Origin: Bacteroidota bacterium | GTDB taxonomy: Bacteria > Bacteroidota > Bacteroidia > Chitinophagales > BACL12 | Assembly: GCA_016706865.1 (NCBI GenBank) | Contig: JADJIS010000003.1 | Location: 466,030 to 530,029 of the forward strand | Reading direction: 5' to 3' | DNA length: 64,000 nucleotides | Shown here: positions 1-64,000 of the stretch, one piece after another | Position numbering within the stretch: the stretch's first letter is position 1 | How the letters are laid out: each line of letters opens with the position of its first letter | Program-made: the position numbers and the translations under genes | The notes under the pieces: model-generated | What the model saw: the letters and a program-made list of their open reading frames with translations, nothing else | Told to the model about the DNA's origin: nothing | Database searches by the model: none

Positions 1-149
1 AAACAGTAAATGTTATCAAGGTGAATAGAAAAGTAATTGCAAAATAATGTAAACCCCGCTTATGCAGGTGTAGTGGTTTTAGAATTTTCATTTGAATGGC
101 TGTTTTATTTAGAGGCTAAAGATATTAAAAACCGCGTAATAATGTAAAT

Positions 150-181
150 AAAAAAATCCCGCTTGTTTAAAAGCAGGATTT
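150..181 (-). terminator. Intrinsic terminator after the 214..684 gene
   Basis: Stem ATCCCGCTT (156-164) / AAGCAGGAT (171-179). On the minus strand it is followed by a T-run (A-run 150-156 on +). Confidence 0.6.
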
Positions 182-213
182 TTAATCAATGATTTTACTA
201 ATAAATGCTTTAC

Positions 214-684
214 CTAAACACTCTCCTCAGTTAATTTAGCATCAGTACCTTTTGTATCTTTTTCATTCAACCTCCATCCACACCTATCGTAATAGTAGCT
301 TTTAAACTTTTCTTTTTCTTCCGGAGTCATATGCTCCATTTTTTGTTCCATACGATGTTTCCAGTAGCTGCGGTCATACATTCCATGACCTTTCCAGGCG
401 TGTTTGCTTTTCCAGTTATGCCGACCCATTCCGCCGAATCCCGTGAGTAATTTTCCTAATGCGAGCAAACCAATAGCCTGCCAGAAAGTGACGGTAACTC
501 CGTTAAAAACTGCCGGTATAAGCCAGTTCCACAAATACATAGTTGCGAAACCCATTATAGTGATCATAAAAGCACCTGCAATTAACCAACCGATGCCGTA
601 TTTAATTTTTTTTGTGAATTTGTGTTTGAATTCTGCTTTGAATTCATCCTTAAATTCGTTTTTGTATCTGTTATTAGATTCCAT
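214..684 (-). CDS. Small membrane protein downstream of the ECF sigma factor (candidate anti-sigma/partner; family not recognised)
   Basis: 156-aa ORF with an ATG start 11 nt after the sigma stop. Two hydrophobic helices (GIGWLIAGAFMITIMGFATMYLW, FWQAIGLLALGKLL). Terminator immediately downstream. Confidence 0.7.
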   Translation of the reverse strand: MESNNRYKNEFKDEFKAEFKHKFTKKIKYGIGWLIAGAFMITIMGFATMYLWNWLIPAVFNGVTVTFWQAIGLLALGKLLTGFGGMGRHNWKSKHAWKGHGMYDRSYWKHRMEQKMEHMTPEEKEKFKSYYYDRCGWRLNEKDTKGTDAKLTEESV

Positions 685-695
685 AAAAATATTTT

Positions 696-1301
696 TTATT
701 CTAGTTCTTTATTAAAAAAATCGTCGTATAAACCTTGTAGTTTTTCGCGTAAATGCAAAACTGCATAACGTTTTCGCGATAAAAGCGTGTTAACGGAAAC
801 ACCTGTTTCTTCCGAAATCTCGTTGAAGCTTTTACTTTCCAATTCATGTAAAATAAAAACCTCGCGTTGTTCGGCAGGTAATTCGCTTAAGGCCTCATAC
901 ATGGTTTCCCATACCATCTGGCGTTCAAATACCTGATCGGGATTATCAGAATCGGAGGCAGAAATAGTGGATAATCCTGAAAAATATCCATCCTCCTCAT
1001 CATCACCATAAGCCGCTGAAGTGTCTATTGATTCTGTTTTGCGTTTGCGATACCAGTCTATGATCTTGTTTCTGGTAACCCTATAGAGCCACGAAGCCAT
1101 GTTCTCTATATTTTCTACCATACCGCGGTTTGAAGCTAACTGGTAAAAGACATCCTGAAGAATGTCGCGGGCATCTTCCTCATTTGCCACACGGGTCTTG
1201 ATAAACTGCAATAGCTTTTTGCGTTCATTTTTAACCGCTTGTTCAATAATGGCATTTTGTTGCTGAGTCATTAAGTTGCCCAAATGTAAACTATCGTCCA
1301 T
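696..1301 (-). CDS. RNA polymerase ECF-type sigma-70 family factor
   Basis: 201 aa. Region 2 motif DILQDVFYQL...WLYRVTRNKIIDWYRKR and region 4 HTH EVFILHELESKSFNEISEETGVSVNTLLSRKRYAV. Confidence 0.9.
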   Translation of the reverse strand: MDDSLHLGNLMTQQQNAIIEQAVKNERKKLLQFIKTRVANEEDARDILQDVFYQLASNRGMVENIENMASWLYRVTRNKIIDWYRKRKTESIDTSAAYGDDEEDGYFSGLSTISASDSDNPDQVFERQMVWETMYEALSELPAEQREVFILHELESKSFNEISEETGVSVNTLLSRKRYAVLHLREKLQGLYDDFFNKELE

Positions 1302-1369
1302 ACAGTTTGTATTGACGATTTCAGGTGTAAAGATATTTTAAAAGAAGAGAGAATTGTGGTGAGAGTCCG

Positions 1370-1781
1370 CAGTTAACAGTCAACAGTGGGCAGTTGGCAG
1401 TTTGACGGGAAGGAGGTTTTCGTAAGCCCATAACTTACAACTCAGAAAATATTGGGTCAATGGTGAGTAGTGAGTGTTGAGTTTGATCCGAGAGGGGATC
1501 GGACTCACCAAATGAGTAATGAGTAATGAGTGATGAGTTTGATCCGCGAACTAACTCAGAACCCAGAACTCCGAACTTAATGGGTGGGTGGTGAATGGTG
1601 AGGGGTGAGGAAACCCATCAAAAACCGAGAACTAACTCAGAACTCAGAACTCAGAACACAGAACACAGAACTCAGAACACAGAACTCAGAACACAGAACA
1701 CAAAACAAAAGACCTCCAAGTTTCATCCTGATCGCAATCCCGGCTGTTCAATTCTCAATTCTCAACTCTCAATTCTCAATT
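1370..1781. repeat. Seven consecutive blocks of different 7-bp tandem repeats
   Basis: Read directly: CAGTNNN x5 (1370-1404), GTGAGT-type x3 (1462-1482), ATGAGTR x4 (1512-1539), AGAACYC-type x4 (1551-1578), GGT-rich x5 (1579-1613), AGAACWC x10-12 (1625-1708), CTCAATT x5 (1747-1781, overlapping the stop at 1776-1778). Confidence 0.9.
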
Positions 1782-2579
1782 CTTTTGGAGCCATGCTGTA
1801 ACCGCTTCCCAATAATACTCATTCGCCGGATCGCTGCTCCAGAGCGCTTTTGAGCCGTGGGTGCCTTTGGTGTCGGGGTAGAATTGTGTTAATACATTTT
1901 CGGGAAGGTGTTTAAATGCTTTTTCAAGAGCACCGGCTTCTTTTTCGGTGGAGGTGATAAAAATTGGTTTGGTATTGTAGTTTTTGAAGTAATCTGCAGC
2001 GGAAGTTCCATCATCAAATTTAGCGATCGGACTGAATCCTATCACAGCCTTCACATGTTCATTATCCATGGCAACCTTTAAACATAAAGATGCCGAATAA
2101 CTGCTTCCCCAAAGGATCACGGGTTGACCCCAGGTTTCATATGCGAGATTTACACCTGCTTCAATATCGGGTAGCGAGGAGGGATAACTTGTAGCCTTAT
2201 TTGCAGCAAGTGCATTGGCATTTGTTTTATTGTCGTGTGCGTCAATTGCTCCGCCACTTCTTTGGTCCAATGCAAGGCAATTGTAACCCATGGCATTCAA
2301 TTTCGGTGCTATTTCTGCATATTCATAATTGTTCATTTTAGCCTGATGGCAAAGAACGATAACAGGTGAGGTGCTGTCGATGGAATACATCACAGCTCTC
2401 ATTGTTAACCCATCGGCGGAGGGAAATTCAATAGTATCCTGACGCATGCCGCTTACAGTAATGGGTTGTTGTTCAGGAATATCCGTTATAGTATCCTGTT
2501 CCGATTTATCTTTTTTCCCTTTACAGGCCATTAATAATGAACCTGTAAGTATTAATACAAGCAGTGAATAACCTTTCAT
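1776..2579 (-). CDS. Alpha/beta hydrolase lipoprotein (dienelactone-hydrolase-like)
   Basis: ORF 1776..2606. I prefer ATG 2579 (MKGYSLLVLILTGSLLMAC lipobox) over the GTG at 2606. GSSYSAS nucleophile-elbow-like motif and alpha/beta hydrolase-like length. Confidence 0.75.
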   Translation of the reverse strand: MKGYSLLVLILTGSLLMACKGKKDKSEQDTITDIPEQQPITVSGMRQDTIEFPSADGLTMRAVMYSIDSTSPVIVLCHQAKMNNYEYAEIAPKLNAMGYNCLALDQRSGGAIDAHDNKTNANALAANKATSYPSSLPDIEAGVNLAYETWGQPVILWGSSYSASLCLKVAMDNEHVKAVIGFSPIAKFDDGTSAADYFKNYNTKPIFITSTEKEAGALEKAFKHLPENVLTQFYPDTKGTHGSKALWSSDPANEYYWEAVTAWLQKN

Positions 2580-2710
2580 AAGATTTTTTTTGCGAAGATA
2601 AGGCACTTCGTAATTGTTAGAGAAATGTAAATTTTAAAAGCTATGTAAATATTTGGCTACCTTTGAAGCATAAACAAATCGTTTTTTGCGTTATCCCGCT
2701 AACTAAGATT

Positions 2711-4159
2711 ATGCATTTCAGAAAGATCCGGGTTCACCTCCTTTTAACCATTTCCGCAATCCTCATTTTATCGACACAAAGTTGTCGCAGAGATATATTT
2801 GTAACAGATGCAAACGCTAAACTGCAATTCAGTGAGGATACAGTGCATTTCGACACCGTTTTTACAACGGTTGGTTCCATCACCATCCCCCTTAAAATTT
2901 TTAATACCTATAACGATCCCATTTCCATATCCACTATCGAACTTTCCGGTGGTGAAGCTTCTCAATTTAGAATGAATGTGGATGGAGAATCAGGTGTTGT
3001 TTTTCACGATATTGAAATTCCCGGAAACGATAGTTTATATGTATTTATAGAGGTAACTGTTGATCCGAATGCAGACGCACTTCCATATATTATCGAAGAT
3101 TCAATACTTTTCGAAACAAATGAAAATTGGCAGAATGTGAAACTGATCGCACTTGGCCAAAATGCACATTTTCATTTTGGGGAAATTATTTGCGATACAA
3201 CCTGGACAGATGATCTGCCGCATGTAATTATCGGGTCTGTGTTAGTGGATAGTTTATGCACTCTCACTATAACAGAAGGAACGAATATACACATGCATGG
3301 AGGAAGTTATTTTTATGTGTTAGGAACATTAAATGTGATCGGAACAAAAGATAGTATAGTTTCTTTTCAGGGAGATAGATTGGAAGATTTTTATAAGGAT
3401 GTGCCGGGTCAATGGGAAGGAATTTATTATTTGCGCGGAAGTTTTACCAACACCATGATCTATGCCGAAATAAAAAACGCAAACGACGGAATTGCTCTTG
3501 GATACAGCACTACACCCGATCTGGAATATTATAAAGATTATTTACCGGAACTCACTATTTCCAATTCTATGATACACGATTGTCAGAATAACGGATTATT
3601 ATCTCTCAACAGTAAAATAAAAGCGACCAATGTTTTGATATATAATATCGGACTTAGTAATTGTGCTTTATTTATGGGTGGAGATTATGATTTCAGACAT
3701 TGCACATTCGCGAATTATAGTTCAACATATCTCGCACATCAAACTCCAATTTTAGGAATATTTGATTATTTTGCGTTCAATCAGGATAATATTATTCAGG
3801 ATGTTTTAACTAAAGCAAATTTTACAAACTGTATTGTTGAAGGGTCGATTGCAGAGGGCAATGAAATTGTTATTGATACTCTTAATGAAGGTGATCCCTT
3901 AAATTTTAATTTCGAATATTGTATTCTGCGCACCGATATCAATCAGGATCTCCTAAACGATGCAAATTGCATCTTTAATGAAAATGCTTCTTTTGCAAAT
4001 ATTGGAGAAAGAAATTATTGTCCGGGTGAATTTTCACCTGCACTCAATGCCGGAACATTTATTCTGGCTGACCCTGTTATTGATGATATCAGAGGTGAAG
4101 TGAGACCATTTGCCGGTACTTTACCCGACATTGGGGCATATGAAACTACTGCTGAGTAG
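2711..4159 (+). CDS. Hypothetical secreted protein, beta-helix-like repeats
   Basis: ORF 2663..4159 starts at a TTG. ATG 2711 gives the signal-like MHFRKIRVHLLLTISAILILSTQSC. Repetitive N/G/I-rich segments. Family not recognised. Confidence 0.7.
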   Translation: MHFRKIRVHLLLTISAILILSTQSCRRDIFVTDANAKLQFSEDTVHFDTVFTTVGSITIPLKIFNTYNDPISISTIELSGGEASQFRMNVDGESGVVFHDIEIPGNDSLYVFIEVTVDPNADALPYIIEDSILFETNENWQNVKLIALGQNAHFHFGEIICDTTWTDDLPHVIIGSVLVDSLCTLTITEGTNIHMHGGSYFYVLGTLNVIGTKDSIVSFQGDRLEDFYKDVPGQWEGIYYLRGSFTNTMIYAEIKNANDGIALGYSTTPDLEYYKDYLPELTISNSMIHDCQNNGLLSLNSKIKATNVLIYNIGLSNCALFMGGDYDFRHCTFANYSSTYLAHQTPILGIFDYFAFNQDNIIQDVLTKANFTNCIVEGSIAEGNEIVIDTLNEGDPLNFNFEYCILRTDINQDLLNDANCIFNENASFANIGERNYCPGEFSPALNAGTFILADPVIDDIRGEVRPFAGTLPDIGAYETTAE

Positions 4160-4260
4160 TTACCTTACATCAAATCTTTATTAAATTGTTGACATCTCTT
4201 TGGTTGTTTAGACATAGGTTTTCTATATTTGAATACATTTTTTAACCTAAAACCACAACT

Positions 4261-4884
4261 ATGTTTAAATTCAACATTACCCACCAGGAGTCGTACTCCC
4301 GCGGTGAATTATTACTCCGATCCTTTTTTGGATGGTTGTATATTCTGATACCGCATATGATATTGCTTTTATTTTACGGAATCTGGGTAGCCATTGCACA
4401 ATTTGTTGCATGGTGGATCATATTGTTTACCGGTAAAACACCTGAATTTTATTACACAGCCATGTTGGCATATACACGCTGGGGCTTAAGGCTCGGAGCA
4501 CGTCTTGTGAACTTAAGTGATGGTTATCCTTCTTTTGGGCCTAATGGTACCGACGACAAAACAGAGGTACATTTTGATCATAATAATATTGGCCGCGGAC
4601 AGCTATTATTGAGATCCTTTTTTGGATGGTTGTACGTTGGAATTCCTCATGGTTTTTGTTTGATGGTGAGAATGATCGGAGTTTATGTATTGGTTTTTCT
4701 CGCATGGTGGGTAGTTCTGTTTACAGGCAAATACCCTGCAGGCTGGCATAAGTTTAATGTAGGTACTTTTAGATGGGCTACAAGAGTGAATCTATATTTG
4801 TCATTTTTTCTTGATGTTTATCCTCCATTTAACGGCAAACCCGATGAAATGGAAGCAGAAGAAAAACCATTGGATCAAGTTTAA
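4261..4884 (+). CDS. DUF4389-like membrane protein (internal duplication)
   Basis: 207 aa. The motif LLLRSFFGWLY(I/V)xIPH ... LFTGK(T/Y)P occurs twice, which I recall as DUF4389. Confidence 0.7.
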   Translation: MFKFNITHQESYSRGELLLRSFFGWLYILIPHMILLLFYGIWVAIAQFVAWWIILFTGKTPEFYYTAMLAYTRWGLRLGARLVNLSDGYPSFGPNGTDDKTEVHFDHNNIGRGQLLLRSFFGWLYVGIPHGFCLMVRMIGVYVLVFLAWWVVLFTGKYPAGWHKFNVGTFRWATRVNLYLSFFLDVYPPFNGKPDEMEAEEKPLDQV

Positions 4885-4912
4885 TATTTGTTTAAATATT
4901 TTATATTTGTTA

Positions 4913-4951
4913 GAAACCGGCAGATTTGTTTTGCCGGTTTCTATTTTTTTT
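4913..4951 (+). terminator. Intrinsic terminator after the DUF4389 gene
   Basis: GAAACCGGCA ... TGCCGGTTTC stem (4913-4941) followed by a T-run (4943-4951). Confidence 0.75.
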
Positions 4952-4955
4952 GGAG

Positions 4956-5414
4956 ATGATAAACGATGTGATATATAATAAATTGCGACATTATTGTGCA
5001 TATCAGGAGCGATGTCATGAAGAGGTGCGCACAAAATTATTATCGCTGAAAATTTACGGTTCTGATCTGGAAGAAATAATTAATAAATTAATTGAAGATG
5101 ATTTTTTAAATGAGGAACGTTTTGCAAAAGCATATGCCGGTGGAAAATTCCGAATTAAAAAATGGGGCAGGGGAAAGATCATAAATGAATTAAAAAAACG
5201 CAAAGTTTCTGCCTATTGCATTAAAAAAGGAATGGAAGAAATAGGGGAGGAGGATTATTTAAATACCTTGAATAAACTTCTTTCCACCACCATAAAAAAA
5301 TACAAAACAAACAACGATTACGAAACAAAAAATAAAGTTGCACGATATCTAATTTCGAGAGGGTTTGAATCGGAGTTGGTTTGGGGGATGATAAATAATA
5401 AATTTAGTGATTGA
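4956..5414 (+). CDS. recX: Recombination regulator RecX
   Basis: ATG 4956 (the track start 4926 is a TTG inside the terminator). YCAYQERCHEEVRTKL...FLNEERFAKAYAGGKFRIKKWGRGKIINELKKRKVS is typical of RecX. Confidence 0.85.
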   Translation: MINDVIYNKLRHYCAYQERCHEEVRTKLLSLKIYGSDLEEIINKLIEDDFLNEERFAKAYAGGKFRIKKWGRGKIINELKKRKVSAYCIKKGMEEIGEEDYLNTLNKLLSTTIKKYKTNNDYETKNKVARYLISRGFESELVWGMINNKFSD

Positions 5415-5460
5415 TTGAAATGTAGAAACAGCCGGAACCCGCCAGTTGGCGGACAGGCGC

Positions 5461-5944
5461 GGATGACGCTGATTGGGCGGAAAAAAAAGGATAAAAAAAG
5501 TTGATATAGAAGTATAAACAATAATAATATTACCCTAGTTAAATTAATTCGACACGTTTAAGTCCTGAAAGGACGACACATCTTGTAACCACGGACTTCA
5601 GTCCGTGCGAATTAAAAAAGGGAACACGGATGACGCTGATTGGGCGAAAAAAAAAGGATAAAAAAAGTTGTTATAGAAGTATAAACAATAATAATATTAC
5701 CCTAGTTAAATTAATTCGACACATTTAAGTCCTGAAAGGACGACACATCTTGTAACCACGGACTTCAGTCCGTGCGAATTAAAAAAGGGAACACGGATGA
5801 CGCTGATTGGGCGAAAAAAAAAGGATAAAAAAAGTTGTTATAGAAGTATAAACAATAATAATATTACCCTAGTTAAATTAATTCGACACGTTTAAGTCCT
5901 GAAAGGACGACACATCTTGTAACCACGGACTTCAGTCCGTGCGA
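5461..5944. repeat. Tandem repeat, 2.9 copies of a 167-bp unit
   Basis: GGATGACGCTGATTGGGCG recurs at 5461, 5628 and 5795 (period 167). Each unit carries the hairpins GTCC-TGAAA-GGAC and CACGGAC-TTCA-GTCCGTG and A-runs. Two more TTTA-loop hairpins follow at about 5987-6007 and 6023-6037. Confidence 0.9.
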
Positions 5945-6121
5945 GGAAAACTGTAAGCACATACTTTAGGGCATAGATGAATAACCCCCGGCTTTAGCCG
6001 GTGGGAAAAGACGTAATAATGATCGGGCTTTAGCCCAAACGTCAATCATCAATGATAAGATATTGTAAAAATCGAATGAGAAAACAAAACCCATTCTACA
6101 AAAATTACATCAGTAAAATTT

Positions 6122-7663
6122 TCAATGCATAATAAATTTAGTAACGTAACTCTGATCCTCTGATACTACTTTTAAAAAATAATACCCTTGTTCTAAGTTT
6201 AAATCGCCAACAGTAAAATAATTTGATTCGGAATTATTACTGATCAATGTATTCTGATAAATAATTTGCCCTGTCGTATTAATTATTTCATATTCGAATT
6301 CTTCGGACTTATTGTTTGTAAAAACAAAGTGTAGCTCATCAGTGTTTGTAGGATTCGGAAAAATAGTTAATTTGTGATCAGTATCAGATAAATGTTCACC
6401 TGAATTCTTAAACAACGCCGGAGCCGGCGCCCACCAATTTCTGCTGATCACAATAAGGGATAATAATTTAATGGTATTACCATAATAACCATCGCGATTT
6501 AGGGAAACGGTTTTCATATAATTCCATAAACTATTTAGCCAAACCTGATTAGTATTATCAATCATAGCACTTACTGCAAATGGAGCTTGAAAGGAGAGGT
6601 CGTTGTAATTACTTCCGGGTAAAACAGTTCCGAGATCCAGGTCATATCCACTTTTAATATTTGCGGGAATGGAACCTGTTTTTGTTTTTATCCAGGCATT
6701 AATTGGCACTAATGCATTATAGGCACGTGCATCGCCATAAATTAAATAATCTGTTGCTGTGCGCCATGGGAAACGGCATGCATTGTAATTATAATCTCCA
6801 TCATAATCTGATTCTAAAAAATTTGGTGGGGCAGGATCGGGTGACGTATTGGTATGGCGGATAAAATCAGGCATTAATCCTGTAGCAGGAGAAAAATTTG
6901 TTCTGATGGAACTATTGATAGTATAACATCTGTCAATGGTGAGGTTCCAGTTATTATCACCAGTAGCCTCATAAAAACTTCTAAAATGGTCAGGCATAAA
7001 ATCGCTGGACCGTGTGGAATACGACATGGGTGAAGTGCTTCCGCTCACCCAATCGCCTAATTTAATTGTTTGATTATTGTGATTTATTTCTGAAGTATAA
7101 ATAGCATCAATTAATGTATTTGCTTCTGACAAATAATTAATAACTCCGGCGCTTCCCCATTGTGCATGCGCCAGCAATAATGCATAAGCAATATCCAGAT
7201 CGCCATCTGTTGCTGCATCCGCTCCGGGAACATCTTCACATCCTTCTATTTGCTGCCATGCCATTAAAGTGGGGTTAATTATACTTGGATGCGCTTTATA
7301 ATAATTATACAAACCGTCGAAATACAGTTTTGCATTCAGATCATACCCGGCCATTATTGCGGTGATCATCATTCCATAACCTTGTGCCTCGCTTACGCAT
7401 ATTGCATTGGATGGATCTGCACCTCCCTCGTAATTATAAAATACATAATATTGTTCAGGTTCGCAGCCATTTACCAAATAACGTGTTTTCCATTTATTAT
7501 AGAATTGTTTAACAACTTTATCTAATCCTGCTTGTGAAGCAACTGTGGGTTTGATGCTGCCTGCTGTGTAAGTTGTATGTTGTGGAAAGGGATATGCGGG
7601 GGATTGTGAATGTAATATTTGTATAAAAATTAAAGCTGTAAATATCAATACTATTTTCTTCAT
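6122..7663 (-). CDS. Glycoside hydrolase family 8 with T9SS C-terminal sorting domain
   Basis: 513 aa with a signal peptide. ATDGDLDIAYALLLAHAQW matches the GH8 signature A-[ST]-D-[AG]-D-x2-[IM]-A-x-[SA]-... . C-terminal IFPNPTNTDELHFVF...YYFLKVV. Confidence 0.9.
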   Translation of the reverse strand: MKKIVLIFTALIFIQILHSQSPAYPFPQHTTYTAGSIKPTVASQAGLDKVVKQFYNKWKTRYLVNGCEPEQYYVFYNYEGGADPSNAICVSEAQGYGMMITAIMAGYDLNAKLYFDGLYNYYKAHPSIINPTLMAWQQIEGCEDVPGADAATDGDLDIAYALLLAHAQWGSAGVINYLSEANTLIDAIYTSEINHNNQTIKLGDWVSGSTSPMSYSTRSSDFMPDHFRSFYEATGDNNWNLTIDRCYTINSSIRTNFSPATGLMPDFIRHTNTSPDPAPPNFLESDYDGDYNYNACRFPWRTATDYLIYGDARAYNALVPINAWIKTKTGSIPANIKSGYDLDLGTVLPGSNYNDLSFQAPFAVSAMIDNTNQVWLNSLWNYMKTVSLNRDGYYGNTIKLLSLIVISRNWWAPAPALFKNSGEHLSDTDHKLTIFPNPTNTDELHFVFTNNKSEEFEYEIINTTGQIIYQNTLISNNSESNYFTVGDLNLEQGYYFLKVVSEDQSYVTKFIMH

Positions 7664-7803
7664 AAAATTATTTATAAAATTAATTAATAATTAAGTTGCA
7701 GATCTTCCAACATCATTTTAAGAAAAACGGAATCCTCCTCAGGTTTCAAAATTCTGTTATATCCCGACGATTCTTTATATTCTCTTTTTACAGAATTTAT
7801 TTC

Positions 7804-8364
7804 TCATTGATTAAGAAGTTGATTTAATTCTGCCTGATCATAATATAATTCAAATGAAATAAAATGGTCTTTTTTATCCAAGGTTGAAACAGGGCGGCTA
7901 TATTCGTAAGTATTTGGATATAAGAAAATAGAATCGGAATTCATTCTTGCAACTCGTAAATAATAATACATAGAACTATTTTCTTCAGAACGCATGCAAT
8001 AAATATCCCCAACCTGTGGTGAAGCAACAAACGCGGATTTTTGTTTCGAAACATTTTGAGTATTAATAGTAATCCAGATGATCAAACATGCCACAAGCAA
8101 TAATCCTGAAAACAAATAGATTGGAGTATTGGTGGTAGCCTGGTAATTATCCAACCTGTCACTGGAATTATTGCCATGTCCGCACTTAGTGCATGTTACA
8201 ATGGTATCTTTTGAACCTAACGGAAAGAAGGGGATCCAAAAAATATGAAAATATTCTCTATACACTTCAAACTTCAAATCATGAGCACTACAGGTGGTGC
8301 ATCGCCCTGTATTGTCGTAATGTGTTTTGATCTTAGCCTTTTTTCTTCCGTAAATTAATAACAT
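7804..8364 (-). CDS. Zinc-ribbon membrane protein (hypothetical)
   Basis: ATG 8364 is preferred over the track start 8424. CTTCS...CTKCGH Cys pairs plus one TM helix (IYLFSGLLLVACLIIWITI). Confidence 0.65.
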   Translation of the reverse strand: MLLIYGRKKAKIKTHYDNTGRCTTCSAHDLKFEVYREYFHIFWIPFFPLGSKDTIVTCTKCGHGNNSSDRLDNYQATTNTPIYLFSGLLLVACLIIWITINTQNVSKQKSAFVASPQVGDIYCMRSEENSSMYYYLRVARMNSDSIFLYPNTYEYSRPVSTLDKKDHFISFELYYDQAELNQLLNQ

Positions 8365-8383
8365 GATGGAGATAAATTGTGGT

Positions 8384-8743
8384 TTAATTCCCAAATATAG
8401 AAATACTTGCCAAAATATTCTCAATTCTACTCTTCAATATCTCTATCAACTCCGGATCCAAATATTCGTACTCATCCTCAATATTAATATTTTCGATACG
8501 AGGAACGTTGGAAGTTCTGAATTGATCTTGTATCCGATTTTTCTGACTGTTATCCATTACAATTATCAGATCGGCCCATTCCACGAGTTTGGAATTTATT
8601 ACCACTTCACTTTGTGCACTTAATCCGGCACTTTTAATATTGAGTCTGCTGTCGTTTTTATATAAATACTCCGCCGTTCTGCTTCGCCTTTTATTGCGAC
8701 CGCAAACAACAAGTATATGGGGTTTAGTTTTGAATTCCGGCAT
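8384..8743 (-). CDS. Small low-molecular-weight protein-tyrosine-phosphatase-like protein
   Basis: ATG 8743 lies 5 nt after the upstream stop (the track start 8758 is a TTG). VVCGRNKRRS is a C-x5-R-S P-loop. Confidence 0.75.
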   Translation of the reverse strand: MPEFKTKPHILVVCGRNKRRSRTAEYLYKNDSRLNIKSAGLSAQSEVVINSKLVEWADLIIVMDNSQKNRIQDQFRTSNVPRIENINIEDEYEYLDPELIEILKSRIENILASISIFGN

Positions 8744-8747
8744 TGTT

Positions 8748-10118
8748 TTAATGAGCAATTACAATTTTATTTTTTAATATAACTCCAGATTCGGTTATTA
8801 TCTCTATAAAATATAAACCGGATTTCAGATCCCTAACATTAATTTTATTATAAGGATGAATTATCGAAATCGTTTTACTTCCGTGTAGATCGAATATGGA
8901 AAGAGAATAAATATTCTGATCCGATACATTTATAAATATTTCCTCAGAAGTTGGATTTGGGAAAACTTTGAGAACCATTTCTGCACCACCCGAAGTTATA
9001 TTAATAGGTGGGAAATTATTTTTTACATACCAGGGATCTGCATCGAAGCGGTCGTTCGGATTTGTTGTGTTTGTATTCTGGTAAGCTACCACAAAACTCA
9101 TATCCCCATTTGGTGCGAAGGAGGGCTCACCTAATGCAAGTGCATTCCCTTTTGAAATTACCATTTCTTCCTCTACCCAACTATCCCAATTGCCCGGTAT
9201 TGCCTGTCGCGAACGATATATATCAAAATTGCGACCATAATATAAATAGGTATTTAATCCGTCAAAATATAATTGAGGAGTTTCCAAATGTCCTGCATCA
9301 TTATTAAGAGAAGAAATAAGTGTAGGTTCATCCCATGTTAGCCCATCATCATAACTAAATACGTACATAAAATCCCGCAAAGCACCATCGGTATATTTTT
9401 CATAAATTAGTAAGAGTGTATCCGAATTATTTATTCTTTTTAATATGGGATTATCAGCAGAAAATTCATCCGAAGCTGGATTAATTGGTTCCGGAAGTCG
9501 AATGGCTGATGCTATATTTTCAGGATTTATACTTGTATTATTGATCATCCAGATATCATTATTACCTGTAAATAAAAAATGTTCAGCAACATTCGGATCT
9601 ACGGACGATTGTAAAGGAAACGGTCCTCCTTCTATAAAAGCGGGTCTTTGCATTCCGGATAATTCCCAGGATTCGAAATTTTCGTCCAAACTATTTCTAT
9701 GCGCATATAAAATATCAATATTTAATGCGGTATCACAACCAAAAATATTTGTTGTCATATCCATTCCATGATCATCTGCATAGGTTCGTAAAAATGCACC
9801 GGTACCAAATATATCGCAGGGTGGGAGAGCAATATTTAAATTGATATAATCGACCCAGGATAACAAATCGGCGGGGGCATATAATGCATAAAGATTTAGG
9901 CCATCAGACGAGATTTGCAATCCATCCTCCCATCCATAATCTGCCAAAGGCATTCGAAATGGAGTTTCGTACTGATCTGTAAAGGATCCAACAACAATAG
10001 GGTGCGTGTTGGTTTTCACAGAGTCCCAGATTTCGGATGGTATTGTCAATTGCGCTTGAATAGGGCTGCGCATTATTAGCAATACAATTACCAATATAAA
10101 AAGGTGTTTGAGCTTCAT
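8748..10118 (-). CDS. Secreted Asp-box (BNR)-containing protein with T9SS sorting domain
   Basis: 456 aa with a signal peptide. SYDDGLTWD matches the Asp-box S-x-D-x-G-x-T-W. C-terminal VFPNPTSEEIFINV...GLYFIEI. Confidence 0.8.
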   Translation of the reverse strand: MKLKHLFILVIVLLIMRSPIQAQLTIPSEIWDSVKTNTHPIVVGSFTDQYETPFRMPLADYGWEDGLQISSDGLNLYALYAPADLLSWVDYINLNIALPPCDIFGTGAFLRTYADDHGMDMTTNIFGCDTALNIDILYAHRNSLDENFESWELSGMQRPAFIEGGPFPLQSSVDPNVAEHFLFTGNNDIWMINNTSINPENIASAIRLPEPINPASDEFSADNPILKRINNSDTLLLIYEKYTDGALRDFMYVFSYDDGLTWDEPTLISSLNNDAGHLETPQLYFDGLNTYLYYGRNFDIYRSRQAIPGNWDSWVEEEMVISKGNALALGEPSFAPNGDMSFVVAYQNTNTTNPNDRFDADPWYVKNNFPPINITSGGAEMVLKVFPNPTSEEIFINVSDQNIYSLSIFDLHGSKTISIIHPYNKINVRDLKSGLYFIEIITESGVILKNKIVIAH

Positions 10119-10168
10119 TATTACCCGATTTGTATTTATTACAAAGTACTAAGGTAACAAATAGGGAC

Positions 10169-10199
10169 AAAAAAAGCCGGCAGATTGCGCTGCCGGCTT
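10169..10199 (-). terminator. Intrinsic terminator after the 10220..12088 gene
   Basis: GCCGGCAG-ATTGCG-CTGCCGGC (10176-10199), followed on the minus strand by a T7 run (A-run 10169-10175 on +). Confidence 0.8.
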
Positions 10200-10219
10200 C
10201 GTTAAACAAAATTTAAATA

Positions 10220-12088
10220 CTATTTTGTTATGAGTATTTTTTGTATGGATTGTTCAACTCCATTTGATACGGATATTAAATATAATCCAGATGATAATGA
10301 ATTTGTATTAATTATGATATTATTATCACCCTTAACTATTGATTTATTTATTAAAGGTAGAATTACTTTTCCAGTTATATCAAGAACTGAAATTACTGCA
10401 TCAAAACTTTCTGTTGCAATAACATTTGCATTAATAATATCAGTTGCAGGGTTAGGATAAATACTTATTGCATTAATACCTGTAAGGTCAGAAATTGCAA
10501 CAGAAAAATTAAGTTGCTGCTCCGAAACATTTACATCGGCACAAGTTCCTACTGCAGTTAATGCTACATTAAATATTCCAAGATCGGTATAGGTATACGT
10601 GGGGTTTGCATCAGTGCTGAAATCAAGATCAGATAATGGATCACCAAAATCCCATGTATAAGAAACTGCATTGGAGGAAGTATTTGCAAAGTTTACTGTA
10701 AGTCCTACATTGTCAAAAGTAAATGATGCAATAGCCGGTGCTATGGTTCCGGGAACTTCACCATAATTTGTATTTTGCGGATCCCAGTTTGCCCAACATG
10801 ATGTCCAATTCAATGTTCCGAATGCACCGCGATAAGCAACATTATTAAATCCGGCTAATTCGGGAGCAGCAAATGAAGCTCCTGTTAATAAAGGAGATCC
10901 AGCCATAGGAACACAATTTGGCGAGGTAACATTATATGCATCAGTTAGCATAAGGTCGCTGCTCAGATCATAAATTGTATTATTATAAGCAGGAGTATTA
11001 AACCATGCTGCAATGTCGAATGTACTTCCCACAGCTAATTCAAAATCATTATTATGACCTGCAATTATTGTGTTCTGAATTTTGAGTGTATTTGCTAAAG
11101 CGCTTGCTTCACATAATGCACCATCTATCATTATTCCACTTGGATAACCAACTATAACAGAATTAAAGATATCTGTAGATGTATTTCTGCGTAAATGTGC
11201 TCCGCGTTTATAATTAACATTAATGATATCACCTTCATTTTGAATTGCACCAATAACAGTGATATTACTGAAGGTAGGATTTGTTTGTGGTGAATTTGCG
11301 CTTCCTGTTGCATCATTATCACTTTCAAATCCATTTGAACCTGATACATCCGCAAAATTCGGGTCACGTTTCACTAAACCGAATTGAACTTTTCCGGAAA
11401 ATCCGAAATCCGTATCAAAATCATCGTCATAAGTATTGTGTGCAATTAAATAATTGGCATTAACTGTTCCGCCAAAAAATTCAAAGGCATCATCACCTGA
11501 GCGGCTCACCATAACATGATCTAATAAAGTTCCGTTACCAACACCTCCGCAAGTAAGGCCGTTGATCTCATTTCCCGGAACGAATGCAATACCAGGATAT
11601 TCAATTCGCACATATACCAGTGCTCCGGAATTATCAGATGCATTTGCACCACCATAAGAAGCATCGCCTTCCGGTGTATCAACTCCGCCTTCAATAACAG
11701 CAACACCTCCCGGAACGTTAATTGGTGCATCTCCTAAAATAATTAATCCACCCCAATCACCATAATTTCTGGTTCCTTCGGATTGATTACTTGTAAATAC
11801 GATCGGTTGATCCACAGTTCCATTTGCATAAATTTTTGAACCACGTGTAATAATTAAAGTACCTTTTGTATCCTTATCGCCACGTATAATGGTGCCTGGT
11901 TCTATATTTAAAGTTGCACCATCTTCCACGTATACGAATCCGTTTAAAATATAAACGGTATCATTCACGAGATTGCGTGTTACACCTGAAATTTCACCTG
12001 ATAAGGTGTGTGTTGGTAATTGTGCGTTTGTTAATGCTGTAATAAACAGCAAGGAGAAAATTGTTAATGTTAATTGCAGTTTTTTCAT
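10220..12088 (-). CDS. Secreted beta-helix-like protein with PKD domain and T9SS sorting domain; paralog of 15109..17481
   Basis: ATG 12088 (MKKLQLTLTIFSLLFITALTNAQ) lies 10 nt after the TonB-receptor stop, so the track extension to 12217 is rejected. It shares about 470 aa of near-colinear similarity with 15109..17481 (YGDWGG..ILG.APINVPGG...DDDFDTDFG...NGFESDNDATGS). PKD-like YTWDFGDP. C-terminal IYPNPATD. Confidence 0.85.
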   Translation of the reverse strand: MKKLQLTLTIFSLLFITALTNAQLPTHTLSGEISGVTRNLVNDTVYILNGFVYVEDGATLNIEPGTIIRGDKDTKGTLIITRGSKIYANGTVDQPIVFTSNQSEGTRNYGDWGGLIILGDAPINVPGGVAVIEGGVDTPEGDASYGGANASDNSGALVYVRIEYPGIAFVPGNEINGLTCGGVGNGTLLDHVMVSRSGDDAFEFFGGTVNANYLIAHNTYDDDFDTDFGFSGKVQFGLVKRDPNFADVSGSNGFESDNDATGSANSPQTNPTFSNITVIGAIQNEGDIINVNYKRGAHLRRNTSTDIFNSVIVGYPSGIMIDGALCEASALANTLKIQNTIIAGHNNDFELAVGSTFDIAAWFNTPAYNNTIYDLSSDLMLTDAYNVTSPNCVPMAGSPLLTGASFAAPELAGFNNVAYRGAFGTLNWTSCWANWDPQNTNYGEVPGTIAPAIASFTFDNVGLTVNFANTSSNAVSYTWDFGDPLSDLDFSTDANPTYTYTDLGIFNVALTAVGTCADVNVSEQQLNFSVAISDLTGINAISIYPNPATDIINANVIATESFDAVISVLDITGKVILPLINKSIVKGDNNIIINTNSLSSGLYLISVSNGVEQSIQKILITK

Positions 12089-12098
12089 AATACTAGTT

Positions 12099-14966
12099 TT
12101 AAAATTTGTAATTAATAGATAATGATACTTTAGCACCACCGTCGATGCTTCGTATTGTGTTGTCAAGTGTTTCATCATATTTTCCATTCTCATCGAGATC
12201 CTGATAAAAAATTGCATTTTTATTTAAAAGATCGCTCACATTAATTTTAACGGAACCTTTTTCTTTTAAGAATGGAATGGATACTTGTGCGTCAAAAAGG
12301 GGTCTTGGGTTTTCATAAATATTGTCGTATTGTGCATTGCCATATTCAGAAATTCTACGACCGATCTGATTAAATAAGGTAGTAATTGATAAACCTGTTT
12401 GGGGATTGATGTAGGTGATTCCGAAATTCATTACGTAATCAGACTGACCTTGTAATTGTCTTTCAGCAGTTCCGGCCAAAGCAGTATCTGCTATATGTAA
12501 TAAAGTATTCGAACGAATAAGGGATAGATTTGTGCTGAAAGTAAATTGTTCTAAAACTTTTGCACTGCGATTAATAAAAGCTAAATTTTTTCGCAACTCA
12601 AATTCAGCGCCATATACTGTTGCAACGGAATCATTTACCGGTTTTAATTCACGTGCAGTTCCAAAAAAGAATCGTTGTCCTATCGGATTAATAAATCTTT
12701 TATAAAATACACCTGCTGAAATAATTTGTCCTGCCCCAAAAAAATGTTCAACCTTGATATCACCGTTATAAATATCAGTTGCTAATAAAGATGGATTTCC
12801 AATTATACTTGAATTTGTTTCAATATCATAAAATCCGAAAGGTGCAAGTTCTCTTAATTCGGGACGTGCTACGGTTTTGTAACCGGATAAACGTAAATTA
12901 GACTTTTCATTTAAGGCATAGGTAATATTAATGGATGGTAAAAGATCAAATCTCAAACCAACACTATCCGTTTCTGCTGAATTTACTTCAATTGGTTCCG
13001 GATTTGGATTTGCTGTATATTCAAAAGAACTTAATGTCTGCACAAAAAATTCTGTTCTTACACCCCAAACAATACGCAGGTCTTTTCCAACTTTATTATC
13101 GAACATCGCATAGACCGATTTATTTGTTTGTTGAGCAGTGTAGCTATCGGAAGCGTTTGTAGTTTCATCTATATAATATAGGCTGTCGGAAAAATTTTCT
13201 GATGCAAATTGTTCAGCCGGTGTCATCGCAACAATTGCAAAATAATTTGGATTAAAGAATATTTCATTGGAAGTTGCAACACCCATGGTGCGGGCATCAA
13301 ATACACGGTCTTTCAACATATATCCTCCTCCAAAACCAAAGTTTTGTTTTGTTTCTCCGATTAGGAATGGATAGGTAAAATCTATGTTAGCCGAATAGGT
13401 TTGTTCATCCATGTAAGAATAAAATATTCCCATATTATCGGGAGATGCAAATGGAGAAGGAGAGGTTTGAAAAGAAGTATCTCCCTCAAATGCAGGTGTG
13501 ATATTTTTCAGATAATTTACCGTTCTGTAATTAGGCTGATCGCGAACTAAGGTATTTACACCTAAACCCCATTTTGCTTTTAATTTTGAACCCGGTAAAT
13601 AATGATCACCGCCCAATATTGTGGAGAATAATTGGTTAGAACTAAAATAATAATATTCATTTTGTACATATGCGGCTTTAGAATAATTAATTCCACTGCG
13701 CATTGTTGTAATATCTGTAGAGTTTACAGAATAAGAATTTTTTAATGTGAATTTATTGTTGTCGTTAGCTTTAAAGGAAAGATTTAATAATCCACCCCAT
13801 AAAATATTGTTTTTATATTGATTATCTTCATATTCATACAACGGGGTTATTTCATTATCAAAATCTTTACGTTCAGAAATATTGGTTACATAAGAATTGT
13901 TATAAGTTAGGGCACCTATCAACCCAAATTCACCGGCTCCTTTAAATTTTTGAATAATTCCGCCGGATAATTGATAACTCTGATCAACCGGAGCTGAAGG
14001 ATTACTATATGCTCCCCAAGGCGAAAAATCTTTTCCAAGATTTGCTTTTTCCTCTAACGGTATATCAATAAATTCATCACGGGTGGAGGGGAAAGCAGAG
14101 GGAAGTTGTCGTATTCCATCATCAATACCAAGCCAGTCAGTTTTTCCTCCTGTATAAGTATAATATTCTTTAAAAGTACTAACTGTATTATATCCTGCAC
14201 CAGCAGAAACCGAAAAAAAGTTTTGATCAGGAATATCTCTGGTATTCATGGAAATTATTCCTCCTGCAAAATCTCCGGGTAAATTTGGTTGTGCCGATTT
14301 ATATACAATTAAATTATCCAACATCGCCGAAGGAAAAAGATCAAATGCAAATGTTTTTCTGTCGGGTTCAGTACTTGGCAATAGATTTCCATTTACAAGT
14401 GCGAGATTATATCTATCACTTAAACCACGAATCACAACAAATTTTTGATCAACAATGGATGTTGCGCTCATCATTTTTAATGCATCGCCGGTTGTTTTGC
14501 CGGGTGAACGAGAAATCACATCTCTTGACAATACTTCCGAAGGCCCCATATTGTTTTTCTGTATGGTTAAAACCGATTGAATAGTTTCTTGTCCGGGTCT
14601 ACCTTTTATTATTAGTTGCAATGAATCTCCTAAAGCACTTCTGAACTCAGTATTTAATACTATATCTACTACAGTTACTTCATTATTTTCAACAGTAACA
14701 CCTTCTACTAATTTTGTCTCATAGGAAACGTAGGTAATCTTTAAAGTATAAGTACCAGGATTTAAACCCGAAATATTATATCTTCCATCAATATCTGTCC
14801 CCGTAATAAACCCTGCAGCATTTTCAACATTAACTGTAGCTCCAATTAACGTTTCAGAATTATCAGCATCAATAATAACTCCCGCAATAGTGCCCGACTG
14901 CGCATAAATAATGCTTGAAATACCTGAAATTAAAAGGAAAAATACTATTTTGAGATTTCTAAACAT
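12099..14966 (-). CDS. TonB-dependent receptor with N-terminal CarboxypepD_reg domain
   Basis: 955 aa with a signal peptide. N-terminal GTIAGVIIDADNSETLIGATVNV...DGRYNISGLNPGTYTLKITYVSYE, plug motif VVIRGLSDRYN, terminal ...SINYKF aromatic residue. Confidence 0.92.
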   Translation of the reverse strand: MFRNLKIVFFLLISGISSIIYAQSGTIAGVIIDADNSETLIGATVNVENAAGFITGTDIDGRYNISGLNPGTYTLKITYVSYETKLVEGVTVENNEVTVVDIVLNTEFRSALGDSLQLIIKGRPGQETIQSVLTIQKNNMGPSEVLSRDVISRSPGKTTGDALKMMSATSIVDQKFVVIRGLSDRYNLALVNGNLLPSTEPDRKTFAFDLFPSAMLDNLIVYKSAQPNLPGDFAGGIISMNTRDIPDQNFFSVSAGAGYNTVSTFKEYYTYTGGKTDWLGIDDGIRQLPSAFPSTRDEFIDIPLEEKANLGKDFSPWGAYSNPSAPVDQSYQLSGGIIQKFKGAGEFGLIGALTYNNSYVTNISERKDFDNEITPLYEYEDNQYKNNILWGGLLNLSFKANDNNKFTLKNSYSVNSTDITTMRSGINYSKAAYVQNEYYYFSSNQLFSTILGGDHYLPGSKLKAKWGLGVNTLVRDQPNYRTVNYLKNITPAFEGDTSFQTSPSPFASPDNMGIFYSYMDEQTYSANIDFTYPFLIGETKQNFGFGGGYMLKDRVFDARTMGVATSNEIFFNPNYFAIVAMTPAEQFASENFSDSLYYIDETTNASDSYTAQQTNKSVYAMFDNKVGKDLRIVWGVRTEFFVQTLSSFEYTANPNPEPIEVNSAETDSVGLRFDLLPSINITYALNEKSNLRLSGYKTVARPELRELAPFGFYDIETNSSIIGNPSLLATDIYNGDIKVEHFFGAGQIISAGVFYKRFINPIGQRFFFGTARELKPVNDSVATVYGAEFELRKNLAFINRSAKVLEQFTFSTNLSLIRSNTLLHIADTALAGTAERQLQGQSDYVMNFGITYINPQTGLSITTLFNQIGRRISEYGNAQYDNIYENPRPLFDAQVSIPFLKEKGSVKINVSDLLNKNAIFYQDLDENGKYDETLDNTIRSIDGGAKVSLSINYKF

Positions 14967-15053
14967 GTTGTTTAATATTTACATGCAAAGAACTCGCTTT
15001 AATGTTACCTAATCTTTATTGTAACATTAGTTAAACATAAATCGAATGTAAAC

Positions 15054-15083
15054 AAAAAAGCCTCCCGAACGAATTCGGGAGGC
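15054..15083 (-). terminator. Intrinsic terminator after the 15109..17481 gene
   Basis: GCCTCCCGAA-CGAA-TTCGGGAGGC (15060-15083), with a T-run on the minus strand (A-run 15054-15059 on +). Confidence 0.8.
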
Positions 15084-15108
15084 TTACAATCATACTGCAA
15101 TTAACATT

Positions 15109-17481
15109 TTATTTACTTATTACTAACTCTTTGGTAACATTAACATTTTCACCGTTAACATTTACTAAATATATTCCTGATTCTAAGTTGCTTACAGAAA
15201 GGTCGATTGTAGTAAATCCATCAACCAAAATATTATTATTTTCATACACAACTTGTCCAACCATATTTACGATAGATACATTAACTGTTCCATTTGCTTC
15301 AATTGTCAATTCTACATTTTCAGAAGCAGGGTTAGGGTTGATCTGAATTAAATTCTCGTCAACAATAACATTGTTTTCTAAACGCAAAGGTAGTGTGGTG
15401 AAAGAAATAAATGCTGTTGGAGTAGATGCTCCACCACCACAATTGGTTATTATGCGCACTTGATATACTGATGAAGCGAGCAAGCCTGTAATTGTTTTTG
15501 TGTTAGTAAAAGCAGTTGGAAGCGAAGTCCAAGGTTTAACCGGAAATTTGCGATATTGAACTGTATAATTATTTGTTCCACAAACGTCAGACCAATTTAT
15601 AATTGCTGAACTTGAAGTTATTCCTGTTGCAACAATACCTGTAACTTGGCTACAAAGAGCAGTTGTGGCAGTTTTTTTAGCCCATGCACTTTTTTCTGCA
15701 GTTGCACATTTCGATCTTATTTGAAAATCATAACTTGTGTTTGCTAATAAACCTGTAAAGGTAAAGTTTGTAACAGCACCAACATTCACTGGAGATGAAT
15801 AAGTTCCACCAGTAATTGCATAACGTACTTCATAAGTAGTAGCACCCGGCGCAGCATTCCAACTTATTTTAGCACTGCAATGCTTAATTTCAGTTGCTAC
15901 TAATGCAGTTGGTTTTTGAACAGTAACATCATTAACTGTGTATGTTGCAGATGCGGAACATCCATTACTTGTAACAGTAATTGTATAACTTCCTGCTGCT
16001 AAACCTGAACGGTCTTGCGTGGTTGGACCATCGCTCCAGGCATAAGTATAAATTCCAACTCCACCTGAAGGTGTTACATCAATTGAACCTGTATTTGGAC
16101 AAGTCATGCTGCTAACTGTACCTGCAATTGTCGGATTATTATTAATTCCGGGAGTTGAATATGGTGTTGATTGAGGATCAAAATTAACCCATGATTCATC
16201 CGTCCAGTTGTTGGTAGTTGAAAATGCACCAGCATAACTTGTGGCAGTGAAAAAAGGATCACTTAATAAACCTGCAAAATATGTTCCGATAGTTGTAGGA
16301 GCCGAGCCTGCAGTTGGACGTGGGTCAGGGTTTGATAAATTAAATGCATTAACCAAACCTACTCCTGAATTTAAAAGAATAGTTTGATTACCGTTTGAAG
16401 AACCATATGTGTCAATATTAAAACCTGCATCGCAAGTGGTGCATAAATAATCGTCACCATTGCCGGAAAGAATATTGTTTTTGAATTGTAAATTATCTGC
16501 AGCAGCATTTAATGAAGTGTTTGTTCCTTCAATTTTAAATCCAGCTTCAGGATAACCCATGATAATAGAATTATAAATAGATGTCATTGTATTTCTTCTT
16601 TGATGAGCACCTCTTTTATAGTTTACGTTTATTACATCTCCTGTATTTACTTTAGGACCTGCAATGGTGATATTTGAAAATAATCCTCTTGAGATGGGTG
16701 TATTTCCTGAACCAGTTGCATCATTATCAGATTCAAATCCATTTGAACCTGAAACATCTCCAACATTTGGATCACGTAAAACATAACCGAATTGTACTTT
16801 TCCGGAATAACCAAAGTCAGTATCAAAATCATCGTCAAATCCACGGTATGCAATTAAATATTTAGCATTTACAGATCCACCAAACCATTCAAATGAATCA
16901 TCACCTGAATAAGAAATTTGAATGTGATCAATAGTAGTTCCTGAACCAACTCCACCCATGGTTAAACCATTAATTTCATTACCCGGTACAAAAGGAATAC
17001 CTGCAAATTCGATACGCACATATTTAAAAGTACCACTGTTGTCGGATGCGTTTGCTCCGCCATAAGCGCCATCTCCTTCAGGTGTGTCAACTCCTCCTTC
17101 AATAATTGCACTTCCACCAGGTACATTGATCGGAGCTTCTCCTAAAATAATAACTCCACCCCAATCACCATAGGTTCTTGAACCCGCAGGTTCATTAGAA
17201 GTAAATACAATTGGCTCGCAAGAAGTACCTACTGCATTAATGTTTCCGGTTTTTGTGATAATTAAAGTTCCTTTAGTTGCCTTGTCTCCTTTAATAATAG
17301 TGCCTTCTTCAATAGTTAAGGTTGCACCATCTTCAACATAAACAAAACCATTTAATTGATAAATATTGTTGTTGGTCCACGTTGTGTTGGTCGTTATCTC
17401 GCCTGATACGAAAGTAACCTGAGCTTGCATCGCGGTGAATCCTGTCGCGACTGTCAGTAAACCTAGTAATAATTTTTTCAT
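15109..17481 (-). CDS. Secreted beta-helix-like protein with FN3 domains and T9SS sorting domain; paralog of 10220..12088
   Basis: 790 aa with a signal peptide (MKKLLLGLLTVATGFTAMQAQ). The conserved N-terminal about 470 aa is shared with 10220..12088. Two FN3-like segments (KISWNAAPGATTYEVRY; IINWSDVCGTNNYTVQY). C-terminal INPNPASENV...GIYLVNV. Confidence 0.88.
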   Translation of the reverse strand: MKKLLLGLLTVATGFTAMQAQVTFVSGEITTNTTWTNNNIYQLNGFVYVEDGATLTIEEGTIIKGDKATKGTLIITKTGNINAVGTSCEPIVFTSNEPAGSRTYGDWGGVIILGEAPINVPGGSAIIEGGVDTPEGDGAYGGANASDNSGTFKYVRIEFAGIPFVPGNEINGLTMGGVGSGTTIDHIQISYSGDDSFEWFGGSVNAKYLIAYRGFDDDFDTDFGYSGKVQFGYVLRDPNVGDVSGSNGFESDNDATGSGNTPISRGLFSNITIAGPKVNTGDVINVNYKRGAHQRRNTMTSIYNSIIMGYPEAGFKIEGTNTSLNAAADNLQFKNNILSGNGDDYLCTTCDAGFNIDTYGSSNGNQTILLNSGVGLVNAFNLSNPDPRPTAGSAPTTIGTYFAGLLSDPFFTATSYAGAFSTTNNWTDESWVNFDPQSTPYSTPGINNNPTIAGTVSSMTCPNTGSIDVTPSGGVGIYTYAWSDGPTTQDRSGLAAGSYTITVTSNGCSASATYTVNDVTVQKPTALVATEIKHCSAKISWNAAPGATTYEVRYAITGGTYSSPVNVGAVTNFTFTGLLANTSYDFQIRSKCATAEKSAWAKKTATTALCSQVTGIVATGITSSSAIINWSDVCGTNNYTVQYRKFPVKPWTSLPTAFTNTKTITGLLASSVYQVRIITNCGGGASTPTAFISFTTLPLRLENNVIVDENLIQINPNPASENVELTIEANGTVNVSIVNMVGQVVYENNNILVDGFTTIDLSVSNLESGIYLVNVNGENVNVTKELVISK

Positions 17482-17856
17482 TGTTTATTGCTTTTTAGTT
17501 AGAAATTAATGAGGGCAAAAGTAGAAGTGCAGTATTAATACCATTGTGATATTAAATTATAATAATCTGATTTAACTGTAAACTAAAATGTTGAAAATCA
17601 GGCGAGTGATAATAAATTGTAAAGTTAATGTGCCATTAAAAATGAAAGGTTGTATAACTGCTTACACAACCTTTCTACTAAACATATAATAATATGTAGA
17701 TCAAAAATAGGATTTCATTTATAAGGAAAGATAATTTCGATAATAAATTACATTAAAATAACATTTAATGCATATTAAATAAATATACTGATAAATATGT
17801 ACGAGAATATTACGAGGTGAATAAATTAAATGTAATAAATGATTGAGAAGATAAAT

Positions 17857-18258
17857 TTAAACCATTTGGAGTTCACCAACCATTTGTATACATTCTTTTT
17901 TGATTTCTTCTCTTACAATTCGAAAATCAGCCAATATCTTATCATAATCATTTGATTGCAATGGATCCGGGAACCTGAATTCTTTTATAATGGGAGAGCC
18001 TTCTATAGATTCATTTGGTGTGGAATTAATAAAGATCACCAGATCAGGAATAAATACACTTTTGGTTTTCTTATCCGTTTCATATTCAATTCCATCTTCT
18101 GATAAAACCTGTTCTGCCAATGGATGAATCACCCTTGTTTTACCTGATATTGATACATTGAACCTATTTTCGCTGTAAAATCTCAGATATCCACTCATGA
18201 TCTCTGCCAATCCCGATGTGGAATCGCTTTTGATCAATATATGGAGAGTCCCTGTCAT
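17857..18258 (-). CDS. ArsC/LMW-PTP-fold protein lacking the catalytic C-x5-R loop
   Basis: 133 aa. The C-terminal FRFPDP...DFRIVREEIKKECIQM aligns by eye with ArsC/LMW-PTP (WGFDDP...FQRVRDEIK). The P-loop position reads LIKSDSTSGL instead of CxGNxCRS. Confidence 0.6.
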   Translation of the reverse strand: MTGTLHILIKSDSTSGLAEIMSGYLRFYSENRFNVSISGKTRVIHPLAEQVLSEDGIEYETDKKTKSVFIPDLVIFINSTPNESIEGSPIIKEFRFPDPLQSNDYDKILADFRIVREEIKKECIQMVGELQMV

Positions 18259-18373
18259 GTTTGTGTATATTAATTTAACAACAAATTAATAGAACTGTTG
18301 ATTTATGCATGTAAAAATAAAATTATAATACTAAATTGCAAACTCTATTTTAAATAACCATTTCGCGAGAGTA

Positions 18374-19342
18374 ATGTTCAGAACCCAGTTTCCCATATTC
18401 CCTAACCCTGTAACCATTAGCCAGGAATCATCTGTGTTTTTGATCGGATCATGTTTTTCTGAACACATTTCTCAAAATCTGGCAAATTATAAATTTGATG
18501 TTTTGTCAAACCCTTTCGGTATTCTTTTTAATCCTGTTTCACTTGCCAATCAATTACGACGTCAAATGAAGGGAAATTGGGTGCAACCGGTAGAAATATT
18601 TGAAAATGTCAGTTTATTCAGATCCTTCGATTTTCACAGCAGTTGTACTCATCCCGATAAAGAGGAAGCAATAAGACGAATGAATGAGGCGATTCGCAGC
18701 GGCAAAATTTTTTTGGAAAAATGCACCCATCTTATAATTACCTTCGGAACTTCCCTGGTTTATTCATTAAAAAGTTCTGGTAGGGTAGTAGCAAATAATC
18801 ATAAAATGCCTTCTGCTTTGTTTGAAAAAAGACAATTATCGTCTGACGAAATTGTTGCAGATTGGTCAGATCTTATCACGGAATTAAAAATAAAATATCC
18901 GCGATTGCAAATTATTTTTACCTTAAGTCCGGTTCGGCATTTAAAGGATGGAGCGGTTGAAAATGCTTTAAGTAAGGCAGTTTTATTACAATCCATTCAT
19001 CAACTCAAAAATAAATTCCCGGATATATATTATTTCCCGGCTTATGAAATAATGATGGATGATCTGCGCGATTATCGTTTTTATACGAAAGACATGTTAC
19101 ATCCAAATGAAGTGGCAATTGATTATATCTGGAACATTTTTAAAAAAGTTTGTATAAATGAAAACTGTTATGATCTTATAGAACAATTAGATCAAATTCA
19201 CACAGCAATGTTCCACAAACCATTTTTTCCGGAACTAAAGGAGCACAAGGAATTTAAATTAAACATGTTCGATAAAATCGAAAAATTGCAAAAGGAATTT
19301 CCGAAGCTGAATTTAAGTGTGGAACGAAATTTTTTTACGTGA
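18374..19342 (+). CDS. GSCFA domain protein
   Basis: 322 aa. The eponymous motif IGSCFSEHI lies near the N-terminus, and the length is typical of the family. Confidence 0.85.
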   Translation: MFRTQFPIFPNPVTISQESSVFLIGSCFSEHISQNLANYKFDVLSNPFGILFNPVSLANQLRRQMKGNWVQPVEIFENVSLFRSFDFHSSCTHPDKEEAIRRMNEAIRSGKIFLEKCTHLIITFGTSLVYSLKSSGRVVANNHKMPSALFEKRQLSSDEIVADWSDLITELKIKYPRLQIIFTLSPVRHLKDGAVENALSKAVLLQSIHQLKNKFPDIYYFPAYEIMMDDLRDYRFYTKDMLHPNEVAIDYIWNIFKKVCINENCYDLIEQLDQIHTAMFHKPFFPELKEHKEFKLNMFDKIEKLQKEFPKLNLSVERNFFT

Positions 19343-19360
19343 ATCGTAATCAAATTTCAA

Positions 19361-19815
19361 CTCAGAACGTAGAACCTGAATGAAGTCGCAGTCACAGTCA
19401 CAGTATTCAGTTTTGACATGAGCAAAATTTTACTCCGAATAAAACAATTTCAAACGGTTGAACGATACGTCGATAATTAATCTTGAACACAGAACTCAGA
19501 ACCCAGAATAGAACTCATCCCTAAACTTTCAGCTCCGAATCCACAGCGTTCGCTACGCGTAACACTGTGGGGACACTTTATGGGGTGGTGAACTTAGAAC
19601 CTAGAACCTGCCAGACGCTGACACAGTCGCAGGCAGGCTCAGAACTAAAACATGTAGTGATCGACGAAGGAGATCTACTACATGTCAGAACCCAGAACAA
19701 TAATATCGAATAAAGAACAAGGAATAAAGAACAACAAACAAACCACACACGAGTGATTTTCCTCCGTCTTGAACCCAGAACGCAGAACCCAGAACCCAGA
19801 ACTCAGAACGAAGAA
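19361..19815. repeat. CAGAAC-type heptamer blocks interleaved with three unique hairpins
   Basis: Blocks at 19361-19380, 19481-19517, 19591-19606 and 19767-19815. A 6-mer run GTCACA lies at 19388-19405. Hairpins: CCACAG...CTGTGG (19541-19570), CCTGCC...GGCAGG (19607-19637), ACATGTAGT...ACTACATGT (19650-19685). Confidence 0.85.
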
Positions 19816-19818
19816 CAA

Positions 19819-21294
19819 TCAATCATCCTCAATCATCGCATCATTAATTATCGTCCCAGGCAAAACCTTTTTCCCTTGCACACCAAGTTTTCTTAATTTC
19901 TCTGCCTGACCAATAAGATTTCCGCTGCCGTCTTTTAATTGTTTCATGGCATCTTCATAACTTTTTTGTGATCTTCCGATATGGTCGCCAATATCTACTA
20001 GATTTTCCACAAAGCCGACAAATTTATCATACATGGCGGCACCTCTTTCTGCAATAGCAACAGCATTTTTATTTTGTTCTTCTTTTTTCCAGATCTCGGA
20101 GATAAGTTTTATTGCTGCAATTAAATTAGTCGGGGAGATGAGTATCACTCTTTTTTTATATGCATAATTCCACAGGTCAGCATCTTTTTGAATTGCTAAT
20201 AAATAGGCAGGTTCAATAGGAACGAACATCATGACAAAATCCAAACCTTTTACAAACTGTGAATAATTCCTTTTATTTAATTCATCCACATGATTGTATA
20301 TTGCAGCGATATGATTTTGCAAAGCTACCTTCTGTTCCATATCTTCTTCTGAAGAATTATATCTTTCATAAGCACTTAAAGAAACTTTACTATCTATTAT
20401 AACCTTTCGTTTATCGGGATATTGTAATATAAAATCCGGTTGCATTTTTTTTCCATCATCGTTCATGATGGTATTGCCTGCTTCGTCTTTAATAAATTCT
20501 TGTCTGAAATACTCCCTGCCTTCTGTTAATCCGCTTTCTTGTAAAATATTTTCTAAGATCATTTCTCCCCAGTCACCTTGTGTTTTTCGCTGACCTTTAA
20601 GTGCTTTGGTAAGATTATTGGCTTCTTCACTTATTTTCTGATTTAATACGACCAGATCTTTTATTTTTTCCTCCAAAGAGAACCGTTGTTTATTTTCTTT
20701 TTCATAGGTTTCTTCCACTTTCCTTTTAAAATCCTTGATATCATTATTAAGTGGCTCTAATATTAATTTGATATTTTTCTGATTTTCTTCAGTAAATCTT
20801 TTGCTTTTATCTTCTAAGATCTCATTCGCCAGGTTTTTAAACTGCGAAGTATATTTTTCACCTATTTCTTCAATCTCTTTTTTTATGGTATTGTTTTTTT
20901 CTTTTAATACTTCATTCTCCGATCTTATTTTGAGAATATAATCTTTTAATTCATTAGTTTGTGAAAGATTATTTTCCTGTATTGTTTTTAATTCCGTGTG
21001 ATCCTTTTCGAGTTTTTCTAAAGATGTTTGTGATGATGCTAATAAAAGATTATTTTTTTCTTTTTCCTCTACAGCGCGTTTTAAATCCAGTTCTGTATTT
21101 GTAACCAGCTGCTGTAAATCGTTGAGTTTTTCCTGCAAAAAAGTAAGTTTACTTTCGGCCTGAGTGAGTTGGTTGCGTTTATCCTCCAGGTCAGTTCTTC
21201 CGACCATGTTTTTTTCTGCAACCAATTTTCTTATAAACCAGGCCAGTATTGCACCTATTGCTAAACCCGCCAATATATAAACCAAGGGATCCAT
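19819..21294 (-). CDS. rmuC: DNA recombination protein RmuC
   Basis: ATG 21294 (MDPLVYILAGLAIGAILAWFIRK, TM anchor), a long coiled coil, then the RmuC core (GDWGEMILENILQESGL...). Confidence 0.88.
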   Translation of the reverse strand: MDPLVYILAGLAIGAILAWFIRKLVAEKNMVGRTDLEDKRNQLTQAESKLTFLQEKLNDLQQLVTNTELDLKRAVEEKEKNNLLLASSQTSLEKLEKDHTELKTIQENNLSQTNELKDYILKIRSENEVLKEKNNTIKKEIEEIGEKYTSQFKNLANEILEDKSKRFTEENQKNIKLILEPLNNDIKDFKRKVEETYEKENKQRFSLEEKIKDLVVLNQKISEEANNLTKALKGQRKTQGDWGEMILENILQESGLTEGREYFRQEFIKDEAGNTIMNDDGKKMQPDFILQYPDKRKVIIDSKVSLSAYERYNSSEEDMEQKVALQNHIAAIYNHVDELNKRNYSQFVKGLDFVMMFVPIEPAYLLAIQKDADLWNYAYKKRVILISPTNLIAAIKLISEIWKKEEQNKNAVAIAERGAAMYDKFVGFVENLVDIGDHIGRSQKSYEDAMKQLKDGSGNLIGQAEKLRKLGVQGKKVLPGTIINDAMIEDD

Positions 21295-21439
21295 GTTGTT
21301 AATTTGGGCATGAAGGTAATTAAAAAGTAGCGTTTTGCAGACCCGGTCATACAAAAAAGGTTTTTGATTAAAAGTTCGTATCTAAAGTTTGCCACTTTCT
21401 CGAATTATTCTCTACCTTGCATTTAAACTTTCAATCAAT

Positions 21440-22126
21440 ATGGAACAACAAAAGGATACGGGGTTGTTATACTTTATAAATAATATGCTTCCTATACATC
21501 GCTTGATAGTGAGTTTGGTAATTGCCATAATTACTTTTTTTTTATTTGCAAAAGGCACTGATCAATTAATGCGTTTTATGTTTTGCTGGATCGTCTTTTC
21601 AGCTGCATATCTAATTATAAGTTGGATCATTTTAATTAATAGAAAAGTAAAGGATATCCGTGTTCATGCAAACCTTGATGACGGCAGTAAATCATTTGTA
21701 TTTATTATGATTCTGTTATCCTCGTTTAGTGGAATGTTGATGGTTTTATTATTAATGATCTCCTCTGCATCGGAAGCCCAGGATAAATGGATCTTTTTAA
21801 TTATAGCCATATCAGGAATGTTATTATCCTGGATCATGGTGCATACTATTTTTACCTTTCACTATGCACATTTATATTACGACGATATTAATAAGGATAA
21901 TAAAAAAGTTGCGGAAGGATTAAATTTTCCCGAAACAAAAGAACCTGATTATATTGATTTTGCTTATTTTTCTTTTGTTATTGGGTGTACTTTTCAGGTT
22001 TCAGATGTTGTTATTACATCTCCAAAAATGAGGAGAATTGTTTTGTTGCATGGTTTACTTGCATTTGGGCTGAATACTTTTGTTGTAGCACTTACCATAA
22101 ATTTAGTTGCCGGATTAGGAAAATAA
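21440..22126 (+). CDS. DUF1345-like integral membrane protein
   Basis: ATG 21440. Multiple TM helices. FTFHYAHLYY and DFAYFSFVIGCTFQVSDV motifs, which I recall from DUF1345. Confidence 0.7.
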   Translation: MEQQKDTGLLYFINNMLPIHRLIVSLVIAIITFFLFAKGTDQLMRFMFCWIVFSAAYLIISWIILINRKVKDIRVHANLDDGSKSFVFIMILLSSFSGMLMVLLLMISSASEAQDKWIFLIIAISGMLLSWIMVHTIFTFHYAHLYYDDINKDNKKVAEGLNFPETKEPDYIDFAYFSFVIGCTFQVSDVVITSPKMRRIVLLHGLLAFGLNTFVVALTINLVAGLGK

Positions 22127-22128
22127 AA

Positions 22129-22228
22129 GTATTTGGTAATTTGGTAAGTGGATAATTTGGTAAATGTATAACCCGAAAAATTAAACCCATTTCTCGGAGC
22201 GAGATCGCCATTTGCTAATTTGCTAATC
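22129..22228 (+). repeat. Composite element copy D: AATTTGGT 8-mers, CTCG-GAG-CGAG hairpin, ATTTGCTA 8-mers
   Basis: The core at about 22169-22228 is roughly 85-90 percent identical by eye to 23291-23350. Confidence 0.8.
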
Positions 22229-22252
22229 TTGTTTACCTTCCATGAAAAGAAA

Positions 22253-22292
22253 AACCCATCCCCTAGAAATATTTTCAATTGGAGGATGGGTT
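22253..22292. terminator. Possible bidirectional terminator hairpin
   Basis: AACCCATCC (22253-22261) / GGATGGGTT (22284-22292). T-rich sequence follows on the minus strand. The large 22-nt loop lowers confidence. Confidence 0.4.
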
Positions 22293-22341
22293 CATTTGAT
22301 AATTTGCTAATCAACTGTTTTCAGTACAGTACATATTTAAA

Positions 22342-23121
22342 TTATAATGGAATATTAATAACCCCTATATTGGTAACATTACCTGTCTGCACATTTACAT
22401 CAGATACAGTAATTTCGGTATATCCAGCAACCGGTGAAAATGTTACATCATAATTTCCCGCCGGTACTCCACTAATTAAAAATGATCCATCATCCGCGAT
22501 CAATGTTCCAATAGTATCCGTTGGAGTAGTAGCCATTACATAAAATGCCGCATCAAAAGGATTTATAGTTCCGGATATTGCACCGGTTTCCGCCTGAGTA
22601 TAAACGTGGATTACCGGTTTGAGTGAATAATCTCCGTTACCTTTTTCTACTATCGATTGTTCTGCATCAAAATCCATCCATAATTCATAGGCAATTCCTG
22701 CTTCGAAAGTATAATGCACATTTAATTTTAAACCTGATGTTTCAGCAGATGGAGTTGCTAAGTCATGTATTACACCGTCAACAACAACACTATTATTATC
22801 CCCTAAAATCAACCTTATTTGAGAAATGGTTTGTGGGGCAATATCTTCATCAATGATGAGTGTATCAATTCCTGAATTAAATTTTAAAAGATCATAAATA
22901 CCGGGATTAATAACATTTAAGGTCCTCCAACCATCCGCATCCGAATGTATTTCCACTGATTGAACATCAATATAAACCGCATCATATTCGGCAGGAGCAT
23001 CCGTAAGATATATTTTTAATTGTGAAGTATCTCCATTGTTATTTCCGCCATCTTCCTTACATGATATTAATAGTGTTAAAACCAAGGCAAATATGCCCGA
23101 GGAAATGATAAACTTTCTCAT
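22342..23121 (-). CDS. DUF4382 lipoprotein with carboxypeptidase-regulatory-like C-terminal domain
   Basis: 259 aa. Lipobox LLISC, LKIYLTDAPAEYDAVYIDVQSVEIH (DUF4382-like), C-terminal GVPAGNYDVTFSP. Confidence 0.8.
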   Translation of the reverse strand: MRKFIISSGIFALVLTLLISCKEDGGNNNGDTSQLKIYLTDAPAEYDAVYIDVQSVEIHSDADGWRTLNVINPGIYDLLKFNSGIDTLIIDEDIAPQTISQIRLILGDNNSVVVDGVIHDLATPSAETSGLKLNVHYTFEAGIAYELWMDFDAEQSIVEKGNGDYSLKPVIHVYTQAETGAISGTINPFDAAFYVMATTPTDTIGTLIADDGSFLISGVPAGNYDVTFSPVAGYTEITVSDVNVQTGNVTNIGVINIPL

Positions 23122-23260
23122 ACTGCAAATTTTATCAATAATGGTTCAAATAGTGTTCCATTACTCCAAAGTCTTGCTCACCAGCTATTATCTCCCAAAG
23201 AAAAATTGAAGATCACCGGGATTTGGGGAAAATTCGCACAGTTGTACATACACATTTTTT

Positions 23261-23367
23261 AATTTGTTAAGTGCTTAATTTGATAATTGTACAACCCCGA
23301 AAATTAAACACATAGCTCGAAGCGAGATCCCCATTTGCTAATTTGCTAATTAGCTAATTTGCTAATC
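23261..23367 (+). repeat. Composite element copy E (same family as 22129..22228)
   Basis: AATTTGNT 8-mers, then AACCCCGAAAATTAAACACATAGCTCGAAGCGAGATCCCC, then ATTTGCTA/TAGCTA 8-mers. Confidence 0.8.
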
Positions 23368-23396
23368 ATTTTCATTTTTGTTTGATCAAACTGTAA

Positions 23397-23432
23397 TTAA
23401 AAAACCCAACTATCATTATCGATAATTGGGTT
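23397..23432 (-). terminator. Intrinsic terminator after tRNA-Met
   Basis: AACCCAA(c)TATC ... GATA(a)TTGGGTT stem (23403-23432), followed on the minus strand by a T-run (A-run 23399-23404 on +). Confidence 0.7.
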
Positions 23433-23438
23433 TATTCG

Positions 23439-23512
<74 letters not shown>

Positions 23513-23614
23513 ATTGTTTTAAGTGAAAAAAACCAAAATTTCAATCACTTCGGGCGGCAAAGATAATAATTTGTGAATTTAAATGAAAGAATGGGGATAA
23601 TACTTTAGCATATT

Positions 23615-24469
23615 TTAAAAAAGAGCAGTTACCGGAATCTCCGATAAGCTGTAAAATTCCTTTGGTCGAATGCCTTTATCTGTCATTTGCAGGGTGCAAC
23701 ATTCGTTAACGGCATCATGCTCAAAGAACAGGATATATTTTTTGTCATTAGCCTCCTTTAAAAAGCTCTCCTTTTCTTTAATCGAAACCAGTGGGCGAAT
23801 ATCGTAGCCCATAACGTAAGGGATAGGAATATGTGCATAGGATGGCAAAAGATCGGCGCAATACACAATGGTTTTATCCCTGAATTTAATTACCGGTAAC
23901 ATCATCGCTTCCGTATGTCCGTAGGTCCAGATGGTAGAAAAACCCGGAAATAATTCTTCGTGTTCCTCAATAAAATGAAGCACACCATGTTGTTGCAACG
24001 GTAAAATATTTTCCTTTAAAAAAGACGCTTTTTCACGTGAATTAGGATTTGTAGCCCAATTCCATTGTTTTTCATTGCTCCAATAGCGCGCATTTGGATA
24101 TGCCGGAACCAGTTTGCCTCTATCATCTTTTTTAACAGCGCCACCACAGTGATCAAAATGTAAATGGGTTAAAAAAACATCCGTAATATCTTCGGGTAAA
24201 ATGCCATTTTCTTTTAAATTACTATTTAGGGTAAAATCACCATGAGGTTCGTAATGACTGAAAAATTTTTCATCCTGTTTAGTTCCCATACCGCAATCGA
24301 TCAACACAACTTTTCCGGAAGCAACTACTACCAGATTGCGCATTGCCCAGGTGCATAAATTGTTTTCATCAGCAGGAATTAACTTATTCCAGATCTTTTT
24401 TGGCACCACGCCAAACATGGCACCACCATCTAATTTAAACATTCCAGAGTTTACCGATATGAGTTGCAT
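23615..24469 (-). CDS. MBL-fold metallo-hydrolase
   Basis: 284 aa with the LTHLHFDHCGG metal-binding motif. Confidence 0.88.
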   Translation of the reverse strand: MQLISVNSGMFKLDGGAMFGVVPKKIWNKLIPADENNLCTWAMRNLVVVASGKVVLIDCGMGTKQDEKFFSHYEPHGDFTLNSNLKENGILPEDITDVFLTHLHFDHCGGAVKKDDRGKLVPAYPNARYWSNEKQWNWATNPNSREKASFLKENILPLQQHGVLHFIEEHEELFPGFSTIWTYGHTEAMMLPVIKFRDKTIVYCADLLPSYAHIPIPYVMGYDIRPLVSIKEKESFLKEANDKKYILFFEHDAVNECCTLQMTDKGIRPKEFYSLSEIPVTALF

Positions 24470-24509
24470 AGGGCTAAAGTAATTAATTATTTGCTAATGC
24501 GTAATTTTC

Positions 24510-24697
24510 CAGCAGTTTCCTGATCAAATAAAACATTACATATCCGGGCAATCCCCGAAATCCATATTAATCCGTGATTCCAATGTTGTGGCTTCCCGAA
24601 GACCTCTCCATTGTGCAGCAGTTTCCTAATCAATTAAAACATTACAAATCCGCGCAATCCGCGAAATCCATAATAATCCGCGATTCCAATGTTGTGG
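24510..24697. repeat. Direct repeat, two 82-bp copies at a 106-bp period
   Basis: CAGCAGTTTCCTNATCAA...ATTCCAATGTTGTGG at 24510-24591 and 24616-24697, with internal AATCCGCG-type short repeats. Confidence 0.85.
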
Positions 24698-24717
24698 ATT
24701 CGCGCAATGTTTGCATG

Positions 24718-25209
24718 CTAAATCAACCTCTCACGAAGTGCAGCCATTTTGAGAGCTGTAACTGCTGACTCATCCCCCTTATTTCCATATTTGCCACCAG
24801 AGCGATCTAATGCCTGTTGTTCATCATTTGTAGTGAGCACACCGAAAATAACCGGTGTGGAATAATCAATACTTAAATTCATAATGCCATGCGCTACTGC
24901 AGCAGCAATATAATGATCGTGTGTAGTTTCCCCTTTAATGATGCAACCTAAACAAATAATTGCATCCAATTCCTGCGATTCCAATAATAATTGAGCAGCC
25001 TGAGGTAATTCAAAACTGCCCGGAACATACACCGTAATAATATTTTCCGACTTTGTATTATATTTTAATAATGAGGCGTGACAACCCTGATATAATTTTT
25101 CGGTGATCACAGAATTCCATTCAGAAACAACAATTCCGAAACGAAATTTTTCGCCAGAGGGAACTGTTTCTTCACGAATATGTGAAAGATTCTGATGTTT
25201 AGAGCCCAT
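24718..25209 (-). CDS. ribH: 6,7-dimethyl-8-ribityllumazine synthase
   Basis: 163 aa. FGIVVSEWNSVITEKL...VPGSFELPQAAQ...GVLT is typical of RibH. Confidence 0.93.
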   Translation of the reverse strand: MGSKHQNLSHIREETVPSGEKFRFGIVVSEWNSVITEKLYQGCHASLLKYNTKSENIITVYVPGSFELPQAAQLLLESQELDAIICLGCIIKGETTHDHYIAAAVAHGIMNLSIDYSTPVIFGVLTTNDEQQALDRSGGKYGNKGDESAVTALKMAALRERLI

Positions 25210-25215
25210 TATTAT

Positions 25216-25905
25216 TTATTCACCAAGTTTGGTTTCAGCATATGAAATATCGCTGTCGATATTCATTCCTTCCGGTGAAAGTGGATAGAGTTGTTTTATT
25301 TTTCTATACATTTCCAAAGCACCTTTTAAATCATTTTCCTCCGACATAAGATCGCCGGCGAATTTATAATATAAAGGACTTTGCAGATTATTATCCGCCG
25401 ATTCTCCGGCTTTAATATATAGATCAATTGCTTTTTTATATTCTTTTTTATCGGCATACATATGACCTAATAATTCATACGTTTTTCCTGCAATTTCGTC
25501 GGTGCCTGGTTTGTAGGCTTCCAGTTGTTTTATTGCATTGTCAATATCGTTATTTTTCATATAACAAACACCTGCATAATAATGAGCAAGATTTCCTGTA
25601 GGAGTATTACCATACTGATCAATTATACTCAAAAATCCCATTGTAGCACCATCGCCATTTAATGCGAGGTCGATGGAATCTTTCATAAAATAATTCTGTG
25701 CTCCGGAAATTGTATTCTGTGCATCAGCTACACGCGGCTCCATGTATAATTTTTTATAACCGAAATATCCGCCTATTCCAACAACAATAATGGCAAGTAC
25801 ACCAATTATCATATTGCGGTTCTTCATGAAGAAGTCTTCCACATTTAAATAGGTTCCCTTTTCTTCTGCGGGAGTTTCTTCAGTTATTTTTTTAATTTCT
25901 GCCAT
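25216..25905 (-). CDS. Membrane-anchored tetratricopeptide-repeat protein
   Basis: 229 aa. One TM helix (IIGVLAIIVVGIGGYFGY) and TPR-like helical repeats. The ribH start (25209) lies 6 nt downstream of its stop. Confidence 0.8.
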   Translation of the reverse strand: MAEIKKITEETPAEEKGTYLNVEDFFMKNRNMIIGVLAIIVVGIGGYFGYKKLYMEPRVADAQNTISGAQNYFMKDSIDLALNGDGATMGFLSIIDQYGNTPTGNLAHYYAGVCYMKNNDIDNAIKQLEAYKPGTDEIAGKTYELLGHMYADKKEYKKAIDLYIKAGESADNNLQSPLYYKFAGDLMSEENDLKGALEMYRKIKQLYPLSPEGMNIDSDISYAETKLGE

Positions 25906-25920
25906 AACGTATTTTATAAA

Positions 25921-26916
25921 TTAGTCTTTAATAAATGGGTAATCTTGTTGCATATAAATATCTTCAAATATCGCATCATCCTGCGGATATGGAGATTCTT
26001 CCGAAAACTTCACACATTCCTCAATTTCTTTTTCAATGCGTTCATGCATATCATCAATCTCTTTCTGATTTGCATATTTTTTATCCAATATTTTCTGCAA
26101 AGTAGTTTCCAAAGGATCGCGCATTTTATATTCTTCCACCTCTTCCTTTTTTCTGTATTTTGCAGGATCGCTCATGGAGTGACCGCGATATCTATATGTT
26201 CTTATTTCTAAAAATGTTGGACCTTCTCCGTTTCTCGCTCTTTCCACCGCTTCATAAATAGATGCGTGCACTGTTTCCGGTTGCATACCATCTACGGGAT
26301 AAGAAGGCATATCGTATGCAGCGCCAATTTTATACATGTCCAATTGATTTGTGGAACGTTCCAAAGAGGTTCCCATTGCATATCCGTTGTTTTCACAAAT
26401 AAATACTACGGGCAATTTCCACAACATCGCCATATTGAAGGTTTCATGCACAGAACCCTGACGAACTGCTCCATCTCCAAAATAACAGAGACAAACATTG
26501 CCACTTCCCTTATATTGCTCGGCAAATGCTATTCCGGCACCCATTGGAATTTGAGCTCCAACTATTCCATGTCCTCCAAAAAAATAATTTTCTTTTGAGA
26601 AAAAGTGCATAGATCCACCCTTTCCTTTGGTGCATCCGGTAACTTTTCCAAACAATTCTGCCATGGCCGCATTACAACTTATTCCTTTTGCAATCGCTAA
26701 TCCGTGGTCGCGGTAAGCAGTGATAATTGGATCTTCATGCTTAGTGGCACTAATGGTTCCGGCAGCAATTGCCTCCTGACCAATATATAAATGACAAAAC
26801 CCTCTGATCTTTTGCTGCCCGTACAATTGCCCTGCTTTTTCCTCAAAGCGACGCATTTTGTACATCAGTTCATACCATTCGAGGTAGGTTTCTTTTGTTA
26901 TTTTTGAGCGATCCAT
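25921..26916 (-). CDS. pdhA: Pyruvate dehydrogenase E1 component alpha subunit
   Basis: 331 aa with a TPP-binding region (GDGAVRQG...NNGYAMGT) and YRYRGHSMSDPAKYR. Confidence 0.92.
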   Translation of the reverse strand: MDRSKITKETYLEWYELMYKMRRFEEKAGQLYGQQKIRGFCHLYIGQEAIAAGTISATKHEDPIITAYRDHGLAIAKGISCNAAMAELFGKVTGCTKGKGGSMHFFSKENYFFGGHGIVGAQIPMGAGIAFAEQYKGSGNVCLCYFGDGAVRQGSVHETFNMAMLWKLPVVFICENNGYAMGTSLERSTNQLDMYKIGAAYDMPSYPVDGMQPETVHASIYEAVERARNGEGPTFLEIRTYRYRGHSMSDPAKYRKKEEVEEYKMRDPLETTLQKILDKKYANQKEIDDMHERIEKEIEECVKFSEESPYPQDDAIFEDIYMQQDYPFIKD

Positions 26917-26978
26917 GTATCTTCTTCGAAAATTCGAAGTGCAAAGGTAAGAAAAGCGGGTTACAATTTAAACAAACA

Positions 26979-28073
26979 GTGTTTTTAACAGGTATTCACA
27001 TCCTTCAATACAAGAACTACGGCGAGGTTTCCGTCAGTTTTGAGAACAAATTCTGCCTTATCAATGGTTTGAACGGCTCCGGCAAAACAAATCTCATTGA
27101 TGCAATTCACTATTTGTGTATGTGTAAAAGTTATTTTACCCGCTCCGATCTTAACGTTCTTAACCATGGATCGGAGTTTTTTCGTTTGGATGGTGATTTT
27201 ATGTTGGGGGATGAAAAAACCAGTATTACCTGCAAGTTCACGAAACAAAAAAAGGAATTTCTAAAAAACGGAGTTGTTTACGATAAACTCAGTGATCATA
27301 TAGGAAGTATTCCCGTGGTAATGGTGGCTCCCGATGATATTGGCATAATTAACGATGGGAGCGAGGAGAGGAGGCGATTTTTAGATGCTGCCATTGCACA
27401 GGTGAATAATATTTATTTGCAGAGATTAATCACCTATAATAAAATATTGCTACAGCGCAATTCGCTATTAAGAAATTTTGGTAACACAGAATTTCCCGAT
27501 GAAACTTTATTAAATGTTCTTAGCGGACAACTTGCAGGGCATGGTGATTTTATTTTTGAGGAAAGAAAAAAATATCTGGATGCATTTTTACCGGTATTTT
27601 CAAACTTATATGGATTGATTTCCGAAGAAAAAGAAGTAGGATCCATAGAATATATTTCCAATTTATCCATGGAAAATCATATACAATTATTAAGGGAAAG
27701 TTTGCGGGAGGATATAAATGCACAGCGCACCACAACCGGAATTCACAAAGATGATATTCGTTTTTCCATCAACGAAAATTTGTTGCGCGATATCGGCAGT
27801 CAGGGACAAATTAAATCATTTCTCATTGCGTTAAAATTGGCGCAATTTAAAATGATGTATTTGTTAACCGGAAAAAAAGCGATCTTGTTATTGGATGATG
27901 TTTTTGAAAAACTGGATAAACGCCGGCTCGAAATATTATTTAAAATTTTATCCACCGAAGAATTCGTTCAAATATTCATCACCGATGCCGATGAACACCG
28001 CAGCGTTGAGTTTTGTGAAGAACATTTGGAAATATTTGATCATTTTAACGTAGTTAACGGAACAATTCACTAA
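26979..28073 (+). CDS. recF: DNA replication and repair protein RecF
   Basis: Walker A GLNGSGKTNLIDAI, and an N-terminus IHILQYKNY that resembles the usual RecF start. I prefer GTG 26979 because the track start TTG 26895 would overlap pdhA by 22 nt. The start is uncertain. Confidence 0.85.
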   Translation: MFLTGIHILQYKNYGEVSVSFENKFCLINGLNGSGKTNLIDAIHYLCMCKSYFTRSDLNVLNHGSEFFRLDGDFMLGDEKTSITCKFTKQKKEFLKNGVVYDKLSDHIGSIPVVMVAPDDIGIINDGSEERRRFLDAAIAQVNNIYLQRLITYNKILLQRNSLLRNFGNTEFPDETLLNVLSGQLAGHGDFIFEERKKYLDAFLPVFSNLYGLISEEKEVGSIEYISNLSMENHIQLLRESLREDINAQRTTTGIHKDDIRFSINENLLRDIGSQGQIKSFLIALKLAQFKMMYLLTGKKAILLLDDVFEKLDKRRLEILFKILSTEEFVQIFITDADEHRSVEFCEEHLEIFDHFNVVNGTIH

Positions 28074-28082
28074 ATTTAATCT

Positions 28083-28373
28083 GTGAAAAAGGACAACGAA
28101 AAAGAAATAGGTAAAGAAATAAAACTTTTATTCAAAAGTTACCATCTCGACGAAAAGATCGCAGAAGTTCGTATTAAAGAACTATGGGAAACCATCATGG
28201 GTAAAAGCATAAAAAATTACACCACCGGTATGCATTTGTATAAAGGCGTATTAACAGTATTCATCGAATCAGCTCCCTTAAAACAAGACCTCAAATTTTC
28301 TAAAGAAAATATTATTGCACGCATTAATGAGGAGTTGGGGGAGAGGATGGTTAAGGACATAATCATAAAGTGA
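28083..28373 (+). CDS. DUF721 (DciA-like) protein downstream of recF
   Basis: 96 aa with a GTG start. It holds the conserved position after recF. The LWETIMGKSIKNYT...GVLTVFIESAPLKQDL pattern is typical of DUF721. Confidence 0.8.
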   Translation: MKKDNEKEIGKEIKLLFKSYHLDEKIAEVRIKELWETIMGKSIKNYTTGMHLYKGVLTVFIESAPLKQDLKFSKENIIARINEELGERMVKDIIIK

Positions 28374-28408
28374 GTATTTAGTATATAGTATTTAGTAGTT
28401 AGAGTTTA
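28372..28408 (+). repeat. TAGTATT-type heptamer block starting at the DUF721 stop codon
   Basis: GAGTATT TAGTATA TAGTATT TAGTAGT TAGAGTT. A weaker echo lies at 29208-29240 after the next gene. Confidence 0.75.
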
Positions 28409-28478
28409 CGCCAAGGAGATTTTAGATAGATGAAACTATTTTTACCTTCTAATAAATATCGTTAAATTCGTTTATCAC

Positions 28479-29210
28479 ATGAAGCTATACATTTTTCTTA
28501 TTCTTTTATTTCATACATTAAGTTCACATTCACAAATATTTAATGGTCCTGCTGATATGTATGGAGGCGATAAAAAACAAATAAAGGATTCATTAAAGGC
28601 AGTAGAAAAAAGCTCAAAATTATATGTGGTACCTGCAATTTATTTAGTGAATTCCAGCGATTTAACCAAACGTATTGAATTAGAATCAAATATTGGATTT
28701 AGTGTTGAATATGCAGAGGCTGTCAGCGATACTTTGTATAATATGAAAAAAACTGAAGTTGGAGGTTTTATTAAGTCGATTGATGATGATTTTTTTGTAA
28801 TGAATGTTACCAGTGTAACTTTTAATTATTTAGATACTGTTGATAACAATTATTATGATTATATCAGAACAGATCAGTATAATACTGTACTACCTGATTA
28901 TAGTCGTATTGATCTTTCAACTCAACCCATAATAACACGACAAAGTGGCTTCCAAATGGGAATGGAGAATTTTGCTGGTGCTGCATTAACAATTTCCTCT
29001 ATTTCGGCCCTTTTAATTTCTCCGTTAATCAGCATTCGTTATAAAGAAGGAGGATTTAATTCCAATCTCTATTTTAAAGCCGCAGGATTCAGTCTTCTAG
29101 GCGCAGCTTTAACAATCCCGCTATTTATTTATTCAAGGGAAAGGCATTATTTAATTCAGCCTAAAGGGACGGTTTCTAGCGGTGATTACTGGTATCTTGA
29201 GGAGCAGTAG
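28479..29210 (+). CDS. Hypothetical protein with signal peptide and C-terminal TM helices
   Basis: 243-aa ORF. The N-terminus MKLYIFLILLFHTLSSHSQ is signal-like. Two hydrophobic helices lie near the C-terminus. No recognised family. Confidence 0.65.
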   Translation: MKLYIFLILLFHTLSSHSQIFNGPADMYGGDKKQIKDSLKAVEKSSKLYVVPAIYLVNSSDLTKRIELESNIGFSVEYAEAVSDTLYNMKKTEVGGFIKSIDDDFFVMNVTSVTFNYLDTVDNNYYDYIRTDQYNTVLPDYSRIDLSTQPIITRQSGFQMGMENFAGAALTISSISALLISPLISIRYKEGGFNSNLYFKAAGFSLLGAALTIPLFIYSRERHYLIQPKGTVSSGDYWYLEEQ

Positions 29211-29312
29211 GTGTTACCTAGTTTATAGTATTTAGACCCAGGCCAAAATATTTTCCGATCAAATGTACTTATTTTACCCCATTTGCGCTAACACATTTCT
29301 TCTATACTTTTA

Positions 29313-29702
29313 TTAAACAAAACTATGTTTTTCTGCAACAAACTTAATAAACCAGATCGAAAAAATTATATAACTAATATTAATTATCGAATAAATTATC
29401 TTTCTACTTATGGATAATTTTTTGCAATTCGCAATGAAACGAAGGTCGCCGTCATTTTTACCATAAAATTTAATATTAAAAACGTAAATTGCTATGAATC
29501 CTAAAAAAAGTATTATTTTAAATTCTGACCCGAACTGAACTAAATAGAGAAAAAGGGTAAAAAGGTTTAATATCTGTGGGATCGTCAAAAAAAATATGGT
29601 TATGCTGGAATGACGATCCTTATCCATCCACCATATATTTTTAATGGGTACATAAAACATATAAAAATAAAATTCATACAATTCCTTTAATATATTTATC
29701 AT
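29313..29702 (-). CDS. Hypothetical small integral membrane protein
   Basis: 129-aa ORF with 3-4 hydrophobic segments. No recognised family. Confidence 0.5.
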   Translation of the reverse strand: MINILKELYEFYFYMFYVPIKNIWWMDKDRHSSITIFFLTIPQILNLFTLFLYLVQFGSEFKIILFLGFIAIYVFNIKFYGKNDGDLRFIANCKKLSISRKIIYSIINISYIIFSIWFIKFVAEKHSFV

Positions 29703-29775
29703 CAGAGGACATCCATTTAATTATATTCAAATTTTCATACGTATTGTAATAAAAGTTTAAAATAATATTTAAGTA

Positions 29776-29843
29776 TTAATTCGAAGCAATTCGCTTCAAT
29801 GTTTCAAACTGCCCACTGCCCACTGCTCACTGTTGACTTGTTA
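29776..29843 (+). repeat. Hairpin element TAATTCGAAGCAATTCGCTTCAATGTTTCAAA plus CTGCCCA heptamer block
   Basis: GAAGC-AATTC-GCTTC hairpin, then CTGCCCA CTGCCCA CTGCTCA CTGTTGA CTTGTTA (29809-29843). Same family as 46116-46378. Confidence 0.8.
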
Positions 29844-29958
29844 CATACTTCAAAAATGTGAAACCTTTGTTAACTATTACACCTTTATTACAAATATATG
29901 CAACATCCCACCCCTTTTTTCCGTAAATTAGCGTTTGATAAAGAACACAGCCGAAATT

Positions 29959-30726
29959 ATGGAGAATCTAACAATAGAAAAATTAACCCAGGACTATACA
30001 CAATACACCCCCGAACATTTTAAGGTTTGGGAAATACTATTCGATCGCCAAATGGCCTTGTTAAAAGATCGTGCGGCTCAGGTGTTTATGGATGGCATTG
30101 AAACCATTCACTTTACTGCCGACTCCATTCCGAAATTCGACGAATTTAATATCAGATTAGACACACTTACAGGATGGAATGCAGTTGTGGTGCCCGGACT
30201 CATCGGCAACAAAGAGTTTTTCGAATTACTAAAGAACCGAAAATTCCCTGCAAGCACCTGGTTGAGAACCATGGAGCAATTGGATTATCTGGAGGAACCT
30301 GATATGTTTCACGATGTATTTGCCCATCTTCCGCTTTTAACCAATAAGACATATTGTGCATATTTATACGGCTTGAGTAAAATAGCACTCAGTTATATCG
30401 ATAATCCCGTGGGAGTAGAACTTATTTCAAGAATCTACTGGTATACCGTGGAGTTCGGCTTAATTCGCGACAACGGATTGTTGCGCATTTATGGTTCCGG
30501 AATATTATCCTCCCAAGGCGAAAGTATTTATTGTTTAAAATCAGGAATTCCCTCCAAACGATTGGATTACAATCCCGATAAAATTTTAGATACTCCTTAT
30601 ATCAAGGATAAATTTCAGGCAACCTATTTTGTAATAGATTCCTGTCTCGATCTTTTCGAAAGTCTCCCCGACATTGAACAAGGAATTATCAAAAGAATCG
30701 AACATCCTGAACTCTTTATTCCCTGA
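29959..30726 (+). CDS. phhA: Phenylalanine 4-monooxygenase (aromatic amino acid hydroxylase)
   Basis: ATG 29959. Iron-ligand region PDMFHDVFAHLPLL and YWYTVEFGL. Confidence 0.9.
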   Translation: MENLTIEKLTQDYTQYTPEHFKVWEILFDRQMALLKDRAAQVFMDGIETIHFTADSIPKFDEFNIRLDTLTGWNAVVVPGLIGNKEFFELLKNRKFPASTWLRTMEQLDYLEEPDMFHDVFAHLPLLTNKTYCAYLYGLSKIALSYIDNPVGVELISRIYWYTVEFGLIRDNGLLRIYGSGILSSQGESIYCLKSGIPSKRLDYNPDKILDTPYIKDKFQATYFVIDSCLDLFESLPDIEQGIIKRIEHPELFIP

Positions 30727-30750
30727 ACATCCAATTTTTTTGGTGATGCG

Positions 30751-31268
30751 TGGTAAAAAATAATAACCACAAAGCACAATGGAACACACAAGGGACACAA
30801 AGTGTTATTTGTATTTATAGTGTTCTTTGTGGGTTTCCTTGTGTCCATTGTGGTAAAAAAAAATAACCACAAAGCGCACAATGGAACACACAAGGGACAC
30901 AAAGTGTTATTTGTATTCATAGTGTTCTTTGTGGGTTCCCTTGTGTCCTTGTGGTAAAAAAAATAACCACAAAGCGCACAATGGAACACACAATGGACAC
31001 AAAGTGTTATTTGTATTCATAGTGTTCTTTGTGGGTTTCCTTGTGTCCATTGTGGTAAAAAAAAATAACCACAAAGCGCACAATGGAACACACAAGGGAC
31101 ACAAAGTGTTATTTGTATTCATAGGGTTCTTTGTGGGTTCCCTTGTGTCCCTTGTGGTAAAAAAAAATAACCACAAAGAGCACAAGAGAACACACAAGGG
31201 ACACAAAGTGTTATTTGTATTCATAGTGTTCTTTGAGGGTTCCCTTGTGTCCCTTGTGGTAAAAAAAA
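30751..31268. repeat. Tandem array, 5 copies of an approximately 101-bp unit (long imperfect hairpin plus A8-9 run)
   Basis: TGGTAAAAAA recurs at 30751, 30851, 30952, 31053, 31155 and 31257. In each unit ACACAAGGGACACAAAG pairs with CTTTGTGGGTTCCCTTGTGT, and the outer ACCACAA pairs with TTGTGGT. Confidence 0.9.
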
Positions 31269-31530
31269 ATAACTCTATCGCATTTGAGCACACCGGTATC
31301 TTTTATTAAATTTGAGTTAGCACAATAATTTGGCACAAGATTTCGTATTTGTGTGTAATATGAATAAAAACCACGTTGCCGGATGTTTATAATACTGTAC
31401 ATCAGGCAATTACTTAACTAATAAGTTATACGATTATAGCCAATATCTCTACGCTTTTAGCTGTTTATTTGTATTTATAATTTAGGCAAGCTGAATCAAT
31501 ATTGTAAATTTATTTAAATAGATACTAATT

Positions 31531-32223
31531 ATGGTTTTATCATTCATTCTGCAGATACAAGACACAGCTGTGTCAACACTTACCACTCCCGCTGTTGAAC
31601 CAGTGGAAAAATTGAGAATATTTGAACTTCTTGCAAAGGGTGGTCCGGTAATGATACCGATCGCAATTTTGTTGGTGATCACAATTTATGTTTGGATATA
31701 TAAATTTATCACCATAAATGCACAATCAAAAATTGATAACAGATTAATTCCGCAGGTAAGAGATCAACTCGTTTTAGGAAATTTAAAGTCTGCAAAAGGA
31801 TATGTAGCAAATGTAAATACTTCCGTAGCCAGAGTTGTTGACACAGGTTTGGACATGGTTGGTAGTCCGATGAATGAAGTGGAATCCGGTTTGGAAACTG
31901 CTTCCAATATCGAAATTCTGGAAATGGAAAAACATATGGGTGTGTTGAGAATTGTTGCAGGTATAGCTCCCATGCTCGGATTTATAGGAACCATTGCCGG
32001 TGTTATCACTATCTTTTATGATATATCCACAACAAATGATATCAGTATCTCTGTAATCTCCGCAGGTTTATATCAGAAAATGATCACCAGCGGTTTCGGA
32101 TTGCTTACAGGTATTATCGCATATGGTGCATTTAATTTACTTACGATGAAAATTGAACGTTTTGCATTGAGATTGCAACGTGCAGCTTTCGATTTTATAC
32201 GTATCATTAATACTAAAGAATAA
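31531..32223 (+). CDS. exbB: MotA/TolQ/ExbB proton-channel family protein
   Basis: 230 aa with three TM helices and the conserved GIAPMLGFIGTIAGVI segment. It is followed by exbD with an overlapping start/stop. Confidence 0.9.
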   Translation: MVLSFILQIQDTAVSTLTTPAVEPVEKLRIFELLAKGGPVMIPIAILLVITIYVWIYKFITINAQSKIDNRLIPQVRDQLVLGNLKSAKGYVANVNTSVARVVDTGLDMVGSPMNEVESGLETASNIEILEMEKHMGVLRIVAGIAPMLGFIGTIAGVITIFYDISTTNDISISVISAGLYQKMITSGFGLLTGIIAYGAFNLLTMKIERFALRLQRAAFDFIRIINTKE

Positions 32224-32624
32224 TGAAAATAGGAAGAAAAAAACATTACGATCTCGAAGTGTTTTCATCAACGATGAACGATATCATGTTCTTCCTGATG
32301 TTATTCTTTTTGATCATTTCCACTTTGGCAAATCCCAATGTGATAAAAGTATTACTGCCGCAAAGCGGAACTACAGATACCTATAGCAAACAAGATGTAA
32401 CCCTCACCGTTAATGCTGCAAAAGAATATTTTATTGACGATCGCCAAGTGAGTTTCGACATGCTCGAAATGGAACTCAACAACGCAACAGCTAACTCTGC
32501 AGAAAAAGTAGTTGTACTTCGCGCAGATGCAACATTAACTATTCAGGATCTTGTGGATGTGCTTCAAATTGGAGCTAAGAATCATGTGAGGATTGTTATG
32601 GCTACGGATAAGAGTAATTTCTGA
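32223..32624 (+). CDS. exbD: Biopolymer transport protein ExbD/TolR
   Basis: 133 aa with an N-terminal TM (IMFFLMLFFLIISTL) and VVLRADATLTIQDLVDVL typical of ExbD. Confidence 0.88.
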   Translation: MKIGRKKHYDLEVFSSTMNDIMFFLMLFFLIISTLANPNVIKVLLPQSGTTDTYSKQDVTLTVNAAKEYFIDDRQVSFDMLEMELNNATANSAEKVVVLRADATLTIQDLVDVLQIGAKNHVRIVMATDKSNF

Positions 32625-32957
32625 GGGGAAATAGGAAGTAGGAAATAGGAAGTAGGACATAGGATTGACATAGGACATGGGAAATCGGACATAGGATTTG
32701 ATTTGATTTTAATTGAGAATTAATTTCTAATTGGAGATTTTTTTCAGGCCGTAAATTATGCCTCGGAGGAGTGAGGCTCTCGCTCTTCGCGAGGGTCTCA
32801 CTAAAGGTATAGAAAGCAGAAAGGACATGGGAAATCGGACATAGGATTTAATTTGATTTTAATTCAGAATTAATTTCTATTTGGAGATTTTTTTCAGGCC
32901 GTAAATTATTCATCGGAGGAGTGAGGCTCTCGCTCTTCGCGAGGGTCTCACTAAAGG
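32625..32957 (+). repeat. TAGGAAG/TAGGACA heptamer block followed by two 135-bp direct repeats, each with a 13-bp-stem hairpin
   Basis: The heptamers at 32625-32701 begin 1 nt after the exbD stop. Copies at 32673-32807 and 32823-32957 have a 150-bp period. Hairpins GTGAGGCTCTCGC-TCTTC-GCGAGGGTCTCAC lie at 32771-32801 and 32921-32951. Confidence 0.9.
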
Positions 32958-32997
32958 CATAACAATACAACATAGGGATAGAAAAAGACATGTCATA

Positions 32998-33215
32998 TCA
33001 AAATTTCGCCAGAAATTTAAACTCCTATTTTGGTATCAGGAATCAAGTATCAGGAAAACAAACTCAGTGATTTGAAAAAAAATCGAAGAAATTTCAACTC
33101 CTTTCTCATTTCTCATATTTTGGTATCAGGAATCAAGTATCAGGAAACACATAATAGTGTTTAGCAAAATTTCGCCAGAAATTTAATCTCCTTTCTCCTC
33201 TCTCCTCACTCCTTT
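32998..33215 (+). repeat. Three copies of the composite AAATTTCG-NN-AGAAATTT hairpin element
   Basis: Hairpins at 33001-33018, 33075-33094 (degenerate) and 33167-33184. GTATCAG heptamers lie at 33033-33060 and 33123-33150. CT-rich tails read AAACTCCT.../AATCTCCTTTCTCCTCTCTCC. Confidence 0.85.
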
Positions 33216-33292
33216 TTAAATTTGATCTAAATTACCGAAATTTGGTGAAAATTGACCAAACCCTCTTAACTATAACCTAAACCACACTACTC

Positions 33293-34210
33293 ATGAAATT
33301 TTCACTAAAATTTATTTGCATTATTTTTTTATTTTCTATTAATTTATTAGTGTATGGGCAAATAAAAGTTCATTATTATTCAAAATCAGTGTTTGCAGAA
33401 AACATTGAGACGTTAAAGAAAACTACTTTGGTTTTTGTGGTCACAGATAACTATAAAGATTCTTTAGATGTAATTGAAAAGGCCTTAGAAAAATCTTGGA
33501 CACTAACAAAGTACGAAGTGATCACATACGATGAGTTAAAATATTATGTGAATGAAGATGGATATTCTTACATGAAAATGCAAGGATTTCTTGCTACTCC
33601 CAAAATTTTATCAACTGTGTATTTTGAATTACAATTAAAAGTAGAAAACTCAGATAAGACTAAAATAACGTGGAAACCGATTGCTTACATGAACCTATAT
33701 ATTGATAGGACAAATAATACGGAAGGAATTGAAAAGGGAGAAGAATATCTTTATGAAATACAATATCATAATTATAATGCCGGTTTTTTAAAATTATTTG
33801 TGAAGACGATAAATGACTATATTCTTGCAGGAAAACCTATAGGCGAATTTGATACTGATATATCTATCCCTTCTGAGGTCGAAAAATTAAAAATGGATAC
33901 CTTATATATTCCGGACTACACATTGAAATTGTCTAAAAAATACGTAAGCGAAAGTAAATTTAAGGTCAGAAGTCACGAAGAATTTCTTGAGGATTATCCT
34001 TATGAGGCCACAATATTGAGCGCAGATGAGTTAGGTAATAAAATTTTAAATGGCTCTATTGACTATGCACTTATTTATACGAGTGATAGTGAATTAATTT
34101 CTTTTATGGTTTACAACGTTAAAACCGGTGAATTAATTTATGGAAAATTTTTAGAGTTTAAGGAAAATCTTAAATCGAAAGATCTTTTAGATATTTTTGA
34201 GGAAAATTAG
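33293..34210 (+). CDS. Hypothetical secreted protein
   Basis: 305-aa ORF with a signal peptide (MKFSLKFICIIFLFSINLLVYGQ). No recognised family. Confidence 0.7.
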   Translation: MKFSLKFICIIFLFSINLLVYGQIKVHYYSKSVFAENIETLKKTTLVFVVTDNYKDSLDVIEKALEKSWTLTKYEVITYDELKYYVNEDGYSYMKMQGFLATPKILSTVYFELQLKVENSDKTKITWKPIAYMNLYIDRTNNTEGIEKGEEYLYEIQYHNYNAGFLKLFVKTINDYILAGKPIGEFDTDISIPSEVEKLKMDTLYIPDYTLKLSKKYVSESKFKVRSHEEFLEDYPYEATILSADELGNKILNGSIDYALIYTSDSELISFMVYNVKTGELIYGKFLEFKENLKSKDLLDIFEEN

Positions 34211-34345
34211 AAGTAGGACATAGGACCTAGGACATAGGACCTAGGACCTAGAACATGACAAGGACATGACAAGGACATGACAAGGACATGACAAGGACAG
34301 AAAAGAGTGGGGTAAATTTCGCAAGAAATTTAAACTTCTTTTCCA
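34208..34345 (+). repeat. AGGACMT heptamers, 4 x 11-mer CATGACAAGGA, then AAATTTC-GCAA-GAAATTT hairpin element
   Basis: The heptamers at 34208-34256 start with the TAG stop itself. The 11-mer x4 lies at 34254-34297. The hairpin lies at 34314-34331 with tail AAACTTCTTTTCC. Confidence 0.88.
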
Positions 34346-34398
34346 ATATTCCTGCCTCTGAGTAGTAAGACATACACTTTAAATTATTCTACTTAAGC

Positions 34399-36543
34399 TT
34401 ATTGCTTCACAAATTTTTGCGACCATGAATTCATTCCATCTTCTATTTTAATTATATAAATACCACTTCCAACATTTTGCAAATCGATAATGAAACTGTT
34501 TTCAGATGTAATTATTGTTTGCAGAATTTGACCTATCGCATCGGTTAAATAAATTGATTTTTCGGTAGAGAAATCTGTTTCGATCGCGATGTAATTAAAT
34601 GCAGGATTTGGGTATATTGAAAAAGTATTTTCTACTGTATTGTTAGCTTCTCTGCATGGCACACTCACAGTAATTGTATTTGAATTTTTGAAACAACCGG
34701 TAGCTATTTTTGTTACACGGCATTTATAATTTCCGGTGGTAGTGGCTATATAGTTTGTTGATGTTGCACCGGATATTACTGATGCACCTTTGTACCATTG
34801 ATAGCTGCTTGCTCCTACAGGAACCTCGGTTAAGGTTACACTTCCTCCTGCACAAAAGGTAGTTGCACCCGTTGCGGTTATAGATGCACCGGGGTTTTTA
34901 TTTACAATTACTGGAATTAAAGTTGAAGTTGCTGTGCCACATATACTTGTTGTTTCACATGTATAATCCCCTTTTTTAGTAACTGTATACGAGGTACCGG
35001 TTGCACCTGCAATATTTACTCCGTTCTTTTTCCACTGGAGAGATGTGCCAGAATGTATTGCAGTTAAAACAACAGAACCTCCCTGACAAAACGTTGTAGC
35101 TCCGCCGGCAGAAATGGAAATGGTTAACACAACTCCATCATCAATTATTCCATTGCAATCATCATCCAAAGAATTACATGTTTCCGGAAAAGGTGTGCAA
35201 GCAGGTCCAACCAGTTTTACAACCCAATAATCACTACCACCTAAGTTTGCTTCGGTTTTATCACCGGAAATTCCGGATTGTGAGTATCCCCCGAGAATAT
35301 ATCCGCTATCAGTGGTTTGTTGGAGGGTAATCAGATAATCATAATGACTCCCTCCAATGGTATTCTGCCATTCGATGGCACCAATGCTGTTTATTTTCAC
35401 TACCCAATAATCATTAGCACCCAACAATGTTTCAGTTTTATCACCGGAAATACCAGAAAAGGAGTATCCCCCCATAATATATCCACCATCGGTGGTTTGT
35501 TCGATGGATATCAGAAAATCATTATTGTTCCCACCAATGGTATTTTGCCATTCGATTGCTCCGCTGCCGTTGAGTTTCACTACCCAATAATCATAATCAC
35601 CCAAGGAAGCTTCGGTTTTATCCCCGGAAATACCAGACCCAGAGTATCCCCCCAGAATATAACCGCCGTCGGTGGTTTGTTGAATGGAAAACAGCAAATC
35701 ATCACTGCTCCCCCCAATAGTATTCTGCCATTCGATTGTACCGCTGCTGTTGAGTTTGACTACCCAATAATCGGAAATACCACCCAAAAATGCTTCGGTT
35801 TTATCACCAGAAATTCCGGAATTAGAGTATCCACCAAGTATATATCCGCCATCGGTGGTTTCTTGTATAGGAAAAAGGAAATCATCACCGCTTCCCCCAA
35901 TTGTATTCTGCCATTCGATTGCGCCGATACTGTTTAATTTCACTACCCAATAATCATCAACACCCAACGATGCTTCGGTTTTATCCCCTGAATTACCGGA
36001 AGTGGAATATCCCCCCAGTATATATCCGCCATCTGTGGTTTGTCGGATTGAACGCAATTGATCATCATGACTACCTCCAATGGTATTCTGCCATTCGATC
36101 GTGCCGCTGCTATTTAGTTTCACTACCCAATAATCACCCAAACCCACTGAACCTTCGGTTTTATCGACCGAAATACCAGAATAGGAATATCCCCCTATTA
36201 TATATCCGCCATCGGTGGTTTGTTGGATGGTAGCCAGATAATCTCCAGCTCCTCCGCCTATAGTATTCTGCCACTCAATAGTGCCGCTACTGTTAAGTTT
36301 CACTACCCAATAATCATAACTACCTGATAAGAGTTCGGTTTTGTCACCGGAAATACCGGAGCTGGAGAATCCACCTAGTATATATCCGCCATCGGTGGTT
36401 TGTTGTAAAGACCGCAGATAATCAAAATTACTCCCTCCAATAGTATTCTGCCATTCGATTGCAGGTGCCTGTGCAAATAAGTAATTAGTAATAACTAAGA
36501 AGAAGGAAAAAATCAGCGGCGATATTAATTTCAGTTTATTCAT
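34399..36543 (-). CDS. Secreted repeat (propeller-like) protein with Cys-rich MopE-like motif, Ig-like domains and T9SS sorting domain
   Basis: 714 aa. Eight to nine repeats of about 47 aa (IEWQNTIGGS..D.L.SIQQTTDGGYILGGYS.SGISGDKTE...DYWVVKLNS.G). CNSLDDDCNGIIDDG. C-terminal IYPNPAFNYIAIE...GIYIIKI. Confidence 0.88.
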   Translation of the reverse strand: MNKLKLISPLIFSFFLVITNYLFAQAPAIEWQNTIGGSNFDYLRSLQQTTDGGYILGGFSSSGISGDKTELLSGSYDYWVVKLNSSGTIEWQNTIGGGAGDYLATIQQTTDGGYIIGGYSYSGISVDKTEGSVGLGDYWVVKLNSSGTIEWQNTIGGSHDDQLRSIRQTTDGGYILGGYSTSGNSGDKTEASLGVDDYWVVKLNSIGAIEWQNTIGGSGDDFLFPIQETTDGGYILGGYSNSGISGDKTEAFLGGISDYWVVKLNSSGTIEWQNTIGGSSDDLLFSIQQTTDGGYILGGYSGSGISGDKTEASLGDYDYWVVKLNGSGAIEWQNTIGGNNNDFLISIEQTTDGGYIMGGYSFSGISGDKTETLLGANDYWVVKINSIGAIEWQNTIGGSHYDYLITLQQTTDSGYILGGYSQSGISGDKTEANLGGSDYWVVKLVGPACTPFPETCNSLDDDCNGIIDDGVVLTISISAGGATTFCQGGSVVLTAIHSGTSLQWKKNGVNIAGATGTSYTVTKKGDYTCETTSICGTATSTLIPVIVNKNPGASITATGATTFCAGGSVTLTEVPVGASSYQWYKGASVISGATSTNYIATTTGNYKCRVTKIATGCFKNSNTITVSVPCREANNTVENTFSIYPNPAFNYIAIETDFSTEKSIYLTDAIGQILQTIITSENSFIIDLQNVGSGIYIIKIEDGMNSWSQKFVKQ

Positions 36544-36791
36544 GTGTTTTATTTTTTAGGTGGGAATATTTATTATTTAATAAATTTTTGACATATTCGT
36601 TATCATTAATGTTTATTTAAATATAAAACATGCAGATGCGAAATTGAATTTTATAATGCACTTCGGTTTAAAGACTGGATTTTAGACAAATATCGTTGTT
36701 TTTAAATTCCTGTGTAACTTTTTGATCATTCGTAGGTTAGCATAATATACTATTGAACATTCTTCACCCAATTTTCCCCTAACTTTACACC

Positions 36792-38060
36792 ATGTTATTC
36801 AACACAATTCCACTCGCCGAACGCCTTCGCCCCAAAAACCTCGATGAATTTATTGGGCAGCAGCATTTAGTGGGGGAGGGACAGGTTTTGCGGAGGATGA
36901 TACAAAGCGGAAAATTGGTTTCCATGATATTCTGGGGACCACCGGGAGTTGGAAAAACCACTCTCGCCAATATTATAGCAAGATCGGCAAACCTTCCGTT
37001 TTTTTCGCTGAGTGCAGTTTCTTCGGGGGTTAAGGATGTGAGGGAAGTAATTGAAAAAGGAGAACGTGGCGGAAAAATAGTTTTATTTATTGATGAGATA
37101 CATCGTTTTAATAAAGCACAACAGGATTCGTTGTTGGGTGCAGTGGAAAAAGGGACCATTTTATTAATTGGTGCCACTACGGAAAATCCTTCCTTTGAAG
37201 TTATTTCCGCATTATTGTCGAGAAGTCAGGTATTTGTATTAAAAGAATTTACCAAAGAAGACTTACAGCAATTAATTAAACGCGCAATTACGGAAGATGA
37301 AATATTATCCAAACGAAAAATAATTATTGAAGAAGAAGAGGCGCTTTTACAATTAAGTGGAGGTGATGCAAGAAAATTATTAAACCTGCTCGAATTAATT
37401 GAAGAATCTGTAGCCGAAGAAAAATTAATTATTACCAATGATCTCGTAAAACAAATTGCACAGAAAAAACTTGTTTTATACGATAAGAATGGCGAACAAC
37501 ATTACGATATCATTTCCGCATTTATAAAAAGTATGCGCGGAAGTGATCCTAATGCTGCGATATATTACATGGTGCGCATGATAGAAGGAGGGGAGGACCC
37601 GAAATTTATAGCCCGACGCATGTTGGTGCTTGCAAGTGAGGATATTGGAAATGCAAATCCCAACGCTTTATTATTAGCAACAAGTTGTTTTCAGGCAGTC
37701 ACCATGTTAGGTTATCCCGAATGCCGACTAACCCTCGCACAAACCGTTATTTATCTGGCAACCTCACCAAAAAGTAATGCCTCTTATGTCGCTTTACAAA
37801 ATGCCACCAATATTGTAAGAGAAAAAGGTGATCTGCAAATTCCTTTACCCATAAGAAATGCTCCCACCAAATTAATGAAGGAATTAAATTACGGTAAAGA
37901 ATATAAATACGCCCACGACTACGAAAATAATTTCACCGAAATGGAATTTCTCCCCGAAGAAATAAAAGGCACAAAAATTTTCGAACCCGGAAATAATGCG
38001 AAGGAGAATGAGATGAGGAGGTTTTTGAAAGAGCGCTGGGGGGATAAGTACGGTTATTGA
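36792..38060 (+). CDS. rarA: Replication-associated recombination protein A (MgsA/RarA AAA+ ATPase)
   Basis: 422 aa. Walker A GPPGVGKTTLA, Walker B LFIDEIHRFNK, and a conserved MgsA C-terminal region (HYDIISAFIKSMRGSDPNAAIYY). Confidence 0.93.
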   Translation: MLFNTIPLAERLRPKNLDEFIGQQHLVGEGQVLRRMIQSGKLVSMIFWGPPGVGKTTLANIIARSANLPFFSLSAVSSGVKDVREVIEKGERGGKIVLFIDEIHRFNKAQQDSLLGAVEKGTILLIGATTENPSFEVISALLSRSQVFVLKEFTKEDLQQLIKRAITEDEILSKRKIIIEEEEALLQLSGGDARKLLNLLELIEESVAEEKLIITNDLVKQIAQKKLVLYDKNGEQHYDIISAFIKSMRGSDPNAAIYYMVRMIEGGEDPKFIARRMLVLASEDIGNANPNALLLATSCFQAVTMLGYPECRLTLAQTVIYLATSPKSNASYVALQNATNIVREKGDLQIPLPIRNAPTKLMKELNYGKEYKYAHDYENNFTEMEFLPEEIKGTKIFEPGNNAKENEMRRFLKERWGDKYGY

Positions 38061-38358
38061 GACACGGGATATGGGACACGGGATATAGGACACGGGACAC
38101 GGGACACGGGACTGGACATAGGACATTGGAAATGTGACATAGGAATCCAAAATTGTATCGGGTATAATGTATCAGGAAAGCAATTGGTGGGATTTGCAAA
38201 AATTTCGCAAGAAATTTAAACTCCTTTCTTGTGAGTATCAAGTATCAGGTATCATGTATCAGGAAAACAAACGGTGGGATCAAATCAAATTTCGAAGAAA
38301 TTTAAACTCCTTTCTCCTTTCTCCTCTTTCCTTTCTCCTCTCTGCTCTCTCCTCTCTC
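38061..38358 (+). repeat. GACACGG/CATAGGA heptamers, two composite AAATTTCG..AGAAATTT hairpin elements, CCTYTCT heptamers
   Basis: The heptamers at 38061-38144 (12 units) start on the first nt after the rarA stop. Hairpins lie at 38200-38217 (GCAA loop) and 38287-38303. GTATC-type heptamers lie at 38233-38267. The CT block at 38307-38358 abuts the stop of the minus-strand gene. Confidence 0.9.
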
Positions 38359-39901
38359 ATTTTTGTTTTTTATTTATTATTTGTATATCATTATCTTCCA
38401 CAATATATTCCGGAAGTTTTTGACTGTCGAAGCTTTCAAATGCTCCAAGTTTGTAACCCATGTTTTTAAGTGAGTCGATAGTATTTTCTGGAGGAAACCA
38501 GGCATAAACATTTTTAGAGGAATAAAACATTGCATCTATTTCACACATCGATTTGCAATTAAAAATAATATCAACATCCGGGGCGATATTGTCGATCTCT
38601 CTATAAATTGCAGTGTTCCATAACTTCAAGTCCTTTTCGTTTTCAGTATACATGCTTTTGCCTTTAACATGGGAGAATTTGATGTCTCTAAATGAAATGA
38701 TATATGCAGAAATTCCAAATAAGGTGACAAATAAAAATGCATACTTAATATAATTTTGTTTAAAAAAATCTGAGATATAATCAATCACTACAATGAGTCC
38801 CTTGCTGAAGATCAAAATTATTAGTGGAGCAATATAGTATACATAGGAATATGATTTGGACTTCGCAATGCTAAAAACAACATATACGATTATTATGCAA
38901 GTAATAAATGAAATCCATAATGTTTTATTTTGCCCCTTTCTGAAAATGAATATTAACCCTAGAATAAGTAATAGTATGGAAAATTGTCCATACTGCTGTA
39001 AATATAAATTTAAATAATGATACCATTCTCCGGAATGTCCTTCCAAAACTTCCGTGAAATGTCTTTTATTAAATTCGTATTCATAAGCACTTTCTAATGG
39101 CCATTTTTTCCAAACGTAAATCTGCCACGGCATAAATGTCAGGAAACTAAGCAATAATGCACCTGTAATTTTAAGATATTCTATATTTTTATGTATAATT
39201 AATCTATCGAGAAGCGAATGAATTCCCCAAACACCAAATATGAACAATCCCGGAAGCCATTTATTTAATATCGCAATTCCGGAAAATACGCCAATTCCCA
39301 CAACATAAATAATACTCCCTTGTTTCAAATATTTTAAATAACACCAAATACTTAAAGTGGTATAGAACATAAATGATATATCATTATGATCCATGCCAAT
39401 TACTCCGGCCGTTTGTTCTAACTGGTAAAATGAAAAACAAAACATCAGAGCGGCAGCAAATCCCACCTTTTTATTAAATAAATAGGTCCCCATGCTTAAA
39501 ATAAGAATAGTAGCGAGCGCTCCCATGATTACACTAGGCAACCTTACGGCAAATTCAGTTGGACCTAGTAATTTAATACTCGCAGCAATTTGCCATAAAA
39601 AGAAAGGTTGTTTGTGTACCCAAATGTGATTTCCTGTCCACGAAGTATAATCATATGGTAAGACCGGTTCAGTTCTTAACATGGGTTTAAATGGATGTTC
39701 AGCCATGTTTTTACCAACAAGAGCATGATATCTTTCGTCATAATTATGTAAATAATTATCCTGCTCCGCAATAAACACTCTAATAAGAAAGGCACTTGTA
39801 AAAAGAAATAAATACATACCTGCTTTTATGTTTTTCAACATAAAAATAAATGCGATCATGCCTGATAAAAATGATAAATATATTAAATAGTCCTTTTCCA
39901 T
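38357..39901 (-). CDS. Glycosyltransferase family 39 / ArnT-like polytopic membrane protein
   Basis: 514 aa with more than 10 TM helices. The N-terminal loop DERYHALVGKNMAEHPFKPML is typical of PMT/ArnT-type glycosyltransferases. Confidence 0.75.
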   Translation of the reverse strand: MEKDYLIYLSFLSGMIAFIFMLKNIKAGMYLFLFTSAFLIRVFIAEQDNYLHNYDERYHALVGKNMAEHPFKPMLRTEPVLPYDYTSWTGNHIWVHKQPFFLWQIAASIKLLGPTEFAVRLPSVIMGALATILILSMGTYLFNKKVGFAAALMFCFSFYQLEQTAGVIGMDHNDISFMFYTTLSIWCYLKYLKQGSIIYVVGIGVFSGIAILNKWLPGLFIFGVWGIHSLLDRLIIHKNIEYLKITGALLLSFLTFMPWQIYVWKKWPLESAYEYEFNKRHFTEVLEGHSGEWYHYLNLYLQQYGQFSILLLILGLIFIFRKGQNKTLWISFITCIIIVYVVFSIAKSKSYSYVYYIAPLIILIFSKGLIVVIDYISDFFKQNYIKYAFLFVTLFGISAYIISFRDIKFSHVKGKSMYTENEKDLKLWNTAIYREIDNIAPDVDIIFNCKSMCEIDAMFYSSKNVYAWFPPENTIDSLKNMGYKLGAFESFDSQKLPEYIVEDNDIQIINKKQK

Positions 39902-40181
39902 TAATTTTTATTGTATTAAAATTGGATGTTCCCAATTCTAAATGCGGGTAATGCTATAAAATATTTCAATTTGTAAAATTACAAAATAAGATTTGAAGGA
40001 AAACCTGAGCGCCCTAGCAACTGCATTTTTAACATGAATAAAAGTCTGCTAAACTGCATGTGATTAAAAACTAGATTACACCAATATGTATATTTTTTAC
40101 TACACTGTATAAATACTACTTTTTTTCTTTTAGAATGTTTGATTATCTTTAATTGAATTAATTAATATTAAAGTGAGACCT

Positions 40182-42398
40182 ATGAAACTCCAGTTTTTAA
40201 TTCTTCTTCTTTTTTATCCTTTGTTTTCCTTCACTCAATGTAAGTTGGATTACAGTGGTTGGGGAACTCCGGTTTTTGAGGACGATTTTAATTATACCTC
40301 TATATCAGAATTATCACCCAAGTGGCTTTTTGAATACTATGGGGGAATTAGAACTCTTAATTATGATAGTGAATGGGGAAACATAGAAGATGAATTGTAT
40401 TTTCCAGATCAATTTGAATTACCCGGTGATGGAACTGTTAAAATAATTGCGGAAAAACTGGATACTCAGGAACCCTATTTTTGGGATGGCAATTTTCTAG
40501 GTTTCTATCATTATCATTCAGGATTACTTCGTGCAAATTATGCTAATAACGCGTGCAGTGGTTATGGACAAACACATGGTTTTAATTATGGTTTATATGA
40601 GATAAGATGTAAAATGCCCTCTCAGTCGGGCATGTGGGCAGCATTTTGGCTGCAATGGGGCCCCACTGAATTTGATATTGTAGAGTTATTTAATGAAGAA
40701 ACATTTACCGCAAGAAGGTTTCTTTCCAATGTATTTAATCATAATGAGTCTTATAGTTCTAGTGTTAATTTTTTATATGGTGCTGATGATGATCTATCAG
40801 ATGATTTTCATACTTATTCCTTAGTTTGGATTCCTGCCATTGGTGCAAATCCACCACAAGCAACGTTCTTTTTTGATGGTTATGAATTATATACTGTAAG
40901 GGCTCCGGAAGTTCCCGGAAATGTTTGCCCTTTAGATATGCATATTAACCTTGCTGTACACAGAGATAATGATCCGGCCGATTATGGAGATTTTATAATT
41001 GATTATGTTAGGGTTTACCAAAAAACGGATTATTCAGCGCCATACAAGGAAGAAGAAACATACATGAGTGCTCCGCTTGATTATTCATTTAATCCTGGAA
41101 GAGCAGCTTTTAACGGTAAAAATACTATTGCCGTAAATTCTAACGATACCAGGGTTTATTACAGAGGTATTGATAATAAGATGCATTTATATACCTGGTT
41201 AAATGCAACCAATAGTTGGCAAAATAGTTTACTTTACCTTGCAGATGTATCGGAAGATCAGAAAATTTCAGGTGATATTGTTGCCTCAGGAACTAATACC
41301 GTATTCTATAGGGGAGAGGATGAATATTTACAAAGTTATAGTAAAGTTGATGGTGCTTGGAAGCATACTTTTTTAGGAGTGTCAGACTCAGACCCCTTAA
41401 CACATAGAGTATCTTCTTCTAACAAATCAATATCAATGGGACCAGATGGGAATGTTTATTATAGAGGAGCAGATAATAAAATTCATAGATATTATTATAC
41501 TGATGGAATTTGGGAGCATGAATGGATCGACAACACCGTTCCCACTTTAGAAAGAGTTTCTGGTGATATCGCAGTGGCGCCGGATGGAAAGATATTTTAT
41601 CGCGGTAATGATGGTTTTATTCAATACTACTCATTTAATGGTACGATATGGCAACATTTTTGGATCGAATCAAATACAGCTGATGTTTCAACAAAAATAT
41701 CAAGTGAACCTAATTCCCTTGCAATTTCAAATGACAATAAAGTTTGTTATCGCGGCACGAATAATAAAATACACAGATATATTAATTCTGGTGATGCCTA
41801 TGTTCATTCGCAAATTACAGTACCATTTGTTGATTATCAAGTAAAGGGCAATTTACAATTAGGTAATAACGGGGAAATTTATTTTTTAAATGACGAAAAT
41901 TATATTCGTTATGTAAAACCTGGTCTGGTTGTTTGGAAAATGTATGAAATTGAAAATAAAACTTGGTATGATCCAAGGATATCACCCTATTTTACTGCTG
42001 CCGGAGTAGGTAATAAAATTTATTGGCGACATGAAGATGGTGACATTTTTAATTATTATTTTGATGTATGTGAAAATTTAAATCCCGTTGAACAAACCTG
42101 GATCTGCGAACCCTATTGCGAACCAATATTTAAACATGCGAATACCAGTTTCAACAAAGACTTGCAAATTGAGATTTATCCAAACCCAAGTTCAAATTTT
42201 TTAAATGTTGAATTTACCCAATTAATGCCGGAAATGATAGTAAATATATACGGTTTGAACGGTGAAAAAATTTATTCGCTTTCATACAACAATATCTACA
42301 ACCTGACAATAGATGTATCTGCAATTTCTAATGGTGTTTATTTTATTGAATTTATTACTAATGAAAACACAATAGTTAAAAAGTTTATTAAAGAATAG
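40182..42398 (+). CDS. Glycoside hydrolase family 16 fused to a repeat (propeller/lectin-like) region and T9SS sorting domain
   Basis: ATG 40182. GH16 catalytic motif WGPTEFDIVE (E-x-D-x-x-E). About 8 repeats of the (V/F)YYRG.DNK(I/M)H.Y type. C-terminal IYPNPSSNFLNVEF...GVYFIEF. Confidence 0.88.
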   Translation: MKLQFLILLLFYPLFSFTQCKLDYSGWGTPVFEDDFNYTSISELSPKWLFEYYGGIRTLNYDSEWGNIEDELYFPDQFELPGDGTVKIIAEKLDTQEPYFWDGNFLGFYHYHSGLLRANYANNACSGYGQTHGFNYGLYEIRCKMPSQSGMWAAFWLQWGPTEFDIVELFNEETFTARRFLSNVFNHNESYSSSVNFLYGADDDLSDDFHTYSLVWIPAIGANPPQATFFFDGYELYTVRAPEVPGNVCPLDMHINLAVHRDNDPADYGDFIIDYVRVYQKTDYSAPYKEEETYMSAPLDYSFNPGRAAFNGKNTIAVNSNDTRVYYRGIDNKMHLYTWLNATNSWQNSLLYLADVSEDQKISGDIVASGTNTVFYRGEDEYLQSYSKVDGAWKHTFLGVSDSDPLTHRVSSSNKSISMGPDGNVYYRGADNKIHRYYYTDGIWEHEWIDNTVPTLERVSGDIAVAPDGKIFYRGNDGFIQYYSFNGTIWQHFWIESNTADVSTKISSEPNSLAISNDNKVCYRGTNNKIHRYINSGDAYVHSQITVPFVDYQVKGNLQLGNNGEIYFLNDENYIRYVKPGLVVWKMYEIENKTWYDPRISPYFTAAGVGNKIYWRHEDGDIFNYYFDVCENLNPVEQTWICEPYCEPIFKHANTSFNKDLQIEIYPNPSSNFLNVEFTQLMPEMIVNIYGLNGEKIYSLSYNNIYNLTIDVSAISNGVYFIEFITNENTIVKKFIKE

Positions 42399-42408
42399 GG
42401 GGGAAAGG

Positions 42409-42494
42409 GGAAATAGGAAGTAGGAAGTAGGAAATAGGACTTACTTATCTTAGGTCCTACGTCTTCCTACTTCCTACTTCCTACTTCCTATTTC
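42409..42494. repeat. Long inverted repeat built from TAGGAAG heptamers (about 31-bp arms)
   Basis: Left arm GAAATAGGAAGTAGGAAGTAGGAAATAGGAC (42409-42440), right arm GTCCTACGTCTTCCTACTTCCTACTTCCTACTTCCTATTTC (42454-42494). It starts 11 nt after the GH16 stop. Confidence 0.9.
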
Positions 42495-42531
42495 ACATTT
42501 TTCCTTACCTTTAACCTAAATTCATAATCAA

Positions 42532-42864
42532 ATGCAACCAAACCTCGACGACAAACTCTGGAAAATGGCGCAAAAACGCGTTTCATTTCGCAGACATAGA
42601 ATTGTATTTATACTTGTGAATATTGCATTGGCAGTAATTTGGTATTTAAGTTGGGATCAGACCGCTGAAAGGGGACCACTCACATATTGGTTTTTGTATA
42701 CTTTATGTGGATGGGGAATTGGTCTAGTGATCCATTATTGGAATGCATATCATGATGATGAAAGTTCTGTTGAACGCGAATACAATAAACTCAAGGAAAA
42801 TAAAATAATAGAACCTGAAAAAAAACCTGCTGAGCAAATTAAATCAGTAAACGAAAATCAATAA
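42532..42864 (+). CDS. 2TM domain-containing protein
   Basis: 110 aa. KRVSFRRHRIVFILVNIALAVIWYL plus a second helix YTLCGWGIGLVIHYW, as in the 2TM family. Confidence 0.75.
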   Translation: MQPNLDDKLWKMAQKRVSFRRHRIVFILVNIALAVIWYLSWDQTAERGPLTYWFLYTLCGWGIGLVIHYWNAYHDDESSVEREYNKLKENKIIEPEKKPAEQIKSVNENQ

Positions 42865-42868
42865 TTTT

Positions 42869-44218
42869 TCAGGGATTTAATTCTACATCGTAGTCTTTTA
42901 AATAAAAATTTCCGCTGACTGGACCTCTTTCAGTTTGGGCAACAAATACATACATTCCTTCCGGATAATTTTCAACATTTAAAAGGAATTTATTAGTTTG
43001 GAGCGTATTAATATTTTCTGATAATATTTTTTCTCCTTCCAAATTATAAATAACACAAGAGAGTTCATTTTGTTTTATACCGGGAATTTCTATGGTAATT
43101 CCATCCATTGTTTTTGCAGGATAAAATTTAATTGCTTGTTCCACAGGATCGCGATAATTTAATTTATTGTTCTCAAAATATCCGGTGGTATCGTTTTCAC
43201 ATGCTTCCCATTGTGCGCCTGCTTTATACCACCAGCTTGCAACAGTATCGGTCTCGAAAAAATTGATCAGCATTTTTGCTTCCTTATATTTACCGATCTC
43301 CTCTAAATGAAATCCACCTCCGGTGTCGTCATCCCTGTAATCTTCGCATGGCCAGGTGAGAAAATCTCCACCTCTCGGATTAACACCATCCGCCCAAAAA
43401 TATGGTCCCCAATTTACATAAGGTGCAACACGTCCTTCTCCCTCAAAATCCAATAAAGGATCTCCATTTATCTGCCGTTCAATTAATTCTTTTATTGCAA
43501 GATTTCCCCAATAACCTTTAGGCTCCACAAGAAAATCATATAACTCATGTTCGGGATGTGTGTATCCGGTGTAATGAAATCCGCTTAAATACACCATTTT
43601 TAAATTGGGCATACTATCGAGCATAACATGCATAAGGGTAGTGTATTGATCGGCAACATAATCAATATAATATGCAATATCGGGTGTATCTAATTCACTC
43701 TGTTCGAGGATCCAAACAATCTGCACCTGTTCCCAGGTATCATTGCGATTAAATAAACGACCTTGAAGCTCGTCCCAATAAAAAGTTGAAGTAGTATCTA
43801 TCATATCGTGCAGATCCTTGCCGCCATAAAAAAGCCCTTTCACGTTCATACACTGACTGGTTCCTTTCCAATCGTAATGTTTCATAGTATCAATAAACAT
43901 ATTATAGGCATTGGACGCGTTGGAACCACCCATTCCTATAAAAAGAACTTGGCCGTTATCATAACTCACTGTTCCTGCATCATTTAAAGGTTCGATGGTA
44001 TGTGATATGTCAATGCCTTTTTGTTGGTGCACAGCAGGTCGCGTATTGCTGCCACCCGGATATAATCCTCCCTGTATACCTTCGTAAAACCCTGTCCCTA
44101 GGTCGGTTAGCGGAATAAGTCCTGAGTTATCGTTCCCGCAATTTAAAGTTAACTGCGCATGGGAATACGGAGGAAATGCCAATACCAATAGTATGGTGAT
44201 GATCCTGATATTTTTCAT
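42869..44218 (-). CDS. Hypothetical secreted protein with probable (divergent) T9SS sorting domain
   Basis: 449 aa with a signal peptide (MKNIRIITILLVLAFPPYSHAQ). The C-terminal about 90 aa has a CTD-like pattern (KFYPAKT...GMYVFVAQT). The catalytic family is not recognised. Confidence 0.7.
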   Translation of the reverse strand: MKNIRIITILLVLAFPPYSHAQLTLNCGNDNSGLIPLTDLGTGFYEGIQGGLYPGGSNTRPAVHQQKGIDISHTIEPLNDAGTVSYDNGQVLFIGMGGSNASNAYNMFIDTMKHYDWKGTSQCMNVKGLFYGGKDLHDMIDTTSTFYWDELQGRLFNRNDTWEQVQIVWILEQSELDTPDIAYYIDYVADQYTTLMHVMLDSMPNLKMVYLSGFHYTGYTHPEHELYDFLVEPKGYWGNLAIKELIERQINGDPLLDFEGEGRVAPYVNWGPYFWADGVNPRGGDFLTWPCEDYRDDDTGGGFHLEEIGKYKEAKMLINFFETDTVASWWYKAGAQWEACENDTTGYFENNKLNYRDPVEQAIKFYPAKTMDGITIEIPGIKQNELSCVIYNLEGEKILSENINTLQTNKFLLNVENYPEGMYVFVAQTERGPVSGNFYLKDYDVELNP

Positions 44219-44287
44219 GTGTGTGTATGCAAGGCAAATGTAATATTTTTATTGAATTTCGGAAAGGCAATTTAGGTAAAATACAAT

Positions 44288-45706
44288 TTACACCTGCTTA
44301 AGGAACCATTCTTTCATAAGAAATTCACTTTCAAGAATTTCCTTCCTGAGTTTATCCGCATTTTTTTGATCAGGATCTAATTTAAGTTTAATCATCAAAT
44401 TCATTAATTTACAAAATGTAAGTCCCGACGTTTTAATAACACCTTCAATAGTCTCAGAATTGTAATTAATAAAATGTTTAAAACTGTCAATATAGGAATG
44501 CAATACCTGGAATTCACCCTTCTCAAAATAAATCATGGCCTGCAAAGTGCGTAAGCTGTATTTGATCACAATATTTTCTGATTCTATAGGAATTAAATAT
44601 TGGTGAGCAGCTTCAGCTTCTCCTTTATAAAAACTTATCCAGGCATTACATAAATTAATAATATGACTGCGGACTGAAGCAGATATCAGCGGGCCATATT
44701 TTTCGATTACTTCCTCAGCATATTGTATTTTACCCAGGATCAATGACGTTTGTATGATATTTAATAATGAGGTGTAAGCAAAATCAGCATGTAATTTCCA
44801 GAAATTTTTATTTAATCGGAAGTCATATATCTCAAACATTTCATTTAACCATTTTCTTTCTCCGGTTTCGCCTCTCGGGAAAACAAAATCAATTAATACA
44901 ACAAATAAATTGGCGCTATCGTTGGCCGGCAATGACTGATCATCCTCAAATAGAATTTCTTTTAATTTGAAATAGAATTCCTCATTCCCTGTAATGGCTA
45001 TTTTTGTCGCAAGGTAATATGCATTAACAAAGCTATCGTTGCTAGTTAATCCTTTCTCATAAATATATAAATAATGTTCTACAAAACTGTAATCAAATTT
45101 TTCTTTTACAATCTTACTTGCTCTAATATGATTCAAAATATGAAGTAAAGATTTACCTAATGCATAATCCATTATTTTTTTTGGTCGATCAACATCTAAC
45201 ATCAGTTTAGTGATATTTTCATGTTTGTTTCGGTTCCTTCTGATATGCAAATTGATGGTATAATCATCTATCCGTATTTTCTGATATAATTTTTTGGGAT
45301 GTGGCAACTGCGATTTGTCAATTAAAAGATCCGTTTGTTTAATATTTTTTTCTAAAAGATTAAATAATCCTGCTTTTAATAATGCCTCGTTCCTGAATTG
45401 CGCAATATCATGAGGTGCATTATGAAATTCTTCCTCCGCCAAATAATTAATTACAATTTCCAACATATCAGAACATAAATTTCTGTAATAGGAATCACTA
45501 AAATTTTTTCCCGATATTTTTTCACAAATTTGTTGTTTCTGAAGTTCACTTATTTCAAAATCCGGTGCAAATTCCTTTATCTCCTCCCAAAAACTTAAAA
45601 GAGTTATTTTTTTAGTGAAATACGGTGACCTCAAGTAATCTGAAAACGTTTTCAGGTCCTTTTTCATGAACTTCTGCAACACTTCCTGTAACTGCGTATT
45701 TTGCAT
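44288..45706 (-). CDS. Hypothetical all-helical (TPR-like) protein
   Basis: ATG 45706 (MQNTQLQEVLQKF). The track extension to 45826 translates the heptamer block (MSYVLFPISY) and is rejected. Confidence 0.7.
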   Translation of the reverse strand: MQNTQLQEVLQKFMKKDLKTFSDYLRSPYFTKKITLLSFWEEIKEFAPDFEISELQKQQICEKISGKNFSDSYYRNLCSDMLEIVINYLAEEEFHNAPHDIAQFRNEALLKAGLFNLLEKNIKQTDLLIDKSQLPHPKKLYQKIRIDDYTINLHIRRNRNKHENITKLMLDVDRPKKIMDYALGKSLLHILNHIRASKIVKEKFDYSFVEHYLYIYEKGLTSNDSFVNAYYLATKIAITGNEEFYFKLKEILFEDDQSLPANDSANLFVVLIDFVFPRGETGERKWLNEMFEIYDFRLNKNFWKLHADFAYTSLLNIIQTSLILGKIQYAEEVIEKYGPLISASVRSHIINLCNAWISFYKGEAEAAHQYLIPIESENIVIKYSLRTLQAMIYFEKGEFQVLHSYIDSFKHFINYNSETIEGVIKTSGLTFCKLMNLMIKLKLDPDQKNADKLRKEILESEFLMKEWFLKQV

Positions 45707-45773
45707 ATACGAATATAAAACGTTTTCTGGAAAGATAGAAAAATTTATAATTTGATAGTAGGCGGCACCCGTG

Positions 45774-46000
45774 AGATATGATATAGGAAATAGGACATAG
45801 GACATATGACATAGGACACAGAACATAGGAAAACAAAGGGTGGAGTTTGCAATAATACTTACTCCTTGAAGCTCTCGCTCGCATCGAGGTTTTCACTAAT
45901 GAAAATGTCCATCACCAGTAAGGCTCTCGCCATTAGGGGGTCTCACTAATGATAATCTCCATCACCAGTGAGGCTCTCGCTCCCGCCGAGGTCTCTGCTT
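45774..46000 (+). repeat. ACATAGG heptamer block followed by three tandem AGGCTCTCGC...GAGGTCTCAC hairpins (period about 50 bp)
   Basis: Heptamers at 45774-45836. Hairpins at 45867-45897, 45918-45947 and 45968-45996, the same family as 32771-32801. Further hairpins are TTCGC-TAAGAGA-GCGAA (about 46024-46040) and CTTTAGTTTA-CAAGTA-TAAACTAAAG (about 46067-46092). Confidence 0.85.
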
Positions 46001-46115
46001 TGTCTTTTACCTTTATTGAGACCTTCGCTAAGAGAGCGAAAGCCTCAAAACTCCCGCCGGATGGGACTTTAGTTTACAAGTATAAACTAAAGGAAGTTAT
46101 ATATAAAGACAAATT

Positions 46116-46378
46116 ATAATTCGAAGCAATTTGCTTCAATATTACAAACTGCGACTGCGACGGGCCCCCTGCCCCAAAGGGGAGTTAAGTTTTTCAAAAA
46201 TTAAAAATATAATTTCGAAGCGAAAATCTCCAATGTTACAAACTGCCCACTGCCCACTGTTGACTGTTTACTGCCCCAAAGGGGAGTTAAGTTTTTCAAA
46301 AATTAAAAATATAATTTCGAAGCGAAAATCTCCAATGTTACACACTGCCCACTGCCCACTGCTCACTACCCCTACTAC
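46116..46378 (+). repeat. About 2.7 tandem copies (93-102 bp) of the element ATAATTYCGAAGC...CAATRTTACAAA + CTGCCCA heptamers + CCCC-AAA-GGGG hairpin
   Basis: Unit starts at 46116, 46209 and 46311. CTGCCCA blocks at 46243-46277 and 46345-46372. CCCCAAAGGGG at about 46172-46182 and 46274-46284. Confidence 0.88.
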
Positions 46379-46452
46379 AATCTCCATTTTTTCTCCTTGC
46401 CCGATTCATTAAAAATGAGTCAATTTGCAGTATAAAATTTCAAACCTTTTAT

Positions 46453-48072
46453 ATGAAAAAAATATTACTCATCGCGATCTGTATTAGTACAGGATTGCAC
46501 GCCCAATACACACTGGAGCTGATTAAGGACCTTAATCCAGGGGAACCGAACAGTGACCCCGGCTGGTTCGTGGAGATAAATGATGTAGTTTATTTCCCTG
46601 CTAACGACGGCACAAATGGAATTGAGCTATGGCGGACCGATGCTACTGAGGCCGGAACTTCGATGGTTAAAAACATTGGCACCGGCGCCAGTTCCATGTG
46701 CGAATCGGTGTATGGTTGCGGAAGCGAACATATAGTGATGAACGATATTTTGTATTTCAGGGCGACAGATAATGTGCATGGAGCGGAGATCTGGAGAAGT
46801 GATGGAACGGATGCCGGAACTTATATGGTAAAGGATATAAACCCGGGACTAGGTGATAACTCCAATTCGATATTTATGTCGGCGCAATATTTTGCCGAAA
46901 TGAACGATGTTTTATATTTCGCTGCCGATGGTGGTGGAAATAATATTGAACTATGGAGAAGCGATGGAACAGAGGCAGGAACATATCTTGTGAAAGATCT
47001 TGCATTGGGTGGTAGTAGCGTTCCGGAATTTATAACTGCAATAGAAAATAATATTTATTTCAGGTGCAAAAACGACGATGGTGAATCTGAATTATGGAAA
47101 AGCGACGGCACCGAAGCAGGAACAATTTTATTAAAACAAATGTGGGTTACTGCCACAGAATATCAGAATATGTTTATCGCATACGATGGTTTTATTTATT
47201 TTAGGGGAGGAGTTGGAGATCCTTATGATCAGGAATTATGGCGCACAGATGGAACTCCTGCGGGAACAGAATTATTCATGAATATAAATGAAGACGATGG
47301 AGATGGGTCAGATCCAAAACAATTTTTTATATTAAATGATAAATTGTTTTTTGTGGCAGATAATGGTGATGATGATTTTATTTTCACCAGTGATGGAACA
47401 GTTGCAGGCACACAAAAATTATTGGACGAAAATGGTGATGATGTTTTACCCGGAAATTACGCATTTCTTCCCTCAGAAAATAAAATATATTTTTCTGCAA
47501 CTAATGCTGATTTTGATGATGGTTTATGGGTGACTGATGGTACGAATGCAGGCACTAAATTTTTATCGGAATATGGTTCCGGTGCATTTGATGCATCAAC
47601 CGCAACTGTGGTAAACGGCAATAATATTGTTTACAGTGGTTATGATGATGACAATGGTTGCACTACTGTTTTTCAAAGCAATGGCACTGTAGCCGGCACT
47701 TTTCAGTTATTGGAATGCGATGAGTTGAGTTATCCATATTCGATGATCACCTACAACGGAATGGCAATCTTAAATGGCAATGCAGATGCAGTAGGAGCGG
47801 AGCTATGGAAATTGGAAACGGAATTTGAAGTGGGTTTGGAGGAGAATAATAAACTGTCGAATATTAATATCTTCCCAAATCCAGCCGCAGATATTTTGCA
47901 TATAAATAGTCGGAATGCGGAATTTGCAATATCTGAAATACAAATTTTTACGATTGACGGAAAATGTTTATTGCAAACAAAAGGAACTTCCCAATTAAAT
48001 ATTTCTGCATTTCCTGCCGGACTTTACTTCATCAGGATTTTAGATGCTTTTTATCAATTTGAAAAAATGTAG
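46453..48072 (+). CDS. ELWxxDGT-repeat protein with T9SS sorting domain
   Basis: 539 aa. Repeated ELWR(T/S)DGTEAGT motifs (at least 6 copies). C-terminal IFPNPAADILHIN...GLYFIRI. Confidence 0.88.
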   Translation: MKKILLIAICISTGLHAQYTLELIKDLNPGEPNSDPGWFVEINDVVYFPANDGTNGIELWRTDATEAGTSMVKNIGTGASSMCESVYGCGSEHIVMNDILYFRATDNVHGAEIWRSDGTDAGTYMVKDINPGLGDNSNSIFMSAQYFAEMNDVLYFAADGGGNNIELWRSDGTEAGTYLVKDLALGGSSVPEFITAIENNIYFRCKNDDGESELWKSDGTEAGTILLKQMWVTATEYQNMFIAYDGFIYFRGGVGDPYDQELWRTDGTPAGTELFMNINEDDGDGSDPKQFFILNDKLFFVADNGDDDFIFTSDGTVAGTQKLLDENGDDVLPGNYAFLPSENKIYFSATNADFDDGLWVTDGTNAGTKFLSEYGSGAFDASTATVVNGNNIVYSGYDDDNGCTTVFQSNGTVAGTFQLLECDELSYPYSMITYNGMAILNGNADAVGAELWKLETEFEVGLEENNKLSNINIFPNPAADILHINSRNAEFAISEIQIFTIDGKCLLQTKGTSQLNISAFPAGLYFIRILDAFYQFEKM

Positions 48073-48126
48073 ATTTCGGCAACAGCACCGATCAATAAAT
48101 TAAAACCCTTATAAACAGGCTGTTAT

Positions 48127-48185
48127 AAGTCATAAAAAGTTATGTAACCGTTTGGTTTCATAACTTTTTTATGACTTTTTGTTTT
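48127..48185 (+). terminator. Intrinsic terminator after the ELWxxDGT gene
   Basis: 18-bp stem AAGTCATAAAAAGTTATG / CATAACTTTTT(T)ATGACTT, followed by TTTGTTTT. Confidence 0.75.
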
Positions 48186-48282
48186 ATTAAAACTTTCAGA
48201 TACAAATTGAAAATTTTCTCTTTTATATCCTTTGCAATTCTCTGTTTTTTTGTCCTATTATTTTAACCTAAAAATTAATATT

Positions 48283-49782
48283 ATGAAAAATCGAATCTAT
48301 CTTTTTACGGCAATACTTATTTGTATTTCTGTTCAGCTAAAGGCACAAACAAATACATTTCCATTATCGGGAAGTGTGGGAGTTGGAACTCTTTCACCAA
48401 ATGGATCTGCAGCAGTTGAAGTAGTATCAACTACCCAAGGATTGCTTGCCCCGAGAATGACCAAAGTGCAACGTGATGCAATTGTAGCACCTGCTACTGG
48501 TTTGTTAATATTTCAAACAAACGCCACTCCCGGATTTTACTTTTATACCGGTGCTGCATGGACACCAATTTCAAGCAAAGGAGCTAATACAAGTTTATCC
48601 AATTTGGTAAGCACTGCAATAAACCAGGCATTACTACCTAATGCTACCGGAACTCTTGATCTTGGAAGCTCTGCCATGCGTTGGGATGAAGGTTATATTA
48701 ACACTTTGCGCTTTTCTGATGGAACATCCATGAACACAGCTGCAGTTGGCGGTGGAGGCGGAGTAGGAGGAAGTGGCACAACCAATTATCTTCCAAAATT
48801 TACCGGAACTACAACACTAGGTAATTCAGCTATTTACGAAAGTGCAGGATCAATTGGAATTGGAACTACATCTCCTTCCTACAAAGTAGATGTAAGAACT
48901 ACAGGAACTTCCACTTTAATGAATATATCAAAAGCATGGACCGGAACAGGGACTACAAACTTTCCTCTTTTATTGGTAGGTAATACTTATACATTTGGAT
49001 ATGGAACTGGTATTCAGGCTGGTGGAGGCCAAACAGGTGTTAAAGGAACGGCATCGAATGGTGATCAAACCGGTTATGGTATTTACGGTCTAGGTTTTGG
49101 AGCTACGGGTGATACTTATGGTGTTTACGGAACGGCATCAACAACAGCAGGAACATCCTACGGTGTTTATGGAACCGTTACTGCCGGTTCAGGATGGGCT
49201 GGTTATTTTGTGGGAAAAGGATATTTTAGTGGTAATCTTGGATTAGGGGTTACATCTGCTGCCACAAGATTGCAAATAGACGGCGGAACTGACGCAGGTT
49301 TAGGATCTGGTGGATTTATTACAAATGGTTTAACAACCTCAACAAATCTTGTTCTCGACAACAATGAAATAATGGCGAGAAATAATGGTGCTGCTTCCAC
49401 ACTTTATTTAAATAATGATGGAGGAAATATCAGCATGTGTTATTCAAGTGGAAGTGTAATGATAGGTGCATCAGTTCCTGCAACAGGATATTTGTTCAGT
49501 GTGGATGGAAAGATCATGTGCGAAGAATTAAAAGTGCAAATGAGCGAAAGCTGGCCTGATTATGTTTTTGCAGATGAATATAAATTACCCTCTCTTTATG
49601 AACTGGAAAAACAAATTAAATTAAATAAACATTTACCCGGAATTCCTTCCGCAAAAGAAGTGGAAGCAAATGGATTTGAAGTTGGCGAAATGCAGGCAAA
49701 CATGATGGAGAAAATTGAAGAACTTACACTTTACATCATCCAATTGCAAAAACAAATAGACCAATTAAAAGATCAGCAATAA
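48283..49782 (+). CDS. Cell-surface tail-fibre-like protein, Gly/Thr-rich, with conserved C-terminal coiled-coil domain
   Basis: ATG 48283 (MKNRIYLFTAILICISVQLKAQ). N-terminal LLAPRMTKVQRDAI..ATGLLIFQTN motif, GT-rich repeats, C-terminal WPDYVFADEYKLPSLYELEKQIKLNKHLPGIPSAKEVE...EELTLYIIQLQKQI. No T9SS CTD. Confidence 0.8.
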   Translation: MKNRIYLFTAILICISVQLKAQTNTFPLSGSVGVGTLSPNGSAAVEVVSTTQGLLAPRMTKVQRDAIVAPATGLLIFQTNATPGFYFYTGAAWTPISSKGANTSLSNLVSTAINQALLPNATGTLDLGSSAMRWDEGYINTLRFSDGTSMNTAAVGGGGGVGGSGTTNYLPKFTGTTTLGNSAIYESAGSIGIGTTSPSYKVDVRTTGTSTLMNISKAWTGTGTTNFPLLLVGNTYTFGYGTGIQAGGGQTGVKGTASNGDQTGYGIYGLGFGATGDTYGVYGTASTTAGTSYGVYGTVTAGSGWAGYFVGKGYFSGNLGLGVTSAATRLQIDGGTDAGLGSGGFITNGLTTSTNLVLDNNEIMARNNGAASTLYLNNDGGNISMCYSSGSVMIGASVPATGYLFSVDGKIMCEELKVQMSESWPDYVFADEYKLPSLYELEKQIKLNKHLPGIPSAKEVEANGFEVGEMQANMMEKIEELTLYIIQLQKQIDQLKDQQ

Positions 49783-49809
49783 TTTGAATTCATCTTTAAA
49801 CTTTATCTT

Positions 49810-52116
49810 ATGAAAAAGTTATTAATAACAGGATGTTTTTTGTTGGTCTGTATCATAACATCAACAAAAGCACAAAATGTATCCAGAGAAGATCTGCAGA
49901 ATAAAAAATACAGCTTGTATCTTCATCCGGAAAGCACACCAGGCTGGATAGAATTCAGGAGGGATGCACCCTACACGGCAGATGCACTATTTAAACAACA
50001 ACCTGATATGTTTGGTATGAAGGGCGACGATGAAATGCGTATACTTAAAACCAATACCGATCTTGCCGGAAATAAACACTATAAATACGCGCAATTTTAT
50101 AAAGGAATTCGTGTGGAAGGTATAGAACATATCACCCACGAAAGAAATGGAAAAATTCACCTCGCAAATGGTTATTTTGTAAACGATCTGCAATTAAATG
50201 TAAGTCCGGATATTTCTTCCCAGCGCGCCATTGAAATTGCATTGGCAAATTTTCCCGCAGAAAAATATATGTGGCAGGATGCTGAAAAAGAAAATTCTTT
50301 TAAAACAAAAAAGAAAGATGTCAATGCAACACTTTATCCAACTCCGGAATTATTGATCGTGAAAAAAAATGTGAAAGGAGAAATGAAAGCGGATAATTAT
50401 GTATTGGCGTATCGCATGTATGTTTTTGCCATTCTGCCATATATTGCAGAGTATGTTTATGTGGATGCACATAGTGGTGAAATTATCAGAACAAAAAGTT
50501 TGGATGTAACATGTAATCCATCAACAATAGGAACAACTTTTAATGGCGATCAAACTGTAAATACAGATTATAGAACAGAAGATTGCGGAAGTGGTGGTGA
50601 TGAAAGTACAGATTATTTTTCCATCGATGACTGTAATCCTTCTACGGAAATTAAAAGTTATTATTCTGCCTCCTATGGTACGTTTTATTATGGTGATGAT
50701 TGGCTAATATGCGATAACGATAATGATTGGGAAGATTGGGTATCCGGTTCTAATAGGATGGTGCTCACTACATTATGGTCGGTTAAACGAGCATATACCT
50801 ATTACGTAAATAATCATGGTCATTACAGTTTCGATGGCAGCGACGGATTAATTGATGCATTTAATAATAAAACATATTTTGATGATGACGATAATCCGTA
50901 TTGCACCAATGCAAATTATACGAATATCATTGATAACCTGAATTTCGGGAGCGGAAACGATTGTGAGGAAGGATCATCTGATGATTATAATACACTCGAT
51001 ATTGTAGGACATGAATATACGCATGGAGTAATTGAATACGCACATTTTGATGCATTGGATTATTCGGAAGAAAGTGGTGCATTAAACGAATCGTTTGCAG
51101 ATATTTTCGGTGAAATGGTGGAATATTATGTGGAAGGTGGAACATTAAGTTGGTTAATGGCTGAAGACAGAGGTGCAATTCGTTCTTATTCTGATCCTAA
51201 TGATTATGGTGATCCTGATACGTATTTAGGTGATAATTGGGCAAGTTTAGATGGTGATGATAATGGAGGAGTGCACACAAATAGCGGTGTTCAAAATCAT
51301 ATGTTTTATTTGTTGAGTGAAGGTGGTGAAGGTACAAATGATCATGGTGTTGATTATCTGGTGGAAGGAATTGGTTATGATCATGCACGTGATATTGCCT
51401 GGCATGCGATGATGAATTATTTAAACAGTGATGATGGTTATTTAATTGCGAGAAGCGCGTGGATACAATCTGCTATTGATCTTTTTGGCAGTTGTTCTCA
51501 AGAGGTGATTTCTGTGGGCCAAGCATTTCAGGCAGTGGGTGTAACTTATTATACAAGTTATGATCTGGCGCAAATGTGTGGTACGTATATTTTATCCGGA
51601 TTTATTGATGCTACTTATGGAATTGAAAATTCAACATTGTTCTTTGGAGGTTTTATCGGCGATTGTGTAACTACAGTGAATTCAACAGCAATAGTAACTT
51701 TAGAATCCGGATATTATGTAAATCTCAATCCCGGTTTTGAAGCCAAATCAGGTTGCACATTTGTAGCAATGATCGATGAATGTGAAGTAAGTGAATATGA
51801 TCCGGATGATCTGAGAACTGCTTCAGAACAAACACCTGAAACAGAAAGTGAAGAATTATCATCCATTAATATTTATCCAAATCCTGCAAATACAGAAATA
51901 AAAATTGAATTTGATCTTGCTGATCTATCTGCAGTTGATATCACCTTATTTGATATTTCCGGAAGACAGATCGCAATTTGGAAACAAAATGAAATATTGG
52001 ATGCAGGGAATCATAATTTTGAATTTAACACCTCCGAATTATTATCCGGTATTTATTTCTGCAGCATAAAAACAAATGATGGTATTTCAACAAACAAATT
52101 TGTAATACAACATTGA
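49810..52116 (+). CDS. M4 (thermolysin-like) zinc metallopeptidase with T9SS sorting domain
   Basis: 768 aa. HEXXH as VGHEYTHGV, third ligand region GALNESFADIFGE. C-terminal IYPNPANTEIKIEF...GIYFCSI. Confidence 0.92.
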   Translation: MKKLLITGCFLLVCIITSTKAQNVSREDLQNKKYSLYLHPESTPGWIEFRRDAPYTADALFKQQPDMFGMKGDDEMRILKTNTDLAGNKHYKYAQFYKGIRVEGIEHITHERNGKIHLANGYFVNDLQLNVSPDISSQRAIEIALANFPAEKYMWQDAEKENSFKTKKKDVNATLYPTPELLIVKKNVKGEMKADNYVLAYRMYVFAILPYIAEYVYVDAHSGEIIRTKSLDVTCNPSTIGTTFNGDQTVNTDYRTEDCGSGGDESTDYFSIDDCNPSTEIKSYYSASYGTFYYGDDWLICDNDNDWEDWVSGSNRMVLTTLWSVKRAYTYYVNNHGHYSFDGSDGLIDAFNNKTYFDDDDNPYCTNANYTNIIDNLNFGSGNDCEEGSSDDYNTLDIVGHEYTHGVIEYAHFDALDYSEESGALNESFADIFGEMVEYYVEGGTLSWLMAEDRGAIRSYSDPNDYGDPDTYLGDNWASLDGDDNGGVHTNSGVQNHMFYLLSEGGEGTNDHGVDYLVEGIGYDHARDIAWHAMMNYLNSDDGYLIARSAWIQSAIDLFGSCSQEVISVGQAFQAVGVTYYTSYDLAQMCGTYILSGFIDATYGIENSTLFFGGFIGDCVTTVNSTAIVTLESGYYVNLNPGFEAKSGCTFVAMIDECEVSEYDPDDLRTASEQTPETESEELSSINIYPNPANTEIKIEFDLADLSAVDITLFDISGRQIAIWKQNEILDAGNHNFEFNTSELLSGIYFCSIKTNDGISTNKFVIQH

Positions 52117-52161
52117 TCACACCTTAATGATATTCGCCCAATAAGCGGATAGGTTTGAAAT

Positions 52162-52192
52162 CCTGCCTCGTTAGTTCGGGGCAGGTTTTTTT
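52162..52192 (+). terminator. Intrinsic terminator after the M4 peptidase gene
   Basis: CCTGCCTCG-TTAGTT-CGGGGCAGG followed by a T7 run. Confidence 0.85.
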
Positions 52193-52194
52193 GT

Positions 52195-52278
52195 GGAAAT
52201 AGGAAGTAGGACATAGGAAATAGGATACAGGATGTTGGACTTGATATGGGACATTGGAAAAATGATATAGGACTTAGA
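52195..52278 (+). repeat. GGAARTA/GGACATA heptamer block (12 units)
   Basis: GGAAATA GGAAGTA GGACATA GGAAATA GGATACA GGATGTT GGACTTG ..., directly after the terminator T-run. Confidence 0.85.
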
Positions 52279-52524
52279 TTGATTTTACCTCAAAGTATTC
52301 ATACGGTCTTAAATTGCCAATCATTTTATTAACTTGTCTTTTATATTTTACCATATAGACCCAAGTTGATTTTGAAATTATCATCCTATTTGTATCATTT
52401 CATCAATATTTTTTATCTTTTAAATCCACCCGATCCATGTCGTAGTAGGTTGGGTAAATAAAAACCCGGCTCCATCTAGCGACTTTACCGGGTATCCCCA
52501 TGAAAACACAATCTTTATAATAAT

Positions 52525-54888
52525 TTATTCTTTTACAAATTTTACACTTACATCTCCATCTTGCGTTTTAATTTTCAACAAATAAATACCAGATGTAAAT
52601 ATACTTACATCAATTTCTACTGGTGATGTTACGCTATCATCCATCCACAAAATTTGCCCCGAAATATTCATGATCACAATAGTCGATTTCTCATATCCCG
52701 TATATTCAACAAATAAAATATTCTCCGTCGGATTCGGATAAACTTTGATCGAATTTAAAATAGTTTCGTTTATCGCCAATCCCTCGTCAATCAATTCATT
52801 ACAATCATCATCAATACCATTTAGTATCTCTTCTGCACCGGGATAAACGAAAGGATTGGTGTCATCGCAGTCAGAATCATCATCCACAAAACCATCTGGA
52901 ATTTCGCAGGAGAGTGAATCAACGTTTATGTTTCCATAATTATCTGAATCAGCATCTTCGAAAGAATGAATATATGAGAGATTGTCGTCAATAATTCCAT
53001 CACAATCATTGTCAAGATAGTCGCAGATTTCTATTGCGCCCGGGTAAATTAGATTGTTGGTATCATTGCAGTCGGTTGAATCAAAAACGTATCCTGCAAT
53101 TATTTCTAAACAAGAAATGATAAATATATCTGCATTGCCAAAATTATCTGCATCTGCATCCACATAAAAGGTGTTGACCGTTAATCCCTCATCAATAGCC
53201 AGATTGCAGTTGTCATCAATATCGTTGCATATCTCGATTGCAAGAGGGTTTATTTCTGCATTCATATCATTGCAGTCTGTATTGTCGATCACATATCCGA
53301 TTAAAGTATAACATGATAATGAATCAAGAAAGGGATCGCCAAATTCATCAGAATCGTTATCTAAATACCAGGTTGCAAATATTGCATCTTCATCAATTAA
53401 ACCATTGCAATTATCATCCATTGTATTACAGATGTCTGTTGCGAAGGGAAATATTAATTCGTTTGTATCATCGCAATCGGTACTGTCTGAAACGTATCCA
53501 ATTGGCAAACTGCATGCGAGTGAGTCATTAAATACATCTCCAAAACCATCTAAATCATTATCCGCGAAGTATATTTGTTCAATACAATTTCCTTCTAATT
53601 TAACCACCCAAAAATCTGATTCCCCATGATTAAAGGTTACATCAAAATCATCGGAATATGCAAAGCCAGCTATTATAATTCCATCATCGGAGGTAATTTC
53701 AATACTTTTGGGAATTTCCGTTTTAGTTCCACCCAATGTTTTTTCCCATATTATTTCACCTGCAGTATCAATATTGCATAACCAATAATCAGCATAAAAA
53801 TAGCTTCCATGATGAAGCGTTACATTTCCATCGCTGGATCCAGAAGATCCTGAAACGATATAATTACCATCTATCAACTGCTTTAATGAAAAGCCTTGAT
53901 CAGTTTTTGAACCTCCATAAGTCTTTTGCCACACTATTTCACCCAAAGTATTAGTTTTGACCACCCAATAGTCTGAAAACCCTCCATGAAAACTGCTTAC
54001 ATCACCATTATTTGAGCGAGTCCACCCACAGATAATGAAACCATTATCTTGAGTTTGCAGGCATGATTGTCCATAGTCCTCCTCAGAACCTCCACAAGAA
54101 TTTTCCCATTCAATTTCACCTTCCGGATTTAATTTTAAGAGCCAGAAATCGGATAAACCTTGATTAGTGCTAACATCGAAATTATTTGAAAATGAATGTC
54201 CAATTACAATATATCCGCCATCTATAGTTTGTTTAATATCTTTCGCTTCATCGTCCAATGTACCTCCATAGGAACTCTCCCATTCCAGATTACCAATGTT
54301 GTCCATTTTTATTACCCATAAATCACTTGTACTGGCTGGACCATGATGGTTAGAAATATCACCATCATTAGATCGGGAATCACCAGCAAGAATAAAACCA
54401 CCATCACTGCTTTGTAATATACTAGCTCCAATATCAGGCCCAGATCCGCCAAACGAACTTTCCCATTCTATATTCCCATTCTCATCAAGTTTAACGACCC
54501 AACAATCAGCGCCACCATTATTTATCGTCACGTCCCCATCATTTGAATAAGTATATCCTGTAAAAATATATCCACCGTCATTAGTTAAGGCAATAGATCT
54601 TGCATATTCACTCAAACTGCCACCATACGATTTTTCCCACTCAATAATGCCTAAATTGTCAACTTTTACAACCCAACAATCTGAGTTTCCATAATTTATA
54701 CTGACATCACCATCAGTTGAGCTACTAGATCCAAATATTACATAGCCACCATCATTTGTTTGTTTAATACAATTGGTATCTTCAAAATCACTTCCACCAT
54801 ATGTTGCTTGCCATTCTATTTCGGGGGCCTGAGCAGGGGCATAAATAAAGAAAAGTAATGAACCTAAAACTAATAAAATTTTATGCAT
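52525..54888 (-). CDS. Secreted repeat (propeller-like) protein with tandem MopE-type Cys/Asp-rich metal-binding motifs and T9SS sorting domain
   Basis: 787 aa. About 9 repeats (IEWE.SYGGS...DGGYI..G.S.S.DGDVS...G..D.WVVK) related to 34399..36543. Four to five modules of D.D.DGFG...C..TDCDDTN..I.P.A.E.CN..DDNCNG.IDE. C-terminal VYPNPTENILFVEY...GIYLLKI. Confidence 0.88.
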   Translation of the reverse strand: MHKILLVLGSLLFFIYAPAQAPEIEWQATYGGSDFEDTNCIKQTNDGGYVIFGSSSSTDGDVSINYGNSDCWVVKVDNLGIIEWEKSYGGSLSEYARSIALTNDGGYIFTGYTYSNDGDVTINNGGADCWVVKLDENGNIEWESSFGGSGPDIGASILQSSDGGFILAGDSRSNDGDISNHHGPASTSDLWVIKMDNIGNLEWESSYGGTLDDEAKDIKQTIDGGYIVIGHSFSNNFDVSTNQGLSDFWLLKLNPEGEIEWENSCGGSEEDYGQSCLQTQDNGFIICGWTRSNNGDVSSFHGGFSDYWVVKTNTLGEIVWQKTYGGSKTDQGFSLKQLIDGNYIVSGSSGSSDGNVTLHHGSYFYADYWLCNIDTAGEIIWEKTLGGTKTEIPKSIEITSDDGIIIAGFAYSDDFDVTFNHGESDFWVVKLEGNCIEQIYFADNDLDGFGDVFNDSLACSLPIGYVSDSTDCDDTNELIFPFATDICNTMDDNCNGLIDEDAIFATWYLDNDSDEFGDPFLDSLSCYTLIGYVIDNTDCNDMNAEINPLAIEICNDIDDNCNLAIDEGLTVNTFYVDADADNFGNADIFIISCLEIIAGYVFDSTDCNDTNNLIYPGAIEICDYLDNDCDGIIDDNLSYIHSFEDADSDNYGNINVDSLSCEIPDGFVDDDSDCDDTNPFVYPGAEEILNGIDDDCNELIDEGLAINETILNSIKVYPNPTENILFVEYTGYEKSTIVIMNISGQILWMDDSVTSPVEIDVSIFTSGIYLLKIKTQDGDVSVKFVKE

Positions 54889-55137
54889 AATAAGTGGTTT
54901 AAGAGTAATAAAATTACAGACCTTTAGTGATATTTCCTAATAAAATAATTGGTTTTTTATTTTTCGATAAGGAATTTAATATAATTTTCTAGTTAAAAAT
55001 TTGGAATTTAAAATTAAAAATACTAGATTTCGTTTTAATTGGAACCAATTCCCATATTCCCGATCTAGACGAGACTTTCCTTGTTCCAATTCGTAATCTA
55101 TTAAACTCACTCACCATATGGTGGTAAATGACTTATT

Positions 55138-57948
55138 ATGAAAAACTCTAAAATTGAGTTTTGGAGCCTCAGTGCTACCCAAGCTCGTTTAATTACAATT
55201 TCGCTGTTGTTATTTTTAATGCTTAATATAACTGCAAATAGTAAACACTTTATTGTTGGTGACAATAATGTATTATCTATTATACCTTTACCTGATACTT
55301 TATATGAAGATTCAACGGCTGCTTTTATTTCAGGTGATACTGTTGAGACATATTTGGATGGGCCTAATGAAGTCCATGTTTTGTTTAGTGATACAATCAC
55401 AATTCCAGACAGTTTGGTGGAAAATCTGTGGTTATTTACTGATAACCAACCCTTGATAAGGATTGAGTTAGCCCATAATAATGGTGAGGTGGAAAAAGGG
55501 TTATTTGGAATAAATATTTCTGGAATGTTTGAAGAAGGGTTAGCAAAGCCTGGTGATTTAACTAAGTATGATTTAGATCCTGATCCTTGGGATTATTTGA
55601 GTGATTTAAAACCATCGGTTCTGAGATTTCCAAGTGGCGCCGGAAGTAAGTTTATGCAACTGCTAGGAGTTAGTGCTGGCGGAACCAATGTTTTTAAAGG
55701 ATATGGTTATGATATAGATGAAATTCTTCCGTACTATGATAAAACTAACCTCTTTATGAATGAAGTCCTCTATTCTGAAATCTTAGATGATTTAGATGAT
55801 AATGGACTGTGCGATGCTTGTGGAGAGTGGATGGACCTAACTTTTAAAAAAGATTTAGAAGGCGTTTTTAAAAAATGGGACGAACAAGAATTTTTTAATG
55901 CCTCTGGACTTGCTCTTTGGCAGCAAAATGATTTGGCCATAAACCAGTTCATTGATTTAATTGATAAAATCGAAACTGATAATATTGCCACCGGCCACAT
56001 AGTGGATGTTATTGTATGCTTAGATATATTGAACACCACAGCAACTGAGGCAGTGGAGATAGTTGAATATTTACGTAGTAACAATAAGCATAATGTAAAT
56101 GTAGTTGCGGTTGAATTAGGGAATGAGGTTATGGCAAAATTCTTCCGGCAAGCTATGTTTTTTAAGGGATTTGACTACTATTATGATTATATAAATGGTG
56201 GTAATTACTCGGGCCTTCCTGGTACTTTCGATATTTCTGATGCGGTTCCTACCGATGTATTAGGAGATCATAATTTTATTAGTGCACTAAAATCTGCATC
56301 GAGTATAAATGACATAGTAAAAATAGGCTTACCAGGTGCAAATTTACCAAATTGCGGTTTTTATCCATTTAAAACGGATCCTGAAGAAACGGATCAGGAC
56401 GTATTTGAGATGTTAGGAATTGGTGACCCTTGTACATATCCTGAATGGAACACAGATATGCTTGATAATTACGATGACGTAATTACTACGGATTTTGTTT
56501 CCAGATATGCGTTTGATGCAATTGTAATACACCCATACTACACTGCAACAAATACACATGATCCAATTGAATTTATTAATACTAATTGGGGAGGAATATT
56601 GATACCAGAATATCCCGAGGTTTGTTTAGATGGTAATGATGGAACTGAAATATTAAATTATTATATAGGACAAGATCCATGGGATTATGTCACTATGGAC
56701 ACCAGATTACAATGTGCCTTTGAAGGATTAGTCGGGGTGGGTTTATTAGATGGCAACTTTAAAGAGTTTATTAAAATCCGCTACAACGATGCATATGAAA
56801 AACATGCAGAGGAACTTTTATTCGAGGATACGGATACCGATCCGGATAATAAGGAAATTTGGACTACTGAATGGAATTTTCAGGACAGCGAAGAAAATGC
56901 GACTGGAATTGAAAAAGATTTTTATGGGGTGGCGACCAACAGCTTTGTTCACGCGGAGTTGTTGCAGGAATGGTTTTTAAAAAATGTTAAAGCAAACTTT
57001 GACCCGCATTTCAGAGACAATTTTTTCACATATGCCACATTACAAAATTACATGGGAACTACGGGTATTAGTTTGCTAACTCCATCCAAATTGCGCGATC
57101 AAGTTGAATTAGGGCTAGAGGACGTTGTAGACTGCGACGATGATGAATTGGGAAATTATTATGTTCCTAAAACAACATATCATGAAATGGATCTATTAAA
57201 AGAAATTTCAAGTAATGATCTAAATTTCCTAAAATCCACAACAACAATGTACTCAGGAAATATAAATCAACCACCAACAGTATTTATTCCAGGCCCTGCG
57301 CCAGCTTTAGCTAATCAAGATGTTTATGTGTATTTTACTAATGTTAAAGATGACTATCAAATTTATTGCATTGATCCGGGTACTTTAGGACAAATATTCA
57401 CTCCAGATTTGGAAATTGAATTAGATTTTGATGATATAACAGTTTTTTCAATTGAAGCAGATCAGCTGTATTCAAATTCTGGGACCAGTACACTATTTTC
57501 TATTAATGATCACTATGATGTTTGTGATGAATTAGAACCAAACATGTTTGAAATTAATGGCCTAACATCTTATGTTGGAAACGTAAGTTGTCCTGGTGGA
57601 TGGGGTGTGGATGGTGGTGTTTGCGTTAGAGTAAATGCTTATAGCACAGGATATTTCATTATTCCATATGATGCTGAACTAAGAATAGGTGAGGTGCAGG
57701 ATTTATTTATGATTTACCCTAACCCTGCTTCCACACATTTTATTGTTCAGCAGATGGATATTGAAATACAAGATCTGCAAAGCATGCAGGTTGAAATATA
57801 TAACATCTATGGTGGGTTAATTCAAAAAGTTACTGCTGAGGAAGGTCAATCAATAGATATATCTCAACTACCTGTGGGAGTGTATACAGTTTTAATTGGA
57901 AGTGAAGGAAATAACCCTGAAACTGAAACTTTAATTAAAATGAAATAG
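55138..57948 (+). CDS. Large secreted protein with clan GH-A-like (TIM-barrel glycosidase) motifs and T9SS sorting domain
   Basis: 936 aa. VVAVELGNEV (acid/base-like NE) and IWTTEWNF (nucleophile-like TE) about 240 aa apart. C-terminal IYPNPASTHFIVQ...GVYTVLI. The family assignment is by motif only. Confidence 0.8.
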   Translation: MKNSKIEFWSLSATQARLITISLLLFLMLNITANSKHFIVGDNNVLSIIPLPDTLYEDSTAAFISGDTVETYLDGPNEVHVLFSDTITIPDSLVENLWLFTDNQPLIRIELAHNNGEVEKGLFGINISGMFEEGLAKPGDLTKYDLDPDPWDYLSDLKPSVLRFPSGAGSKFMQLLGVSAGGTNVFKGYGYDIDEILPYYDKTNLFMNEVLYSEILDDLDDNGLCDACGEWMDLTFKKDLEGVFKKWDEQEFFNASGLALWQQNDLAINQFIDLIDKIETDNIATGHIVDVIVCLDILNTTATEAVEIVEYLRSNNKHNVNVVAVELGNEVMAKFFRQAMFFKGFDYYYDYINGGNYSGLPGTFDISDAVPTDVLGDHNFISALKSASSINDIVKIGLPGANLPNCGFYPFKTDPEETDQDVFEMLGIGDPCTYPEWNTDMLDNYDDVITTDFVSRYAFDAIVIHPYYTATNTHDPIEFINTNWGGILIPEYPEVCLDGNDGTEILNYYIGQDPWDYVTMDTRLQCAFEGLVGVGLLDGNFKEFIKIRYNDAYEKHAEELLFEDTDTDPDNKEIWTTEWNFQDSEENATGIEKDFYGVATNSFVHAELLQEWFLKNVKANFDPHFRDNFFTYATLQNYMGTTGISLLTPSKLRDQVELGLEDVVDCDDDELGNYYVPKTTYHEMDLLKEISSNDLNFLKSTTTMYSGNINQPPTVFIPGPAPALANQDVYVYFTNVKDDYQIYCIDPGTLGQIFTPDLEIELDFDDITVFSIEADQLYSNSGTSTLFSINDHYDVCDELEPNMFEINGLTSYVGNVSCPGGWGVDGGVCVRVNAYSTGYFIIPYDAELRIGEVQDLFMIYPNPASTHFIVQQMDIEIQDLQSMQVEIYNIYGGLIQKVTAEEGQSIDISQLPVGVYTVLIGSEGNNPETETLIKMK

Positions 57949-57975
57949 AAGAATAAATTTGATAAATCAAAAACA

Positions 57976-58020
57976 TTCAACAACCCGCTAAATTTTAAAG
58001 GCGGGTTGTTGAATAATTTA
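57976..58020 (+). terminator. Probable terminator hairpin after the 936-aa gene
   Basis: 13-bp stem TTCAACAACCCGC / GCGGGTTGTTGAA. The downstream T-run is weak (TAATTT). Confidence 0.45.
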
Positions 58021-58231
58021 AAAAAAATCCTTTTGGGAGGAAGATGAATATAAATCCCAGATTTATTTTAGGACATATAAAATCTACATGAAATCATAGT
58101 TGAATCCCAAAACGATCAATCTGCAACTATTTTTAGTTTTTTATCAAATGCAATTTTAGAATTGAATCAAGTTAAAACTATAAGGCCGACTTTATTTAAG
58201 AAATCAGTTGAAACTTAATTATTAAATTTGT

Positions 58232-58546
58232 TCATGTTGATGTAAATTGAAATCGTTCGATTTGTTCAATACAATTTTTATAAAGTCTTCCAGACAATTC
58301 ATTATTCTGAAATGGAAATGCAGGAAGAAGAAACCATTCAGCATCAATTTTAGCTTTTGCAAGCGCCATTCTAGACTCATCTATGTATTCACGTATGATT
58401 TGGAGATAAGTAACCCAATAAATAAGTAAAACTGGATAGAGAGGTAGAAACTCAATATTTATAGGGGTAAATTCTGCTTTATAAATTCCCTTTTCAAACT
58501 CAACAATTCTATCACTGTGAAATATTGCAGTATTAATTGTTATCAA
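58232..58546 (-). CDS. Hypothetical small protein (weak call)
   Basis: 104-aa ORF in an otherwise empty 850-bp gap. One hydrophobic segment and no recognised family. Confidence 0.35.
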   Translation of the reverse strand: MITINTAIFHSDRIVEFEKGIYKAEFTPINIEFLPLYPVLLIYWVTYLQIIREYIDESRMALAKAKIDAEWFLLPAFPFQNNELSGRLYKNCIEQIERFQFTST

Positions 58547-58801
58547 ACCAAAAGACTTTGGTTCTTCGTCAAAATAAAGCTGTTCAAATGCTTTATTGTG
58601 AGATCCATATATCCAAATCTTCGAATTTTCGCACTTCTCTCCCCCCTAAAACCTTCATTTATGTCAGAGTTTTTCCTAGAAAAGCTATTTTTCTGAAATT
58701 TTGTCTGACCTTTGCGCCTCAATTAGCAAAAATGCCCTGTGGCACAATATCTGACAGGCGGGCGGTAACACAAAACTTACTTAATCAACAAAAAATCAAA
58801 T

Positions 58802-59110
58802 ATGGCGAAGAAAATCGAAACGGCTAAGGCCAAAGTGAACATCACGATCAAACCTTTGGCTGATCGGGTATTGGTATTACCTGCGGAAGCAGAAACCGTT
58901 ACTAAAGGTGGTATCATAATTCCCGATACTGCAAAAGAAAAACCACAAAAAGGCACTATAGTAGCTGCAGGTCCGGGTAAAAAAGATGAACCTGTAACTG
59001 TAAAAGTTGGCGATTCCGTTCTCTACGGAAAATATGCCGGAACTGAAATAAGTGTTGATGGAAAAGAATACCTAATCATGCGCGAATCTGACATTTTTGC
59101 CATTCTTTAA
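58802..59110 (+). CDS. groES: Co-chaperonin GroES
   Basis: 102 aa with [44 protein letters not shown]. Confidence 0.95.
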
Positions 59111-59166
59111 TGGTCGGAACGTCACTCAATTATCAAATTAATAAACTAACAAATTACCAAATATAA

Positions 59167-60804
<1,638 letters not shown>

Positions 60805-60805
60805 G

Positions 60806-60864
60806 ATGGTGAGTGGGGAGTGGTGAGTAGTGAGTAGGGTGGTGAGTAGAAAGTAGTGAGTGGG
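60806..60864 (+). repeat. GGTGAGT-type heptamer block starting 2 nt after the groEL stop
   Basis: ATGGTGA GTGGGGA GTGGTGA GTAGTGA GTAGGGT GGTGAGT AGAAAGT AGTGAGT. Confidence 0.85.
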
Positions 60865-60914
60865 ATCGAAACCCGAAAAGCATCGCTTCGAATTTATACT
60901 TTAATGAAATTAAA

Positions 60915-60947
60915 ACCTTTCTGGAGTTTTTCAGGAAGGTTTTTTTA
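60915..60947 (+). terminator. Intrinsic terminator of groESL
   Basis: ACCTTTCTG-GAGTTTTT-CAGGAAGGT followed by a T7 run (60941-60947). Confidence 0.8.
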
Positions 60948-60985
60948 TGAATGAGTAATGAGTTATGAGTAATGAGTTTGATCCT
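60947..60985 (+). repeat. ATGAGTR heptamers ending in GAGTTTGATCC
   Basis: ATGAATG AGTAATG AGTTATG AGTAATG AGTTTGATCC. The same module occurs at 1462-1489 and 1512-1545. Confidence 0.85.
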
Positions 60986-61037
60986 GCTCACATTGGTGCT
61001 TTGAATTCCTTTTTGAAAATTTTGCTAACCTGATGCT

Positions 61038-61191
61038 CAGAACCCAGAACTCAGAACCCAGAACTCAGAACCCAGAACTCAGAACCCAGAACTCAGAACC
61101 CAGAACTCAGAACCCAGAACTCAGAACCCAGAACTCAGAACCCAGAACTCAGAACCCAGAACTCAGAACCCAGAACTCAGAACCCAGAACT
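61038..61191 (+). repeat. Perfect tandem array (CAGAACC CAGAACT) x 11, i.e. 22 heptamers in 154 bp
   Basis: Counted directly. There are no mismatches and the two units alternate strictly. The array ends 19 bp before ATG 61210. Confidence 0.97.
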
Positions 61192-61194
61192 CAT

Positions 61195-61202
61195 TACCTT
61201 TG
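61195..61202 (+). promoter_or_regulatory. Candidate Bacteroidota -7 promoter box (TAnnTTTG)
   Basis: TACCTTTG lies 7 nt upstream of ATG 61210, which would imply a leaderless or very short-leader mRNA. No TTG -33 element is visible inside the repeat. Confidence 0.3.
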
Positions 61203-61209
61203 CAATCCA

Positions 61210-63405
61210 ATGACCTCCGTCTTTTTATTCACCCCACCCTTCACCCAACTCAATACCCCTTATCCTGGTACCGTTTATTTAAAAGGCTTTTTAAATACAC
61301 GCAATATTTCCTGTTATCAGGCGGATCTTGGAATTGAAGTTACAGACACCATTTTTTCAAAACAGGGTTTGATCAATTTATTTGAAGCAGTAAATACAAC
61401 GGCCGAAAACATATCAGAAAATTCCTCAAGAATTATTGCTCTTAAAGAAGATTATATCAATACAATTGATCATGTAATGCATTTTTTGCGTGGGAAAAAT
61501 CCTTCTTTAGCTCATGTAATTTGTTTAGGTGATTTTTTGCCTGAAGCATCGCGATTCGAACAGATTGAAGATCTCGAATGGGCTTTCGGAACCATGGGAA
61601 AACAAGACCAGGCGAAATATCTTTCAACTATGTATCTGGAAGATATTTCAGACCTTATCCGTGAATGCGTGGATCCCTTTTTTGGATTTAGCAGGTACGC
61701 AGAGAAACTTGGTAGATCGGCAAACAGTTTCGATGAACTATACGAGTTATTGCAGGGCCCAAATACCTATGTTGACGGCATTTTACTAAACATCTTAAAA
61801 CAAAATTTGGACAATGTCCAAATTTCTATAGTTGGTATTTCCGTTCCTTTTCCGGGAAATTTATATTCCTCATTCCGATGCGCGCAATTCATCAAAAAAC
61901 ATTACCCGCATATAAAAATTATTATGGGAGGAGGATTTCCAAACACCGAATTGCGATCTCTTTCCGACCCGCGTGTTTTTGAATTTTATGATTTTATTTG
62001 TCTGGATGACGGCGAAGCACCTCTTGAAAATATAATTAAATTTTCGAAAGGGGAGATACAACTAAACGAATTAAAAAGAACATTTACCTTAATTGATGGA
62101 GTGGTTACCTATATTAATAATCCGGCAACTAAAGATTATAAACAAGGGGAGATAGGTACACCGGATTACAGTGATCTGTTTCTGGATAAATATATTTCGG
62201 CAATTGAGATCATGAATCCCATGCACAGTTTATGGAGCGATGGACGCTGGAATAAGCTTACCATGGCGCATGGATGTTATTGGGGTAAATGTACTTTCTG
62301 TGATATTTCATTGGATTATATAAAACTCTACGAACCTGTTGCAGCATCGCTTTTAGCCGATAGAGTAGAGGAACTAATTAAACAAACAGGACAATCCGGA
62401 TTTCATTTCGTAGATGAAGCAGCACCACCGGCATTAATGCGTGCATTTGCCATTGAAATTATTCGACGCAACATTAAAATAAGTTGGTGGACGAATATTC
62501 GTTTCGAAAAAAGTTTTACAAAAGACCTTTGTATTTTATTAAAAGCAAGTGGATGTATTGCAGTGTCGGGAGGATTGGAAGTTGCCTCCGACAGATTATT
62601 GGAATTAATTCAGAAAGGTGTGACTGTCGCACAAGTTGCAAAGGTTAATCGCAATTTTACGGAAGCGGGAATTATGGTACATGCATATTTAATGTACGGT
62701 TTTCCCACTCAAACTACGCAGGAAACTATTGATGCACTTGAAATGGTGCGACAACTATTTTCTGCGGGAATAATGCAATCGGGGTTTTGGCATCAGTTCG
62801 CAATGACTGCCCACAGTCCTGTCGGATTAGATCCATCATTTTTCAAAGTAAAAAAAATAAATGATACTATTGGAACCTTTGCTAATAACGACATCGAATT
62901 TATAGATGATACAAGAACCGACCATGAAAAATTCAGTTTCGGATTAAAAAAATCGTTGCTTAATTACATGCATGGAATTGGGTTGGAAGATGATCTTCAA
63001 AATTGGTTTGATTTTAAAATACCGAAAACTTTAATTCCACCTAATTATATTAAAAGAGTTTTAACGGAAAAGGATTTTAAGGATATTAATCCCTCAACAA
63101 AAATTATCTGGTTGGGAAATCCGCCTGTAATGGAAAATGTATCATCAACAAAAAAACCATCCGATATTGAAATGGTCAGACTTTTGTTTGTTGATAAAAC
63201 AACAGAATTCAATATTTTATTACAAAAAGATCATGGATTGTGGCTGACTAAAGTTTTGCCAAAACTTTCCGTAAATAATTCCTTAATAATGACATTAAAA
63301 GAACTACAGGAAACTTATACTACCGCTGGCCTGACTCAATTTGAACAATTCATTAACAGCAAGCCTATGGCGGGTTTGTTCGATAATGGATTATTACTCC
63401 TATAA
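61210..63405 (+). CDS. B12-binding-domain radical SAM protein
   Basis: ATG 61210 (MTSVFLFTPPFTQLNTPYPG). Cys cluster MAHGCYWGKCTFCD. An N-terminal Rossmann-like B12-binding-type region. The track start 61033 translates the heptamer array. Confidence 0.88.
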   Translation: MTSVFLFTPPFTQLNTPYPGTVYLKGFLNTRNISCYQADLGIEVTDTIFSKQGLINLFEAVNTTAENISENSSRIIALKEDYINTIDHVMHFLRGKNPSLAHVICLGDFLPEASRFEQIEDLEWAFGTMGKQDQAKYLSTMYLEDISDLIRECVDPFFGFSRYAEKLGRSANSFDELYELLQGPNTYVDGILLNILKQNLDNVQISIVGISVPFPGNLYSSFRCAQFIKKHYPHIKIIMGGGFPNTELRSLSDPRVFEFYDFICLDDGEAPLENIIKFSKGEIQLNELKRTFTLIDGVVTYINNPATKDYKQGEIGTPDYSDLFLDKYISAIEIMNPMHSLWSDGRWNKLTMAHGCYWGKCTFCDISLDYIKLYEPVAASLLADRVEELIKQTGQSGFHFVDEAAPPALMRAFAIEIIRRNIKISWWTNIRFEKSFTKDLCILLKASGCIAVSGGLEVASDRLLELIQKGVTVAQVAKVNRNFTEAGIMVHAYLMYGFPTQTTQETIDALEMVRQLFSAGIMQSGFWHQFAMTAHSPVGLDPSFFKVKKINDTIGTFANNDIEFIDDTRTDHEKFSFGLKKSLLNYMHGIGLEDDLQNWFDFKIPKTLIPPNYIKRVLTEKDFKDINPSTKIIWLGNPPVMENVSSTKKPSDIEMVRLLFVDKTTEFNILLQKDHGLWLTKVLPKLSVNNSLIMTLKELQETYTTAGLTQFEQFINSKPMAGLFDNGLLLL

Positions 63406-64000
63406 TTTTTCGAAATAATAATTTTGAGATAAACCATTTATTTCAATTCGAATCAAATAAATTCCTGGAAGTAATTCCGATGTATTTATTGAATTGCCAT
63501 TTAAAAGTATTTCGTTTTTAATACAAGTTCCATCAATTGCAAAGATGGAAAAATTAATATCTGTTAAAACATCAGGATTCTTTATAAAAAGTTGATCCGT
63601 CGCCGGATTAGGATATAAAATAAACGTTTGATCTGATATATTATGTTCATCAAGCGAAGTTATTACTTCATTTTTATAGGCTACTCCTACAAATCCGTTT
63701 GCATAAACAAAGGCTCCATCATATTCCAAATTAGTAATTTTATATGGAGTAATAAGATCCTGAATCCAATCGGCACCACCATTTGTAGTTTTGTAAATAA
63801 TAGTATCATTTGATACTATGAATCCATTATTTTCGGTGGTGAAAACTATTGCTTCTATATCTGTATGTCCTACATTCTCCACGAAATTCCACATATCCCC
63901 GCCATCAGAAGTTTTAAATAATAAACCATCTGCAGAAATTACAAAACCAATTTCTGTATCTACAAAACTCATATCTGTAAAGGGAAAATTGGATAAAGTA
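63400..64000 (-). CDS. Secreted Asp-box/Ycf48-like repeat protein with T9SS sorting domain (5-prime end beyond the window)
   Basis: The frame stays open to nt 64000 (upstream codons read ...TLSNFPFTD before the M at 63972). Motifs KTSDGGDMW and KTTNGGADW. C-terminal LYPNPATDQLFIKN...GIYLIRI. Confidence 0.8.
   Translation of the reverse strand, partial: TLSNFPFTDMSFVDTEIGFVISADGLLFKTSDGGDMWNFVENVGHTDIEAIVFTTENNGFIVSNDTIIYKTTNGGADWIQDLITPYKITNLEYDGAFVYANGFVGVAYKNEVITSLDEHNISDQTFILYPNPATDQLFIKNPDVLTDINFSIFAIDGTCIKNEILLNGNSINTSELLPGIYLIRIEINGLSQNYYFEKL

What the first reader, a model, noticed from the sequence alone, without database searches (positions are those of the whole stretch)
1370..61191. 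STRR-like heptanucleotide tandem-repeat blocks fill the long intergenic gaps of a Bacteroidota chromosome
Almost every intergenic gap longer than about 100 bp contains runs of 3-22 tandem copies of a 7-bp unit, and the unit changes from block to block. The blocks are: CAGTNNN/CTGCCCA (1370-1404, 29809-29843, 46243-46277, 46345-46372); GTGAGT/ATGAGTR (1462-1539, 60806-60864, 60947-60974); CAGAACY (1551-1578, 1625-1708, 19481-19517, 19767-19815, 61038-61191); GGT-rich (1579-1613); CTCAATT (1747-1781); TAGTATT (28372-28408); TAGGAAG/TAGGACA/GACACGG (32625-32701, 34208-34256, 38061-38144, 42409-42440, 45774-45836, 52195-52278); GTATCAG (33033-33060, 33123-33150, 38233-38267); CCTYTCT (33186-33212, 38307-38358). 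A period of 7 is incompatible with coding, and no block lies inside a CDS I accept. Blocks commonly flank a short unique hairpin (block-hairpin-block). The only precedent I can name is the heptameric STRR (short tandemly repeated repetitive) families of heterocystous cyanobacteria. As I recall, their units include CAACAGT, which occurs literally at 1381-1387. I am not aware of this organisation being described for Bacteroidota, and its function is unknown even in cyanobacteria.
Basis: partly seen in the sequence, partly recalled or inferred. Interest (0 to 1): 0.8.

Follow-up and report, generated by a model that had tools for sequence, protein, structure and literature searches.

The report
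Heptamer repeat arrays between genes
The spaces between genes in this uncultured wastewater Bacteroidota (Chitinophagales) genome hold many runs of 7-base repeats; these are real and change length between strains, but they belong to a known and still unexplained class of bacterial repeats, and their one new feature is a strikingly fixed G-rich-then-C-rich order that also holds in many other phyla.

Summary
The blocks are real. Every listed coordinate holds a period-7 array, the signal is about 450 times chance, and it is confined to non-coding DNA. "Almost every gap" is overstated: 11-12 of 30 gaps of at least 100 bp carry arrays, and 9-10 of 20 gaps of at least 200 bp.

The genome is an uncultured Chitinophagales lineage from activated sludge. 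Independent assemblies reproduce the arrays. The only indels between near-identical strains are multiples of 7 nt inside arrays.

In kind these are STRR/LSSR-type heptanucleotide microsatellites. They are not the named STRR families: CCCCAGT, TTGGTCA, CAACAGT and TAACTGA never occur twice in tandem here. The novelty claim fails, because intergenic heptamer arrays were already described in five Bacteroidetes (MacGregor 2015) and heptamers dominate long repeats across prokaryotes (Mrázek 2007).

New here:
- The arrays sit in recurring modules of the form array, small hairpin, array.
- Adjacent arrays of opposite skew read G-rich then C-rich on either strand. The count is 5:1 in the window, 30:3 in genome loci naming about 20 phylum-level groups, and 37:2 in metagenome loci.

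Intrinsic terminators, translation signals and simple palindromy were each tested as explanations of this order and failed. Function remains inferred, not shown.

The parts
1370..1404 (+). CAGTNNN x5 array, G>C on the + strand. On the - strand it reads ACTGNNN, about 70-100 nt upstream of the sigma-factor gene 696-1301 (-).
1455..1540 (+). GGTGAGT x4, then hairpin GATCCGAGAGGGGATCGGA (1486-1504), then ATGAGTR x4.5.
   Evidence: hairpin -9.4 kcal/mol, z -1.5
1551..1713 (+). CAGAACY x4, then a G-rich GGTGRRT x5 block (1579-1613), then CAGAACW x12.
   Evidence: identical in L319, L320 and L321
1744..1785 (+). CTCAATT x5.5, abutting the stop of the hydrolase gene 1776-2606 (-). It reads AATTGAG in that gene's sense.
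19481..19818 (+). Three CAGAACY-type arrays (19481-19517, 19588-19611, 19767-19818) separated by two hairpins (19534-19573, 19650-19685), in a convergent gap.
   Evidence: hairpins z -2.3 and -4.8
28369..28408 (+). TAGTATT x4-5 array, 75 nt upstream of gene 28479-29210 (+).
29735..29843 (+). Module made of hairpin GAAGCAATTCGCTTC, then AATGTTTCAA, then ACTGCCC x4. It belongs to the same module family as 46117-46372.
   Evidence: families D11, D17
32624..32701 (+). TAGGAMA x10 array starting at the stop codon of gene 32223-32624 (+).
33001..33214 (+). Two roughly 90-bp modules of the form (GTATCAG)n, then AAATTTCGNNAGAAATTT hairpin element, then (CTCCTYT)n.
   Evidence: (D13, D14, D20)
34208..34338 (+). 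TAGGACM x6 starting at the stop of gene 33293-34210 (+), then ACATGACAAGG x4.3 (an 11-mer), then a copy of the 25-nt hairpin element (34314-34338).
38061..38362 (+). Composite in a convergent gap: GACACGG/TAGGACA x12 starting at the stop of the RarA/MgsA-like gene, then two GTATCAG-hairpin-CTCCTYT modules, ending at the stop of gene 38357-39901 (-).
   Evidence: Against the sister strain the first array is +21 nt and the last is -21 nt.
42399..42500 (.). Inverted arrays (TAGGAAG)x4, 13-nt loop, (CTTCCTA)x4, forming a long hairpin between the GH16 gene and the 2TM gene.
   Evidence: Fold -53.4 kcal/mol, z -7.6. Replaced by 1.2 kb carrying a RAYT-like gene in the sister strain. The CTTCCTA arm is 120 nt long in relative L190.
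45772..45836 (+). TAGGAMA x8 array. On the - strand it reads TCCTATG, 65 nt upstream of the real start of gene 44288-45706 (-).
46117..46372 (+). Hairpin-plus-ACTGCCC modules, including a 102-bp unit repeated 1.9 times, upstream of gene 46453-48072 (+).
   Evidence: 46313-46372 is identical in two independent short-read assemblies, L002 and L003
52195..52278 (+). TAGGAMA x10 array just after the intrinsic-terminator-like hairpin (52160-52193) of the M4 peptidase gene.
60806..60864 (+). GGTGAGT x8 array between the groEL stop and its predicted intrinsic terminator (60912-60945). It is therefore inferred to lie in the groESL 3' UTR.
   Evidence: terminator fold -15.9 kcal/mol, z -3.6; invariant across samples
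60947..60979 (+). ATGAGTA x4 array downstream of the groEL terminator.
61035..61194 (+). (CTCAGAA CCCAGAA) x11.3, a perfect array. It abuts a TACCTTTG box (61194-61201; the Bacteroidetes -7 promoter motif TAnnTTTG, from knowledge) 8 nt before the radical-SAM start codon at 61210.
   Evidence: The spacer is 308, 378, 392 or 406 bp in different assemblies, differing only by 14-nt units. Relatives carry (CTCATTC)x4 or shorter CAGAACY-type arrays at the same place.
22131..22227 (+). Octamer version of the module: (ATTTGGTA)n, then hairpin TCTCGGAGCGAGA, then (ATTTGCTA)n. A second copy lies at 23254-23366.
   Evidence: (D19)

Best explanation
These are heptanucleotide microsatellites of the STRR / long-simple-sequence-repeat (5-11 nt) kind.

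Shown:
- They sit only in non-coding DNA, where a 7-nt period cannot break a reading frame.
- They change length in whole units between near-identical strains, and long perfect arrays vary most. That is the signature of slipped-strand mispairing or unequal exchange during replication or repair.
- They persist at the same gene boundaries in relatives whose neighbouring radical-SAM protein is 83-88% identical (one is upstream of the 2TM gene), while unit and copy number turn over.
- They recur as parts of short modules: array, small hairpin, array.
- Within a cluster they follow a fixed order. On either strand the 5' array is G-rich and the 3' array is C-rich. About 40% of such pairs are true inverted arms that can zip into a long hairpin.

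Inferred:
- They are mostly tolerated, self-perpetuating spacer DNA at the ends of transcription units. 25 of 26 polar pairs in other lineages lie next to at least one gene 3' end.
- They are not sequence-specific switches.
- The polarity reflects a directional constraint or directional synthesis that I could not identify.

This lineage is one heavily loaded member of a phenomenon seen in records naming about 20 phylum-level groups.
For: - Period-7 signal only outside ORFs and about 450 times chance.
- In 20 kb shared with the sister strain, which is 97.5-99.4% identical, indels over 2 nt net occur only in two heptamer arrays, and each nets 21 nt; three 1-nt gaps lie at 42525-42529 and 42865.
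- The groEL to radical-SAM spacer differs among assemblies only by 14-nt units, while the imperfect arrays are invariant.
- Orthologous spacers in relatives keep the architecture but change the unit: CAGAACY against CTCATTC, and ATGAGTA against ATGAGGA.
- Density falls with distance. It is 4.2 arrays per 10 kb here, 1.9-3.8 in three of four relatives at 71-88% (none in the 6.7-kb L194 at the same threshold), and 0 in 22 kb each in Pseudobacter and another Chitinophagaceae-like genome.
- Modules recur.
- Loci picked by one heptamer unit carry 402 period-7 arrays against 47 period-8 and 26 period-9. A second, independent set gives 395 against 32 and 32.
- Polarity G-then-C against C-then-G is 30:3 (p 1.4e-6) and 37:2 (p 2.8e-9), and 5:1 in the window.
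- In the window, arrays within 100 nt after a stop are G>C in sense in 12 of 12 cases, and arrays within 100 nt before a start are C>G in 7 of 8. This is a manual tally plus the CTCCTYT array. An automated count gives 7 of 8 and 6 of 8.
- Literature: heptamers are the commonest long simple repeats in prokaryotes, and polymerase slippage was proposed as the cause (Mrázek 2007 as summarised in PMC4679880). STRRs are 7-bp, hairpin-forming and of unknown function (PMC2670836).
Against: - Slippage explains length change but not why 7 nt, nor the polarity.
- Some copy-number differences come from short-read assemblies that often break inside the perfect array, so they may be partly assembly error. 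The two long-contig assemblies (0.23 and 1.43 Mb) agree with the window.
- Arrays persisting at the same gene boundaries over 83-88% protein identity, and the strict order, hint at selection and hence at function.
- Whole-gap folds are not better than shuffles for 38061-38362 (z +1.5) and only weakly so for 60805-61210 (z -2.2).
- No transcript data exist here.
Confidence: 0.6

Rival explanations
1. The blocks are parts of miniature mobile elements (MITE, REPIN or small-dispersed-repeat-like) that are copied around the genome by a transposase. The arrays would be their arms.
For: - Composite modules with the same order of parts recur at distant loci: 33033, 33123, 38155 and 38242; 29735, 46117, 46169 and 46271; 22131 and 23254.
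- A 25-nt hairpin element occurs 4 times against 0 expected.
- In the sister strain the palindromic array element 42394-42518 is replaced by 1.2 kb carrying a REP-associated tyrosine transposase-like gene, scoring 74.9 bits against a cutoff of 80.
- From memory, Elhai et al. 2008 described small mobile repeats embedded in heptamer arrays in Nostoc.
Against: - The REP-like words flanking that transposase gene (GCAGGGTTCTTGYC) are absent from the window, so it is not tied to the heptamers.
- Module copies are only 65-81% alike and differ mostly in array length.
- No target-site duplications or empty sites were seen.
- The 25-nt element has no exact match in JGI metagenome contigs.
- Spacers between inverted arms in other phyla are unrelated to one another.
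Confidence: 0.15
2. The arrays are functional binding tracts with a 7-nt register for an RNA-, ssDNA- or DNA-binding protein such as a cold-shock or S1-like protein, or copy-number-dependent (phase-variable) promoter elements.
For: - Arrays are held at the same gene boundaries in relatives while the units change.
- One array abuts the putative -7 promoter box of the radical-SAM gene and varies in copy number.
- G-arm units all carry NAG triplets at fixed spacing (my reading).
- Heptamer repeats affected recO and recF reporter expression in Nostoc (preprint 10.1101/2022.06.06.494920).
- MacGregor proposed S1, Csp or CsrA binding.
Against: - At least 8 different unit families occur in 64 kb, and units are replaced by others at orthologous sites. 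That argues against one sequence-specific partner.
- Copy number does not change the spacing between the -7 box and the start codon.
- The neighbouring genes are ordinary housekeeping and secreted-enzyme genes.
- No candidate binding protein is encoded in the window.
Confidence: 0.15
3. The G-arm/C-arm pairs are transcription terminators or insulators, either long-stem intrinsic terminators or Rho-loading sites.
For: - 25 of 26 polar pairs in other lineages lie next to at least one gene 3' end. The split is convergent 7, tandem 18, divergent 1, against a baseline of 64, 228 and 62.
- In the window several genes ending at 32624, 34210, 38060 and 42398 have arrays but no canonical terminator after the stop.
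- The 42399-42500 hairpin is very stable at -53 kcal/mol.
- C-arms are G-poor, with 0-1 G per unit.
Against: - T-runs after C-arms are no commoner than A-runs: 12 of 63 against 12 of 63.
- Only about 40% of pairs are complementary.
- The two clear intrinsic terminators in the window (60912-60945 and 52160-52193) have the opposite arm polarity, with the C/U-rich arm first.
- A Rho site would work better in the C-then-G order, which is an inference.
- Gene calls in those loci were crude.
Confidence: 0.1
4. The arrays are assembly artefacts.
For: Several short-read contigs end inside the perfect 158-nt array.
Against: - The same arrays with the same sequence appear in over 10 contigs from different samples and assemblers, including two assemblies with long contigs of 0.23 and 1.43 Mb.
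- Imperfect arrays are invariant across those assemblies.
Confidence: 0.01

Closest known systems
Cyanobacterial STRR (short tandemly repeated repetitive) sequences. Mazel et al. 1990 is cited from memory; the description used here is the one in PMC2670836.
   Same: - 7-nt units in tandem.
- Non-coding location.
- Many loci per genome.
- Often able to form hairpins or sitting next to them.
- Function unknown.
   Different: - The host is an uncultured Chitinophagales bacterium, not a heterocystous cyanobacterium.
- None of the three named units occurs in tandem.
- At least 8 unit families are mixed within single gaps.
Long simple sequence repeats with 5-11-nt units (LSSR5-11; Mrázek, Guo and Shah 2007, as summarised in PMC4679880).
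   Same: - Heptanucleotides predominate.
- Found in free-living bacteria with large genomes.
- Scattered across the phylogeny.
- Slippage proposed as the origin.
   Different: As far as I could read, that survey did not describe the array-hairpin-array modules or the G-then-C polarity. The paper itself is not held in the library, so I could not check.
Intergenic TAACTGA and other heptamer direct repeats in Beggiatoaceae, Cyanobacteria and five Bacteroidetes (MacGregor 2015, PMC4679880).
   Same: - Intergenic heptamer direct repeats, sometimes long.
- Mixed with other heptamer units in the same gap.
- Absent from the orthologous gaps of close relatives.
- Contigs that break in the repeats.
   Different: - TAACTGA itself is absent as a repeat here.
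- Here most arrays follow stop codons or sit 16-100 nt upstream of starts, rather than within a few nt of the start.
- The density is much higher than in the Bacteroidetes reported there, which had 2-14 sets per genome for that unit.
Small dispersed repeats (SDR) embedded in heptamer arrays in Nostoc (Elhai et al. 2008, from memory; not held in the library).
   Same: Short hairpin elements of about 25 nt recur between heptamer arrays: AAATTTCGNNAGAAATTTAAACTCC, 4 copies plus 2 variants.
   Different: - No sequence relation was tested.
- No evidence of insertion events ('before and after' sites) was found here.
REP/REPIN elements with their RAYT transposases (for example PMC3116915).
   Same: - Short palindromic intergenic repeats.
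- A RAYT-like gene exists in the sister strain, at the site of one palindromic array element.
   Different: - REPs are fixed 20-40-nt palindromes, not tandem 7-mers.
- The REP-like words beside that gene are absent from the window.
Phase-variable heptanucleotide repeats in pathogen promoters (for example the HMW1A/2A promoters of Haemophilus influenzae, PMC8262952).
   Same: 7-nt tandem repeats near promoters whose number changes by slippage.
   Different: - There, a single locus tunes a surface adhesin.
- Here there are dozens of arrays of many units beside housekeeping genes, mostly after stop codons, in an environmental bacterium.

Membership tests
Cyanobacterial STRR families (STRR1-3) | Tandem heptanucleotide unit in non-coding DNA | tested here: met
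Cyanobacterial STRR families (STRR1-3) | Unit is CCCCAGT, TTGGTCA or CAACAGT (units recalled from memory of Mazel et al. 1990) | tested here: not met
   No rotation of any of the three occurs twice in tandem on either strand. CAACAGT occurs once, at 1381-1387, inside a CAGTNNN array.
Cyanobacterial STRR families (STRR1-3) | Host is a heterocystous cyanobacterium | tested here: not met
   Type IX secretion sorting domains and an SprB repeat are present, and the best named homologues are Chitinophagaceae.
LSSR5-11 (long simple sequence repeats, Mrázek 2007) | Tandem repeats of 5-11-nt units that are longer than chance allows in that genome | tested here: met
   Arrays of 21-160 nt, with 0 expected in shuffles.
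LSSR5-11 (long simple sequence repeats, Mrázek 2007) | Length polymorphism in whole units, consistent with slippage | tested here: met
   Indels of 21 nt and differences of 14-nt units. Caveat: some of the contigs compared are short-read assemblies.
TAACTGA repeat network (MacGregor 2015) | Direct repeats of TAACTGA | tested here: not met
TAACTGA repeat network (MacGregor 2015) | Position within a few nt upstream of start codons, in forward orientation | tested here: inconclusive
   One array ends 16 nt before a start (61035-61194). Most arrays follow stops or lie 65-100 nt upstream of starts.
REP/REPIN-RAYT system | Family of near-identical short palindromes, plus a RAYT gene flanked by them | tested here: not met
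   There is no RAYT gene in the window. The flank words of the sister strain's RAYT-like gene are absent from the window.
MITE-like mobile element | Terminal inverted repeats with target-site duplication, and polymorphic empty sites | tested here: inconclusive
   Inverted array arms exist. No duplications or empty sites were seen, and only three strain comparisons were possible.
Intrinsic (Rho-independent) terminator | Stable hairpin followed at once by a U-run | tested here: not met
   12 of 63 polar pairs have at least 5 T in 8 within 20 nt after the C-arm, the same as for A. The true terminators in the window are separate hairpins.
Phase-variable contingency locus | Repeat number changes promoter spacing or reading frame of a surface or host-interaction gene | tested here: not met
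   Arrays lie outside CDS and outside the interval between the -7 box and the start codon. The neighbouring genes include groEL, RarA and a radical-SAM enzyme.

The most novel reading that the evidence does not exclude
Heptamer arrays may not be independent microsatellites. They may be halves of a pan-bacterial polar module: a G-rich array, a short spacer or hairpin, then a C-rich array, reading the same on either strand.

The polarity is 67:5 pooled over two independent sets (genome records naming about 20 phylum-level groups, plus metagenome contigs of unknown origin). It holds even when the two arms are not complementary. It is not explained by intrinsic terminators, by start or stop codon content, or by palindromy.

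That would imply a directional process nobody has described for these repeats. One candidate is reiterative 3'-end DNA synthesis converging on a central break or hairpin. Another is a strand-specific factor that reads a 7-nt register.
Probability: 0.25. Interest if true: 0.8.

Novelty: new member of a known kind. Interest (0 to 1): 0.5.

Why it matters
Heptanucleotide arrays have been known in cyanobacteria since 1990 and across prokaryotes since 2007, with no accepted origin or function. This window adds four things.

- **A new host.** It is a very densely loaded, uncultured Chitinophagales lineage that is abundant in wastewater plants, so long-read data, metagenomes and probably metatranscriptomes from many samples exist for it.
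- **Direct evidence of turnover.** Strains differ by whole units, and the unit itself changes at orthologous gene boundaries.
- **A testable rule.** The order is G-rich arm first, then C-rich arm. It holds in two independent collections, and the genome set names about 20 phylum-level groups. Any explanation now has to account for it, which gives a 35-year-old puzzle a concrete handle.
- **A practical point for annotation and assembly.** Stop-free arrays lengthen ORF calls: 790 aa against 731 aa, and 512 aa against 472 aa. Perfect arrays also break short-read assemblies.

Tried and rejected
In IMG/VR, however, a scrambled unit (GACACAN) was just as common, 13 against 13, and period-8 versions were as common too, 17 and 13. 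I therefore do not claim the unit is special. No paper in the library contains such a repeat string.
- **Is each gap one long palindrome?** The minimum-energy folds do pair G-arms with C-arms in register. The energies are not better than shuffles, though: z +1.5 and z -2.2. Rejected as a general rule.
- **Are the pairs bidirectional intrinsic terminators?** There is no U- or A-tract enrichment. Rejected.
- **Does the polarity come from translation signals, with stops after genes and no starts before genes?** This holds in the window: stops in 7 of 8 sense against 2 of 8 antisense, and starts in 2 of 8 against 5 of 8. It does not hold in other lineages: 108 against 103, and 44 against 51. Not supported as the general cause.
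- **Is a RAYT transposase linked to the arrays?** Its REP-like flank words are absent from the window.
- **How widespread is the 25-nt hairpin element?** It has no exact match in JGI metagenome contigs.
- **Do known RNA families explain the hairpins?** Rfam at gathering threshold finds only the tRNA-Met.
- **Do consensus scans help?** The sigma-70 promoter and terminator scan was uninformative here: 83 promoter-like sites against 84.6 expected.
- **Can the polarity be measured relative to genes in other phyla?** The first attempt was weak (odds ratio 2.4), because ORF calls ran through stop-free arrays. It was redone with arrays masked.
- **Literature I could not reach.** The Mrázek 2007 paper could not be read: it is not held. 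The STRR unit sequences could not be verified from held papers.

Full report
**1. The observation.**

Direct reading of the sequence agrees.

I built a crude gene map from long ORFs, later checked against public gene calls. With it, base identity at lags 7, 14 and 21 is raised only outside ORFs: 0.329, 0.319 and 0.311, against about 0.28-0.29 at neighbouring lags. Inside ORFs lag 7 is 0.266.

- A fixed criterion (at least 11 of 14 matches at lag 7) gives 27 segments covering 1038 nt.
- That is 448 passing positions, against a mean of 0.96 in 50 local shuffles.
- Periods 8, 9 and 10 give 20, 1 and 0 passing positions.
- A stricter score gives 12 period-7 arrays, against at most 1 for any other period from 5 to 12.

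Two arrays fall inside longest-ORF calls: 45776-45826 and 61036-61193. Their 'translation' is pure repeat, and public annotations start those genes downstream, giving 472 aa and 731 aa products. So no array lies in a credible CDS.

The quantifier is wrong, however. Only 11-12 of 30 gaps of at least 100 bp carry a heptamer array, and 9-10 of 20 gaps of at least 200 bp. The 9.3 kb just left of the window, read in the sister genome, has none. Other gaps hold octamer arrays, an 11-mer array, or 90-170-bp tandem hairpin modules instead.

**2. The organism, and whether the arrays are real.**

At least twelve proteins carry the type IX secretion C-terminal sorting domain, and one carries an SprB repeat. 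The radical-SAM protein's best named homologues are Chitinophagaceae at 67-71% identity. A few unnamed metagenome relatives reach 83-89%. The host is therefore an uncultured Chitinophagales lineage.

Exact protein look-ups place the window in activated-sludge and wastewater assemblies. The groEL to radical-SAM spacer is identical in GCA_016708595.1 and GCA_963852155.1. Twenty kilobases are 97.5-99.4% identical to GCA_963852155.1.

The arrays recur unchanged in many independent assemblies, so they are not artefacts. Short-read contigs do often end inside the perfect 158-nt array.

**3. Dynamics.**

Against the sister strain, indels of more than 2 nt net in 20 kb occur only in two heptamer arrays. 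The window has +21 nt at 38061-38144 and -21 nt at 38305-38362; three 1-nt gaps also lie at 42525-42529 and 42865.

The groEL to radical-SAM spacer is 308, 378, 392 or 406 bp in different assemblies. The difference is only the number of 14-nt CTCAGAACCCAGAA units. The imperfect GGTGAGT and ATGAGTA arrays in the same spacer never vary.

Relatives were ranked by the identity of their radical-SAM protein.
- At 84% identity (L190), the spacer keeps the same layout: stop, GGTGAGT-type array, terminator, ATGAGKA array, hairpins, then an array abutting a TAnnTTTG box. The last array is (CTCATTC)x4, though, not (CAGAACY)x22.
- At 83% identity (L194), the relative has CAGTNNN and short CAGAACY-type arrays there.
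- The CTTCCTA arm upstream of the 2TM gene is 43 nt here and 120 nt in L190.

Array density is 4.2 per 10 kb here. It is 1.9-3.8 in three relatives at 71-88% identity, whose units include ATGAGTA, CACTCAC and CTTCCTA; the fourth, the 6.7-kb L194, has none at that threshold. It is 0 in 22 kb each of Pseudobacter ginsenosidimutans and another genome at about 69%.

These are unit-wise, purity-dependent length changes at persistent sites. That is what slipped-strand mispairing predicts.

**4. Anatomy.**

Units fall into a few families:
- NAGT+3 on the G-rich strand (GGTGAGT, ATGAGTA, the complement of CAGAACT, CAGTNNN)
- TAGGAMA, with the variant GACACGG
- GTATCAG
- CTCCTYT
- CTCAATT
- TAGTATT

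Arrays are parts of recurring modules.
- (GTATCAG)n, then an AAATTTCGNNAGAAATTT hairpin element, then (CTCCTYT)n, found four times.
- A GAAGC...GCTTC hairpin, then (ACTGCCC)n, found four times.
- An octamer version, found twice.

Some spacers fold well. 42399-42500 gives -53.4 kcal/mol with z -7.6, and 19640-19690 gives z -4.8. Others do not.

The GGTGAGT array after groEL lies before a clear intrinsic terminator (60912-60945, z -3.6). I infer that it is transcribed as part of the 3' UTR.

**5. A polarity rule.**

In the window, arrays within 100 nt after a stop codon are G>C in the gene's sense in 12 of 12 cases. Arrays within 100 nt before a start are C>G in 7 of 8. This is a manual tally plus the CTCCTYT array. 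An automated count gives 7 of 8 and 6 of 8.

For all four gene arrangements this is arithmetically the same as a simpler statement: on either strand, a gap reads G-rich arrays first and C-rich arrays second. That form needs no gene calls and is unchanged by reverse complementation, so I tested it elsewhere.

| Set | How loci were chosen | Period-7 arrays (vs period 8, period 9) | Adjacent opposite-skew pairs, at most 150 nt apart: G-then-C vs C-then-G |
|---|---|---|---|
| Species-representative genomes, 120 loci, 863 kb | (CAGAACN)x3+CAGAAC | 402 (47, 26) | 30 vs 3, binomial p 1.4e-6, spread over 27 vs 3 loci |
| Metagenome contigs, 120 loci, 754 kb | (TAGGANN)x3+TAGGA | 395 (32, 32) | 37 vs 2, p 2.8e-9 |
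| This window | not applicable | 35 (3, 1) | 5 vs 1 |
| IMG/VR viral contigs | CAGAACN, GACACAN and period-8 patterns | 95 (66, 49) pooled | 2 vs 4, no bias |

The record titles of the genome set name about 20 phylum-level groups, among them Acidobacteriota, Nitrospirota, Chloroflexota, Planctomycetota, Verrucomicrobiota, Gemmatimonadota, Desulfobacterota, Bacillota, Actinomycetota, Cyanobacteriota, Bacteroidota, Pseudomonadota and candidate-phyla-radiation lineages.

Only 13 of 27 and 13 of 37 G-then-C pairs share a reverse-complement word of at least 10 nt. The rule is therefore not just palindromy.

In these other lineages the gene-relative skew is weaker. After a stop, G>C leads 87:56. Before a start, C>G leads 72:54 (crude gene calls). 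The polarity therefore looks like a property of the array cluster itself.

**6. Explanations of the polarity that I tested.**

- **Intrinsic terminators.** T-runs after C-arms are no commoner than A-runs, 12 of 63 each. The window's two clear terminators have the opposite arm order. Not supported.
- **Translation signals.** Stop-rich after genes and start-poor before genes holds in the window. It does not hold elsewhere: 108 vs 103 for stops, and 44 vs 51 for starts.
- **Whole-gap hairpins.** Minimum-energy folds pair the arms in register but are not better than shuffles.
- **Position.** 25 of 26 polar pairs lie next to at least one gene 3' end. The split is convergent 7, tandem 18, divergent 1, against a baseline of 64, 228 and 62. 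This is weak evidence either for a role at transcription-unit ends or simply for tolerance there.
- **Untested.** Rho loading on the C-rich strand, and directional DNA synthesis. The strand running 5' to 3' towards the centre is G-rich on both sides, as it would be if two 3' ends were extended towards each other.

**7. Comparison with what is known.**

STRRs in heterocystous cyanobacteria are described as usually 7-bp repeats that can form hairpins, with function unknown (PMC2670836). The three named STRR units, which I recall from memory, and TAACTGA never occur twice in tandem here. This is therefore STRR-like in kind, but not a member of those families.

MacGregor 2015 reported TAACTGA and 'other heptamer direct repeats' in intergenic regions of five Bacteroidetes, with arrays absent from the orthologous gaps of close relatives and with contigs breaking in the repeats (PMC4679880). 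The same paper relays two points from Mrázek et al. 2007: heptanucleotides are the most abundant long simple repeats in most prokaryotic genomes, and polymerase slippage was proposed as the cause. A Nostoc preprint shows modest reporter effects of heptamer repeats.

The claim that this organisation is undescribed in Bacteroidota is therefore not supported.

I did not find the module grammar or the G-then-C polarity in the papers I could read. I could not read Mrázek 2007, Mazel 1990 or Elhai 2008, so I do not claim priority.

**8. Verdict.**

This is a real and very dense example of a known but unexplained class: a new member of a known kind. The most likely origin is slippage in non-coding DNA, with arrays persisting as tolerated spacer or boundary DNA (confidence 0.6).

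Rival explanations:
- mobile modules, 0.15
- 7-nt-register binding or regulatory tracts, 0.15
- terminators or insulators, 0.1
- assembly artefact, 0.01

The cross-phylum polarity is the part worth following up.

Noticed in passing
L001 4823-6066 (sister strain GCA_963852155.1), corresponding to window 42394-42518: The palindromic heptamer element of the window is replaced in the sister strain by 1.2 kb. This insert carries a 190-aa REP-associated tyrosine transposase-like gene (NF047646, 74.9 bits against a cutoff of 80; it has the motif GYVIMPDHLHALI). The gene is flanked by inverted GCAGGGTTCTTGYC words, and those words are absent from the window.
   Followed up: partly
window 30750-31273: A 102-bp unit repeated 5.2 times in tandem. 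Each unit is itself a long imperfect hairpin (CACAATGGAACACACAAGGGACACAAAG ... CTTTGTGGGTTCCCTTGTGTCCATTGTG) plus a GTGGT-A9-ACCAC stem. Longest-ORF calls run through it on both strands.
   Followed up: no
window 5460-5944, 24510-24701 and 32659-32958: Further tandem modules of 167 bp (x2.9), 106 bp (x1.8) and 150 bp (x1.9). Each contains small GC-rich hairpins, for example GTCCTGAAAGGAC and CCACGGACTTCAGTCCGTGC. A GAGGCTCTCGCT motif recurs at 32770, 32920 and 45870-45990.
   Followed up: no
window 22131-22227 and 23254-23366: Two 85%-identical modules built from 8-nt arrays: (ATTTGGTA)n, a hairpin, then (ATTTGCTA)n. One follows a gene's stop. The other lies just 3' of the tRNA-Met gene (23438-23512, - strand).
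   Followed up: partly
window 38085-38115: (GGGACAC)n gives at least four G3 tracts with 4-nt loops, which is a canonical G-quadruplex-forming pattern on the + strand right after the RarA/MgsA-like gene. Period 7 equals G3 plus a 4-nt loop.
   Followed up: no
window 33186-33214 and 38305-38362: The CTCCTTTCT arrays look like the 3' tail of 16S rRNA (anti-Shine-Dalgarno, ...CCUCCUUUCU, from knowledge). Their complement is a run of AGGAG-like Shine-Dalgarno sequences. This may be coincidence.
   Followed up: no
window 61194-61210; L190 and L194 upstream of the radical-SAM gene: A TAnnTTTG box (TACCTTTG here, TACATTTG in the relatives) ends only 8 nt before the ATG. This is the Bacteroidetes -7 promoter motif, from knowledge. 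If it is the promoter, the mRNA would be leaderless or nearly so, and the heptamer array would occupy the -33 and upstream region.
   Followed up: partly
window 42519-58072 against L001; L191-L193: Strain differences are mosaic. SNPs are dense at 42585-44408 and almost absent at 44409-58072. In L191-L193 the groEL spacer is nearly identical to the window while the adjacent radical-SAM protein is only 88% identical. This suggests frequent homologous recombination between lineages.
   Followed up: no
window 60912-60945 and 52160-52193: The two clear intrinsic terminators have a C/U-rich 5' arm and a G/A-rich 3' arm. That is the opposite order to the heptamer array pairs.
   Followed up: partly
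window 35213-36463 (in CDS 34399-36543) and 53646-54769 (in CDS 52525-54888): 180-nt coding repeats (x6.9) with a conserved ...YISADGGW...-type segment. They are shared in diverged form between two secreted T9SS proteins. Separately, 11289-11955 and 16697-17363 are 76-80% identical paralogous segments.
   Followed up: no
window 61033-61209, 45707-45826 and 30624-31309: Stop-free repeat arrays inflate ORF calls. One public annotation calls the radical-SAM gene at 790 aa, starting inside the array, while others aa. Spurious ORFs of 121-128 aa cover the 102-bp repeat.
   Followed up: yes
L082 (Anabaena cylindrica), L016, L025, L040, L065, L093: In unrelated phyla the same layout recurs: (GTTCTGA)3-10, then an unrelated spacer of 20-60 nt, then (ACTCAGA)4-5. 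In Anabaena the C-arm is (CTCATTA)n, the complement of the ATGAGTA unit seen in this window.
   Followed up: partly

Follow-up and report, generated by a model that had tools for sequence, protein, structure and literature searches.

A strain-variable tandem array of palindromic 101-bp units between phhA and exbB in an activated-sludge Chitinophagales genome

Organization of the phhA-exbB spacer

The analysed stretch of DNA, 64 kb in length and called the window here, contains phhA followed on the same strand by the exbB-exbD operon, and the spacer between them carries a tandem array (Table 1). Tandem Repeats Finder resolved the array with a period of 102, 5.2 copies, 95% matches and a score of 936. 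The unit starts were located at 30750, 30850, 30951, 31052, 31154 and 31256, and a repeat search gave start-to-start spacings of 100, 102, 102 and 102. When a 26-mer derived from the unit was searched with up to three mismatches, it occurred five times in the window, always inside the array, against an expectation of zero. The first-pass annotation had described five tandem 101-bp units between phhA and exbB, and both the repetition and the position were confirmed: the period is 100-102 bp, and the array begins 24 bp past the phhA stop (30726) and ends 258 bp before the exbB start (31531).

Internally, the array is an alternation of arm, 22-nt loop, inverted arm and A9 linker. Terminal inverted repeats ACCACAA...TTGTGGT close every unit, and the linkers between the hairpins have the form GGTA(8-9)TAACC, the first of them being GGTAAAAAATAATAACC. 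The arms are composed of 9-12 nt CACAA(A/G/T)G-type sub-repeats in inverted orientation, for which Tandem Repeats Finder reported periods of 9 and 12 (TCCCTTGTG in 2 copies and CACAATGGACA in 2.2 copies). The arm variants read earlier by eye (AAGGG and AATGG; CCCTTG, CCATTG and CCTTG) were all present in the unit alignment.

Table 1. Positions of the array, its parts and the other features referred to in the window.
Feature	Position	Strand	Remarks
phhA (phenylalanine 4-monooxygenase)	29959..30726	+	Upstream gene; Pfam Biopterin_H, E = 5.8e-38
Whole array	30750..31273	none	Five 100-102 bp units and an 18-bp partial sixth unit (GTGGTAAAAAAAAATAAC)
Unit 1 hairpin	30766..30854		Plus-strand RNA MFE -37.9 kcal/mol, z -4.4; 2-nt left-arm deletion, loop variant TTTATAG, right arm CCATTG
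Unit 2 hairpin	30866..30955		Plus-strand RNA MFE -42.1 kcal/mol, z -6.2
Unit 3 hairpin	30966..31056		Plus-strand RNA MFE -36.2 kcal/mol, z -4.6; AATGG left and CCATT right form a perfect 14-nt inverted repeat
Unit 4 hairpin	31068..31158		Plus-strand RNA MFE -39.4 kcal/mol, z -4.6
Unit 5 hairpin, edge variant	31170..31260		Plus-strand RNA MFE -37.3 kcal/mol, z -5.8; GAGCACAAGAG left, TTTGAGGG right
A8-9 linkers	30755-30765, 30855-30865, 30956-30965, 31057-31067, 31159-31169		T-runs on the minus strand
Terminal A9-TAAC linker	31261..31273	none	Representative of the A8-9 linkers
Candidate Bacteroidetes-type promoter, TTG-N20-TAAATTTG	31284..31314	+	Immediately right of the array; predicted
exbB-exbD operon	31531..32624	+	Downstream operon; Pfam MotA_ExbB and ExbD
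exbB	31531-32223	+	MotA_ExbB
exbD	32223-32624	+	ExbD
Other intergenic arrays, 90-167 bp (five)	5460-5944, 24510-24701, 32672-32961, 33022-33204, 46169-46361
Example of a heptamer-built hairpin	42399-42498		Inverted heptamer arrays; -53 kcal/mol
Canonical terminator	14975-15100	-	GC-rich hairpin and T-run
Canonical terminator	48070-48190	+	GC-rich hairpin and T-run
63-aa ORF	31211-31402	-	Called gene in several assemblies
Nearest rightward minus-strand ORF	34399-36543	-	Lies past three plus-strand genes

Copy number among same-species assemblies

The population sample consisted of assemblies that carry the exact ExbD or the 255-aa PhhA of the window. They came from wastewater or activated sludge and were labelled Chitinophagales or Bacteroidota MAGs, and the identical 255-aa PhhA was found in such MAGs. 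An independent assembly (L024) whose phhA DNA showed no differences from the window over 768 positions also contained five units. A 1.43-Mb contig (L013), with 27 of 768 phhA positions different and an identical protein, contained four units, of which the first was symmetrically shortened and the last was without its right arm. In L017 (25 of 768 different, protein again identical), two full units were present, corresponding to the internal and the last unit types of the window. Seven assemblies of the L012 type (29-34 of 768 different) contained a unit with a short left arm and one full unit.

The flanks of the variable array were 94-99% identical among the same-species assemblies, and the edge variant of unit 5 was the last unit in L017 and L024 as well. 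Some of the low copy numbers came from short-read assemblies, which may collapse repeats. A doubtful one-unit allele in L019 (30 of 768 phhA positions different) is a possible case of such a collapse: in this short-read MAG the neighbouring 150-bp array is likewise present only once, and the flanks do not differ from those of L012. Its one-unit allele was therefore set aside as evidence. The window, L013 and L017 alleles differ in unit composition as well as in number, beyond what assembly collapse would produce, and the locus is therefore a true VNTR. A comparison of copy number in related strains had been proposed with the initial description, and it returned 2, 4 or 5 units across assemblies. 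Both properties that define a VNTR or minisatellite were observed, namely a head-to-tail unit in the range of 10-100+ bp and a copy number that varies among strains.

Folding of the units and pairing register

Each unit forms a long imperfect hairpin of about 30 pairs, in line with the more than 25 paired positions counted before folding. Folded singly as plus-strand RNA, the units reached -36.2 to -42.1 kcal/mol (z -4.4 to -6.2), and none of 200 shuffles was as good. As minus-strand RNA they reached -31.8 to -36.3 kcal/mol (z -4.2 to -4.9), so that the plus strand folded better by about 5 kcal/mol per unit. With DNA parameters the minus strand was slightly favoured, and the strand asymmetry is thus inconsistent. 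The fold of the whole array gave -205.5 kcal/mol for the plus and -190.6 kcal/mol for the minus strand, with z near -9.4 for both and a very degenerate ensemble.

Two registers were found within the unit. The one chosen by RNAalifold has 29 pairs and needs G-U pairs, and it is therefore specific to the plus strand; the other has 24 pairs, all of them Watson-Crick. In addition, the right arm of one unit can pair with the left arm of the next across the A-run about as well as the arms pair within a unit, and the inter-unit stretch 31122-31221 reached about -39 kcal/mol on either strand. In minus-strand folds the T-run was often sequestered in the loop of such an inter-unit hairpin. The caution of the first-pass annotation that the register could not be fixed was therefore justified.

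Covariation was assessed on ten distinct full-length units, following the earlier proposal of an alignment with RNAalifold, and no supported covariation emerged in either register. In the plus-strand register chosen by RNAalifold, no pair was changed on both sides among the ten units. In the Watson-Crick register one compensatory pair appeared (G-C in five units, U-A in two, unpaired in three); it was non-significant, 128 of 500 column shuffles doing as well. Most of the variable columns were unpaired in the plus-strand register, an observation that is partly circular since the register was chosen by an algorithm favouring that outcome. This register contains conserved G-U pairs, and C-to-U changes keep its pairs. 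Hairpin potential was kept in all ten full-length variants and in the symmetrically shortened first unit of L013, a retention for which selection on structure and recent common descent would be equally good explanations.

Relatives and the repeat-rich genome

In the sister species (L003-L008 and L010; PhhA 86-88% identical), the gene order phhA-exbB-exbD is kept and the spacer measures 206-215 bp. Neither the unit in these spacers nor heptamer repeats in these loci were found. Other relatives (L002 and L011) have different genes after phhA. A divergent lineage (L028), whose phhA DNA is 9% different, has one decayed unit at the corresponding place. In that unit the left arm has stayed almost whole, and a hand count on the alignment puts the change in the right arm and loop at about 33-41%. 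The decayed unit retained a weak fold on the plus strand (-22.9 kcal/mol, z -2.0), and its minus-strand fold was at the level expected of shuffled sequence (-17.1 kcal/mol, z -0.5). Upstream of it lies a different hairpin, built of ATTCGTG-type heptamers. From this single decayed unit it follows that the element is older than the array, that its amplification is recent and that the hairpin has not been strongly maintained.

The array is not an isolated case in its genome. Tandem Repeats Finder detected about 45 arrays of period 7, 14 or 21 in the window, besides the five other intergenic arrays of Table 1. Hairpins built from inverted heptamer arrays also occur, and a 150-bp array just past exbD likewise differs in copy number between assemblies. 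The density of heptamers was 16 bp per kb in the window, 9 in a same-species contig (L001) and 0 in the sister-species loci.

Coding potential and promoters

No protein is encoded by the array, which also lacks its own promoter. As its period corresponds to 34 codons, ORFs of 121-128 aa cross it, and gene callers annotated such ORFs in L024 and L012. Pfam gave no family above threshold for these 121-128 aa ORFs, and the inter-unit differences are all non-synonymous in the plus-strand frame. A protein search with the 128-aa ORF returned no homologue, a weak negative since the equivalent ORF of L024 was also missed. The 63-aa minus-strand ORF runs from the spacer into the last unit and was rejected for want of support.

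The Bacteroidetes -7 box TAnnTTTG was absent from every unit on either strand and from the minus strand of 30700-31560. Immediately right of the array, a candidate promoter of this type was located on the plus strand. The pattern TTG-N19-21-TAnnTTTG has two matches only in the 64 kb, both intergenic and upstream of same-strand genes. Across the window and five other assemblies of the species, six sequences that differ by 3-6% in their coding DNA, the first 65 bp past the array showed no variation. The candidate boxes are not conserved in L028. On the evidence of these motifs, we infer that TTG-N20-TAAATTTG may be the exbB promoter.

Possible roles in transcription

A functional RNA element in the phhA 3' UTR was considered, in which the five stem-loops would protect the mRNA from 3' exonucleases or attenuate read-through into exbBD. 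The position agrees with such an element: the array lies 24 bp after the phhA stop with no terminator between, and directly before the candidate exbB promoter. The stronger plus-strand folds (-36 to -42 versus -32 to -36 kcal/mol), the conserved G-U pairs with pair-keeping C-to-U changes and the weak fold of the L028 unit on the plus strand only point the same way. Together, the plus-strand fold advantage and the plus-only, G-U-supported pairing in L028 hint that RNA from the phhA strand may have a role. However, no U-tract follows the plus-strand hairpins, though the host genome uses canonical U-tract terminators. Covariation was absent, the sister species do without any such element, the copy number varies freely from 2 to 5, and the DNA-parameter folds, which slightly favour the minus strand, make the asymmetry inconsistent. 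We consider this possible but unlikely.

The first-pass annotation had read the units as terminator-like modules on the minus strand, pointing toward phhA. As anatomy this holds, each unit being a hairpin followed on that strand by a T-run. The functional reading, in which five intrinsic terminators insulate phhA against antisense transcription from the exbB side, is a good deal more doubtful. On the minus strand, no more than 2 nt separate each hairpin from the U8-9 that follows, and in L019 and the L012-type assemblies the unit with the short left arm forms a clean 12-bp stem and then UUAUUUAUUUUU on that strand. The canonical GC-rich hairpin and T-run terminators of the host genome lie on the correct gene strand and are strand-specific, which shows that orientation matters. 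However, neither a gene nor a TAnnTTTG box lies upstream of the array on the minus strand. The earlier statement that no minus-strand gene lies there was correct: between the array and the nearest such ORF at 34399, no minus-strand ORF of at least 80 aa was found except repeat ORFs spanning the array and ORFs inside exbB. A consensus terminator scan did not call the units, whose loops and stems are atypically long; its loop limit was 8 nt, and the apical loops of the units exceed it. The frequent sequestration of the T-run in inter-unit loops, the chance-level minus-strand fold in L028 (z -0.5) and the lack of covariation also stand against terminator function.

Mobile-element, small-RNA and other readings

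The terminal inverted repeats of each unit and an alternating-arm layout that resembles BIME clusters of REP elements would fit a cluster of a dispersed, MITE- or REP-like mobile palindrome with many other genomic loci, and a MITE had been named at the outset as the alternative. This is very improbable. No second copy was found in the 64-kb window, either with the 26-mer at three mismatches or by blastn at word size 7. The flanks GGTGATGC and TCTATCGC share no target-site duplication, and the apparent end repeat of the array is the partial sixth unit. Phage and plasmid collections gave no blastn match. Exact-pattern scans of viral, GTDB-representative and JGI metagenome collections returned zero, the JGI collection being without the host species and the GTDB set apparently likewise. 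The second scan pattern is present in the JGI contigs L014 and L015 although the JGI scan gave zero, and it follows that the scanned JGI collection did not include the host species.

Tandem small-RNA genes of the NsiR1 (Nostoc) kind, with a promoter and a terminator per unit, would account for the hairpin and T-run modules on the minus strand, but we give this reading next to no credence, because no unit has a TAnnTTTG box on either strand, a sigma-70-type scan showed no enrichment (9 sites versus 10.2 expected), no Rfam family reached threshold and the sequence is not conserved beyond one species. Nothing in Rfam reached the gathering score, and at a relaxed E-value only noise from eukaryotic miRNA and snoRNA hairpins appeared, far below the cut-offs.

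Several further candidates were rejected. A CRISPR array does not fit, since the repetition (95% identity) extends over the full 100-102 bp period and leaves no unique spacers. DnaA boxes at an oriC were discarded because TAACCACAA and TTGTGGTAA match TTATCCACA at only 7 of 9 positions by eye. Retron, attC and coding-repeat readings were dismissed since their defining features are absent.

Interpretation

The array is tandem and lineage-specific and varies between strains, and it gave no sign of coding, of a promoter or of covariation. The explanation that we favour, and hold to be rather probable, is an intergenic minisatellite (VNTR) that is specific to the species, is built of palindromic repeat units and was generated locally, with at most an incidental effect on transcription.

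Under this explanation, the origin would be a hairpin-forming element beside the phhA stop, with arms made of inverted 9-12 nt CACAA(A/G/T)G-type sub-repeats. Tandem duplication in steps of 100-102 bp, by replication slippage or unequal recombination, would then have built the array, and units may later have been gained, lost or truncated in different strains. The series would thus lead from a short repeat, through a hairpin made of inverted short repeats, to tandem duplication of that hairpin. More broadly, the array may be one product of a lineage-wide filling of spacers with heptamer repeats, inverted-heptamer hairpins and higher-order arrays.

Any effect on transcription is probably incidental. 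Read-through from phhA would place up to five stable plus-strand stem-loops between phhA and the exbBD control region, and these could hinder further read-through or the progress of 3' exonucleases, in the way of REP/BIME clusters. Any stray transcription in the antisense direction would be halted by the same units on the minus strand. If the array has any role, BIME-like plus-strand stem-loops lying where the phhA transcript ends, before the exbBD control region, would be slightly better supported than minus-strand terminators. A bolder version is a speculation to which we assign little probability: an active lineage-specific mechanism that would make palindromes from heptamer-type repeats, amplify them into higher-order arrays at gene boundaries and so yield modular, copy-number-tunable transcriptional insulators or mRNA 3'-end elements around operons, here on both sides of exbBD, with the 101-bp array before it and the 150-bp hairpin array after it.

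Taken alone, the array is a new but ordinary intergenic palindromic minisatellite. It can be used to tell strains apart in a Chitinophagales species that is abundant in activated sludge and uncultured. It also serves as a warning, as gene callers annotate spurious ORFs of 63-128 aa inside it and short-read assemblies may break or collapse at the locus. The spacers of the host genome contain heptamer repeats, repeat-built hairpins and 90-170 bp arrays, and its sister species lack them. The host species is therefore a good natural system for studying the origin of such repeats and whether they influence transcription boundaries.

Comparison with known systems

Like Rho-independent terminators, including tandem ones, the array on its minus strand presents a stem and then U8-9 within 2 nt. 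Unlike them, it has hairpins of about 90 nt that contain several internal loops and end in an apical loop of 11-22 nt; the minus strand offers nothing to terminate, and for phhA the units point the wrong way. The NsiR1-type arrays of Nostoc/Anabaena are tandem sRNA genes in which each unit has its own promoter. The array shares with them intergenic tandem repeats whose units each end in a terminator-like hairpin; however, no promoter box was found in its units.

Mycobacterial interspersed repetitive units (MIRUs) are a dispersed family with about 40 loci. As in MIRU-type VNTRs, where tandem repeats of 50-100 bp lie between same-strand genes, copy number here varies among strains. MIRUs differ in being dispersed over those loci and in carrying short ORFs that couple the translation of the flanking genes, and they are not long hairpins.

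The BIME-2 clusters (REP/PU) of E. coli and its relatives are also intergenic tandem imperfect palindromes with a period on the order of 100 bp. In both, inverted arms alternate with two kinds of linker, which in the array are the AT-rich loop of roughly 22 nt and the A9 linker. Strain-variable copy number, a position at the 3' end of a gene and a proposed role as RNA stem-loops or insulators are further points in common. REP elements occur as hundreds of dispersed copies and are linked to RAYT transposases, whereas the array unit occupies one locus in the DNA examined and has no sequence similarity to them; its arms, unlike those of REPs, are made of short tandem sub-repeats.

For the genome as a whole, the nearest likeness is with heptamer repeats. 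A passage of MacGregor (2015, PMC4679880), citing Mrazek (2007), describes species-specific floods of intergenic heptamer repeats in Beggiatoaceae, in cyanobacteria (STRR) and in a few Bacteroidetes. As in those organisms, the repeats reported here flood the spacers of one species and are absent from close relatives (PMC4679880). The arrays reported there are simple heptamers, whereas the unit between phhA and exbB is a higher-order 101-bp palindrome composed of inverted short repeats.

Spurious Open Reading Frames and Tandem Arrays around exbB-exbD

The 101-bp array between phhA and exbB-exbD has a repeat period of 34 codons and is therefore open in several frames. Spurious "proteins" of 63-128 aa, composed of repeat units, were found among the public gene calls at this array (see table).

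A second tandem array was located directly 3' of exbD (32672-32961), with a 150-bp unit in 1.9 copies that holds a GC-rich hairpin (GTGAGGCTCTCGC...GCGAGGGTCTCAC). This array was present in 1 to 3 copies in other assemblies, one of which has an N gap within it. It is followed by a 90-bp unit in 2 copies (33022-33204). Thus, exbBD has hairpin arrays on both sides. Long-period arrays in other intergenic regions are also listed in the table.

Repeat features and gene calls in the window and in other assemblies of its species
Feature	Source	Position	Strand	Unit and copies
Repeat-unit ORF	window	30907-31293	-	
Repeat-unit ORF	window	30929-31309	+	
Repeat-unit ORF	window	31211-31402	-	
Repeat-unit ORF	L024	3052-3438		
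Repeat-unit ORF	L012	8995-9186		
Intergenic tandem array	window	5460-5944		167 bp x 2.9, A-runs and small GC hairpins
Intergenic tandem array	window	24510-24701		106 bp x 1.8
Intergenic tandem array	window	46169-46361		102 bp x 1.9
Motif AAATTTCG(N2-3)AGAAATTTAAACTCC	window	33001, 33167, 34314, 38200, 38287		
Motif AAATTTCG(N2-3)AGAAATTTAAACTCC	L012	10911, 16568		
Heptamer repeats in spacers (examples)	window	1384-1783, 19384-19837, 32627-32696, 34214-34299, 38061-38362, 42402-42494, 45776-45832, 60807-61193		

Strain Differences around the Locus

The last ~100 bp ahead of exbB (31430-31530) were identical between the window and L028, an assembly of a divergent lineage. In this segment the window was unlike L013 and L017, although both are otherwise closer strains than L028. 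This pattern of identity suggests that the spacer before exbB is a recombination mosaic.

Downstream, the region 32961-36764 is a strain-specific replacement, and both of its borders lie within repeat-rich spacers. In the window, a 305-aa ORF is accompanied here by a repeat protein of 714 aa with six to seven internal repeats of 180 bp, the C-terminal stretch of which resembles a T9SS sorting signal, as judged by eye rather than by a domain search. In its place, the conspecific assemblies L012, L013, and L017 contain two ORFs, of 84 aa and 298 aa, together with a receptor-like Plug/CarboxypepD_reg protein of 786 aa. The window and L013 share an 805-bp indel (28414-29219) that L012, L015, and L019 lack. 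It includes a 243-aa ORF to which no Pfam family was assigned.

Hairpin, Recurrent Motif, and Heptamer Repeats in Spacers

A near-perfect hairpin of ~100 nt (42399-42498; -53 kcal/mol on either strand) consists of GGAAGTA/GGAAATA heptamers paired with their reverse complements. The hairpin is followed by TTTCACATTTTTCC and flanked by two plus-strand genes. In addition, several spacers contain a recurrent motif of ~25 nt, AAATTTCG(N2-3)AGAAATTTAAACTCC, which occurs not only at gene starts but also where the ends of convergent genes face each other. The motif includes a small inverted repeat that is AT-rich, and CT-rich heptamers come after it.

Heptamer tandem repeats were observed in almost every spacer of the whole window. 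The types included GGAAATA/GGAAGTA/GGACATA, GACACGG, CAGAACT/CAGAACC, TGAGTAG, ACTGCCC, and CTCCTCT. Their density was 16 bp per kb in the window, compared to 0 in sister species whose PhhA is 84-93% identical. These repeats are similar to the heptamer floods known from Beggiatoaceae, cyanobacteria, and a few Bacteroidetes (PMC4679880).

Follow-up and report, generated by a model that had tools for sequence, protein, structure and literature searches.

The six hairpins that follow exbD, an intervening ORF and rarA in a 64,000-nt stretch of contig JADJIS010000003.1 (the window) probably belong to an interspersed mosaic repeat specific to one lineage, a DNA-level, modular and minisatellite-like family that colonises the space just 3′ of genes. 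Its hosts are a few uncultured Chitinophagales-like bacteria, and it changes fast. In our best reading, the element, which sits at terminator-poor gene ends, resembles known bacterial mosaic repeats of the BIME, BOX or STRR kind more than it does a strictly strand-specific RNA signal.

Hairpin copies in the window

All six hairpins that a preliminary description had placed in this region were recovered at their coordinates, with the loops given there (GCCA twice, GCAA twice and GAA). Copies 1, 3, 4 and 5 (at 33001, 33167, 34314 and 38200) match AAATTTCNNNNGAAATTT exactly, as against 0.30 matches expected by chance, and none of 100 shuffles reached four; the other two are a copy with a 3-nt loop and the degenerate AAAAAAAATCGAAGAAATTT (Table 1). 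The flanks that had been described hold in part. On the 5′ side, an exact match to the box GGAAAACAAACGGTGGGAT lies at 38262 and one with three mismatches at 38175, the boxes 5′ of copies 2 and 3 are far more diverged, and copies 1 and 4 are preceded by neither box nor GTATCAG heptamers. On the 3′ side, the tail GAAATTTAAACTCCTTTCTCC is present with at most three mismatches at four of the six copies (0.03 expected), and the heptamers beyond it are better written TYWCTCC than, as first proposed, CCTYTCT. It is also correct that every copy lies on the + strand downstream of + strand genes; two of the three window gaps, however, are convergent, and orientation is uninformative there.

TRF identified period-7, -14 and -21 arrays at 32627-32696, 33187-33213, 34214-34289, 38061-38144, 38234-38261 and 38307-38358, and many further heptamer-type arrays elsewhere in the window; these head-to-tail 7-nt units in intergenic DNA are heptamer tandem repeats of the LSSR/STRR type. 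The window ORFs called at 38167-38469 and 37933-38241 are spurious products of the arrays, and in one assembly of a related strain (L166) a 160-aa ORF was called across the repeats.

Table 1. Genes, arrays and hairpin copies in the window gaps, with an orphan 5′ box further downstream
Feature	Position	Strand	Content
exbD	32223-32624	+	
Purine-rich heptamer array	32625-32697	+	GGAAATA/GGAAGTA/GGACATA; begins right at exbD stop codon
Two 150-bp tandem repeats	32659-32958	+	
GC-rich hairpin, one per 150-bp repeat	32771-32801, 32921-32951	+	GTGAGGCTCTCGC-TCTTC-GCGAGGGTCTCAC
Copy 1	33001-33025	+	Hairpin AAATTTC-GCCA-GAAATTT (33001-33018), then AAACTCC
Copy 2, full 90-bp unit	33033-33116	+	GTATCAG-type heptamers 33033-33054; diverged box 33054-33074
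Copy 2, 3′ part	33075-33116	+	Degenerate hairpin 33075-33094; tail CAACTCCTTTCTCATTTCTCAT 33095-33116
Copy 3, full unit	33123-33217	+	Heptamers 33123-33144; diverged box 33144-33166
Copy 3, 3′ part	33167-33217	+	Hairpin AAATTTC-GCCA-GAAATTT 33167-33184; AATCTCC, TYWCTCC heptamers, T5 33185-33217
ORF upstream of copy 4 gap	33293-34210	+	
Purine-rich arrays	34214-34299	+	TAGGACA heptamers, then ACATGACAAGG 11-mers; begin at stop of ORF 33293-34210
Copy 4	34314-34344	+	In convergent gap; hairpin AAATTTC-GCAA-GAAATTT (34314-34331), decayed tail AAACTTCTTTTCC
rarA	36792-38060	+	
Purine/G-rich heptamer array	38061-38144	+	GACACGG/GACATGG type, G3N4 spacing; begins at rarA stop
Copy 5, full unit	38155-38234	+	GTATCGG/GTATAAT/GTATCAG heptamers 38155-38176; box GAAAGCAATTGGTGGGATTTGCAA 38176-38199
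Copy 5, 3′ part	38200-38234	+	GCAA-loop hairpin 38200-38217; tail AAACTCCTTTCTTGTGA 38218-38234
Copy 6, full unit	38235-38358	+	Four GTATCAN heptamers 38235-38263; consensus box GAAAACAAACGGTGGGATCAAATC 38263-38286
Copy 6, 3′ part	38287-38358	+	Hairpin AAATTTC-GAA-GAAATTT 38287-38303; 55-nt pyrimidine array 38304-38358, into PMT_2 stop codon
PMT_2 gene	38357-39901	-	Convergent
Orphan 5′ box	45828-45846	+	GGAAAACAAAGGGTGGAGT, without AAATTTC hairpin; GTGAGG-type hairpin modules after

Family anatomy and turnover

The claim of a repeated composite element was borne out beyond the window. A copy-number and orientation scan of the kind that the preliminary description had proposed covered a 0.66-Mb sample of three related genomes, namely that of the window's species and those of two MAGs, A and B; it returned at least 134 family copies, 123 by exact and 134-145 by relaxed pattern. 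The sampled DNA comprises 8-kb blocks around copies, with genes called as simple longest ORFs; a genome-wide pattern scan confined the matches almost wholly to two MAGs. Apart from doubtful ORF overlaps all copies are intergenic, and the element is a short (18-nt), high-copy extragenic palindrome in the REP-like sense. In its constant anchor, AAATTTC-G(N)NA-GAAATTT is followed by AAACTCC and by several TYWCTCC heptamers in a row; the palindrome is perfect, 7-bp and A/T-rich, the pyrimidine tail is almost G-free, and a T-run follows the anchor in 53 of the 134 copies. The loop, or spacer, is strongly asymmetric and conserved: GCAA accounts for 91 of the 134 loops (68%), GAAA and GTAA for two each and GCGA for one, for a total of 72% GNRA and 28% non-GNRA.

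The 5′ side is variable and consists of a GGAAAACAAAcGGTGGGAT box and purine-rich heptamer arrays of several families. A second, GC-rich hairpin module is sometimes nested 5′ of the anchor hairpin in either orientation; in the related MAGs, the module found at 32659-32958 in the window lies between box and hairpin. By architecture, 63 copies are short-form, 32 are long-form with the nested hairpin and 28 have an unrelated 5′ side, with an identical 3′ anchor in all. Units of about 83-97 bp stand in direct tandem; the periods span 69-97 bp and cluster at 82-87 bp. Along the direction of transcription, GC skew passes from +0.29 to -0.54 in co-oriented copies and from +0.55 to -0.20 in anti-oriented ones, a purine-then-pyrimidine polarity that holds for both. 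The modular layout makes the two strands alike in composition, such that a purine array, a small palindrome and a pyrimidine array are met from either side.

Unit number differs even between the window and conspecific strains (93-98% DNA identity), which have three units after rarA vs two in the window and one after exbD vs three, as counted, like everything here, in metagenome assemblies, which may miscount tandem units; seven separate gap-spanning assemblies (L166-L172) concur on three. MAGs A and B, with a median protein identity of 90.6%, share the element on the same strand at seven orthologous gaps, with unit counts of, for example, 1 vs 2, 3 vs 1 and 2 vs 1. At three orthologous gaps only MAG A has the element, and MAG B has another heptamer-plus-hairpin family there. 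Whole ~83-97-bp units are thus gained and lost in tandem, their number differing between strains and sister species, and at a given gene end a whole cassette can be replaced by one of another heptamer-plus-hairpin family. The suggested comparison of relatives did reveal both unit-number and presence/absence differences at orthologous loci.

Family copies were absent from relatives with RarA at most 97% identical; a metagenome scan with RarA retrieved only relatives at most 66% identical, all element-free, the close relatives having come from a protein search. No direct synteny links the window to the two MAGs; alignment between them is limited to the repeats and to paralogous T9SS repeat proteins. 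Between exbD and rarA lies a strain-variable segment in which homology breaks at about 33476 and 36768; these breaks are not at hairpins, and the repeats are not exact borders of the segment.

Gene ends and competing readings

Across 347 intergenic gaps of the sampled genomes, the element strongly prefers those holding a gene 3′ end: it occupies 22 of 59 convergent gaps (37%), 34 of 201 tandem gaps (17%) and 4 of 87 divergent gaps (4.6%), an odds ratio of 12 for convergent over divergent (p = 7e-7). Heptamer arrays begin a median of 9 nt 3′ of the stop codon. In tandem gaps, the sole class informative for orientation, 23 are co-oriented and 11 anti-oriented (p = 0.058), about 2:1. Canonical terminators are rarer with the element (5/76) than without it (39/243; odds ratio 0.37, p = 0.037), a terminator scan of the three window gaps detected no canonical or terminator-like site, and in a relative that lacks arrays exbD is followed by a classic terminator. 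Sigma-70-like promoter sites are not in excess, and visual inspection of the unit turned up no properly spaced Bacteroidetes TAnnTTTG / TTTG pair.

These positions bear on the earlier proposal of a 3′-UTR module, for which the association with gene 3′ ends stands and strict strand specificity is not supported. As part of the upstream gene's transcript, such a module, a hairpin with a GNRA-type loop and a CU-rich tail, would stabilise or process that mRNA, or terminate it, for example with the C-rich, G-poor, unstructured tail as a Rho loading site. The start of the arrays at stop codons, the co-orientation bias, the terminator depletion, the prevalence of GNRA loops and the nearly G-free tail all favour it; we nevertheless consider it unlikely, since one third of the informative gaps hold an antisense element, more than a quarter of the loops are not GNRA, and RNA-structure support for the hairpin is weak. 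The stem has one G-C pair in seven (-4.3 kcal/mol) and is followed by AAACUCC without a direct U-run. No compensatory stem change was seen, the variant stems all being uncompensated single mismatches. A 64-nt unit folds no better than its shuffles (z = +0.13), nor does the 321-nt gap (z = +1.5 for the + strand and 0.0 for the - strand), despite periodic 4-bp helices in its minimum-energy fold, and long-range pairing of purine and pyrimidine arrays was rejected on this ground. An outer helix, GGGAUUU/AAACUCC, around the hairpin was also rejected; only 70% of its cells pair, and compensatory changes were absent. A known structured RNA family was dismissed as well: at gathering score Rfam matched only tRNA in the window, and an E-value search of 32500-38500 gave a single chance-level match elsewhere. 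Intrinsic (Rho-independent) terminators are likewise found just after stop codons, with a hairpin and a downstream T-run, and their distribution is complementary to that of the element; the single G-C pair, the negative terminator scan, AAACUCC in place of a U-run and a T-run lying, where present, 20-60 nt from the hairpin, past the pyrimidine array, set the element apart from them.

Less probable again is a small non-autonomous mobile element of MITE-, REPIN- or cyanobacterial SDR-like type, the hairpin of which, as single-stranded DNA or RNA, would be recognised by a transposase or reverse transcriptase from another locus, the element inserting into heptamer arrays or terminator regions. This part of the preliminary description accords with the high copy number and very uniform sequence across three species, the restriction to one lineage, the differences in presence and unit number at orthologous gaps, and the nesting of modules, in both orientations, at one fixed position next to the hairpin. 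Against it, neither terminal inverted repeats nor target duplications, a check it had itself proposed, are visible in 123 aligned copies, and insertion is not strand-specific. A unit is bounded by GTATCAG-type heptamers at one end and by CTCC heptamers with the T-run at the other; the two ends are not mutually inverted and no flank is duplicated, which argues against a MITE. The inverted doublets of a REPIN arrangement are also missing; no gap has copies on both strands, and clusters are always direct tandem. The sampled loci, 372 kb of them in MAG A, contain no multi-copy ORFs, and a linked transposase was rejected. At the "empty" orthologous sites other repeat families are in place, which leaves excision or insertion junctions unreadable. 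Zero copies in 2.9 million viral contigs speak against this reading and against a phage or viral origin alike. A CRISPR array was rejected because the segments between hairpins are themselves repeated box and heptamers and the neighbours are exbBD, rarA, glycosyltransferase and T9SS cargo genes. An integron attC site or gene cassette was rejected on the mixed orientation and the variable-segment breaks off the hairpins, and no integrase was found among those neighbours. We give still lower odds to a double-stranded DNA binding site, in which a putative dimeric nucleoid protein or topoisomerase would recognise the palindrome AAATTTC-N4-GAAATTT between its phased 7-bp arrays and act where supercoils accumulate from converging transcription; E. 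coli BIMEs, by analogy, are bound by gyrase. Conservation of sequence and not of pairing, half-sites that are both perfect in about 93% of copies, the pseudo-symmetric composite and top occupancy in convergent gaps would suit such a site. The binding protein is purely putative, however, and the asymmetric conserved loop, explicable by common descent, is unneeded for a symmetric site.

Taken together, a mosaic repeat accounts best for these observations. Local change would arise as heptamers and units slip during replication or recombine unequally, and spread to new gene ends would proceed by some copy mechanism or by recombination via shared arrays. Copies would persist in gaps that hold a 3′ end and lack canonical terminators, being harmless there, and may help to stop or insulate transcription from both directions. 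The 25-nt anchor is ~93% invariant across three species, and neutral junk would be less uniform, which implies a sequence-specific partner or function. The co-orientation bias and terminator depletion could equally be compatible with an RNA-level role, and a role in 3′-end formation is possible but unproven.

Relation to known repeats

The E. coli REP/BIME sequences are likewise short, high-copy extragenic palindromes in mosaic clusters with other motifs, situated 3′ of genes and in convergent gaps but hardly ever in gaps that hold promoters, with strain-variable copy number. Unlike them, the present element clusters in direct tandem and not in alternation, forms no REP doublets and has a perfect, A/T-rich palindrome flanked by heptamer arrays and devoid of a GTAG-type head; no RAYT gene was seen in the sampled 8-kb blocks. 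Cyanobacteria reportedly harbour STRR heptamer arrays and, in Nostoc, small dispersed repeats (SDR), and the SDR hairpins are said to show compensatory mutations. Those cyanobacterial repeats share with ours tiny hairpins inside tandem heptamer arrays, nested insertions, confinement to one coherent lineage and no known enzyme. They belong to another phylum and are presumably unrelated in sequence; our stem is invariant where SDR stems change in compensation, and it has a fixed polar partner (AAACTCC and pyrimidine heptamers) and a gene 3′-end preference. The resemblance to SDR would appear to be architectural only. The BOX element of Streptococcus pneumoniae, boxA - boxB(n) - boxC, folds into a stable long structure. 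It too is intergenic and built of modules, one of them internal and repeated a variable number of times, and it lies near gene ends, any influence on adjacent genes being secondary; its modules and organism differ, and our composite has no stable long fold.

Also similar are the heptamer simple-sequence repeats: TAACTGA in Beggiatoaceae, cyanobacteria and five Bacteroidetes (PMC4679880), and GGGAATC in Xanthomonas and GGGGAYT in Nostoc (PMC4692102). These are intergenic tandem heptamers of many families, some right after stop codons and often in converging inverted pairs, and related species have the same sites without repeats (PMC4679880, PMC4692102). GGGAATC-type units occur in MAG B as well. 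The arrays of those reports are plain, in contrast to the 83-97-bp units built around a conserved hairpin anchor with a purine-to-pyrimidine switch.

For practical purposes, the arrays generate spurious ORFs in gene calling and can break or collapse metagenome assemblies, and unit-number differences could act as strain markers for these wastewater/freshwater bacteria. As a long shot, on a par with the mobile-element reading, the cassettes may be the product of a lineage-specific Bacteroidota system, parallel to the cyanobacterial heptamer/SDR repeats, that builds and exchanges purine-array/palindrome/pyrimidine-array units at gene ends; the units would then be orientation-independent, factor-dependent transcription stops or insulators replacing classical hairpin-plus-U terminators at many genes. 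To our knowledge, heptamer arrays and tiny hairpin repeats have gone unexplained for decades in cyanobacteria, Xanthomonas and a few Bacteroidetes. The element provides a second test case for this old puzzle in a distant phylum, and its fixed anchor, 3′-end preference and strain-level turnover make hypotheses on the origin of such repeats, and on whether they terminate transcription, directly testable.

Anatomy and distribution of the hairpin element

The preliminary description had reported six hairpin-plus-heptamer copies in the window, and this observation is confirmed. A pattern search placed AAATTTCNNNNGAAATTT exactly at four sites, where chance gives a mean of 0.30 and 0 of 100 dinucleotide-preserving shuffles reached four; the 3-nt-loop copy (AAATTTC-GAA-GAAATTT) and the degenerate copy were located by reading the sequence. 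At up to three mismatches, the tail GAAATTTAAACTCCTTTCTCC follows four of the six copies (0.03 expected) and the box GGAAAACAAACGGTGGGAT precedes two, with a diverged form of the box ahead of two more and a seventh box standing without a hairpin.

Scanning one genome per species (185,579 species) with the element pattern returned 85 matching stretches, all except one in two MAGs, Chitinophagales MAG_MBR_AS.25 (JBGAWP01; MAG A) and Bacteroidota GFS_13507 (JAYSYX01; MAG B). The MAG loci and the window together hold 123 exact copies, or 134-145 with relaxed patterns; the window derives from a genome distinct from both MAGs, and between it and either of them the repeats alone align, at 75-90% identity. 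No copies were found in viral contigs. The architecture is modular. Its constant part runs from the hairpin through AAACTCC into TYWCTCC heptamers (mode 3, maximum 13), with a T-run downstream of the heptamers in 53 of 134 copies. On the 5' side, 63 copies carry the box GGAAAACAAAcGGTGGGATnnnnnA with purine-rich heptamers in front of it (GTATCAG, GGACATA, GGGACGC/GGGAATC or GGAAATA), 32 carry between box and hairpin a ~60-nt extra module with the hairpin GTGAGGCTTTCGC-TCTTA-GCGAAGGTCTCAC, inverted in a few, and 28 are immediately flanked by unrelated sequence or heptamers. Tandem unit periods cluster at 82-87 bp. A pattern that placed no constraint on the loop recovered GCAA (91), GAA (12), GCCA (10), GCAG (5), GTCA (5) and others (11), a GNRA share of 72%.

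The tail CTCCTTTCT appears to resemble the anti-Shine-Dalgarno stretch that ends 16S rRNA in Bacteroidetes on its 3' side; in anti-oriented copies its complement presumably forms GGAG-rich, Shine-Dalgarno-like arrays directly after stop codons. The window contains no 16S gene.

Features of the window and of the loci compared with it
Feature	Position	Remark
Hairpin, exact	33001, 33167, 34314, 38200	
Hairpin, 3-nt loop	38287-38303	
Hairpin, degenerate	33075-33094	
Tail CTCCTTTCT	33019-33030, 38218-38229, 38304-38315	
Box without hairpin	45828	
Gap exbD to ORF 33293		tandem; element copies
Gap ORF 33293-34210 to minus-strand T9SS-cargo gene		convergent; element copy
Gap rarA to minus-strand PMT_2 glycosyltransferase gene		convergent; element copies
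Classic terminators (examples)	4885-4955, 10119-10224, 14967-15108	other window genes
Intrinsic terminator AAATGCCGGAAATCATTTTCGGCATTTTTG	L184 3908-4000	after exbD
exbD gap-rarA segment	33222-36768; L166 2059-5976	gene content differs
102-bp tandem repeat	30750-31273	five copies, intergenic
167-bp tandem repeat	5460-5960	three copies, intergenic
150-bp tandem repeat	32659-32958; also 45870-46080	GC-rich hairpins 32771-32801, 32921-32951
Array hairpin	42399-42531	between two + strand genes
Second composite family (TTCGAAGC)	29777-29832, 46117-46152, 46211-46265, 46313-46367	
14-mer CTCAGAACCCAGAA	61036-61193	x11, all perfect (100% matches); predicted start of ORF 61033-63405
Purine array after rarA	38061-38112	
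Spurious ORFs	L166 7294-7776; window 38167-38469 (+), 37933-38241 (-)	100-160 aa, overlapping PMT_2

The element prefers gene 3' ends and lacks a stable fold

Among the three element-bearing gaps of the window, only the tandem exbD-ORF 33293 gap is informative on orientation. Longest-ORF gene calls for the 85 loci and the window gave 347 gaps of at least 40 nt. Copies are present in 22 of 59 convergent, 34 of 201 tandem and 4 of 87 divergent gaps (odds ratio 12 for convergent against divergent, p = 7e-7). Within tandem gaps, 23 are co-oriented and 11 antisense (p = 0.058, some A/B orthologues being counted twice). The earlier interpretation is thus supported in part: the association with gene 3' ends is upheld, strict strand specificity is not. 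Reverse-complementing the pyrimidine array yields a GGA-rich purine array, which makes the composite pseudo-symmetric. Read in the sense of the gene ending at the gap, co-oriented copies pass from 66% purine (GC skew +0.29) in the first 40 nt to 34% (-0.54) in the last 40 nt, and anti-oriented copies from 69% (+0.55) to 38% (-0.20). In co-oriented cases the median distance from stop codon to array start is 9 nt; where two genes converge, the pyrimidine array extends to the opposite gene's stop codon.

No terminator-like sites were found in the three element-bearing window gaps; other window genes have classic ones. With all loci pooled, 5 of 76 gene ends with the element in the gap are followed by a match to a strict terminator pattern, versus 39 of 243 without it (odds ratio 0.37, p = 0.037). 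Where the window has 668 bp of repeats after exbD, an array-free relative (L184, 79% RarA identity) has a classic intrinsic terminator.

Copies retrieved by the tail alone have perfect stems in ~93% of cases, the remainder showing single, uncompensated mismatches. An alignment of 51 short-form copies shows an invariant inner helix; a possible outer helix, GGGAUUU/AAACUCC, reaches just 70% pairing and lacks compensatory changes. The hairpin folds at -4.3 kcal/mol on the + strand (-3.7 on the - strand); neither the 64-nt unit (z = +0.13) nor the full rarA gap (z = +1.5 on the + strand, 0.0 on the - strand) folds better than shuffles. For a conserved structure, the palindrome itself is the sole evidence.

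Turnover and the surrounding repeats

MAGs A and B share 95 reciprocal-best proteins (median identity 90.6%) and 57 orthologous gaps. Both carry the element at seven gaps, on the same strand, and the unit counts there include 1 vs 2, 3 vs 1 and 2 vs 1; at three gaps A alone carries it, and B has other heptamer-plus-hairpin modules there, for example GGCAGTG/ACTGCCC arrays with a TTCGAAGC hairpin, a family also present in the window. Tandem units are gained and lost, and cassettes are replaced at fixed gene ends. Indels lie invariably 5' of the hairpin; the anchor (hairpin plus AAACTCC) and the unique flank past it are identical.

Within the window's own species, RarA P0004 is ~100% identical to the window's RarA, and the DNA in common is 93-98% identical. 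Seven of ten independent strain assemblies (L166-L172) cover the entire rarA-PMT_2 gap, and all seven hold three units after rarA (loops GCAT, GCAT, GAA) versus two in the window; assemblies covering the exbD gap hold one hairpin unit versus three, and the 150-bp repeat has two or three copies across strains. At 97% RarA identity (L176-L178), exbD adjoins rarA, a purine array is present, the hairpin element is absent and a different ~100-bp repeat follows rarA. Other heptamer families follow rarA at 81-82% identity, and arrays are absent at 78-79%.

Among strains with near-identical RarA, the segment between the exbD gap and rarA differs in gene content: an 84-aa ORF, a 786-aa TonB-dependent-receptor-like protein and a DUF4249 protein in strains such as L166 versus a 305-aa secreted protein and a 714-aa T9SS cargo protein in the window; in more distant relatives phhA lies immediately beside rarA. 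This segment is a repeat-lined gene-turnover hot spot, with break points away from the hairpins.

The hairpin element is one family among many in this Bacteroidota genome, whose window (35.6% G+C) encodes Por_Secre_tail (T9SS) proteins and has intergenic DNA dense in tandem heptamers (GGAAATA, TAGGACA, GACACGG, CTCCTCT, AACTCAG, ACTGCCC, AATGAGT and others) and in repeats of 102, 150 and 167 bp. The 102-bp repeat recurs in MAG loci L050 and L065. The hairpin module of the 150-bp repeat is nested, at times inverted, within the element in both MAGs; it is strongly strand-asymmetric (-25.1 kcal/mol on the + strand versus -17.0), two + strand G.U wobbles being C.A mismatches on the - strand, a possible sign that it acts as RNA or as a single strand. 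Elsewhere, a GGAAATA/GGAAGTA array runs into its precise reverse complement (CTTCCTA); the two form a long perfect hairpin before a T-run and resemble a heptamer-built terminator. A second composite family, the one found in MAG B at gaps where MAG A has the element, places a small TTCGAAGC...GCTTC-type hairpin ahead of CAAACTGCC and CACTGCC heptamers, in parallel with the order of hairpin, AAACTCC and CTCC-heptamers. The CTCAGAACCCAGAA array suggests that the predicted start codon of its ORF is probably wrong, and the spurious ORFs running through arrays, produced by gene callers and ORF lists, are an annotation hazard in these genomes. In the purine array after rarA, G3 runs at 4-nt spacing give the coding strand G-quadruplex potential; MAG B loci (e.g. 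L023, L030) carry GGGAATC/GGGACGC units, and GGGAATC has been described as quadruplex-forming in Xanthomonas (PMC4692102).

Readings of the element

We consider the element to be, probably, a mosaic repeat of 3' gaps. Local change would proceed via slippage or unequal recombination, new gene ends would be seeded by some copy or recombination process, and copies may be kept where harmless, perhaps aiding the stopping of transcription from either side. A genuine RNA-level 3'-UTR function would fit the placement at gene ends, and we think it unlikely. Transposition by an unseen enzyme appears slightly less likely still; a search of the sampled loci for multi-copy ORFs yielded none linked to the element. 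That the palindrome is a putative protein-binding site is improbable. These readings are not mutually exclusive. REPIN doublet, MITE, terminator, CRISPR and attC identities were each rejected when the defining test failed, and Rfam membership when a search gave no match.

The small dispersed repeats of Nostoc, a study of which is mentioned in PMC5861425, are reportedly hairpins set within heptamer arrays. REP/BIME and BOX elements have a mosaic, gene-end lifestyle in common with this family. Heptamer arrays have been recorded, with no explanation given, in cyanobacteria, Beggiatoaceae, Xanthomonas and a few Bacteroidetes (PMC4679880, PMC4692102), and our literature search found no such family described for Chitinophagales. 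The family is best filed among interspersed mosaic or heptamer repeats, with no new category; its function putative, it offers a clean, data-rich case of a poorly understood repeat class.
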